25,828 nt of DNA from an uncultured virus (IMG/VR IMGVR_UViG_3300046367_000054). Lineage: Duplodnaviria; Heunggongvirae; Uroviricota; Caudoviricetes; Crassvirales. Position 1 is the stretch's first letter; the number at the start of each line of letters is the position of its first letter. The notes beneath the pieces are model-generated. The model did not search any database, was not told the DNA's origin, and worked only from the letters and a program-made list of their open reading frames with translations. Location of the stretch: IMG/VR virus record IMGVR_UViG_3300046367_000054; one strand, given 5' to 3'. The translations under genes were made by a program, and so were the position numbers. Shown one piece after another: positions 1 to 25,828 of the stretch.

Positions 1-3000
1 TATAACCCTGTATTACCTTGTGCTCTGAACCAGTTATTTGCATACATAGCTGAGACCTGAGAATTACCTGCTGGATCTATGTAATAGCCTGTATTGTTAT
101 TATCATAAAAAATAGGAGCTCTCATGTCGTCTCTTGCTCTTGTACTCCCTGTTAAAGAAGCTAGCCAAGTCCCGTTCTCCATAGCTAACAAACCATGAGT
201 ATTTAGATTTCCAGCAACTCCACCTGCATTAGGGTGTGACCAAGCCAATCCGTAAAGAGATCCAGTTGAAGTTCCATCAGTTGGTAACTTGTAAGAATCA
301 CCCATGGCAAAAACTCCTTGGTATCTTGTTGAGCTATAAACTCCTACAACAGTATTACCGTAATTATTATCTATATATACATTATTATATGTTTTTAATG
401 AATCGGCATTAATAGTCCCCATTCTAGATGCTCCATTTGGGTCTACGTAATAACTTGTATTATTACCATCATAATATATACCAGCGTATAAAGCGTTTCC
501 TCCATAATCTCTGTAACCTGTATAGTTACTGCTATCTAAAGCTGTTCTCCAGCCTTGCCAACCTCCATTATATCTTCTAAAATATAATTGGTCATCCCAC
601 ATGTTTTGTACGATCTGGAATCCATACGCTTGATCACCTGGATTTGATCCTATTGATATACCATTAGAGTATCCTGCACTTGCATTATTAGCTTGTCCTA
701 TGTTCCAAGAATAGAATGGTCTAATACCAAATCCTGGGTGAGAGTCATTAGGACTTTGAGCGTAAGGCGTTGCTAGTCTATCAGCATAAACAGTGTTTAC
801 CCTTGAATCACCGGTAGGGTCTACGTAGTATCCTGTATTGTTATTGTCGTAGTATATTGGTGATCTAGTTGATACTAAGTTAAATATGTTACCTGAAGTA
901 TCCATTCTTAACCCTGTAGTACCATTATAGTTATCAATACCGTTATGTGGATTCCAATTTGCGTTGGATGATGTACCGATTTCTAATCTAGAACCATTTC
1001 CACTACTACCAATTACAAACTGATTACCTACCCCATTTGATGTAAACTGTACGGTTCCACCATGAGAACCATTTGATGTTACCGTATGGTTTAGCGTTAA
1101 AACAGGATAAGCACCTGTAGCTTGTATAATTGGACGTAAGTTTGTATCTTGTAATGAGTACTGTACCGAAGTATTTCCTACAACTAATTCATTACCATAA
1201 TTACCTGTTCCGCCACCTGATATTGTTAAATATCTACTTTGTCTAGTACCTCCTGTACCATCAAAATAATATGTTGTATCATTTGAGTCATAAAATATAG
1301 GTGCTCTCATAGACGTTCTAACTTGTAAGTACCCGCCTGAATTATCTAAAAATGCCTCTTCTTGATTTGTAGTATAATTATACCATCTATATCTACCTTG
1401 ATAATGATAAGTCTCCCATTTGTTTACACCAGCTTCTTGAGCAAACCATCCTGATGCACCTCCACTATATGTATTTATTTTTAATTGATTATCATGACCA
1501 TAAAGACTAAGTAATGCTAAATTACTAGAAGAAGCTGGATCTACGTAATATCCTGTATTGTTTGAATCGTAAAACAAAGGAGCTCTAAAAGATCCTAAAG
1601 CTTCCGCATTCGAGTTGAATATTCTTACTTGTTCATTTGCATTTGCTGATATACTAAAGTAATCACTTCCATTATTATATCTTATTCTTCCTCCGTAGTC
1701 TGTGCCATTAGCTTTACTAAAATCAATCCAGCTTCCGTTTGTGTCTGCTGTAGATAAATCTATAAATGCGTATGTGTCAACATACATTCCGATATTCACA
1801 GATGGTGTAGAAGGGGCATTATTAGCTGATCCAGCAGAAGTTATACTAACGCCAGATGTTACTGTTCCGCTTACTGTAAAACTTCTGTTAGCTGATAAGT
1901 CTTGCGTTGTACCGTTAATAGTTATTGTTCTTGATGAAGGTACGGCGTATGAACCAACATTAGCAGAAGTAATAATTGTTTGCCAAGATCCTTTACCTCC
2001 GCCAGTAGCTGGTCTTAAATAAAAAGAACTTGTTGTGCTATCGTTACATGCTAAATCAAATCCAGCAGCATTACCAACTCCATTATAAGCTGTATGTAAG
2101 ACAAAGTTAACACTAGTAGCATTCGGTATTCCGCCTGTTCCTACTGTGTAAAAACCGCTTTTTAAAGCCCCGTTTAGAGTAGCATCGCTTATACTAATTG
2201 TACCAGTTGAATTATCGCCAAATATTACTCTAGTAGAATCTATTCCATCTAATAATTCTGAGTCTGCTGCTTTTGAATTTATTCCTAAATATAAACCTGA
2301 ATGGTTACCCCACCCATAAGCTGTATCCCAGTTTGTTTTATTATATCCTGAAGCACTTAAAGTACCAGATATATCAAAGTTCCCTTTTATTGATCCTCCG
2401 CCATTTTGTCCTTGATTAATTTGGAATGTAGTTGAACTCGCAACGTTAGTCGTAGCTTGATAAACATCTTCGTCTATTACTCTAAAAACATATCCATTAT
2501 CCCCAGCTCCGTATACAGTTACGCCTTCGTTGTCCACCATTAATCCCCCAGTATCTCCGTCATTGACATCAATCCAGAAAGCATTAGCTGAGCCGCTGAA
2601 TGGCAATCCTAATGTTGGTGTTGTGCTACCCCCCCATCTTAATTTTGTACTACCTATATTTAAGCCCCCGTCAAAAGTAGAAAGCGCACTTGTGCTAGCC
2701 CCTCTTCCTGTTACCGAAGCTAATGTATCGGTTTCTGTATAAGTGGAAATATACCCATTAGGGTTTGAAGCTGGATAATAAGATGTATTATCATAAGTAA
2801 TTGTAGTACCTGATGCTTTTACAAATCCAGTTCCATTAAGTTGAGCTTGCGGTGTATATCCTAACCAACCAGCTATAGTTTTATTTACCCATAACGTTCC
2901 ATTAAATCCTAATAGATGTCCATTAATAGGTGTAGTAGTTTTTAGGTCTACATCGTGTATTTCATTAAGTTCAAATCCATTTTGTATCTTAACAAATATC

Positions 3001-3524
3001 TCTCCGTTATTAGCATTAACTCTGGTAACAATACCAATGAATACTAAGTGAGATGGAGCGTATGGTTTATTAGCTAATCCGTAAATAAGATTTCCGTCAG
3101 TGCCCAACCAAATAGGATCACCAACTGTAGCAGCACTAGTATTTAAGCCAGATAGCAATCCTTCTGTAATTACATCAGCAAAAAGATTAACAGAAACAGT
3201 AGCATTAAGCAATCCCATTGTTTTAGATGATGTTGCTTCAGTAGCATTAGATGCTAACCCAACAATCATATTGGTTCCATCTGCACCTGTTACATAAACT
3301 GCTTGACCTTTATTTATCGCAACACCCGCTTTTACCTGATGCTGCACTTTAGAAGTTACTCCAGCAGCTATTCCTAAATCAGTAGCTAACTCAGCTCCTG
3401 TTCTATATTTTATAGTCCCGCCATCAGATACCAAAAACTTATCAGTATCTGTTGTGGCGTTAGCTATTTGTGAAGCACTTAATGAGCCGTCTATCTCAAC
3501 GGAAGTTTTTATTTTTTGACTCAT
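1..3524 (-). CDS. Long tail fibre / receptor-binding-like protein, 3' end runs off the window (>1174 aa)
   Basis: ATG at 3524 (MSQKIKTSVEIDGSLSASQIANATTDTDKFLVSDGG...); the same frame reads WFRAQGNTGL at the window start. Gly/Ser/Thr/Asn-rich, with five RAPIFYDxNNTGYYxDP-type repeats. Probably absent from the ORF track because it has no stop in the window. Confidence 0.8.
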   Translation of the reverse strand, partial: MSQKIKTSVEIDGSLSASQIANATTDTDKFLVSDGGTIKYRTGAELATDLGIAAGVTSKVQHQVKAGVAINKGQAVYVTGADGTNMIVGLASNATEATSSKTMGLLNATVSVNLFADVITEGLLSGLNTSAATVGDPIWLGTDGNLIYGLANKPYAPSHLVFIGIVTRVNANNGEIFVKIQNGFELNEIHDVDLKTTTPINGHLLGFNGTLWVNKTIAGWLGYTPQAQLNGTGFVKASGTTITYDNTSYYPASNPNGYISTYTETDTLASVTGRGASTSALSTFDGGLNIGSTKLRWGGSTTPTLGLPFSGSANAFWIDVNDGDTGGLMVDNEGVTVYGAGDNGYVFRVIDEDVYQATTNVASSTTFQINQGQNGGGSIKGNFDISGTLSASGYNKTNWDTAYGWGNHSGLYLGINSKAADSELLDGIDSTRVIFGDNSTGTISISDATLNGALKSGFYTVGTGGIPNATSVNFVLHTAYNGVGNAAGFDLACNDSTTSSFYLRPATGGGKGSWQTIITSANVGSYAVPSSRTITINGTTQDLSANRSFTVSGTVTSGVSITSAGSANNAPSTPSVNIGMYVDTYAFIDLSTADTNGSWIDFSKANGTDYGGRIRYNNGSDYFSISANANEQVRIFNSNAEALGSFRAPLFYDSNNTGYYVDPASSSNLALLSLYGHDNQLKINTYSGGASGWFAQEAGVNKWETYHYQGRYRWYNYTTNQEEAFLDNSGGYLQVRTSMRAPIFYDSNDTTYYFDGTGGTRQSRYLTISGGGTGNYGNELVVGNTSVQYSLQDTNLRPIIQATGAYPVLTLNHTVTSNGSHGGTVQFTSNGVGNQFVIGSSGNGSRLEIGTSSNANWNPHNGIDNYNGTTGLRMDTSGNIFNLVSTRSPIYYDNNNTGYYVDPTGDSRVNTVYADRLATPYAQSPNDSHPGFGIRPFYSWNIGQANNASAGYSNGISIGSNPGDQAYGFQIVQNMWDDQLYFRRYNGGWQGWRTALDSSNYTGYRDYGGNALYAGIYYDGNNTSYYVDPNGASRMGTINADSLKTYNNVYIDNNYGNTVVGVYSSTRYQGVFAMGDSYKLPTDGTSTGSLYGLAWSHPNAGGVAGNLNTHGLLAMENGTWLASLTGSTRARDDMRAPIFYDNNNTGYYIDPAGNSQVSAMYANNWFRAQGNTGL
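72..1586 (-). repeat. Five 17-aa intragenic repeats R(A/S)PIFYD(S/N)NNTGYY(V/I)DP in the fibre gene
   Basis: Copies at 1536-1586, 1257-1307, 816-866, 438-488 and 72-122, separated by unrelated modules (periods of about 93-147 aa). Confidence 0.85.
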
Positions 3525-3541
3525 ATTGAGATTTTATTTGA

Positions 3542-4558
3542 TTATCCTATTTTCTTAACAAGTACTCTAATAGAGTTCGCTGATGGAGCTGTATTGAAAG
3601 ATACTGTTATCGTATTCACTGTAGTTCTTACTACATCTGAAATTATTGTCTCGTAGGTTGTATTGTCATATAATTGAACATCCACATCTCTTGAATTTAA
3701 GTTGTGCGTTACAACAATTGAAGTTGCTCCGCCGATTGATGTAGCGTATGAATCAGCGCCAGTTACATAATTAATAGGGTAATAACTACCGTCGTTAGCT
3801 TGTAATTCCCATCTATCATTAGTTTCATTCCAAATTAATGATCTGTTTGGGTCTGTTCCACGTTCAACTTCAATACCTGCACTTTCCGTAGGCGTTCCTG
3901 TGGCATTACTATTTAATAGTATGATATTATCAGCAAGGTTAATTGTTTCTGTATTAACTGTAGTAACGGTTCCGTTAACAGTTAAGTCACCGCTTACAAT
4001 CAACGCTCCTCCAATAGTTACATCATTTGGCAAACCAATTGTGATAGTATCACCACTTTCAGTAACTTCTATTTCATTAGCAGTGCCAGAAATTGTAACG
4101 CTATCAGAAGATGAATCAGATCCAGTTAAAACAATAGTTGAAGTATTAGCTCCACCAGCCCCTACAGATATCCCATAAGTTGTGTTAGTATCAACAACAG
4201 TTTCAGTGGCTGTAGACAAGCCTGTAACGTGACCATACGCGTCAAATACTAATCCAGTAACATAAGTTCTAGCTGAAGCGGTTAAATCAGCCACGGTAGA
4301 CGTATCAGCGTGATTAATAGTAACGTCTCCAGTTGCGCTTGATACTGTTATTGCATTACCAGCAACAATAGAAGAAACTGCACCTACACTAACCCATGTA
4401 GATCCATTATATACTTTTACTTTATCATCTGTTGAGTTATAATAAAGTTGTCCTTCTCTTGGCGTTAATGCCGTCGGTGCACTTGTTAGCGGATGTAATA
4501 CAGGATACTGTAATTCGTTTGTGCCTAAGTCAATGTTAGTTAAATACCTTACTGCCAT
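3542..4558 (-). CDS. Putative virion structural/tail protein (338 aa)
   Basis: Thr/Ser/Gly-rich beta-type composition, GQLYYNSTD..KVYNGSTW motif, C-terminal THNL domain; directly upstream of the fibre gene. Confidence 0.7.
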   Translation of the reverse strand: MAVRYLTNIDLGTNELQYPVLHPLTSAPTALTPREGQLYYNSTDDKVKVYNGSTWVSVGAVSSIVAGNAITVSSATGDVTINHADTSTVADLTASARTYVTGLVFDAYGHVTGLSTATETVVDTNTTYGISVGAGGANTSTIVLTGSDSSSDSVTISGTANEIEVTESGDTITIGLPNDVTIGGALIVSGDLTVNGTVTTVNTETINLADNIILLNSNATGTPTESAGIEVERGTDPNRSLIWNETNDRWELQANDGSYYPINYVTGADSYATSIGGATSIVVTHNLNSRDVDVQLYDNTTYETIISDVVRTTVNTITVSFNTAPSANSIRVLVKKIG

Positions 4559-4564
4559 TTTTTA

Positions 4565-5263
4565 TTAGTTTAAATAAGCTTTGCCTGAAAACGCTCCGCT
4601 AAAAGTTATTGTTAAATTGTTTGTATCAATATATGTAGCATCTCCGACTACAACTTTGTTGTCTGAATCTACCACTGATATTGATGGGAATTTGTTCAAG
4701 TTGTGTGTTATATTCCATGTAGTGGAGGATAAGCCTTGAACATGTATGTAATTCTTGTCGCCGTCTACTTTATATGAGTGAAACGCAACAATATATATAT
4801 TCTTATCTATAAAATTTCCGTTACCTTCAATGAACTCTAATTCTAAATCGTAGAATGTAGGCTCACTAATATTCTGAGTTATAGATCTTAAGTAAAACTT
4901 GCCGAATAAATTTACATCGGTTGCATCACTTATAATTATTTCGGTTTGTTCAAGCGTGTCTAAGAAATCAACTATTAGTTTTTTCCCTCCGCTCTTTTCA
5001 CTTACTCTAGCCGTAACTATATCTGAAAATGAAGGTTGGAAACTGTTAAGCGTTATGGAACCTTCTGGTCTAGGAAAGTTGAAAGTCCCATAATACTTAA
5101 AAGCAATTTGATTTGCAATACCTAATGAATTAGATTCGTTAAAGTAATTGCCTAGGTTTTTTGGAGTAAAGTTTTTGGTTACACTCCCGCTTGAATCAGT
5201 ACCTATCCACTTATCAGTCTCAGTTATATTCTGGTCAATAATGTACGTACTTATTCTAGCCAT
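4565..5263 (-). CDS. Putative virion structural protein (232 aa)
   Basis: Tightly packed in the minus-strand operon; C-terminal WNITHNLNKFPSISVVD domain resembles the C-terminus of the 338-aa neighbour. Confidence 0.65.
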   Translation of the reverse strand: MARISTYIIDQNITETDKWIGTDSSGSVTKNFTPKNLGNYFNESNSLGIANQIAFKYYGTFNFPRPEGSITLNSFQPSFSDIVTARVSEKSGGKKLIVDFLDTLEQTEIIISDATDVNLFGKFYLRSITQNISEPTFYDLELEFIEGNGNFIDKNIYIVAFHSYKVDGDKNYIHVQGLSSTTWNITHNLNKFPSISVVDSDNKVVVGDATYIDTNNLTITFSGAFSGKAYLN

Positions 5264-5268
5264 TTATT

Positions 5269-5460
5269 CTAATATTTTTTCATTTTAGCAGGACCACATT
5301 TTTTAGCTGGTGATGCTGCTTTTTTAGTTACTGGAGCTTTAGCCATTTTTCCTTCTTTAGCCTCTACTTTTTTACCTTCTTTTTTTTCGTGCATTGCTTT
5401 TGCTTTTGCATTAGCGTACTTCTCTTTTCCTCCGTATTCAGAGATCATTTTCTTTGCCAT
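5269..5460 (-). CDS. Small Lys-rich hypothetical protein (63 aa)
   Basis: Operon packing; contains ASPAKK. Confidence 0.7.
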   Translation of the reverse strand: MAKKMISEYGGKEKYANAKAKAMHEKKEGKKVEAKEGKMAKAPVTKKAASPAKKCGPAKMKKY

Positions 5461-5462
5461 AA

Positions 5463-6350
5463 TTATTTTTTGTTTTTGTTACCGAATCCGCCCATTTTGA
5501 AAGAGCCTGGTTTTAGCATTTTTAATACTGAAGACTTCAGATTTAATTTCTCTTCTACTTTATCAGCAGGAGCAACAAATCCATTATTTGATGTGAATGA
5601 TTGTACTGGCTTAGCTGGCGTTGATTTTGAAACAGCTGAAGCGCCTTCAACTAATCCTTCTTTATCAAATTCTTGCTCGCCAAGTGTTTGTCTTTTAGTA
5701 GAAGCATTTGACAAATTACCAAAGCTACCTTGTTGCGCTTGCTGTTTAGCGTACATTTGTCTTTCCTGAACGTTTTCGCCAGCAGACTTGAATCCTTCAG
5801 CTTTTGCTTCAAATACAGCTTTTTTACCTGCGTCAGCCGTTTTTGCTGCTTTTTCTGAAAACTTAACTTCTTTTCTTTTTAATTTACCAGCTTGTCTTGC
5901 TAATACAATATCTCTTCTGCCTTCTTGTCTAGCGTCCATAGCTGTCATGCCCCTAACAGTAGTTTTGTCTGTCTCAAAAGAGTTAGCATTGTTATCGGCA
6001 ACTTCCGGAGCATTTGCGCTAACACTCTCTATTTTTTGTTCAGGCGTAGAAGCGGCTGCGTCTTTAGCTTTAGCATCTCTTAATCTTTTATTAGCTCTTG
6101 CTGTTTCTGCAGCGGATGGCTTATAATTTGGGCCAAGATTCTTAGCTCCCTTTTTAAGAGCATCAACATTTGATGTTGACTTTTTAGCAGGTACTACAGT
6201 TGTAGTAGTTGATTTTATTTTATCACCAGCAGAAGCACTTTTAATTGTAGATGTACCAGTCCATTTATTTTTTGATACTTCTTTTTTAACCTTTACTTCT
6301 TCTCCGTCTTTTGTTGCCTTAAGTGGAGACTTCTTCATTATTTTTTTCAT
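5463..6350 (-). CDS. Lys/Ala-rich low-complexity protein (295 aa), possible internal virion protein
   Basis: Long ORF in the operon; KSPLK near the N-terminus; basic, probably disordered. Confidence 0.7.
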   Translation of the reverse strand: MKKIMKKSPLKATKDGEEVKVKKEVSKNKWTGTSTIKSASAGDKIKSTTTTVVPAKKSTSNVDALKKGAKNLGPNYKPSAAETARANKRLRDAKAKDAAASTPEQKIESVSANAPEVADNNANSFETDKTTVRGMTAMDARQEGRRDIVLARQAGKLKRKEVKFSEKAAKTADAGKKAVFEAKAEGFKSAGENVQERQMYAKQQAQQGSFGNLSNASTKRQTLGEQEFDKEGLVEGASAVSKSTPAKPVQSFTSNNGFVAPADKVEEKLNLKSSVLKMLKPGSFKMGGFGNKNKK

Positions 6351-6362
6351 ATTTAGGACACT

Positions 6363-6641
6363 TTATTTTTTTACTTCTACTTTTTTTGTTTTGCTTAATG
6401 TTTCATCTGGCTTAGCAGCGCTTGACACTATACTAGGTACCGGTAAAACATCGCCTACTGCAGGCTTTTCTTGTTTGGTTTTGCTGGCATTAATTCTCTT
6501 TTGAGTTTCATCCATACCATCTCCCATTGCTCCCGCAACATCTACAAATCCTTTATGGACTTGAGCGTCATTTTGCACTAAGGCTGCATTCATTTTGAAT
6601 GGTGAGCTTTTTGCCTTCTGTGTAACTGGTGTACATTTCAT
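6363..6641 (-). CDS. Hypothetical protein (92 aa)
   Basis: Operon packing; SSPFKM motif. Confidence 0.7.
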   Translation of the reverse strand: MKCTPVTQKAKSSPFKMNAALVQNDAQVHKGFVDVAGAMGDGMDETQKRINASKTKQEKPAVGDVLPVPSIVSSAAKPDETLSKTKKVEVKK

Positions 6642-6646
6642 ATTTT

Positions 6647-7003
6647 TTACTTTTTAGATTTTTTATAGGCTTCAGCCTCCCATTCTAGATTTTTAGCGCC
6701 CTCCATCATTTGAGCACGTTTATATACTCTTGCTGGAGATTTGGTGTCTTTCTTCCATATAACAGTATCATCGGTATAATCAAGTCTGCCTTGCTTCATT
6801 TGTTGCAGGTGGACTTTTTCATGTTCTATAGCCGCATCTACTTCTTTTCTTGAAGCATGCTTATCTATAAAAATAGTTCCATCCCTATTAGCCTCAGCCA
6901 ATACGGATCCGTCTAAGTCTTTCATGAATACAGGTGTGCCGAATTCTGAAGCTGATCTGTCAATCCCGAATAAGGATTCTTTAACTTTTAATTTAAAAGC
7001 CAT
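6647..7003 (-). CDS. Putative zincin-type metallopeptidase-like protein (118 aa)
   Basis: HEKVH (HExxH) plus a downstream WEAEAY glutamate motif. Confidence 0.6.
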   Translation of the reverse strand: MAFKLKVKESLFGIDRSASEFGTPVFMKDLDGSVLAEANRDGTIFIDKHASRKEVDAAIEHEKVHLQQMKQGRLDYTDDTVIWKKDTKSPARVYKRAQMMEGAKNLEWEAEAYKKSKK

Positions 7004-7004
7004 A

Positions 7005-7445
7005 CTATCTATCTTTGTCTTTAATCATATCATCAATCGCTTTATTAAAAACTTTATCAGTATATGTTTTGTCTTTGTAAAAAACACTTCTTTGTGATGT
7101 TGGTAAATCCTCTTCACCTAGTAGTATCCTATATATGCGACTTATAAGCTGTTGGCATTTAAACGATGTCTTGTAAATACTGTACTTTATCGTTGTGTGA
7201 TTACGCTGTCGCCATACGTCAATCCAGCCTTCTCTTCTCAGTCTTTCCCACCTTGCTTTATCCCAAGTATAGGTGTAAGTTCCGTTACTAAAATCATTAC
7301 GTGTAAAATTACCTTTACAATCCAAATAGATAAGTAATTCTAAATCGGCATCGGTTAGATCATAAGTTTTACAGGCCCATCTTCTGACAAGCCTATAATA
7401 CTTAAATATCTTCATATCCTTTAGATCTCTAGAGCTTAATCTCAT
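7005..7445 (-). CDS. Hypothetical protein, possibly winged-helix (146 aa)
   Basis: LTDADLELLIYL...WERLRREGWI pattern resembles wHTH proteins; overlaps the groES stop. Confidence 0.6.
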   Translation of the reverse strand: MRLSSRDLKDMKIFKYYRLVRRWACKTYDLTDADLELLIYLDCKGNFTRNDFSNGTYTYTWDKARWERLRREGWIDVWRQRNHTTIKYSIYKTSFKCQQLISRIYRILLGEEDLPTSQRSVFYKDKTYTDKVFNKAIDDMIKDKDR

Positions 7446-7705
7446 TCCACTATAGCTACTAAATCATCTCCTTTTAAAACCTTATATATATTACCTGAAT
7501 CATCTGGTAATCCGTGCCCGCCGTGTCTATCGTACTTTACAATATTTCCAGGGACTACAACAGGCACACGTTCTCCTACGCTAATCACTTTCCCGGTTAA
7601 ATACCTTACATCAGAATCTTGCTTATCAGCAATCTCTAAACCACCAACCATTCTAGGAGCATCTTTGATTGGCTCTACTATTACATAAAAATTAAGCGCC
7701 TGCAT
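7442..7705 (-). CDS. groES: Co-chaperonin GroES-like protein
   Basis: 87 aa, VIVEPI...GGL mobile-loop region, GKVISVG, PGNIVKY; overlaps the groEL 3' end by 14 nt. Confidence 0.85.
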   Translation of the reverse strand: MQALNFYVIVEPIKDAPRMVGGLEIADKQDSDVRYLTGKVISVGERVPVVVPGNIVKYDRHGGHGLPDDSGNIYKVLKGDDLVAIVE

Positions 7706-9275
7706 AGTTTCTCATATTACTGATTACACAATCCGCTGATACTATGGTAGTTACAACACTTACAGCGTTTTTAAGCGCCGATTTTGTTACCAAAACCGGA
7801 TCTATAATCCCCGCAGCCACCATATCTATAATATTATTAGTAGTTACATCAACCCCATGCCCAACGGGCATTTTCAAAATTTCCGAATCAGAGGGCATAT
7901 CTATCCCTGCATTCAGTAAAATTTGTCCGAACGGCGCTTTGATAGCTTCTAACAGCAATTTCTCGCCGTCGGTATTTGCAGTACTAAGCAATTGACATGC
8001 ACAGTTTAATAATGCGATACCCCCTCCCGGCACGATACCTTCTTTTAAAGCAGCTTTAGTAGCGTGAATTGCATCTTCTACTCGGTCTTTCTTTTCTTTA
8101 AGCTCCACTTTAGAATCAGCGCCCACCTTAATAACACCAACTTTACCAGAAAGCATTGCCAGCCTTTGTTCAAGCTTCTTTTTAAGGTATGGGTTCGTTT
8201 CATCTTTTATCTTTTTACGTACGTTTTCAATTCGTTTTGTAACTTCTTCGTCAACAGCTTCGATTTGAAGCACCGTACTCTTGTTATCTGTTACTGCTTT
8301 TACAGCAGAACCCAACACGCTAGGGTCGATTAAATCCAAATCATCACCTAATTGCTCATTAATAACAGTAGCGCCGGTCAATATCGCTAGATCCTCAAGT
8401 GTTTCCGCTTTAGTAGCCCCAAAGCCAGGCTGATCTACGATGTTCACTTTGATGTTACCTTTAACTTTGTTAGCTAATAAGGTCGCGTACGGTTGTTGTT
8501 CAACGTCAGCCACGATTAATAGGCTTCGTTTGTTATTTTGGACGTGTTCTAGGACACTTTGTATCTTTCTAATACTTGGTATAGGCGAGCTAACAATTAA
8601 CACGTATGGCGCGTCTAAAACAGCTGTCATTTTATCCTTGTCTGTGATTAAGTATTGTGACTTTAATCCGGAATCAAATTGCACGCCATCAACGAAGTCG
8701 ACAGTAGTTTCATTTGTATCAGACTCTTCCATAAGTACAACCCCATCTCTACCAACAACTGTATAAGCATCACCTATTAAATCGCCCAGCTCTTTATCAT
8801 TATTACAGCTGATGGCGGCTACGTTATTAAGCATCGTTCCTTCAACATCAACCGCATTCTTTTCTAGCAACCCGACAACATTATCCATTGCTTTGTTAAT
8901 GCCGATGCGAATGTTACGTTCTGTATCGCTTCCTTTGTAATCATTTACCTGAGTCAACAATGAATGCGCAAGGACGGTCGCAGTAGTTGTACCGTCCCCC
9001 GCTTCTTTCACAGTGTTGTTAGCCGCCTCTTTAATAAGAGTGGCACCAATATTCTCGACAGGGTCCAATAAGACAACGGACTCAGCTACCGTTACACCGT
9101 CTTTTGTTATGACCGGTCGACCTAAAGCGTCTTCATATATCACGCATTTTCCGGAAGCACCTAAAGTGGTACTAACTGCGCTAGCTAATTTATTGACACC
9201 TTCCATAATTTTTCCTTTGGCAATTACGCCGAAATCGAGATTCTTTACAATCTCACTTGGTTGATTAAATTCCAT
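7692..9275 (-). CDS. groEL: Chaperonin GroEL-like protein
   Basis: ITKDGVTVA, AGDGTTTATVLA, KKDRVEDA, EGIVPGGG and GIIDP motifs; no C-terminal GGM tail. Confidence 0.97.
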   Translation of the reverse strand: MEFNQPSEIVKNLDFGVIAKGKIMEGVNKLASAVSTTLGASGKCVIYEDALGRPVITKDGVTVAESVVLLDPVENIGATLIKEAANNTVKEAGDGTTTATVLAHSLLTQVNDYKGSDTERNIRIGINKAMDNVVGLLEKNAVDVEGTMLNNVAAISCNNDKELGDLIGDAYTVVGRDGVVLMEESDTNETTVDFVDGVQFDSGLKSQYLITDKDKMTAVLDAPYVLIVSSPIPSIRKIQSVLEHVQNNKRSLLIVADVEQQPYATLLANKVKGNIKVNIVDQPGFGATKAETLEDLAILTGATVINEQLGDDLDLIDPSVLGSAVKAVTDNKSTVLQIEAVDEEVTKRIENVRKKIKDETNPYLKKKLEQRLAMLSGKVGVIKVGADSKVELKEKKDRVEDAIHATKAALKEGIVPGGGIALLNCACQLLSTANTDGEKLLLEAIKAPFGQILLNAGIDMPSDSEILKMPVGHGVDVTTNNIIDMVAAGIIDPVLVTKSALKNAVSVVTTIVSADCVISNMRNYAGA

Positions 9276-9298
9276 TTTATTAAATTAATTGATTTGTA

Positions 9299-9547
9299 TT
9301 ATTTTTTAGGCACCTTATAATTTGCCTTGCCTTCTTTCTTTGTTCCTGCACCGTCGTTACCTCTATTTTTGGCAGGCGATTCCCATCTACCATCTTTGTG
9401 ATCCCAATCCTTACCTTTAGCAGAAGGATCTTTACGATGCATTCTTTGTGCATGTGCTTTTTTAGCTCTTCTCTCCGGGGTTTTAGCAAAAGCTAAATCT
9501 CTAGCCGCTTTATCCCGTTTTGCCGTAGCAGATAATTTTTGTGGCAT
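9299..9547 (-). CDS. Small basic protein with HNH-like remnant (82 aa)
   Basis: DWDHKDG...SPAKNRG pattern; operon packing. Confidence 0.6.
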   Translation of the reverse strand: MPQKLSATAKRDKAARDLAFAKTPERRAKKAHAQRMHRKDPSAKGKDWDHKDGRWESPAKNRGNDGAGTKKEGKANYKVPKK

Positions 9548-9556
9548 AATTATTAT

Positions 9557-9811
9557 TTATGATACGTTACTCTTGCTTGATCTCCTAGCGCCCATACCAA
9601 CTTTCTTTTTTGCTGATACTACTTTGCTTTTCTCTCCTTGTGTCATTTCACCCCAAGGCTTTGGAGAATCACTATTAACTCTCTTAGACGGCCTACACGC
9701 TTTTACGTTCTTGTTCTTTGTAGATCCGCAAGGATTACCTTTTTCATCTGTCCACTTCTCATTGAACCATCTTTTAAGAGATGCTCCCTTCTCAGTCTTA
9801 CGTACAGCCAT
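9557..9811 (-). CDS. Small basic phage protein (84 aa)
   Basis: LKRWFNEKW...PCG...CRP pattern; operon packing. Confidence 0.7.
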   Translation of the reverse strand: MAVRKTEKGASLKRWFNEKWTDEKGNPCGSTKNKNVKACRPSKRVNSDSPKPWGEMTQGEKSKVVSAKKKVGMGARRSSKSNVS

Positions 9812-9813
9812 CT

Positions 9814-10089
9814 TTATTTATTCTTTCTGCATTTAGCGATAGCGCCACTAGCATAAGCTGAAGGAAATACGTCATAAGTAGCTTTTACTTTTCTATAGCA
9901 TGCGTCCTTAACTGTTTTCTTAGCAGGAGACTTCGGTGCTTCAATTACACCCTTACCGATTAAAACGTCTTTCTGTGTTACTTTACCGTCACCGCTTAAA
10001 TCATTTAGTTTTTTAGCAGGTGATCCAACCCAAAATCCATTATTGCTCTTAGACCCTAAACCTTGTGGTCCTAATCCTTTCTTATTCAT
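9814..10089 (-). CDS. Small basic protein with EF-hand/dockerin-like loop (91 aa; start revised to ATG at 10089)
   Basis: MNKKGLG start lies 1 nt after the upstream stop; DLSGDGKVTQKD loop; two SPAKK; C-terminal PSAYASGAIAKCRK. Confidence 0.7.
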   Translation of the reverse strand: MNKKGLGPQGLGSKSNNGFWVGSPAKKLNDLSGDGKVTQKDVLIGKGVIEAPKSPAKKTVKDACYRKVKATYDVFPSAYASGAIAKCRKNK

Positions 10090-10090
10090 A

Positions 10091-10429
10091 CTAACAGTTC
10101 CATTTATCAAGCGCCAGCTTCTTTCTAGTCGGCTTGCCGTTTTCATCTTTTAAAGGCCCCTTCATACCAGACATACGCGCACAGAACGATTTACGTCTTG
10201 CAGCATCTTTACTACCCGGTTTCAATTTAGAAGGTGGAGTCGTAACAGCAGTCTGCAGCTTACTGCCAGGATTCTCTTTCCTGTAACTCGCAACCCCTTT
10301 AGCATTCAATCCCCCTTTAGGGTCTTTACCTTCTTTACGTGTCCAAGCAGCAGTTTTCTTTAAAGGCGATTTATCGCAACCACAAGAAGCTGTCTTTTTC
10401 AACGGTGATTTTGTGCATCCACATCCCAT
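10091..10429 (-). CDS. Basic phage protein, DUF6321-like (112 aa)
   Basis: AAWTRKEGK..GGLN.KG..SY...RRKSFCARM...KWNC pattern (family recalled, not searched); duplicated N-terminal CGCxKSPLKKTA. Confidence 0.7.
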   Translation of the reverse strand: MGCGCTKSPLKKTASCGCDKSPLKKTAAWTRKEGKDPKGGLNAKGVASYRKENPGSKLQTAVTTPPSKLKPGSKDAARRKSFCARMSGMKGPLKDENGKPTRKKLALDKWNC

Positions 10430-10450
10430 ATTTTATAATTTTTAGATTAG

Positions 10451-10523
10451 TAGCAAAGCTAGGGAATCGAACCCTATTTGGTTGGCTTATGAGACCAATG
10501 AGATACCTTACCTCCCGCCTGCG
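10451..10523 (-). tRNA. tRNA with CAT anticodon (Met/fMet-like), acceptor stem with a one-base bulge
   Basis: Minus strand CGCAGGC GG GAGG TAAGGTA TCTC A TTGGT CTCATAA GCCAA CCAAA TAGGG TTCGATT CCCTA GCTTTGCT A; anticodon at 10489-10491. Confidence 0.75.
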
Positions 10524-10566
10524 ATATGATTTATATAATCGCATAGTAAATAAAGATATTAAAACA

Positions 10567-10610
10567 GCGACGTTAGCCTACTACTATATAATATAACACC
10601 CTAATGTCAC
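10567..10610 (+). repeat. 44-bp quasi-palindromic site, copy A
   Basis: GCGAC GTTAGCC TACTACTATATAATATAACA CCCTAAT GTCAC. Confidence 0.85.
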
Positions 10611-10892
10611 ACTTTCATACAGTTAAGATAGCTTATGCTTTGAATTTTTTTTGTTACGAAAATAGAACTAAAGCTTTTTTTTGAAACTTGTTAGTTATAG
10701 GGAACTAAAGGGCTATATACCTATTTCTGCGGACATACCCCCTAACGGAAAGTCGTTTATATTTGCCCAGCCCCCATACGTTTTTTGGAAAGCGGTAGAA
10801 AGTTTTGGGTTTTTGGTTTGGTTTGTGTGTACGTATCTACAATTACAATAGCGTAGCGCAGCGAAGCGTAGCGTATAGCATACGCGTATAGC

Positions 10893-10934
10893 ATACAGTC
10901 AGGACACGAGGTGATCATGATAATATATGTGTAA
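10893..10934 (+). promoter_or_regulatory. 42-bp repeated upstream element, copy 1
   Basis: ATACA gtcaggac ACGA ggtgatcat GATAATA tatg TGTAA; ATG at 10953. Confidence 0.8.
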
Positions 10935-10952
10935 CAAGTAAATGATAACAAT

Positions 10953-11096
10953 ATGAAACTACAACAACTAATTAACAGATTAATCGATCGCGGATCATTC
11001 GACCTACTATCTGACTCTGAATTCAAATCATTGGATCGCACAGACCAGATGACAGTAAGAAACAAAGTAACATTCACCTTATTACAAGAATCATAA
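10953..11096 (+). CDS. Hypothetical protein (47 aa, MKLQQLINRL...)
   Basis: Follows element copy 1; TAATG coupling to the next gene. Confidence 0.6.
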   Translation: MKLQQLINRLIDRGSFDLLSDSEFKSLDRTDQMTVRNKVTFTLLQES

Positions 11097-11236
11097 TGAA
11101 ACATACTAGATGGTTAGCTTACGAGCTAAAGCTTAACAAGCAGTTGTATGATCTTGGTTTGATTGACCATGTTGAGTACATCGTACGTAAAATGAAACTA
11201 AAAGTAATGAATAAACAACTACAAGAACATGACTAG
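11096..11236 (+). CDS. Hypothetical protein (46 aa, MKHTRWLAYE...)
   Basis: Overlaps the neighbouring genes at both ends. Confidence 0.55.
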   Translation: MKHTRWLAYELKLNKQLYDLGLIDHVEYIVRKMKLKVMNKQLQEHD

Positions 11237-11429
11237 ACTAAGCGACTTACCAAGACACATATACCTTGATCTTATTGAGGAAGCCAGATGGCAACACGGA
11301 TCTGAATTTGTTAACTCTTGTATCGAGATCGATGCGTGTATCTCAGAGCTGTGTAACTGGGCAACTACCAGGCAAGGTTACGATTACTGGTCCTGGATCG
11401 ATAAAGGTTTGTTCGTGCAAATGAATTAA
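11229..11429 (+). CDS. Hypothetical protein (66 aa), TxQGxxYW motif
   Basis: ORF track; shares its C-terminal motif with 14584-14835. Confidence 0.65.
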   Translation: MTRLSDLPRHIYLDLIEEARWQHGSEFVNSCIEIDACISELCNWATTRQGYDYWSWIDKGLFVQMN

Positions 11430-11482
11430 CAACAAGCGGAGCGCGGAGGCGCGCGAAGCGTGTATAGCAACGCGTATAGCAT

Positions 11483-11524
11483 TTACAGTCTGGGTACGAA
11501 TGGTATTTGATAATATATATGTAA
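11483..11524 (+). promoter_or_regulatory. 42-bp element, copy 2
   Basis: TTACA gtctgggt ACGA atggtattt GATAATA tata TGTAA. Confidence 0.8.
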
Positions 11525-11561
11525 GTAACAAAGAATAATAATAATCAAAATAAATAATCAA

Positions 11562-11747
11562 ATGGAAATTACTTTAAAATTCAATCAAAACTTTAAAAAA
11601 GAATTATATCAAAAAATACTTAATTCTAATAAATTAAAATTCACTATAAGATTTTCAAAAGACAAACTTTATATTAATCAACAAGATCTAGAATATATTG
11701 ACAAAGTATTTGATAGAAGTTGTCTAAGATATAAGATATCTAAATAG
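11562..11747 (+). CDS. Hypothetical protein (61 aa)
   Basis: Lies between element copies 2 and 3. Confidence 0.65.
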   Translation: MEITLKFNQNFKKELYQKILNSNKLKFTIRFSKDKLYINQQDLEYIDKVFDRSCLRYKISK

Positions 11748-11749
11748 AC

Positions 11750-11791
11750 TTACAAACCCAACACGAATGGTATTTGATAATATATATGTAA
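11750..11791 (+). promoter_or_regulatory. 42-bp element, copy 3
   Basis: TTACA aacccaac ACGA atggtattt GATAATA tata TGTAA. Confidence 0.8.
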
Positions 11792-11809
11792 CAAGTAAAT
11801 AATTAAATT

Positions 11810-11917
11810 ATGAATAACTTAGAAAAACTACAAGAATTAAGAAAACTTACAAATGATCAAGTGTTATTAGAATATCTCGATGTTTTAATTACAATTGAAT
11901 TAGAATATCAAGAATAA
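11810..11917 (+). CDS. Hypothetical protein (35 aa, MNNLEKLQEL...)
   Basis: Exactly fills the gap between copies 3 and 4. Confidence 0.6.
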   Translation: MNNLEKLQELRKLTNDQVLLEYLDVLITIELEYQE

Positions 11918-11918
11918 C

Positions 11919-11960
11919 TTACAAACTAAATACGAATAGTATTTGATAATAATAATGTAA
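11919..11960 (+). promoter_or_regulatory. 42-bp element, copy 4
   Basis: TTACA aactaaat ACGA atagtattt GATAATA ataa TGTAA. Confidence 0.8.
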
Positions 11961-11991
11961 CAAATAATAAATAACTTTAAAAACAAATATC

Positions 11992-12333
11992 ATGACAAAC
12001 AAAGAATTATTACAACAAGCGATTTCTAAATTAACTAAAGAAGAATTACAAGCAATCTATCCACCAATTGAGCGAGCAAACTTTGTAGTACGCAAGTCTT
12101 GGCTAGGTCGAAATCAAGTAATCACATTCGTCAACAAGAAAAATCAAAAAGTAACTTATAATCACGACGATGTGTTGAATGTTATGCTACCTAAACTAAG
12201 TATCATGCCATGTTGGATCAAACGCGAGTATTGGTCACAATCAACGGATATGCCTAAAGATGTTCGAAATCTTGCAACGTACGAAGATGTGTTGCCAAAT
12301 GTTGAGGAGTTAGTAGCGGGTGTGATTGAATAA
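11992..12333 (+). CDS. Hypothetical protein (113 aa)
   Basis: ORF track; follows copy 4. Confidence 0.75.
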   Translation: MTNKELLQQAISKLTKEELQAIYPPIERANFVVRKSWLGRNQVITFVNKKNQKVTYNHDDVLNVMLPKLSIMPCWIKREYWSQSTDMPKDVRNLATYEDVLPNVEELVAGVIE

Positions 12334-12346
12334 TCACCCGTTGCTA
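12311..12346 (+). terminator. Stem-loop over the gene end (possible terminator or processing site)
   Basis: TAGTAGCGGG-TG-TGATT gaat AATCA-CCCGTTGCTA; no clear U-tract. Confidence 0.4.
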
Positions 12347-12352
12347 TACACC

Positions 12353-12394
12353 CTACAGACCAAATACGATCAAAGATCGATAATATTAATGTAA
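12353..12394 (+). promoter_or_regulatory. 42-bp element, copy 5
   Basis: CTACA gaccaaat ACGA tcaaagatc GATAATA ttaa TGTAA. Confidence 0.8.
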
Positions 12395-12409
12395 CTAAAA
12401 ATAACTAAT

Positions 12410-12670
12410 ATGACTTTCTTAAACAAACCAATTAAAACAAAACAAGACATCAAAAGCTACATTGACAACTTAGTTAAAAACAACATGCTTTATCACTTTG
12501 AAGATGATGCTAAAGACATTCTAAGCTCTAAGTCTGGTTTCACTGAGCCTGCATTCACACCTGAACAGTGCATACTATTAGACGCTAGATCAATCGAAAT
12601 GCTACGAGTTGACTATGGCTACACTTTTGACTATGCATGTCAAGTACTAGAAGAATTAAACATAATATAA
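12410..12670 (+). CDS. Hypothetical protein (86 aa)
   Basis: ORF track; follows copy 5. Confidence 0.75.
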   Translation: MTFLNKPIKTKQDIKSYIDNLVKNNMLYHFEDDAKDILSSKSGFTEPAFTPEQCILLDARSIEMLRVDYGYTFDYACQVLEELNII

Positions 12671-12685
12671 CTAAAAACAACAAAT

Positions 12686-12865
12686 ATGTATCACCATTTA
12701 TCCAAAAGAGAAGTAAAAGAAATGACTAGAGAAGAATTAATTGATGTGCTAATGTGGAATGATCCCAACGGCACGTATAACGACGAAGACTCAATATGCG
12801 AGTTTGGCGAAATAATGACTAGAGAAGAAGCTGAAGCATTAATAATTGGACAATTTGAACTGTAA
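12686..12865 (+). CDS. Hypothetical protein (59 aa, WNDPNGTY motif)
   Basis: MYHHLSKREVKEMTREELIDVLMWNDPNG...; A-rich leader. Confidence 0.65.
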   Translation: MYHHLSKREVKEMTREELIDVLMWNDPNGTYNDEDSICEFGEIMTREEAEALIIGQFEL

Positions 12866-12868
12866 ACT

Positions 12869-13102
12869 ATGAGAAATATGAGAATTGAAGATGTATTAAC
12901 AGGATCTTGTATGGGTCTTGTAATCGGAGTAGTAATCGGTGCGATAGTATTACGTACCAGTACGAATGAACTGCGCGAACTGGAAGCTGATAACAGTCCA
13001 GTGATCATCTGGAATGATGATTCTGAAAGCATACCAGCTGATGGTGAACTAGTACGAATTGAAATGACTCAAAACGATACTATATACATCGGACCTAAGT
13101 AA
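12869..13102 (+). CDS. Putative membrane-anchored protein (77 aa)
   Basis: N-terminal hydrophobic segment MGLVIGVVIGAIVL. Confidence 0.65.
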   Translation: MRNMRIEDVLTGSCMGLVIGVVIGAIVLRTSTNELRELEADNSPVIIWNDDSESIPADGELVRIEMTQNDTIYIGPK

Positions 13103-13109
13103 CAAAAGT

Positions 13110-13153
13110 GTGACAATAGCCTACTACTATATAACTTAATTAGCTAACGTCAC
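13110..13153 (+). repeat. 44-bp quasi-palindromic site, copy B
   Basis: GTGAC AATAGCC TACTACTATATAACTTAATT AGCTAAC GTCAC, flanked by AAAAGT and CTTTTT. Confidence 0.85.
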
Positions 13154-13246
13154 CTTTTTCTACGATCTTAACTTATGCACCGAAACACGGTGTATAGCAT
13201 ACCTATTCTCCATTGCCAAATCTTGGGTAAATAACTCAATAAAAGT

Positions 13247-13290
13247 GCGACAATAGCCCCCTACTATATTACTTAATACCCTAATGTCAC
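13247..13290 (+). repeat. 44-bp quasi-palindromic site, copy C
   Basis: GCGAC AATAGCC CCCTACTATATTACTTAATA CCCTAAT GTCAC, flanked by AAAAGT and CTTTTT. Confidence 0.85.
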
Positions 13291-13352
13291 CTTTTTCCCG
13301 ATCCTCATATTTTATGTTCGATTCTCTCACTTTTTAGGTGCATGTATAGCAT

Positions 13353-13394
13353 TTACAGTCCAAACACGAGATCAATTTGATAATATATATGAAT
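13353..13394 (+). promoter_or_regulatory. 42-bp element, copy 6
   Basis: TTACA gtccaaac ACGA gatcaattt GATAATA tata TGAAT. Confidence 0.8.
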
Positions 13395-13411
13395 CAAATA
13401 ACTAATATACC

Positions 13412-13558
13412 ATGACTTTAGAACTTAACAACGCTCAAATCTCCGCTCTTAAAGAACTTATATGGGATGAAATCGACCGTTTAGGCGGTATTGACCAATT
13501 ATCCGACGAATTAGAGCAAATACTTCAAGATCTTAGAGTTCCTTCAAATGACGAATAG
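13412..13558 (+). CDS. Hypothetical protein (48 aa, MTLELNNAQI...)
   Basis: ATG 17 nt after copy 6. Confidence 0.6.
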   Translation: MTLELNNAQISALKELIWDEIDRLGGIDQLSDELEQILQDLRVPSNDE

Positions 13559-13615
13559 CGAGATAGCGGGTTATACCCTCAATACTTTTTATTCTAGTAA
13601 ACAAAGTATATCCTC

Positions 13616-13657
13616 TTACAAACTAAATACGAGCTCCGTATGATAATATAAATGTAA
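13616..13657 (+). promoter_or_regulatory. 42-bp element, copy 7
   Basis: TTACA aactaaat ACGA gctccgtat GATAATA taaa TGTAA. Confidence 0.8.
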
Positions 13658-13674
13658 CTAATAACAATTATACT

Positions 13675-13878
13675 ATGGATTATGAATTAACCTCTTATAT
13701 TAACCCTAAATGGCCTGAAAGAGTATATTATAAAGCTACTTTCATGAATGAAACGTATCACCATACCGACAAGGCTATTGTCAATACTTGGTTACGTGAG
13801 AAGTTATTGAATAACGAGTATTATATTGAAAAAGACCGTATAAACCAAAAGGCTATCGATGCCTTCTATAAAAAGTAA
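13675..13878 (+). CDS. Hypothetical protein (67 aa)
   Basis: ORF track; follows copy 7. Confidence 0.7.
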   Translation: MDYELTSYINPKWPERVYYKATFMNETYHHTDKAIVNTWLREKLLNNEYYIEKDRINQKAIDAFYKK

Positions 13879-13881
13879 ATT

Positions 13882-14073
13882 ATGAAGAAATTAAATGGAT
13901 TTGAAAGCTTCCTAGCTACACAGGGATTAGAATTATTAAGAGAACAAATGGTGAATGATATTACTACTTATGTACAACAAGGTAAAACACCTTTATTCAC
14001 GACGGGATTCGTTGACGACTCTATCGATGCGTTAATCAAGAAACTTGAAACATTAACCTTAAAACAAAAGTAA
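13882..14073 (+). CDS. Hypothetical protein (63 aa)
   Basis: ORF track; tight packing. Confidence 0.7.
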   Translation: MKKLNGFESFLATQGLELLREQMVNDITTYVQQGKTPLFTTGFVDDSIDALIKKLETLTLKQK

Positions 14074-14074
14074 G

Positions 14075-14254
14075 ATGCAAGAATACAATGTAGAAATTAT
14101 TGAAACATCAAGTAAGTATGTTACCGTTACGGCATCAAGTGCGGATATGGCGGAACGAGTGGTAAGATCAATGTACAACAGCGAAGAAATAGTATTAGAC
14201 TATAGCGACTTCGATAAAGTAGAATTCAATACGGTTAGGGTCTTACAAAGCTAA
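14075..14254 (+). CDS. DpnD/PcfM-like small protein (59 aa)
   Basis: MQEYNVEIIETSSKYVTVTASSADMAERVVRSMYNSEEIVLDYSDF matches the recalled family pattern (Y.V.I.ET....V.V.A....A...V...Y..EEIVLD..DF). Confidence 0.65.
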   Translation: MQEYNVEIIETSSKYVTVTASSADMAERVVRSMYNSEEIVLDYSDFDKVEFNTVRVLQS

Positions 14255-14284
14255 CACGATCACCAAATGATAATATTAATGTAA
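14243..14284 (+). promoter_or_regulatory. 42-bp element, copy 8
   Basis: TTACA aagctaac ACGA tcaccaaat GATAATA ttaa TGTAA; overlaps the upstream stop. Confidence 0.8.
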
Positions 14285-14302
14285 CAAATAAAAATATATA
14301 CT

Positions 14303-14572
14303 ATGAACAAAGTAATAAAATTAACTAAGCTTTATGAATGTAACGACCACGACCGTTATATCTATGTTGAATACACAAATGGCGAAATTACAACATTAAA
14401 TTACCATCAAGGTATTTGCGAAGACTTTGATCCATTCTATGCCGTAAACGACAAAGACTTACTTAACTTCTACAATGCTATACATGACGCGTTGTACCAC
14501 ATGAGCGAAAACGAAATTGATCAATTCAACTACGCAATCGATATGCACTTTGATTACAAAAATAACTTTTAA
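14303..14572 (+). CDS. Hypothetical protein (89 aa)
   Basis: ORF track; follows copy 8. Confidence 0.75.
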   Translation: MNKVIKLTKLYECNDHDRYIYVEYTNGEITTLNYHQGICEDFDPFYAVNDKDLLNFYNAIHDALYHMSENEIDQFNYAIDMHFDYKNNF

Positions 14573-14583
14573 TACATAATATT

Positions 14584-14835
14584 ATGACTAGACAAGAATG
14601 GTTTAACACATTGACACCTGAAGTACAAGAACAATTTAAATTTAACACCAACCAAAACGAAAGCGCATCCGAAGATTCATTCTTTAAATTCTGGATAGAG
14701 CAAGGCTCTAGAGGTATAACATCTGGTATTGGAGGAGCATTCTCTTTCGGTAATACACCACAGGGCTTCCACTATTGGAATGACATTGACAAAGAAGCAG
14801 GACAATTAATTAAATACGACAATAGCCATGAATAA
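14584..14835 (+). CDS. Hypothetical protein (83 aa), TPQGFHYW motif
   Basis: ORF track; motif shared with 11229-11429. Confidence 0.7.
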   Translation: MTRQEWFNTLTPEVQEQFKFNTNQNESASEDSFFKFWIEQGSRGITSGIGGAFSFGNTPQGFHYWNDIDKEAGQLIKYDNSHE

Positions 14836-14920
14836 AATATTTTTAAGAACGGTACTAATAAGATTTTATAAAGAATTACAAGAAGCTGGGAAATCAGCGG
14901 CTTATGCAATGAGACATTAG
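14828..14920 (+). CDS. Possible 30-aa peptide (MNKIFLRTVL...)
   Basis: Overlaps the upstream gene end and fills the gap before copy 9. Confidence 0.4.
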   Translation: MNKIFLRTVLIRFYKELQEAGKSAAYAMRH

Positions 14921-14932
14921 CGATATAAGTAT

Positions 14933-14974
14933 CTACAAGCTAAACACGATACTTAATTGATAATACAATTGTAA
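14933..14974 (+). promoter_or_regulatory. 42-bp element, copy 9
   Basis: CTACA agctaaac ACGA tacttaatt GATAATA caat TGTAA. Confidence 0.8.
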
Positions 14975-14987
14975 TTAACAAATAACA

Positions 14988-15167
14988 ATGAAAGATATTA
15001 AAAAGAAAAAAGACGGAACCTTAGTTGTTAACGGCGTGCTATACACACCTTATAACGTTAGCGATCTACCAATGAGCTTTGGCTTTAAAACTAGCGAAAC
15101 ACGTGTAACACCCGGCTACGACGAATGGTTTAACTATAAAGGCGTAACTTATATAATCAAAAAATAA
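14988..15167 (+). CDS. Hypothetical protein (59 aa, MKDIKKKKDG...)
   Basis: ATG 13 nt after copy 9. Confidence 0.65.
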   Translation: MKDIKKKKDGTLVVNGVLYTPYNVSDLPMSFGFKTSETRVTPGYDEWFNYKGVTYIIKK

Positions 15168-15169
15168 CT

Positions 15170-15319
15170 ATGGAAAAAGCAATACAAGAAACCGAAAAGT
15201 TTGAACAATGGATGAAAACAAGAGTGCAAAGTGTACATTATGCTAACAACGCTAAAATGACTGTAGCTTATGATCGAGTATTCCAAAACAACTTACGTTT
15301 AACTATAAAATCTAAGTAA
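15170..15319 (+). CDS. Hypothetical protein (49 aa, MEKAIQETEK...)
   Basis: Tight packing on both sides. Confidence 0.6.
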   Translation: MEKAIQETEKFEQWMKTRVQSVHYANNAKMTVAYDRVFQNNLRLTIKSK

Positions 15320-15320
15320 T

Positions 15321-15536
15321 ATGAATATAAGCGAGATCAAATACCGTGCTCAATGTAAAGGTTACTCTAAAGTATTATCATTACAAAGCGACTTTCAACG
15401 AGCGGAACGTGACCTAAAGCTAGGCTTAACCGGCGGCGTAAGTATCGAAGAGATTGAAGCAATACGTGATGGCATTGCAACCGAGATTACAGTATGGAAT
15501 TATATATTTAAACTTATAGAAAACGATAACAAATAA
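15321..15536 (+). CDS. Hypothetical protein (71 aa)
   Basis: ORF track. Confidence 0.7.
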   Translation: MNISEIKYRAQCKGYSKVLSLQSDFQRAERDLKLGLTGGVSIEEIEAIRDGIATEITVWNYIFKLIENDNK

Positions 15537-15542
15537 TAAATT

Positions 15543-15830
15543 ATGAAAAGAGTAGTAAAAGCAGCACCAAAATCGGAAGTAATAGAGTTAAATAAAATAA
15601 AGAACGATTCTTATATTGGTATTAAATGGTCTAGCGGTGAAAAAAGTTGGGTTACACAATCAGCAGATAAAGTATTTAAAGGTACTTATATTGGCGACCA
15701 AAATTTAGCGGGATGTTGGACTAGACCGACTAAGCGAGAATATGTTGGAAACGCAATGGAACAAACAGGAACTGAAGTATATGTTTTTGAAGACAAAGAT
15801 GAATTATTAACTTTTTTATTAGAGAAATAA
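15543..15830 (+). CDS. Hypothetical protein (95 aa)
   Basis: ORF track. Confidence 0.75.
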   Translation: MKRVVKAAPKSEVIELNKIKNDSYIGIKWSSGEKSWVTQSADKVFKGTYIGDQNLAGCWTRPTKREYVGNAMEQTGTEVYVFEDKDELLTFLLEK

Positions 15831-15831
15831 T

Positions 15832-16071
15832 ATGATAACAAGTAAAGAACAAACATTACCTAAATGGTTTACCGGTATGCTATACACTGACGGCGGCACA
15901 GTTAGCAATCCGTTCTCTGGCGAAAGCTACGATCTAACCCCCGCTGAGTTATCCATGTACGACTTTATCATGGGTTGTTCAATGACCGGTAGAATGCAGA
16001 ATGAAATGATGAAAGGCTTAACGTGGTTTCGCAAAGCTAACCCTAAAGCATATATGGTATTATTAGACTAA
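15832..16071 (+). CDS. Hypothetical phage protein (79 aa)
   Basis: ORF track; NPFSGE...YD..G...WFR..NP.AY..LLD pattern. Confidence 0.75.
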   Translation: MITSKEQTLPKWFTGMLYTDGGTVSNPFSGESYDLTPAELSMYDFIMGCSMTGRMQNEMMKGLTWFRKANPKAYMVLLD

Positions 16072-16081
16072 AATATAAATT

Positions 16082-16318
16082 ATGGCATCAAATTATAATG
16101 GTTACTCAAATTACGCTACATGGCGTATAAATAATGATATATTAAGTAAATGCGATTTTGCAGAACCTATAGAAGCATTTGAACTCGAAGATATAGTAGC
16201 AACAGTTGTGTTTCGCGAAGATGAAGAGCAACGGATCATGCAAGAATTTGCAGCGGCATTCATAAGCCAAGTTGACTTTGAAGAATTAGCATATACAATT
16301 AATAAAGATTTTGAATAG
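16082..16318 (+). CDS. Hypothetical phage protein (78 aa)
   Basis: ORF track; N-terminal YNGYSNYATW motif. Confidence 0.75.
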   Translation: MASNYNGYSNYATWRINNDILSKCDFAEPIEAFELEDIVATVVFREDEEQRIMQEFAAAFISQVDFEELAYTINKDFE

Positions 16319-16319
16319 C

Positions 16320-16361
16320 TTACAAACCAAACACGACAACACAACGATAATATAAATGTAA
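16320..16361 (+). promoter_or_regulatory. 42-bp element, copy 10
   Basis: TTACA aaccaaac ACGA caacacaac GATAATA taaa TGTAA. Confidence 0.8.
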
Positions 16362-16378
16362 CAAATAAAAAATTATAT

Positions 16379-16654
16379 ATGAAAACAATTAACACTACCC
16401 AACAGTTTAAAGAATTTGTTGGAGACAATGGCAGATTATTCAGCGTAACATTCAGAAAAACTGACGGATCAATTAGAAAAATGGTTGCAAGACTAAATGT
16501 AAAGTCTTACTTAACCGGCGGCGGCGCAAAATATAATGCAGCTGAGCGTAACAATATCGTAGTATTCTCTATGCGAGATAAAGCATACCGTACAATTAAG
16601 ATCGATAACTTATTGAGTATCAAGGCTAATGGTGAATTAATCGAAAACAACTAA
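16379..16654 (+). CDS. SH3/WYL-like beta-barrel phage protein (91 aa)
   Basis: FSVTFRKTDGSIRKM...AYRTI pattern typical of Sm/SH3-like phage proteins. Confidence 0.6.
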   Translation: MKTINTTQQFKEFVGDNGRLFSVTFRKTDGSIRKMVARLNVKSYLTGGGAKYNAAERNNIVVFSMRDKAYRTIKIDNLLSIKANGELIENN

Positions 16655-16664
16655 ATAAAAATAT

Positions 16665-17270
16665 ATGAACTTATTAACTCAAAATTCGAAATTAAAAAAG
16701 ACAAGCAAATTAACAGGTCTACGAGTATTTAATTTTGGCATTCCTGCATACAAAAGCGCGACGGGTAAATTAACCTGCCCGTTCGCTGCAGAATGTGTTA
16801 AGTTTTGTTATGCTCAAAAAGGTGCATACTCTTGGAGTAATGTTAAGCCAGCGTTTGAAAAACGTTATGAGCTAACTAAGACTGACGATTTTGTTAATGA
16901 GATGAACAAAGAAATAGCTAAGAAAAAACCTGATTATGTACGTGTCCACGACAGTGGCGACTACTACTCCAAAGCATATCTTGATAAATGGATCGAGATT
17001 GCTATACACAACCCGCATGTCAGGTTTTATAGCTATACTAACAGTGTTGAAATGCTAAAATCCGTTGATCTACCTGATAACTACGATATTATCTTTAGCG
17101 ACTCTGGCAAACAAAAAGACAAAATTAATACTAAAGTTGATCGTCATACCAGAATTTTTGCTACCTTAGCCGAGATGACATTAGCTGGCTATGTAAACGC
17201 CATGGAAACTGATCTTAATGCAACTAAGTGGTTTAACAAAACAAATAGAGTAGGATTAATTTTTCACTAA
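16665..17270 (+). CDS. Gp88-like (radical-SAM-like Cys motif) protein (201 aa)
   Basis: N.KL.K, TCPFAAECVKFCYA, VRVHDSGDYY and FYSYT motifs. Confidence 0.7.
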   Translation: MNLLTQNSKLKKTSKLTGLRVFNFGIPAYKSATGKLTCPFAAECVKFCYAQKGAYSWSNVKPAFEKRYELTKTDDFVNEMNKEIAKKKPDYVRVHDSGDYYSKAYLDKWIEIAIHNPHVRFYSYTNSVEMLKSVDLPDNYDIIFSDSGKQKDKINTKVDRHTRIFATLAEMTLAGYVNAMETDLNATKWFNKTNRVGLIFH

Positions 17271-17413
17271 TGAGTAGAACAATAAAGCAAAAAAGTAAAG
17301 CGGTAGCTAAATCATGTAAAAATCATGGTGGTTGCCCGTATTGTGAAGGCAATAGATTGTATAAGCATCGTAAAAAATTGCTTGCTTACAAGCCAAACAC
17401 GATTGACAATTGA
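17270..17413 (+). CDS. Small Cys/His putative Zn-binding protein (47 aa)
   Basis: MSRTIK...SCKNHGGCPYCEGNR; TAATG coupling; its 3' end overlaps copy 11. Confidence 0.65.
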   Translation: MSRTIKQKSKAVAKSCKNHGGCPYCEGNRLYKHRKKLLAYKPNTIDN

Positions 17414-17427
17414 TAATATAAATGTAA
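17386..17427 (+). promoter_or_regulatory. 42-bp element, copy 11
   Basis: TTACA agccaaac ACGA ttgacaatt GATAATA taaa TGTAA. Confidence 0.8.
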
Positions 17428-17446
17428 CAAATAAAAAATATAAATT

Positions 17447-17860
17447 ATGAATCCATTAGATCAAATTTTCGAAATTACCCAATTAAGCGTTATAAATTCT
17501 GCATCAAGCATTTTTACTAAAGACGATGTACACAAGTTAATTACTCAACTACAGTCTAACATTAATAAGCATGCAATCGATGAAAGTAAATTACCTCAGC
17601 AACCAATATCAACACCTAATATATTAGCTAGCGACTTTGCTAAATTTACTTCAGCTGTTCGTAACAAATTATCTTATTACTTAGAAAGTTCAGACCTTGT
17701 TGATTATGATTCTGCAGAATTTGAAATTGAATACAACAATCAGCTTGTACTTAATCATGTTAATGTAGATTTTGATCGTTGGACTGAAGAGTTTGATGAA
17801 TATATGCTGGATAACTTTACAGAAGTATTTGGTGACGATAGTATTATTGCTGAACAGTAA
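17447..17860 (+). CDS. Acidic hypothetical protein (137 aa)
   Basis: ORF track; follows copy 11. Confidence 0.75.
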   Translation: MNPLDQIFEITQLSVINSASSIFTKDDVHKLITQLQSNINKHAIDESKLPQQPISTPNILASDFAKFTSAVRNKLSYYLESSDLVDYDSAEFEIEYNNQLVLNHVNVDFDRWTEEFDEYMLDNFTEVFGDDSIIAEQ

Positions 17861-17867
17861 TAATTAA

Positions 17868-17940
17868 GGACTTATAGCTCAGTTGGTAGAGCGGGACACT
17901 CATAATGTCAAGGTCGTAGGTTCGAATCCTACTAGGTCCA
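17868..17940 (+). tRNA. tRNA with CAT anticodon, probably tRNA-Ile2 (lysidine) rather than Met
   Basis: GGACTTA TA GCTC AGTTGGTA GAGC G GGACA CTCATAA TGTCA AGGTC GTAGG TTCGAAT CCTAC TAGGTCC A; the GGAC acceptor and GTAGG T-arm resemble bacterial Ile2 tRNAs; CCA not encoded. Confidence 0.85.
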
Positions 17941-17949
17941 CAAATGGTA

Positions 17950-18295
17950 TAGGCGCACTAACTTCCAATTTCAATAGAACGCAACAAGGTTAAACATTGA
18001 ATACCTTTGTAAATATAGATTGAGCCTAAGAAAAACGTGGCAGATTAAATCGCTATCGCAATTTACATAAAGATACTATCAGTAATGGTAGATGCGTTGT
18101 TCCCTTGAGAAAGGAATAGTAAAGAAGAGTGTCATTACTTGAATTATGTAGAACATAATCGCTCACTACAACACAAATGAGTTCTCAGCAAGTAGTTAGT
18201 AAGAGGCCCTTACATTTAGTATAACTACGTGACCCTAACTCTCTTATACAAGCTCCGTAACTGATAACTCGGTAAGCTATAAGAAAGAGGGTGCT
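17950..18295 (+). ncRNA. Putative structured non-coding RNA(s) between the tRNA genes
   Basis: No ORF in the track; dense hairpins including GNRA tetraloops (see finding). Confidence 0.45.
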
Positions 18296-18300
18296 AATAA

Positions 18301-18371
18301 GATCGAGTGGCGTAATTGGTAAAGCATAGTAGAGATCCTACTACATATAGGTTCGAATCCTATCTCGGTCA
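18301..18371 (+). tRNA. tRNA-like element with non-canonical anticodon loop (pseudo-tRNA or mimic)
   Basis: GATCGAG/CTCGGTC acceptor, TAATTGGTA D-loop, ATAGG TTCGAAT CCTAT T-arm; anticodon arm TAGTA GAGATCC TACTA. Confidence 0.65.
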
Positions 18372-18375
18372 CAAT

Positions 18376-18417
18376 TTACAAAACAAACACGAATAATAAT
18401 TGATAATATTAATATAA
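18376..18417 (+). promoter_or_regulatory. 42-bp element, copy 12
   Basis: TTACA aaacaaac ACGA ataataatt GATAATA ttaa TATAA. Confidence 0.78.
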
Positions 18418-18427
18418 AAAACAAACT

Positions 18428-18868
18428 ATGAATATATTTTATTTAGACAGAGACCCAGTAAAAGCAGCTGAACAGCATTACAATAAGCATGTTGTTAAAA
18501 TGGTCTTAGAAGCAGCCCAATTACTTTGCACAGCGCACCATTTAGCTGGTAATCCAAGCGATGTTCCATACAAAAAAACACACATGAATCATCCATCTGC
18601 CGTATGGGTACGATCATCAGTAGCTAATTATATGTGGTGCTACGAATATATGTTAGCTCTTGGGGCTGAATATACTAAACGTTACGGTAAGCATCATTTA
18701 ACTATTGCAAAGTGTCGTGAGATTCTTTCTAATGTACCGCATGCTATACACGCTGTCGACTTTTGCGATCCACCACAATGTATGCCTGACGAATACAAAA
18801 TGATCGATGCTGTTGATGGTTACAGAAAATATTACGAAATTGGCAAAGCACACTTAAAAGATAAATAA
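18428..18868 (+). CDS. Pyrimidine dimer DNA glycosylase / T4 endonuclease V-like protein (146 aa)
   Basis: MNIFYLD..P..AA....KHVVKM.LE..QLL, THMNHP...W, EY..RYGK.H and PPQCMP motifs. Confidence 0.75.
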   Translation: MNIFYLDRDPVKAAEQHYNKHVVKMVLEAAQLLCTAHHLAGNPSDVPYKKTHMNHPSAVWVRSSVANYMWCYEYMLALGAEYTKRYGKHHLTIAKCREILSNVPHAIHAVDFCDPPQCMPDEYKMIDAVDGYRKYYEIGKAHLKDK

Positions 18869-19074
18869 TGGAATTATACAGTTTAGAAGATATTTCAGGT
18901 TATACAAATATAAACTCTGATACATTATTGTCACGCGCTAAAACATTGGGTATCAAGCCGTTTAACAAGCGATCTCAAACATATCTTTATACAAGATCAC
19001 AAGCGGGTTGTATTATTGGCAACTACACTTACAGTAATGATAACGAATTTTTAATATTAGAAAGTAAATTATGA
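18868..19074 (+). CDS. Possible small HTH-type DNA-binding protein (68 aa)
   Basis: YSLEDIS....I...TL..RAK.LGI pattern. Confidence 0.55.
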   Translation: MELYSLEDISGYTNINSDTLLSRAKTLGIKPFNKRSQTYLYTRSQAGCIIGNYTYSNDNEFLILESKL

Positions 19075-19328
19075 AAGAAGAAGAAATCGAAAGAATTGCA
19101 GAATTAGTATTCCAAAAGCTAGTAAAAAAGCAAGAAGAATGGGATAAAGAATTTATGCTAGAAATAAAAGATCAAGTAGTAATGGATATTTCTATTAAAG
19201 GTACAACAGATATTCAAACTAGAATTGATAACTTGCAAGCTCATCTTGATAGGTTAATTGAAAAAGAGTTGTATACTGAGGCACAAGCCGTAAAAGAGCG
19301 CATTGATGAACTTAAAAAAGAATTATAA
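19071..19328 (+). CDS. Coiled-coil protein with C-terminal UVR (UvrB/UvrC)-like motif (85 aa)
   Basis: LQAHLDRLIEKELYTEAQAVKERIDELK. Confidence 0.55.
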   Translation: MKEEEIERIAELVFQKLVKKQEEWDKEFMLEIKDQVVMDISIKGTTDIQTRIDNLQAHLDRLIEKELYTEAQAVKERIDELKKEL

Positions 19329-19441
19329 TGAGCAAAGCGAAACAACTTGTTGAACAGTATGCTGAAGAATATCTCGAAGAGAAAATAATTTATGAAACGT
19401 TATACGGCATCGTTGAGTATGAAAAGTGTGACGTAAGCTAA
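19328..19441 (+). CDS. Hypothetical 37-aa protein (MSKAKQLVEQ...)
   Basis: TAATG coupling to the upstream gene. Confidence 0.5.
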   Translation: MSKAKQLVEQYAEEYLEEKIIYETLYGIVEYEKCDVS

Positions 19442-19472
19442 TTAATTAATAATAGTAATAGGCTAATGTCAC
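19428..19472 (-). repeat. 45-bp quasi-palindromic site, copy D (inverted relative to A-C)
   Basis: Reverse complement reads GTGAC ATTAGCC TATTACTATTATTAATTAATT AGCTTAC GTCAC; contains the ATG at 19466. Confidence 0.85.
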
Positions 19473-20089
19473 AGTACGATAGAAAATTAGAACACTTGAA
19501 TAAAAATAGAATAATATATCGGCAAAACCCTATAACAGATAAACCAACACAAAAGTTTGACTGGGGTGACTATTACGAAAACGGCACATTTGAATGTTAC
19601 GATCTATTCAGAAGCAAAGCTAAGATAACCACATACAAATCATTAAAATGGCATTTATATGTTTTATGGTATCTTAATCATCAAATGAATCAAGATCAGT
19701 TTATTGAGGTCGCTAGGTTTATCTGCGATAAAACAAACGGATTTGTTACTTTTAATGTTAGCGAGCAATTATTACAAAGTATGGTTTACGATGTTAGCTT
19801 ACAAGATTTAGAAACCCCTCCACATAATAAGAATCGTAAGATTATATTTAAGGACAATTCTGGGCTTAGTTTAAACGAAAAACTATCTATAGTTGGACAA
19901 ATAGCAGGCAAGAGTAAAATAGTCTCAGATTCGGACATATATGATGCGATGCTATACATGCACGATGCAGATCAAAAGATCACGATTAAAAAGATTGCGG
20001 ATTATTTCCAATGTGCCACAAGAACTATACATCGTAATATGAGTAATGAATTAAAAAAAGAAAAAGAATTACTAAACCAAAGTTTATGA
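19466..20089 (+). CDS. DNA-binding protein with C-terminal HTH (207 aa), possibly Rep-like
   Basis: ITIKKIADYFQCATRTIHRNM helix-turn-helix. Confidence 0.7.
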   Translation: MSQYDRKLEHLNKNRIIYRQNPITDKPTQKFDWGDYYENGTFECYDLFRSKAKITTYKSLKWHLYVLWYLNHQMNQDQFIEVARFICDKTNGFVTFNVSEQLLQSMVYDVSLQDLETPPHNKNRKIIFKDNSGLSLNEKLSIVGQIAGKSKIVSDSDIYDAMLYMHDADQKITIKKIADYFQCATRTIHRNMSNELKKEKELLNQSL

Positions 20090-20307
20090 AACCAAAAGAA
20101 AAGGCAAAAGAATTAGTTGAAAAGTATTATCATTTATTTTCTGTAGAATTAGAAAATAGTATTGACTATAGAGAAGCTAACCAATGTGCATTAATAGCAG
20201 TTGATGAGATAATTAAACAAGAGGCAGAAAGATGCTTAGCTTATAAAGAAACAGATAAGTTCGTAGATTATTGGCAAGAAGTTAAACAAGAAATAGAAAA
20301 GTTATGA
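20086..20307 (+). CDS. Hypothetical protein (73 aa)
   Basis: ATGA overlap; PKEKAKELV..CALIAVDEII..YWQEVKQEI. Confidence 0.75.
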   Translation: MKPKEKAKELVEKYYHLFSVELENSIDYREANQCALIAVDEIIKQEAERCLAYKETDKFVDYWQEVKQEIEKL

Positions 20308-20540
20308 CAATAAAAGACAAGTTTATAGATGCATTTAAAAGCGGTAAAAGATTTGACATTCAAAACGCTGAAACAATAGCAGATGAATTTGCTATTGAGT
20401 TTGCAGAGTGGTGCGATGATAACTATTTTAAAAATGGGAAGGGTAATAGTAATTGGTCAGCTTCAATGGATTGGGATGATGATGAAAAGTTTACATCAAA
20501 AGAACTATTAGAAATCTTCAAAAAAGAAAAAGTATTATGA
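20304..20540 (+). CDS. Hypothetical protein (78 aa)
   Basis: ATGA overlaps. Confidence 0.75.
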   Translation: MTIKDKFIDAFKSGKRFDIQNAETIADEFAIEFAEWCDDNYFKNGKGNSNWSASMDWDDDEKFTSKELLEIFKKEKVL

Positions 20541-20773
20541 ATATATTGGATAGATTAGTTTTAAGATTAAAAGCAATTAACATTGAAATTGAATTAGTTG
20601 GTAATTACCCTTGGGTATATCTTTATAAAGTAAATGGTAATGCAATTAAAAAAGAGGATTATTATTTAGCAAATCATGGCTTTACAGTATCTTTCATGCC
20701 GATGTCCGAACGTGAAGAAATGAAGATTACAGATATTAAAAAAACATTTGAATTAATAAGAAAATACAGATAA
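20537..20773 (+). CDS. Hypothetical protein (78 aa)
   Basis: ATGA overlap; GNYPWVYL motif. Confidence 0.75.
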   Translation: MNILDRLVLRLKAINIEIELVGNYPWVYLYKVNGNAIKKEDYYLANHGFTVSFMPMSEREEMKITDIKKTFELIRKYR

Positions 20774-20774
20774 T

Positions 20775-20945
20775 ATGAAATTAACATTAGAAACATACGG
20801 TAAAACATTTACAGTTGAGGCTCACGAAGGCGCAAATATTGATGAATATTTTGACATTATAATTGGGTTATTATATCAAGCCACATTCACTGAAAAGACT
20901 ATTCAGAAAGCTATTATAGAATTAGCTGATAGTTATAAAGATTAA
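20775..20945 (+). CDS. Hypothetical protein (56 aa, MKLTLETYGK...)
   Basis: Starts 1 nt after the upstream stop. Confidence 0.6.
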   Translation: MKLTLETYGKTFTVEAHEGANIDEYFDIIIGLLYQATFTEKTIQKAIIELADSYKD

Positions 20946-20986
20946 TCACATCTCATATTGCAATATGAAATATAAACAATGGAAGC

Positions 20987-21208
20987 ATGGCAAGAATAGA
21001 CATTGATATAGAAGATTACCTAGACGAAGTTAGTACTTATAATTTAATATCTGAATTAGAAGATAGAAGACTAGATAAAGAAAATACAGATAGACTTAGA
21101 GCTATAATACAGAAAGACGGTGTAATTAGCAAGTTAAATGAATTAAGTTCATTATCATTGGCAGATCTAATGAAGCTTGAAGAATTTTTAGAAACGTTAA
21201 AAAAATAA
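20987..21208 (+). CDS. Hypothetical protein (73 aa)
   Basis: ORF track. Confidence 0.7.
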   Translation: MARIDIDIEDYLDEVSTYNLISELEDRRLDKENTDRLRAIIQKDGVISKLNELSSLSLADLMKLEEFLETLKK

Positions 21209-21210
21209 TT

Positions 21211-21435
21211 ATGAGTAAATTAAAAATAACATTTGAAGATTGGCATTCTACTTGTGGTGATGGTTGCTGCGATTATTACGGAACATATTTATATCTTAAT
21301 GGAGAAAAATTAGAACATCCTAATTCAGACGTATACGATAATAGTTATATAGGAATGGATACTGAGAATTCATTAGAGGCTGTGTTAAAAAAATTAGGTT
21401 ATGAAGTAGAATTTGAATATAAAAACGAATATTAA
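21211..21435 (+). CDS. Hypothetical protein with CGDGCC motif (74 aa)
   Basis: ORF track. Confidence 0.7.
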   Translation: MSKLKITFEDWHSTCGDGCCDYYGTYLYLNGEKLEHPNSDVYDNSYIGMDTENSLEAVLKKLGYEVEFEYKNEY

Positions 21436-21437
21436 TT

Positions 21438-21704
21438 ATGAGTACAAAATTTGGAATACCATTATATCCTGTAGACGATGCAATACTATTAGACGAAGAT
21501 GGAGAATTGCAACCATACATAAGCGAAAACTTTTTCCACGATGTATTTTTTAGAGTATTTAAAAATTCAAGATGGCTTAGTGAATTTGCGAATAGATTAC
21601 CAGATGATACAAAAGTATATGCTTTAACTAATTCGCATCAAGGAATACGTACAATAGCTGACTGTAAAAAAATATTAGAAGATGAAGCCAATACACAAGT
21701 TTAA
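21438..21704 (+). CDS. Hypothetical protein (88 aa)
   Basis: ORF track. Confidence 0.7.
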   Translation: MSTKFGIPLYPVDDAILLDEDGELQPYISENFFHDVFFRVFKNSRWLSEFANRLPDDTKVYALTNSHQGIRTIADCKKILEDEANTQV

Positions 21705-21831
21705 TAATGGAGAAGGCGCAACAATATGCCATAGCTGCCATGGTATAATAAACGTAGGCTGGTCTGACGAAGTTATTTGCAGTAAATGCAAAGGTTATAT
21801 TGAGTCTAAGAAATCAGAGAAAAAAAAGTAA
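21682..21831 (+). CDS. Small Zn-ribbon protein (49 aa)
   Basis: MKPIHKFNNGEGATICHSC...CSKC, two CxxC pairs. Confidence 0.6.
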   Translation: MKPIHKFNNGEGATICHSCHGIINVGWSDEVICSKCKGYIESKKSEKKK

Positions 21832-21840
21832 ACAAAATTG

Positions 21841-21870
21841 TTTGTTTAATTAAAAAAATTGTTATCTTTA
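21841..21870 (+). promoter_or_regulatory. Bacteroidota housekeeping-sigma-type promoter candidate
   Basis: TTTG (21841-21844) N18 TATCTTTA (21863-21870), one mismatch to TAnnTTTG; lies upstream of the trx-sigma operon. Confidence 0.5.
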
Positions 21871-21909
21871 CGAATCTAATAATAACTAAATTAATTTTAA
21901 ACAAACAAT

Positions 21910-22164
21910 ATGAAGAAAGTAATAAGATTTACCGCAAGCTGGTGCGGTCCTTGTAAAGTGTATGCAACTACATTTAAAGACGTACAAGAACAAGTTAAAA
22001 ATGCTGAATTTGAAACAGTAGATGTTGATACTGAAAACAAATTAATAGCAGAACACGGAGTTAGAAACGTTCCTACGACAGTATTGATTAAAGAAGATGG
22101 TTCCATTAAGAAGCAATCTGGTAGAATGAGCGAGAAACAACTATTAGACTTTATAAATAGTTAA
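21910..22164 (+). CDS. trxA: Thioredoxin
   Basis: WCGPC active site and VP cis-proline motif. Confidence 0.9.
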   Translation: MKKVIRFTASWCGPCKVYATTFKDVQEQVKNAEFETVDVDTENKLIAEHGVRNVPTTVLIKEDGSIKKQSGRMSEKQLLDFINS

Positions 22165-22165
22165 T

Positions 22166-22924
22166 ATGAAAAGCTATAATCTAGATAATTACTTACGTTA
22201 TAAAGACGACGTAAAGGAAATCAACGAGCGAATAGAAATAAAAGCTTATCACGAATTAACAAGAGACGAGTTGATAGCAAAGTTTTTACCTTTAGTTGAA
22301 AATCTAGCTAGGAAGTTTTCTACAAGCGATCAAGCTTCTGGTGTTATGGATATAACTGATATGATACAAGAAGGATCTATTGGTTTAATACAAGCAGTTG
22401 ATAATATCACGTGGGCTACAATACTTGAATCTGACGAGCCATTACAAACTCTTAAGTCATTCTTATCTAAAAGAATAAAAGGGGCGATACGAAGAGCGAT
22501 TGATATTAATAGAGGCGCAATAAAGCTTCCAGAACATAAGTTGGCAGAGATAAGACGCAATCCTGATGATGATAAAATGGTTGCTTTGTTTTTCAATAGC
22601 ATATTCTTTAGCATCGATGATAACGATGACGATGAGGAAGAGAATCCTATCTATCAGATAGAAGATAAAAGTAAGAAGTATAATATAAATTTATTGAATA
22701 CTTATTTGCTTAGCTTAATGAAGCAACACTTATCACAAAGACAATACGATGTACTGCGCTTGTCATACGGATTAGATACAGATAAGAAGTCGGCTAAAGA
22801 GATTGCACAATACATTAATGTAACAGTACCAACGGCAAATGTTATTGTATCACAAATTAAAAAAGAAGCAATAGATACTTTAATATCTAATGTTGATAGA
22901 GATCAAGTTATTGATTATCTTTAA
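22166..22924 (+). CDS. Sigma70-family RNA polymerase sigma factor (252 aa)
   Basis: Region 2 LPLVENLARKF...DMIQEGSIGLIQAVD...RIKGAIRRAI; region 4 LSQRQYDVLRLSYGL...KEIA. Confidence 0.9.
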   Translation: MKSYNLDNYLRYKDDVKEINERIEIKAYHELTRDELIAKFLPLVENLARKFSTSDQASGVMDITDMIQEGSIGLIQAVDNITWATILESDEPLQTLKSFLSKRIKGAIRRAIDINRGAIKLPEHKLAEIRRNPDDDKMVALFFNSIFFSIDDNDDDEEENPIYQIEDKSKKYNINLLNTYLLSLMKQHLSQRQYDVLRLSYGLDTDKKSAKEIAQYINVTVPTANVIVSQIKKEAIDTLISNVDRDQVIDYL

Positions 22925-22950
22925 ATAGTAAACAATTAAATTAAATATCC

Positions 22951-23505
22951 ATGAAAAATGAGACAATGTCCTTGAATGAAAAGTTAGCAGTCATTCAAAC
23001 AGAATTTAAAGCTAAAAAATCTAGATTCAATTCTTTTGGTAAGTACAACTTTAGGTCAGCAGAAGACATTCTAGAAGCAACAAAACCATTTTTATTAAGA
23101 TTAGGAGTATCAGTAACAGTGACAGAAGAATTAGTTGACAGTAAGTTTTTAGAATTTCCAATGTTGAAATCAACCGCTACTATATCTGACAACCTCAATG
23201 CTATACATGCTACAGCAATTGTTGGAGTAGATCTTGATCAAAAAGGTATGCAAATGCCACAGAAGTTTGGTTCAGCATCTAGTTATGGTAAGAAGTATGC
23301 TTTAGGTAATCTATTCTTGATTGATGATACTCAAGATCCTGATCACGGTAAAGCAGATCCAAAACCAAAGGTTAAGATTGAAGTAGGTACAGATACTTTT
23401 GATAAAGCTAAAGCTTACGTTAAAGATCAGACAACATTAGATACTATTTTAAATAAGTACGATGTAGATCCAAAAGCGATTGAAGAACTTAAAAAATTAA
23501 TCTAA
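22951..23505 (+). CDS. ERF-family single-strand annealing protein
   Basis: KLAVIQTE.KA.K...N.FG.Y.FRSAEDIL and Q.FGSASSY.KKYAL..LF.IDD.QDPD motifs. Confidence 0.85.
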   Translation: MKNETMSLNEKLAVIQTEFKAKKSRFNSFGKYNFRSAEDILEATKPFLLRLGVSVTVTEELVDSKFLEFPMLKSTATISDNLNAIHATAIVGVDLDQKGMQMPQKFGSASSYGKKYALGNLFLIDDTQDPDHGKADPKPKVKIEVGTDTFDKAKAYVKDQTTLDTILNKYDVDPKAIEELKKLI

Positions 23506-24236
23506 TGACTAAAGAAGAAATCTTAGAGAAGTTAAGAGATGACCAACATTATTACGGTGAATTTGGAAAACAATTTCTTAGCAACTCTAATATAAGTTCA
23601 TTGCTAACTAATCCGTTAGAGATGAATGCACCTCAGCCGCCGAATCCAAATTTTGCAATTGGTGGTTATTTTCACACTGCAATATTGGAACCCGATAAGC
23701 TACATAAATACAAGATAATTAACACAACGACTCGTAACACTAACGTTTACAAGGAGTTATCTGGCGGTGAGATTTGTTTATTACAACACGAAGTTGATAA
23801 TATCGAACTACTGAAAGATAAAATGTTAGCTAACAAAGTATGTGAAGGTCTTATAAGAGGTTTCAATGTTGAGTATGAAGTTCCTGGAATTGTTGATATC
23901 AACAGTGTAATGTGGAAAGGTAAGGCGGATATTATAAACCACGACGAAGGTTTGATAGTCGATCTTAAAACAACATCAGATCTATCAGGGTTTGCTTATT
24001 CTGCAAAGAAATATAATTATGATAGTCAAGCATACATTTATAAAAAGTTGTTTGGTTACGATTTAATTTTCATTGCAATAGATAAAAAGTCGCATCAAAT
24101 TGGTATCTTTGACTGTTCTGATAAGTTTTTACAAGGCGGTGAAGATAAAGTATTAAAAGCTGTTGATGCATACAATTTATTTTTTAAGACTGAAGACTTT
24201 GATCCTCAACAACATTTATTAACTAAAACATTATAA
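23505..24236 (+). CDS. PD-(D/E)XK exonuclease (RecE/ExoVIII C-terminal-like)
   Basis: LSNS, G..FH..ILEP, KGKAD, IVDLKTT and Y.YD.QAY.Y motifs; coupled to ERF. Confidence 0.85.
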   Translation: MTKEEILEKLRDDQHYYGEFGKQFLSNSNISSLLTNPLEMNAPQPPNPNFAIGGYFHTAILEPDKLHKYKIINTTTRNTNVYKELSGGEICLLQHEVDNIELLKDKMLANKVCEGLIRGFNVEYEVPGIVDINSVMWKGKADIINHDEGLIVDLKTTSDLSGFAYSAKKYNYDSQAYIYKKLFGYDLIFIAIDKKSHQIGIFDCSDKFLQGGEDKVLKAVDAYNLFFKTEDFDPQQHLLTKTL

Positions 24237-24251
24237 TTAAATTAAATAAAC

Positions 24252-24443
24252 ATGAGTAACAAGAGAAACACAAAAGAAACTGTTGCAGCAAGAGTTTGTA
24301 CAGTATCAGGTTTAACAAGACCAGAAACAGAGTTCTACAAAGGACAAAACCATTTAAAAGCTATTGATAACTTAAGAAGAAATTCAGGGGCTAGTAAAGA
24401 TCAAATTAGAAGAATGTTTAACAACCTACAATTAAATAACTAG
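24252..24443 (+). CDS. Hypothetical protein (63 aa)
   Basis: ORF track. Confidence 0.65.
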   Translation: MSNKRNTKETVAARVCTVSGLTRPETEFYKGQNHLKAIDNLRRNSGASKDQIRRMFNNLQLNN

Positions 24444-24508
24444 TATGTAAATGTAATATTCAATTAATTTGCGTAATTATAAAAGCATAACGATATAACA
24501 AATATATT

Positions 24509-25051
24509 ATGACTGAACAAGAACGCAAAGAAAAAAGAAGATTGTATATGAAAGAATATGCTGCTTCTTATAATAAAAAGTATTATTTAGAAAATAAAAA
24601 TAATATTAAAATATTACAAAAAGAATATTACAATAATAACAAAGAAAAAATAAGAGCACAACAAAATGAGTATTCAAAATTATATTGTAAAAATAATAGA
24701 AATAAATTAAATGAATACTCTAGAAATAGACGCCAACAAGATCCAATTCATAAAATGAAAAATATATTAAGAACAAGAATATATTATTTTTTAAAATCTA
24801 AAAGTTTTATTAAAAACAAAAAAACCGAAGATATAATAGGATGTTGTTATGATGATTTCAAAAAACATATTGAGGAATTGTTTGATGAAAATATGAATTG
24901 GGACAATCACGGCGAGTGGCATATAGATCATATAATACCATTAGATTCAGCTATTACTGATTGTGATATATTAAAACTTTGTAATTATAAAAATTTACAA
25001 CCATTGTGGGCAAAAGAAAATTTAAAAAAATCTAATAAAATTATTAATTAA
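24509..25051 (+). CDS. HNH-type (putative homing) endonuclease (180 aa)
   Basis: MNWDNHGEWHIDHIIP...NYKNLQPLW..ENLKK; N-terminal YY..NK repeats; visibly more AT-rich than its neighbours. Confidence 0.8.
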   Translation: MTEQERKEKRRLYMKEYAASYNKKYYLENKNNIKILQKEYYNNNKEKIRAQQNEYSKLYCKNNRNKLNEYSRNRRQQDPIHKMKNILRTRIYYFLKSKSFIKNKKTEDIIGCCYDDFKKHIEELFDENMNWDNHGEWHIDHIIPLDSAITDCDILKLCNYKNLQPLWAKENLKKSNKIIN

Positions 25052-25063
25052 AAACTAAAAAAA

Positions 25064-25378
25064 ATGGCTTCTATAATTAAAACGAGTATCAACTTAAATG
25101 ATATTCCAAAAGACAAAATCATTAATGGTAAAAAAGGAAAGTATTTACCAATCACAATTACAATCAATGATGAGGTTGACCAGTTTGGTAACCAAGGTCC
25201 TGTAATGGTTGAACAAACGAAAGAAGAACGCGATGCTAAAGTAGCTAAGGTTTATCTTGGAAATGTTAAGGTTGTATGGACTAACGGTACAAATGTTGGA
25301 GCTGCACCAAGACAAGATGCAGGAGCGCCAGCGCCACAACAAGCACCAGTAATGGTTGAAGATGATCTACCATTTTAA
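25064..25378 (+). CDS. Putative single-stranded DNA-binding protein (104 aa)
   Basis: Acidic DDLPF tail after a Pro/Ala/Gln linker; replication module context. Confidence 0.7.
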   Translation: MASIIKTSINLNDIPKDKIINGKKGKYLPITITINDEVDQFGNQGPVMVEQTKEERDAKVAKVYLGNVKVVWTNGTNVGAAPRQDAGAPAPQQAPVMVEDDLPF

Positions 25379-25425
25379 GGTTATAGCCTTAAAATAAAAT
25401 AAAAATTTAAGGTTATAGCCTTAAA
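25374..25425. repeat. Two identical 20-bp near-palindromes TTTAAGGTTATAGCCTTAAA
   Basis: Copies at 25374-25393 and 25406-25425. Confidence 0.85.
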
Positions 25426-25542
25426 AAAATTGTATTATTTATGATGCGTTATAATATTTTTTATATCTTAGCGCATCATATTTAGTGCAAAACAAGCTAA
25501 AATGTCCATAATATAAGACATTAACAAATTAAATTTTTTCCT

Positions 25543-25828
25543 ATGAATGTAGAGACAGTTGAAATTAACGGGTTTTTAATTGATGAATTCAATCAATATA
25601 AACTTGAAGAGGGTAAGACGCAAGGTATATGCCCTATATGTTCACCCGATAGAAAACCAAAGAATGAAAAAGCCAAATGCGCTAGCTATGATTGGCAACG
25701 CGGTATAGGAACCTGCCACAATTGTAATAAAACATTTCAACTACACACTTACCAACGCAAAGGTAAATCTGAAAAAGTATATGAGAAACCTGAACCGGTT
25801 GCTATACACGAAGTCAGTTCTAAAGTTG
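25543..25828 (+). CDS. Primase(-helicase) N-terminal Zn-binding domain, truncated by the window
   Basis: MNVETVEING...CPICS...KC...GTCHNC; follows SSB. Confidence 0.65.
   Translation, partial: MNVETVEINGFLIDEFNQYKLEEGKTQGICPICSPDRKPKNEKAKCASYDWQRGIGTCHNCNKTFQLHTYQRKGKSEKVYEKPEPVAIHEVSSKV

Follow-up and report, generated by a model that had tools for sequence, protein, structure and literature searches.

The window, a 25,828-nt stretch of DNA from an uncultured aquatic phage with a genome of ~65 kb, contains four copies (A to D) of a quasi-palindromic element of 44-45 bp. In each copy, an inverted repeat of ~10-12 bp, TGTGACAnTAG(C), encloses a -35-like GTGACA, a spacer of 16-18 nt and a -10-like nATAGT. 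Site A (10567-10610, 44 bp) reads on the minus strand, with the -35-like GTGACA at 10610-10605, a 16-nt spacer and the -10-like TATAGT at 10588-10583. Sites B (13110-13153) and C (13247-13290), each 44 bp and also on the minus strand, combine a -35-like GTGACG (13153-13148) or GTGACA (13290-13285) with a -10-like TATAGT (13131-13126 and 13268-13263, respectively). Site D (19428-19472, 45 bp) has the opposite orientation and reads on the plus strand, with GTGACG at 19428-19433, a 17-nt spacer and AATAGT at 19451-19456. The sites were first described in a sequence-only reading, whose coordinates are reproduced exactly, and their number is far above chance: a 21-base pattern taken from the left side has four exact matches in the window and five with up to three mismatches, against 0.33 expected, and none of 100 shuffled sequences reaches five. 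The fifth match, at 14189-14209, lacks the second arm.

The four copies occupy distinct positions relative to genes, all of them as originally reported. Site A lies between two divergent gene arms and faces the ATG at 10429 of the first gene of the minus arm, which family searches identify as a DUF6321 gene (10091-10429, minus strand); the same arm continues with GroEL (7692-9275, minus strand), GroES (7442-7705, minus strand) and then virion/tail-like genes. Sites B and C both fall in the gene-free gap at 13103-13674, where C is the tandem partner, 137 bp to the right of B. Site B begins 8 nt past the stop codon of a plus-strand gene (12869-13102) and thus faces the 3' end of that gene. Site D overlaps the start of a gene for a 207-aa helix-turn-helix (HTH) protein (19466-20089, plus strand), whose ATG at 19466 lies within the second arm. 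Rightward early transcription is separate and associated with a different promoter-like motif, which occurs 11 times between 10904 and 18387. Among the RNA-library contigs, which show neither starts nor strands, one that has an adapter end starts at 10962 and not at site A, a weak hint. Shine-Dalgarno sequences are absent from the genes here.

The HTH gene and its paired sigma-factor gene

The 207-aa protein is the candidate binder of the arms. Its N-terminal domain (residues 1-148) has no recognised fold and is followed by a confidently assigned three-helix HTH (residues ~150-207); only these C-terminal 58 residues resemble a known structure, with Z scores of up to 6.6 to generic three-helix HTH domains. 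The association of site and gene, whose absence in relatives would have counted against the sequence-only reading, is deeply conserved: among loci found through the protein, the site is on or just before the HTH start codon in 18 of 18 from MAGs with sequence upstream of the gene and in at least 63 of 76 from metagenomes. Because homologous genes keep the site at their start, autoregulation of the HTH gene through site D is plausible. The start point predicted from site D falls at ~19461-19466, which would make the HTH message leaderless or give it a leader of 0-5 nt.

A sigma-70-family factor with regions 2 and 4, identified by family search, is encoded in the same direction, 2.1 kb beyond the HTH gene (22166-22924, plus strand). 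NCBIfam assigns it to no narrower group than the sigma-70 family superfamily (model TIGR02937, 60.4 bits), its scores for the named subfamilies being below their cut-offs. The HTH-headed operon also includes Erf, an exonuclease, an SSB-like protein and the start of a primase-like gene. In most relatives, the sigma gene directly abuts or overlaps the HTH gene. It lies downstream on the same strand in all 33 loci that are long enough, within 17 nt or overlapping in 17 of them, although some of these loci duplicate one contig; among the metagenome loci, by our own row count, it is within 750 nt of the HTH gene in 67 of 76 and within 17 nt in 42. Since a sigma-70-family gene follows the HTH gene in relatives, we infer that a conserved HTH-sigma operon is transcribed from site D.

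Site classes among relatives

Sequence matches indicate that the element is conserved in a very large clade of uncultured phages of ~60-70 kb, and a scan of IMG/VR for it matched at least 129 stretches. Among the matches listed, both arms are present in 121 of 124 distinct sites, and element lengths of 43, 44, 45, 46 and 47 bp account for 6, 56, 44, 16 and 2 of the 124, corresponding to spacers of mostly 16-17 nt. A single arm together with the -10-like box gives 70 matches, of which 48 have the second arm at a fixed offset, 8 have it further on and 14 are without it. The records of five relatives contain one to five element matches each and, where complete, share a 3+1 layout, with three co-oriented copies and one inverted copy on the HTH start codon; a tandem pair of the B/C type is found in two of these relatives. 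Sites of the A type in relatives lie ~56-63 bp ahead of the first gene of the corresponding arm.

Sorted by position, 41 of the 119 IMG/VR sites listed precede a gene, 31 lie on the HTH start codon, 24 are just behind a convergent stop codon and 23 are unclassified. The 24 B-type sites range from a 4-nt overlap with the convergent ORF to 28 nt past its stop, and four further loci also have a B-like placement behind a convergent gene. At three loci (L005-L007), a 143-aa ORF and a 174-aa ORF are inserted directly after the ATG of the site, and the site stays in place, now 1.09 kb upstream of the HTH gene. By our own reading, the 174-aa inserted ORF carries an HNH-like C-terminal motif. The site is thus kept when the first gene changes, which we count in favor of a combined promoter and operator.

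Promoter-like and operator-like features

Direction is one promoter-like property of the element. Among 109 distinct sites listed, an outward ORF start is found on the predicted downstream side in 80 (31 within the arm and 49 within 200 nt), as against 15 on the opposite side, none of them in the arm. Sites of the A and D types point into a transcription unit, whereas B, C and the 24 B-type sites face a convergent gene, an odd placement for a promoter. In a generic sigma-70 scan, A, B and C are recovered on the minus strand with 10, 9 and 10 of 12 matches, respectively, and 16-nt spacers. The hexamer match alone carries little weight, however, because the same scan finds 53 promoter-like sites in total and 50.5 are expected in shuffled sequence.

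The sequence-only reading described an asymmetric core between the arms, and this description stands in part: asymmetry is clear at ~2-3 positions, but the element is otherwise symmetric inward to a T-A-A common to both halves. In the gene-ward half of 22 protein-found D sites, T occupies the last position of the hexamer in all 22, and the two positions ahead of it are A (20 of 22) and G/A (22 of 22), both absent from the other half. At the second, key position of the -10-like hexamer, only 14 of these 22 unbiased D sites have A. The inner T-A-A is the best conserved part and is common to both halves, so it may belong to a protein site and not to a -10 box. As expected of an operator, one TGTGACAnTAG(C) arm covers the -35 region and the other the start point or ATG, the two being ~32 bp, or about three helical turns, apart. 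The arms show no compensatory change (25 C-A versus 10 C-G pairs at position 2, Fisher p = 0.21; only 17% Watson-Crick pairs at position 7), which argues for a DNA site and not an RNA hairpin.

Taken together, the element looks like a promoter common to several units and carrying its own docking site for a protein, not like a replication origin. Our preferred reading, to which we assign a probability of roughly 0.55, is that each site is a one-way promoter inside a two-fold symmetric operator whose arms dock a dimeric regulator, most likely the HTH protein. We infer the promoter activity, the start points, the sigma factor that reads the sites (host primary or phage) and the identity of the HTH protein as binder. 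Such a cassette would act on double-stranded DNA and read toward what the earlier description called the left arm. The far arm would provide the -35-like GTGACA, the -10-like nATAGT would follow 16-18 nt later, and the near arm would cover about +1 to +12. Site D would then drive an essentially leaderless operon in which the HTH gene comes first, together with the sigma-factor gene and the recombination/replication genes, and site A would drive the chaperonin/virion arm. Sites B and C point as A does; they lie on the other side of a small island of early genes, into which they would read antisense, and may be extra promoters of the virion arm, may silence the island or may act where it ends as protein road-blocks. 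The arms over the -35 region and the start point would serve as docking sites for the dimeric regulator, for which the HTH protein encoded behind D is the leading candidate, and this protein would set its own level while co-regulating all four promoters. The binder could alternatively be any other phage or host factor.

The primary sigma factor of Bacteroidota recognizes a consensus that differs from the usual one, and reading of the sites by a host sigma factor would be doubtful if the host belonged to this phylum; 5 of the 19 hosts assigned through mis-binned MAGs are Bacteroidota. Alternatively, the sites may be promoters for the phage's own sigma factor, which would activate its own operon from D and the virion arm from A; the HTH protein would then be an anti-sigma factor, co-activator or adaptor and not the binder of the arms, and the second arm would serve sigma or RNA polymerase contacts or initial transcription. 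We regard this as possible but unlikely. It is favored by the presence of a sigma-70-family gene with regions 2 and 4 that is tightly paired, clade-wide, with the HTH gene behind D, and by -35-like and -10-like boxes that depart consistently from the ideal hexamers. The early genes have a distinct promoter-like motif, and two promoter classes need two readers. Alternative sigma factors are known to be encoded in operons whose promoter they themselves recognize, and RNA-library contigs bridge D from upstream, so that read-through could supply the first sigma. A sigma factor alone nevertheless leaves two features unexplained: the mirror-image -35 arm over the start point, and a symmetry that reaches the inner T-A-A.

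Some of the same observations would fit sites that only bind protein and have no promoter activity, acting as a dimer or tetramer road-block or as 'stoperator'-like insulation and repressing the start of the HTH gene, with the likeness to -35 and -10 boxes a by-product of an AT-rich palindrome. The most conserved positions are indeed common to both halves, the arms occur together, shuffled sequence is as rich in promoter-like hexamer pairs, and B-type sites follow the stop codon of the convergent gene by 0-28 nt (24 of the 119 sites listed). We nonetheless consider this improbable: a symmetric road-block needs none of the strong orientation bias described above, and the conserved asymmetric positions are always on the gene-ward half. 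Furthermore, D-type sites have a 137-bp gap before the HTH gene without another obvious promoter, and the site is kept before foreign inserted genes.

The original proposal, in which the 207-aa protein is a replication initiator autoregulated at D and the four sites are origin- or iteron-like, finds no support and appears very improbable. The HTH gene does head an operon with Erf, exonuclease, SSB-like and primase-like genes, one protein-atlas row with a score of 0.90 is named replication initiation protein family, and the N-terminal domain weakly resembles primase-polymerase helix-bundle domains and the ColE2 Rep DNA-binding domain; these resemblances, at Z scores of 4.1-4.5, are however at the background level of the fold-search tool. 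Searches of Pfam, PHROGs, NCBIfam and PDB sequences with the 207-aa protein returned no Rep or initiator family match. The sites are inverted repeats dispersed over 8.9 kb, only B and C being close (137 bp), and form no cluster beside an AT-rich unwinding region; they track transcription units, sitting at their heads and ends in orientations that follow gene direction, and the gene that constantly neighbors the HTH gene encodes a sigma factor and neither a helicase nor a primase.

Two further possibilities can hardly be entertained. Intrinsic bidirectional terminators, or another RNA hairpin signal, would account for the A- and T-tracts beside many copies, for B lying just past a gene end and for the fact that B(+), D(+) and the minus strands fold as RNA better than shuffled sequences do (z -2.8 to -5.2), but the stems are interrupted with loops of 22-24 nt, the folding energies of A(+) and C(+) are only -6.9 and -6.2 kcal/mol, a terminator scan lists none of the four sites, the arms lack compensatory covariation and A lies between divergent gene starts, where there is nothing to terminate. 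A role as recombination sites, with a site-specific recombinase inverting or deleting the DNA that separates D from A/B/C, was the alternative offered by the sequence-only reading. It would fit the inverted orientation of D and the AT-rich center flanked by arms, but the window and the genomes of four or five relatives share one arrangement, no joint listed in the RNA-library contigs (contigs only) falls at the sites, the 20-bp spacer is at odds with the core sites of tyrosine and of small serine recombinases, and Pfam, as that reading had anticipated, names no recombinase among the 52 proteins of the window, which is part of a genome that may encode a distant one.

Comparison with known systems

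The PL/OL and PR/OR regions of lambdoid phages are early promoter-operator pairs bound by Cro and CI, each with three 17-bp operators, and the cI message from PRM is leaderless. The present system is similar in placing the same (here putative) promoter-operator module at several outward-facing units, in a first gene that encodes the (here candidate) operator-binding HTH protein and in having one (here predicted) leaderless message. It differs in its single long dyad, whose arms ~32 bp apart bracket the -35 region and +1 in place of three 17-bp operators, and in its 207-aa regulator, which has an N-terminal domain without a recognised fold and is paired with a sigma factor, with no sign of lysogeny.

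Cellulophaga phage phi14:2, a crAss-like phage of a Bacteroidota host, is described as carrying an extended conserved motif, in a few copies, ahead of its middle and late genes. This middle-promoter motif is tripartite, two of its blocks resemble the -35 and -10 boxes of promoters read by a primary sigma factor, and related uncultured phages have kept it (bioRxiv 10.1101/2020.03.07.982082). As far as that description goes, the two systems share a small number of copies of an extended motif with -35/-10-like blocks that is kept in uncultured relatives. Compared by description and not by sequence, the phi14:2 motif is tripartite and not an inverted repeat enclosing a start codon, while the present phage, at ~65 kb, encodes its own sigma factor and its window shows no crAss-like markers.

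Other systems match single aspects of the element. In the temperate Streptomyces phage phiC31, early promoters are accompanied by numerous operators, 17-bp conserved inverted repeats (CIRs), bound by the phage repressor. Both phages thus have repeated, highly similar promoters (here putative) with a conserved inverted repeat recognized by a phage HTH protein (here a candidate), but the elements described here number 3-5 per genome, span 44-46 bp and include one over the regulator's own start codon. Autoregulated operons of alternative sigma factors, such as those of the ECF type, transcribe the sigma gene together with that of a small regulator from a dedicated promoter, often with translational coupling of the two, and promoters of the same type head the regulon. 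A sigma gene beside a small regulator behind a putative dedicated promoter type recurs here, except that the regulator gene precedes the sigma gene, its product is a soluble HTH protein where ECF operons have a membrane anti-sigma factor, and the predicted promoter is palindromic. Finally, the 'stoperators' of mycobacteriophage L5, ~30 dispersed, asymmetric 13-bp sites for the repressor gp71, some of them just behind genes, act on elongating RNA polymerase. They offer a possible model for B and C, which differ from them in being full copies of the promoter-like palindrome.

The element as a long DNA dyad

The four copies of the 44-45-bp palindromic element lie in the positions and orientations that the sequence-only reading assigned to them, as read directly from the window sequence. 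Site A (10567-10610) is located between the divergent gene arms of the window. Sites B (13110-13153) and C (13247-13290) share its orientation, B beginning 8 nt past the stop of the gene at 12869-13102 and C lying 137 bp beyond B. Site D (19428-19472) has the opposite orientation and includes the ATG at 19466 of the HTH gene (19466-20089, + strand), which encodes a 207-aa protein with a C-terminal HTH. A 21-base pattern describing the left side of the element has four exact matches in the window; allowing up to three mismatches raises this to five, where 0.33 would be expected and 0 of 100 shuffles reach five. The fifth match (14189-14209) is without a second arm.

The window is phage-like, with a G+C content of 34%. 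Its minus arm (3-10429, - strand) carries the genes of virion-like proteins and of a tail-like protein longer than 1,174 aa, together with GroES, GroEL, DUF5872 and DUF6321. In the plus arm (from ~11229, + strand), numerous small genes and a pair of tRNAs accompany the 207-aa gene and thioredoxin; further on come a sigma-70-family factor (22166-22924, + strand), Erf, an exonuclease, an HNH protein and a primase-like start. The two tRNAs are the sole result of an Rfam search of the window. The GroES-GroEL pair (7442-9275, - strand) is phage-encoded, and its GroEL matches a PHROG at E = 2e-134 and shares 42% identity with the GroEL of Flavobacterium phage vB_FspM_immuto. Gene-free stretches of unusual length surround A (10430-11228, ~800 bp) and B/C (13103-13674, ~570 bp); small insertions and deletions at 13295-13551 in relatives' RNA-library contigs fit non-coding DNA.

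The half-site TGTGACAnTAG(C) is identical whether taken from the unbiased side of pattern-found sites or from 22 D sites found through the protein, and an inner T-A-A is also common to both sets, indicating that the element forms an extended dyad around an AT-rich centre. The arms occur as a pair: a query consisting of a single arm and a -10-like box returned 70 distinct matches, with the second arm at a fixed offset in 48, further on in 8 and missing in 14. The arm co-variation expected of an RNA or DNA hairpin was not found, as position 2 combines C-A in 25 cases and C-G in 10 (Fisher p = 0.21) and position 7 is Watson-Crick in just 17%. Predicted RNA folds are weak for A (-6.9 kcal/mol) and C (-6.2 kcal/mol), with loops of 22-24 nt, and a terminator scan of the window listed none of the four sites. 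Together, these three lines of evidence argue for a protein site on duplex DNA rather than a hairpin signal.

Two further features of the arms were observed. At position 7, bases on the same strand correlate between arms (L010-L138; A..A 47, T..T 36, T..A 15 and A..T 5, for 121 sites among the matches listed), giving each element a tendency to one AAT and one ATT half-site, which could be clade structure or functional asymmetry. In RNA read through D from upstream (19421-19486, + strand), the predicted fold is a hairpin (-16.3 kcal/mol, z = -5.2) in which the AUG region of the HTH gene is base-paired; a transcript begun inside D would be without the 5' arm of that hairpin.

The HTH gene, its sigma partner and the phage clade

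The element is found in at least 129 IMG/VR stretches, mostly on contigs up to 60-70 kb, and the second arm is present in 121 of 124 distinct IMG/VR sites among the matches listed. Relatives' genomes contain few copies each and share the layout of the window, with three co-oriented copies and one inverted. Searches with the protein, in which the site itself plays no part, place the site on or just before the HTH start codon in 18 of 18 MAG-contig loci having upstream sequence and in the loci L004, L008, L009 and L144. A strict regular expression detects it there in at least 63 of 76 metagenome loci; by inspection, the arm is variant or the start is shifted by ~20 nt in most of the others. The link between site and HTH gene drawn from the sequence of the window thus holds in relatives. 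Co-variation of site and protein was followed in distant homologs (25-37% identity) at one locus, L144 (reached via P0150), where the site is the same; protein and alignment scans found no further loci in this identity range.

In all 33 loci that are long enough to show it, the sigma gene lies downstream of the HTH gene and on its strand; in 17 of them the two overlap or are at most 17 nt apart (some loci duplicate one contig). By hand count, 67 of the 76 metagenome loci have it within 750 nt and 42 within 17 nt; in the window itself, nine small genes lie in between. With this pairing behind it, D would be the promoter of a conserved operon that joins the HTH and sigma genes.

The AlphaFold model of the 207-aa protein is confident (pLDDT 93.6), and its match to known structures is limited to residues 150-207, which resemble a generic HTH of three helices (Z up to 6.6, VIA-align). 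Foldseek against the PDB returned nothing at E <= 0.001 for the whole protein. Modelled alone, the N-terminal 148 residues reach a pLDDT of 89 and fold matches of Z <= 5.1; scores against primase helix bundles and the ColE2 Rep domain (Z 4.1-4.5) are background for this tool. Pfam, PHROGs and NCBIfam assign no family to the protein, their sole match being a sub-threshold SpoIIID-type HTH, and protein atlas matches comprise viral hypothetical clusters and assorted HTH families only. Homologs make up 7,999 of 8,000 scored candidate clusters in a 90%-identity protein collection and 249 representatives in a 50%-identity collection, a very large, unannotated family.

No cultured relatives were found in the phage collection by DNA or via the HTH or sigma proteins, and the cultured-phage matches of GroEL and the tail-like protein are distant only. 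The element and the HTH-sigma gene pair are conserved across a very abundant, entirely uncultured aquatic phage clade. The labels of the 19 MAG loci spread over many phyla, as expected of mis-binned phage contigs, and 5 of the 19 are Bacteroidota. A Shine-Dalgarno sequence is absent from all 52 gene starts of the window, whose upstream regions are A-rich; together with the Bacteroidota labels, this hints at a Bacteroidota host. A loose fixed-spacing pattern scanned on two MAGs gave noise only. The module also occurs on a 117-kb contig binned in a Flavobacteriaceae MAG (G006:C7, L165-L167); this contig was rejected as prophage or host evidence, being a head-to-tail concatemer of a ~62.5-kb phage unit, with repeats 94-99% identical and without host flanks.

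Promoter likeness, direction and RNA evidence

On the minus strand, a generic sigma-70 scan calls A, B and C with 10, 9 and 10 of 12 matches, respectively, each as GTGACA or GTGACG, a 16-nt spacer and TATAGT. Rightward at D, GTGACG is followed after a 17-nt spacer by AATAGT (19451-19456). Total element length is 43, 44, 45, 46 or 47 bp in 6, 56, 44, 16 and 2 of the 124 sites among the IMG/VR matches listed, a distribution that corresponds to spacers mostly of 16-17 nt. The scan as a whole is not enriched (53 sites versus 50.5 in shuffles), and the weight therefore rests on context.

Several contextual features bear on direction. Firstly, among the matches listed, 109 distinct IMG/VR sites are flanked by 250 nt each way; on the predicted downstream side, an outward ORF starts in the arm in 31 of them and within 200 nt in 49, versus 15 outward starts, 0 of them in the arm, on the other side. 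Secondly, among 119 listed IMG/VR sites, 41 stand before a gene (typically 48-78 nt), 31 on the HTH start codon and 24 directly behind a convergent stop codon, with 23 unclassified. Thirdly, D sites show a conserved asymmetry immediately before the common T-A-A (A in 20/22, G/A in 22/22), always in the gene-ward half. Finally, one lineage (L005-L007) has gained two genes immediately behind the ATG of the site. One, of 143 aa, has an HTH-like C-terminus, and the other, of 174 aa, a C-terminal motif that by eye resembles HNH; the site is kept 1.09 kb before the displaced HTH gene, which is the behaviour expected of a promoter. The insertion (L007 1867-3022, also in L005 and L006) left a 7-codon remnant ORF and a new N-terminus on the HTH gene. 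A point against the promoter reading is that the critical second hexamer base is A in just 14 of the 22 D sites.

Contigs from four freshwater RNA-library runs, mapped on the window, cover the plus arm; the stretch 8534-10135 is uncovered in three of the four runs, a missing cover that carries no weight. Contigs bridge B/C and D, and in them read-through RNA and DNA carry-over are indistinguishable. A second motif of ~35 nt, conserved in relatives (L139-L143), is repeated 11 times in the window, exclusively on the + strand (starts at 10904, 11761, 11930, 12364, 13364, 13627, 14254, 14944, 16331, 17397 and 18387). It consists of a conserved ACACGA/ATACGA box, 9 nt, an extended -10-like GATAAT(AT) box, commonly with a T before it, and then a TGTAAC-like box; its start region is conserved. 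Most copies finish 15-25 nt ahead of a start codon, and the motif is likely the promoter class of the early genes. The first copy is 300 bp right of A and one RNA-library contig with an adapter end starts at 10962, so rightward transcription of the plus arm probably does not come from A.

Summed RNA-contig depth reaches thousands at 17612-18679, versus tens elsewhere, across tRNA Met (17868-17941), tRNA Ile (18301-18372) and the intervening spacer, with several variant joints at 17946-18166. This peak could be host tRNA cross-mapping or an abundant small RNA.

A probable promoter-operator cassette, its alternatives and known systems

In the best-supported reading, the sites are promoter-operator cassettes, each a one-way promoter within a dyad whose arms lie over the -35 box and +1. 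D would drive an essentially leaderless HTH-sigma operon and A the chaperonin/virion arm; B and C would point in the same direction as A from beyond the small early-gene island, as antisense promoters, tandem promoters or road-blocks. Either a host sigma or the phage sigma may read the promoter. The two arms point to a regulator that acts as a dimer, with the HTH protein from the gene at D as the obvious candidate.

A more speculative reading, with a probability of roughly 0.15, makes the HTH protein and the phage sigma the two halves of an as yet undescribed kind of switch for promoter recognition, with the D palindrome hiding the AUG in read-through RNA. An HTH dimer would clamp both arms, about three helical turns apart, and the enclosed promoter would be handed to the phage-sigma holoenzyme or withheld. 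One cassette would then time the sigma operon, the virion arm and, through B/C, antisense silencing of the early-gene island. The D palindrome would mask the AUG in read-through transcripts, leaving only leaderless, D-started transcripts to be translated.

A promoter specific to the phage sigma, with the HTH protein not binding, is a tentative possibility; the homodimer prediction for the protein (score 0.00) weighs neither for nor against binding. A pure operator or road-block is doubtful, and the site retained in L005-L007 speaks against it. A search for Bacteroidota-type promoter boxes gave no meaningful pattern at the sites. Origin or initiator sites, favoured by the sequence-only reading, are very unlikely given the background fold scores of the N-terminal domain against ColE2 Rep and primase bundles. 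A terminator, disfavoured by the missing scan call, the weak A/C folds and the unpaired arm variation, and a recombination site, earlier raised as a means of inversion, are both scarcely credible.

If the promoter-operator reading is true, the cassette would be the main regulatory node of these phages, the genomes of the clade would fall into two promoter classes, and the cassette would represent a compact and portable combination of promoter and regulator whose first gene is leaderless. It is also a handy sequence marker for clade members and for orienting early and late regions. A limited full-text search found no description of the element, which may be published elsewhere. The regulatory logic of the cassette resembles that of lambdoid promoter-operator modules, phiC31 CIR operators and autoregulated sigma operons. 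A further likeness is to the crAss-like phage phi14:2, whose middle promoters are described as extended and -35/-10-like (10.1101/2020.03.07.982082). The architecture differs from each of these systems as described: here, a single 44-46-bp dyad encloses the promoter, the regulator's start codon lies inside an arm, and a sigma gene is coupled to it.

Follow-up and report, generated by a model that had tools for sequence, protein, structure and literature searches.

A polarised ten-base word, TGCTATACRY, as a probable nick site in the early region of a clade of uncultured phages

Phages whose genomes are nicked at specific sites have been known for about 50 years, and the purpose of the nicks is still unknown (PMC11780129, section 3.9). 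In Pseudomonas phage tf, the word TACTRTGMC is nicked after its fourth base (TACT/RTGMC) and 11 of 14 nicks are found in the genome's left half (PMC3517423), and the LUZ24-like phage Rembedalsseter has the nick word WACTRTGAC (PMC11780129). The interruptions of T5 and BF23 are assigned to R/GCGCRGG, with sciA and sciB, and those of phiKMV-like phages to CGACN5CCTACTCCGG (PMC3517423; PMC10644984; 10.1101/619015). The papers cited here describe phage nicks from E. coli and Pseudomonas phages only, and always from one strand.

The present analysis concerns a window of 25,828 nucleotides, the whole stretch of DNA that was analysed, from an uncultured virus (IMG/VR record IMGVR_UViG_3300046367_000054). 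Its early region carries the polarised word TGCTATACRY, and the position of contig ends suggests that TGCT^ATACRY is probably a phage-encoded site-specific nick of the motif-bearing strand in mature genomes, likely on both strands. As in tf and Rembedalsseter, the word is asymmetric, 9-10 bp long and has the same T-R-C-T start, the break would follow the fourth base, there are about 9-14 sites per genome that are dense in one genome part and lie mostly on the coding strand, and the word is conserved across a phage group. In those phages, however, all sites are on one strand (PMC3517423), whereas here both strands carry them, with three exact contig starts on each. The present sites also stand out by their even spacing of about 1.2 kb and their occurrence in twos and threes in tandem behind promoters, the word itself is different, the host belongs to an unrelated phylum, and the nicks of tf and Rembedalsseter were shown on virion DNA, whereas here they are read from contig ends. 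What the locus would have in common with T5, BF23 and phiKMV is a lytic tailed phage whose DNA is interrupted at specific sites for no known purpose; those phages differ in having one interrupted strand only, few major sites and other sequences. The traits of single-chain interruptions that are found here are a short, enriched and conserved consensus, a fixed bond within it (from contig ends) and an uneven distribution.

TGCTATACRY occurs 15 times in the window, whereas 100 dinucleotide shuffles gave 0.36 matches on average and never more than 2, and TGCTATAC is the top enriched 8-mer of the window (15 against 1.33). No one-mismatch copies of the motif were found in the window. A recount located all 15 copies of the original prediction at the positions and on the strands that it gave, with RY present in 15 of 15, and found none in the first 10.8 kb, which had been described as motif-free; the GC content, assumed to be about 30%, is actually 34%. 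The described orientation, minus in 6 of the 7 left copies and plus in all 8 right copies, was also confirmed. The motif copies, with the contig ends observed at them, and the other elements of the window are the following.

10871..10880, minus strand: motif copy, first tandem pair; putative minus-strand cut at the bond joining 10877 and 10876
10884..10893, minus strand: motif copy, first tandem pair, abutting the first early promoter
11460..11469, minus strand: motif copy, second tandem pair; a tandem copy of homologous type is an exact contig start in relative L038
11472..11481, minus strand: motif copy, second tandem pair, directly upstream of a promoter
12342..12351, plus strand: intergenic motif copy with a promoter downstream; a contig of run X9 ends at 12353
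13190..13199, minus strand: motif copy flanked by two inverted-repeat (B/C) elements
13342..13351, minus strand: motif copy directly upstream of a promoter
14476..14485, plus strand: motif copy in the A-I-H frame of gene 14303-14572; an X8 contig ends at 14489
15037..15046, plus strand: motif copy in the V-L-Y frame of gene 14988-15167, at codon 17, kept in many relatives; X1 ends at 15056 and restarts at 15048, X4 starts at 15050, and relative L082/L264 has a contig end inside the counterpart of this copy
15878..15887, plus strand: motif copy in the M-L-Y frame of gene 15832-16071; the public-run contigs show no end on its 3′ side
17000..17009, plus strand: motif copy in a GP88-family gene; X2 contigs meet between 17010 and 17011 with zero overlap
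18742..18751, plus strand: motif copy in gene 18428-18868; contig L319 begins exactly at 18746 and X5 begins at 18749
19950..19959, plus strand: motif copy at codon 162 of the gene for the 207-aa HTH protein, a position shared by at least 14 relatives; X4 ends at 19963 and restarts at 19959
23199..23208, plus strand: motif copy in an Erf-like gene; nearby ends at 23206 (X9), 23210 (X8) and 23211 (X5, X6)
25800..25809, plus strand: motif copy inside the primase-helicase gene, 19 bases short of the end of the window's own contig
10894..18434, plus strand: twelve early-promoter-like repeats, TACA..ACGA..N10..GATAAT, repeat families of putative promoter function, starting at 10894, 11484, 11751, 11920, 12354, 13354, 13617, 14244, 14934, 16321, 17387 and 18377
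22166-22924: phage sigma factor
13101..13297: two inverted-repeat B/C elements, GTGACA...TGTCAC, with more copies at 10558-10617 and 19416-19475
10767..10774, plus strand: the word CCAGCCCC, in the stretch that separates the late from the early arm, common to 22 of 110 relatives
3359..3482: the first 124 bp of the contig, repeated exactly; two related phage genomes are joined here or further left

The use of two frames inside genes, five times A-I-H and three times M/V-L-Y according to the ORF coordinates, agreed with the original prediction. The idea that selection acts on the DNA was supported, and selection, conservation and polarity hold across relatives. In a codon-preserving shuffle of the motif-bearing segment, the 9 sense copies in called ORFs compared with an average of 0.77 (maximum 3 in 100 shuffles), and 7 of these 9 sit in genes having homologs. 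The sites are evenly spaced, with a median of 1.17 kb and a coefficient of variation of 0.34 versus 0.79 for random placement (0 of 5000 simulations), and this even spacing is kept while the sites shift between genes and frames. The motif is dense in about one third of the phage genome, the early part, and has 0-3 copies in the other ~40 kb. Both strands carry copies in all 10 genomes examined for orientation. The predicted polarity is kept across relatives, but the clean switch is not: in 10 of 10 genomes both orientations occur at distances of up to 2.5 kb from the anchor gene region, the 0-2.5 kb zone beside it containing 19 plus and 16 minus copies. The GC skew turns at about 10.5-11 kb together with gene direction, not at 13.4 kb. 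Within the genes of the 10 genomes, 68 copies are sense versus 6 antisense; codon availability alone predicts about 5:1, and part of the bias is to be expected from codons. A motif lies at most 100 bp upstream of 109 of 323 promoter-like sites, an adjacency that may be only a mirror of where the non-coding space is, and directly upstream of 4 of the 12 promoter-like repeats of the window.

Motif and layout are conserved in a clade of podophage-like genomes of 60-68 kb, kin of Flavobacterium phages, and all 35 records picked by a protein carry both, the genomes compared being kin. In the terminase tree, a 99/99 branch sets the motif-bearing genomes apart, and the sister group, in which the motif is at background level, provides a natural control. 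About 5,500 metagenome stretches were estimated for one marker gene, in a scan that took the best 80 of 480 hits and that selects against contigs broken inside the marker gene. The closest cultured relatives are the Flavobacteriia podophages of Elemovirus, Pachyviridae and Pervagoviridae, whose terminases are 32-46% identical, whose late genes follow the same order and in which GroEL/GroES are also present. Only terminase and GroEL reach cultured phages (Elemovirus and Cellulophaga phages); a search for cultured close relatives by sigma factor, early-region DNA and exonuclease found none. In elemoA_7-9A the motif is not enriched and the clade-specific genes are absent. No clear alternative nick word was found in the motif-less relatives, one of which (MW202828) has a palindromic operator-like word instead, and ‘nick’ is absent as a word from the study of Flavobacteriia podophages (PMC8776804). 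A literature search with motif strings gave no phage paper among the matches listed. Resemblances of the motif to loxP and to relaxase nic sites are, we assume, coincidence. The contig of the window (G000) consists of two related phage genomes joined near the tail-fibre gene, as deduced from the 124-bp exact repeat, two GroEL genes and two early arms; the other phage genome has 1 motif copy in 65 kb. A whole-genome motif test on this contig was invalid because of the join, and complete relatives were used instead.

The observations behind the nick reading came from the ends of contigs, 8 of 309 of which start with ATACRY (0.55 expected). In the first set, ATACAC was the commonest first 6-mer (6 of 259 ends; ATACRY expected 0.46; P = 9e-6), and a later independent set gave 2 ATACRY starts in 50 ends (0.085 expected; P = 0.003). 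For six of the eight, three per strand, TGCT stands just ahead in close relatives; no link to the full motif was made for the other two (L327, L346). Among 193 ends past which a relative runs, 6 fall at offset 0 (TGCT^ATACRY) and every other offset has at most 2. The promoter box and the B/C elements, used as control words, showed no pile-up of contig ends. Ends on the opposite side are scattered, at -3, -1, +3, +3, +4, +7, +19, +24, +25 and further. Contigs from 8 public runs of the phage, which may stem from one campaign, end 4-16 nt 3′ of the bond at 7 of the 9 plus copies, and ends no more than 16 nt 3′ of a plus site amount to 9 of 61 (0.52 expected) and 5 of 60 (0.6 expected). Contigs abutting at the sites overlap by 0, 5 and 9 nt, versus 27-30 nt at ordinary forks. 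Five public-run contig starts are 3-9 nt downstream of the exact bond and not on it, and none of the 121 listed public-run ends is 3′ of the six minus copies of this genome, the cutting of minus copies being deduced from three relatives. In those runs, contigs also pass unbroken across most copies, and one X1 contig (10480-15056) spans eight.

The reading of a nick comes from two things together: the word is conserved, over-represented and evenly spaced through the early third of the genome, and the 5′ end after TGCT is fixed while the other side varies. This physical strand end at TGCT^ATACRY was not foreseen by the original prediction, which had interpreted the word as a directional signal. 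For T5, phiKMV and tf, nicking is reported to occur late, at packaging or afterwards, and the same timing would apply here. A nick would shear to a double-strand break during library making, and end repair would keep its 5′ end exact and leave the other side ragged. Breaks at the motif would account for the fragmented assemblies of these genomes.

The fixed 5′ ends could instead belong to nascent strands, if a phage protein (the 207-aa HTH protein or the primase-helicase) started strands at ATACRY, either with a primer or through a transient nick that primes strand displacement directed outward from the zone at 13.4-14.4 kb. A new strand would then begin with A, most copies are oriented outward from a single zone, almost only this clade has the 207-aa protein, and DNA polymerase or ligase was not identified among the conserved genes scanned. 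The spacing of about 1.2 kb also resembles Okazaki lengths. Nevertheless, such a role in replication seems unlikely, because the sites do not follow the whole lagging-strand template and are almost missing from the late ~40 kb, because the turn of the GC skew does not coincide with the zone, and because nascent ends would probably be too scarce to interrupt assemblies at a depth of 100x. Alternatively, the site might break at extraction if it carries an abasic site, a labile modification or a covalently bound protein, or has received a staggered double-strand cut by terminase or another nuclease. This would fit the abutting X2 contigs, which have high depth at zero overlap, and the 3-9 nt shift of the public-run starts. 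This origin is quite improbable: a double-strand cutter would not yield one exact and one ragged side, and no motif-linked modification gene was found among the clade-specific genes. About as hard to sustain is that the motif is a binding site or recombination hot spot only and that the ends are assembly-graph forks, arising from mosaic strains or from words common to co-occurring relatives. The family is highly mosaic and the motif is frequent upstream of promoter-like sites, but forks overlap by 27-30 nt and not by 0-9, they cannot give starts at one fixed base within a 10-mer in six different contexts, and other conserved words show no pile-up.

Chi, KOPS and Ter are short polarised words that occur inside genes, as this motif does. 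Mimicry by the phage of a host signal of this kind (or of AIMS), to which the original prediction had likened the motif, would suit the polarity around one zone and is very unlikely, because the sister group has the motif at background level and 121 genomes from the class of the likely host contain roughly 1 copy per Mb, like the reversed control (the class is that of a Bacteroidetes bin and may not be that of the true host), because the sites are limited to the early third and neither run the length of the replicon nor keep a single polarity in each arm, and because the tandem pattern is only scattered in unrelated prokaryote genomes (104 stretches); unlike those words, the motif also appears to mark a strand end. 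A motif excess in bin G006 was traced to phage contigs binned there, and G114 has 24 copies.

Returning to the site-specific nick, the purpose of such nicks might tentatively be seen in swivels and hinges within the genome part that is the last to be packed and the first to enter, with a chance slightly short of even; DNA entry, which the original prediction had listed, is thus one possible purpose. The nicks would lie on the non-template strand in genes and behind promoters outside genes, so that early transcription and ejection could proceed, and tandem sites 11-14 nt apart would free short oligomers, leaving small gaps. It is more doubtful whether the nick map reflects a dedicated nickase that cuts both strands, as a mechanical device letting RNA polymerase pull the genome from the capsid. 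On such a map, the non-template strand would be cut about every 1.2 kb in early genes, and the template strand would be cut in tandem behind the first promoters, where 11-14 nt oligomers would be freed and single-stranded gaps opened.

The nicking enzyme would be phage-encoded, and the following proteins are candidates for cutting or binding the sites.

9299..9547, minus strand: 82-aa basic late protein, HNH-like, first candidate nickase
11992..12333, plus strand: 113-aa early protein, candidate factor for binding or protecting the sites; its gene is the early gene with the highest conservation and is limited to genomes that carry the motif
19466..20089, plus strand: 207-aa protein with a C-terminal HTH, nearly restricted to motif-bearing genomes; candidate second site-binding factor

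In the 82-aa protein, D47, H50, N61 and R62 are invariant in 47 sequences, and its model (pLDDT 80.6) contains a beta-beta-alpha unit (E47-49, E54-56, H58-62). ORF 9299-9547 fits the HNH (beta-beta-alpha-Me) pattern, in which D-H sits on the first strand and N on the helix. Fold matches are weak (best E 0.13; a BFVD protein annotated as HNH, E 1.3), there was no match in PDB sequences, Pfam or Foldseek-PDB, and a comparison with an annotated HNH gave no match. A search against 50,697 phage records also gave none, and no nickase shared with T5/phiKMV-type phages was found; distant homologs of the candidate are present in motif-less relatives too. For the 113-aa protein, no Pfam, PHROG or Atlas match was obtained and a weak model (pLDDT 64) gave no fold match (best Z 3.0), and the HTH matches of the 207-aa protein are weak.

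If the nick reading is true, site-specific nicks extend to a widespread clade of uncultured aquatic Bacteroidota phages, and contig ends alone can reveal nick maps of uncultured phages, fixed contig starts within an enriched word being a cheap way to spot nicked ones. The purpose of the nicks would be constrained by their presence on both strands, by a spacing that stays even while the sites move and by the tandem sites behind promoters. As for the genome ends, a terminal repeat of 4-5 kb is suspected, a search for a fixed end among relatives yielded only a conserved word, and the region of the CCAGCCCC word is possibly the genome-end (terminase) region.

The window is phage DNA, with late genes including GroEL on the - strand up to ~10.4 kb, followed by an early arm of small genes, sigma factor, Erf, exonuclease and primase-helicase. 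Its elements are as follows.

Features of the window
17868-17941: tRNA-Met gene (ARAGORN)
18301-18372: tRNA-Ile gene (ARAGORN)
10894-18434: promoter-like repeats, 12, rigidly spaced
22166-22924: the clade's own sigma factor gene
10558-10617, 13101-13160, 13238-13297 and 19416-19475: inverted-repeat B/C elements, GTGACA...TGTCAC
10849-10870 and 11436-11459: GC-rich GCGGAGCGCG-type short repeats, just before tandem copies of TGCTATACRY

A further tRNA-like stretch (- strand, ~10450-10525) was spotted by eye and has no ARAGORN call. Two of the B/C elements are adjoined by - copies of the motif, and the GCGGAGCGCG-type repeats precede tandem copies in many relatives too. The IMG/VR record containing the window, G000, turned out to be two related phage genomes joined: its 87.8 kb comprise a ~65 kb genome of motif-less type, with 1 motif copy in 65 kb, and a ~22.5 kb motif-bearing relative, with the join near the tail-fibre gene. 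Both GroEL and the early arm occur twice in the record, and its first 124 bases are repeated at window 3359-3482. The host is probably a member of the Bacteroidota, because the closest cultured phages by terminase infect Flavobacterium (Elemovirus, 46%) and Cellulophaga, Maribacter and Tenacibaculum (podophages, 32-42%).

All 15 copies of TGCTATACRY in the original prediction were found at their positions and strands, against 0.36 expected and a maximum of two in 100 dinucleotide shuffles of the window, where the motif 8-mer is the top enriched 8-mer and one-mismatch copies number 0. ORF coordinates bore out the two reading frames claimed for the eight coding copies (five A-I-H, three M/V-L-Y). 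The proposed codon-preserving shuffle, run on the motif-bearing segment, left the enrichment standing: called ORFs there contain nine sense copies, 0.77 being expected (maximum three in 100 shuffles); seven of the nine are in genes with homologs and the rest lie under doubtful ORFs. In nine complete or near-complete relatives, synonymous-codon shuffling gave 0.4-1.1 copies against the 5-14 present. RY follows TGCTATAC in 459 of 486 distinct contexts, AC accounting for 307 of the 459. The sole clearly raised one-base variant is TGTTATACRY (55 versus 631 for the core), commoner in a divergent subgroup with fewer exact copies.

Conservation in relatives, also proposed as a check, was evident. When records were chosen by the 113-aa early protein (gene at 11992-12333, +), without reference to the motif, all 35 scanned, out of 41 loci found, carried it, with 335 matches versus 7 for the reversed control. 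It was present in 78 of 80 viral loci chosen by the 207-aa HTH protein (19466-20089, +) and, at lower density, in 71 of 79 loci of the more divergent subgroup; the tandem form matched at least 135 viral stretches. The motif-less set, 22 longer records selected from 80 loci chosen by the terminase of the other G000 genome, held 0-2 copies per record, in total nine versus nine for the control. In a terminase tree of 17 rows, motif-bearing genomes all fall on one side of a 99/99 branch; the clade boundary is only approximate because the two sets came from different queries. The motif is thus real, conserved and clade-specific.

The proposed check for enrichment in candidate host genomes came out negative: across 121 genomes belonging to the same class as a Bacteroidetes bin, TGCTATACAC had 504 matches, ~1 per Mb, a level similar to the control. 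One of the 121, G098, is unpublished, and nothing concluded here rests on it. The exceptions were G006, a genome with phage contigs binned in, and G114, whose 24 copies versus 2 for the control perhaps reflect phage contigs in the bin. Across 185,579 prokaryote genomes the tandem form matched 104 scattered stretches. Readings as Chi, KOPS or AIMS were rejected for want of enrichment in these host-class genomes and of genome-wide spread. One 150 kb contig labelled Alphaproteobacteria (CACOBR010000001.1) has two tandem pairs ~1.9 kb apart, without the phage's promoter.

The motif layout recurs across ten genomes when the 113-aa gene is used to align them. Left of this gene there are 31 - versus 3 + copies, in the first 2.5 kb to its right 19 + and 16 -, from 2.5 to 20 kb 69 + versus 4 -, and further out nine in total. 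The + copies keep an even spacing, 1.17 kb at the median (coefficient of variation 0.34 versus 0.79 at random, 0 of 5000 simulations, the genomes being kin), although sites shift between genes and frames. The motif lies within 100 bp upstream of 109 of 323 promoter-like sites (70 antisense, 39 sense).

Contigs of eight public freshwater runs with this phage were aligned to the window (the longest 32 of 301 and 32 of 171 pieces). Nine of 61 listed contig ends fell within 16 nt 3′ of the fourth base of a + copy (0.52 expected), as did 5 of 60 listed ends in four further runs (0.6 expected); listed ends of the eight runs lay just 3′ of seven of the nine + copies. In other assemblies, ATACAC was the commonest first 6-mer of 259 distinct family-contig ends (6 versus 0.46 expected), directly preceded by TGCT in close relatives for four of the six. 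In a later, independent set 2 of 50 ends began with ATACRY (0.085 expected), both with TGCT before them in relatives. Among 193 of 309 pooled ends past which a relative runs, six begin exactly at TGCT^ATACRY and any other offset has at most two, while ends on the opposite side scatter from -3 to +54. The exact starts split evenly between the early coding strand (three) and its opposite (three, two of them just behind promoters). Promoter-box and B/C control words showed no pile-up of pooled ends. The window's own contig stops 25 nt beyond the bond of the last copy.

This pattern is probably that of a site-specific nick at TGCT^ATACRY. The motif strand would be nicked and the opposite strand would break on shearing; after end repair by standard library chemistry, the nick's 5′ end would stay exact and the other fragment would be ragged, as observed. 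A double-strand cutter would fix ends on both sides, and one side is ragged. Assembly-graph forks would not begin at one base within a 10-mer; abutting contigs at the motif overlap by 9, 5 and 0 nt (15056/15048, 19963/19959, 17010/17011), ordinary forks by 27-30. Against a nick, most copies are bridged by contigs in the same runs, 0 of 121 listed public-run ends lie 3′ of the window's six - copies, and five public-run contigs start 3-9 nt downstream of the bond, a shift that we would guess comes from nick translation or trimming.

Genes confined to the clade by tblastn (9 of 9 motif-bearing, 0 of 8 motif-less genomes) include those of the 113-aa protein, the 207-aa HTH protein, the sigma factor, a 146-aa protein at 18428 and an 82-aa late protein (9299-9547, -). 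The last, with D47, H50, N61 and R62 invariant and a beta-beta-alpha unit predicted in a structure model, has what we take to be the pattern of HNH nickases, and is one candidate for the putative nicking enzyme. Comparisons with known HNH proteins gave weak matches or none, and the 82-aa protein may instead be a general terminase helper because a profile search detected distant homologs in motif-less relatives.

Such nicks, here read from contig ends, would resemble in their working those of phages tf, Rembedalsseter, T5 and phiKMV. One source describes 14 nicks in tf at TACT/RTGMC, on one strand only, 11 in the left half and of unknown purpose, sites likewise on one strand in T5 and phiKMV, and T5 nicking genes located in the late region, as is the gene of the 82-aa protein here (PMC3517423). 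Another counts 13 nicks at WACTRTGAC in Rembedalsseter, most of them on the coding strand, with conservation across 61 phages (PMC11780129). In contrast to tf, T5 and phiKMV, the TGCTATACRY system occupies both strands and is therefore set apart from them. A literature search covering few subscription journals found no publication on TGCTATACRY or on nicks in Bacteroidota phages.

Motif density peaks beside a conserved non-coding word between the arms and drops with distance. Contig depth is ~2x that of the flanks over ~10.7-15.5 kb in four of the eight runs (X1, X2, X3 and X8), weakly raised in X4 and not clearly so in X5, and co-occurring relatives could contribute; it hints faintly at a terminal repeat of 4-5 kb. 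Given this hint and the density peak, the genome end near the inter-arm word presumably enters first. The likeliest role of such nicks would be as swivels and hinges for packing and transcription-coupled entry; the main alternative is that they prime replication or serve recombination. Within conserved genes, 68 of 74 copies are on the non-template strand, which exceeds, but not by far, the ~5:1 that codons allow. Separately, a motif-less relative (MW202828.1, 43745-55170) carries the perfect palindrome GTGTCGTTAACGACAC 14 times along its early arm.
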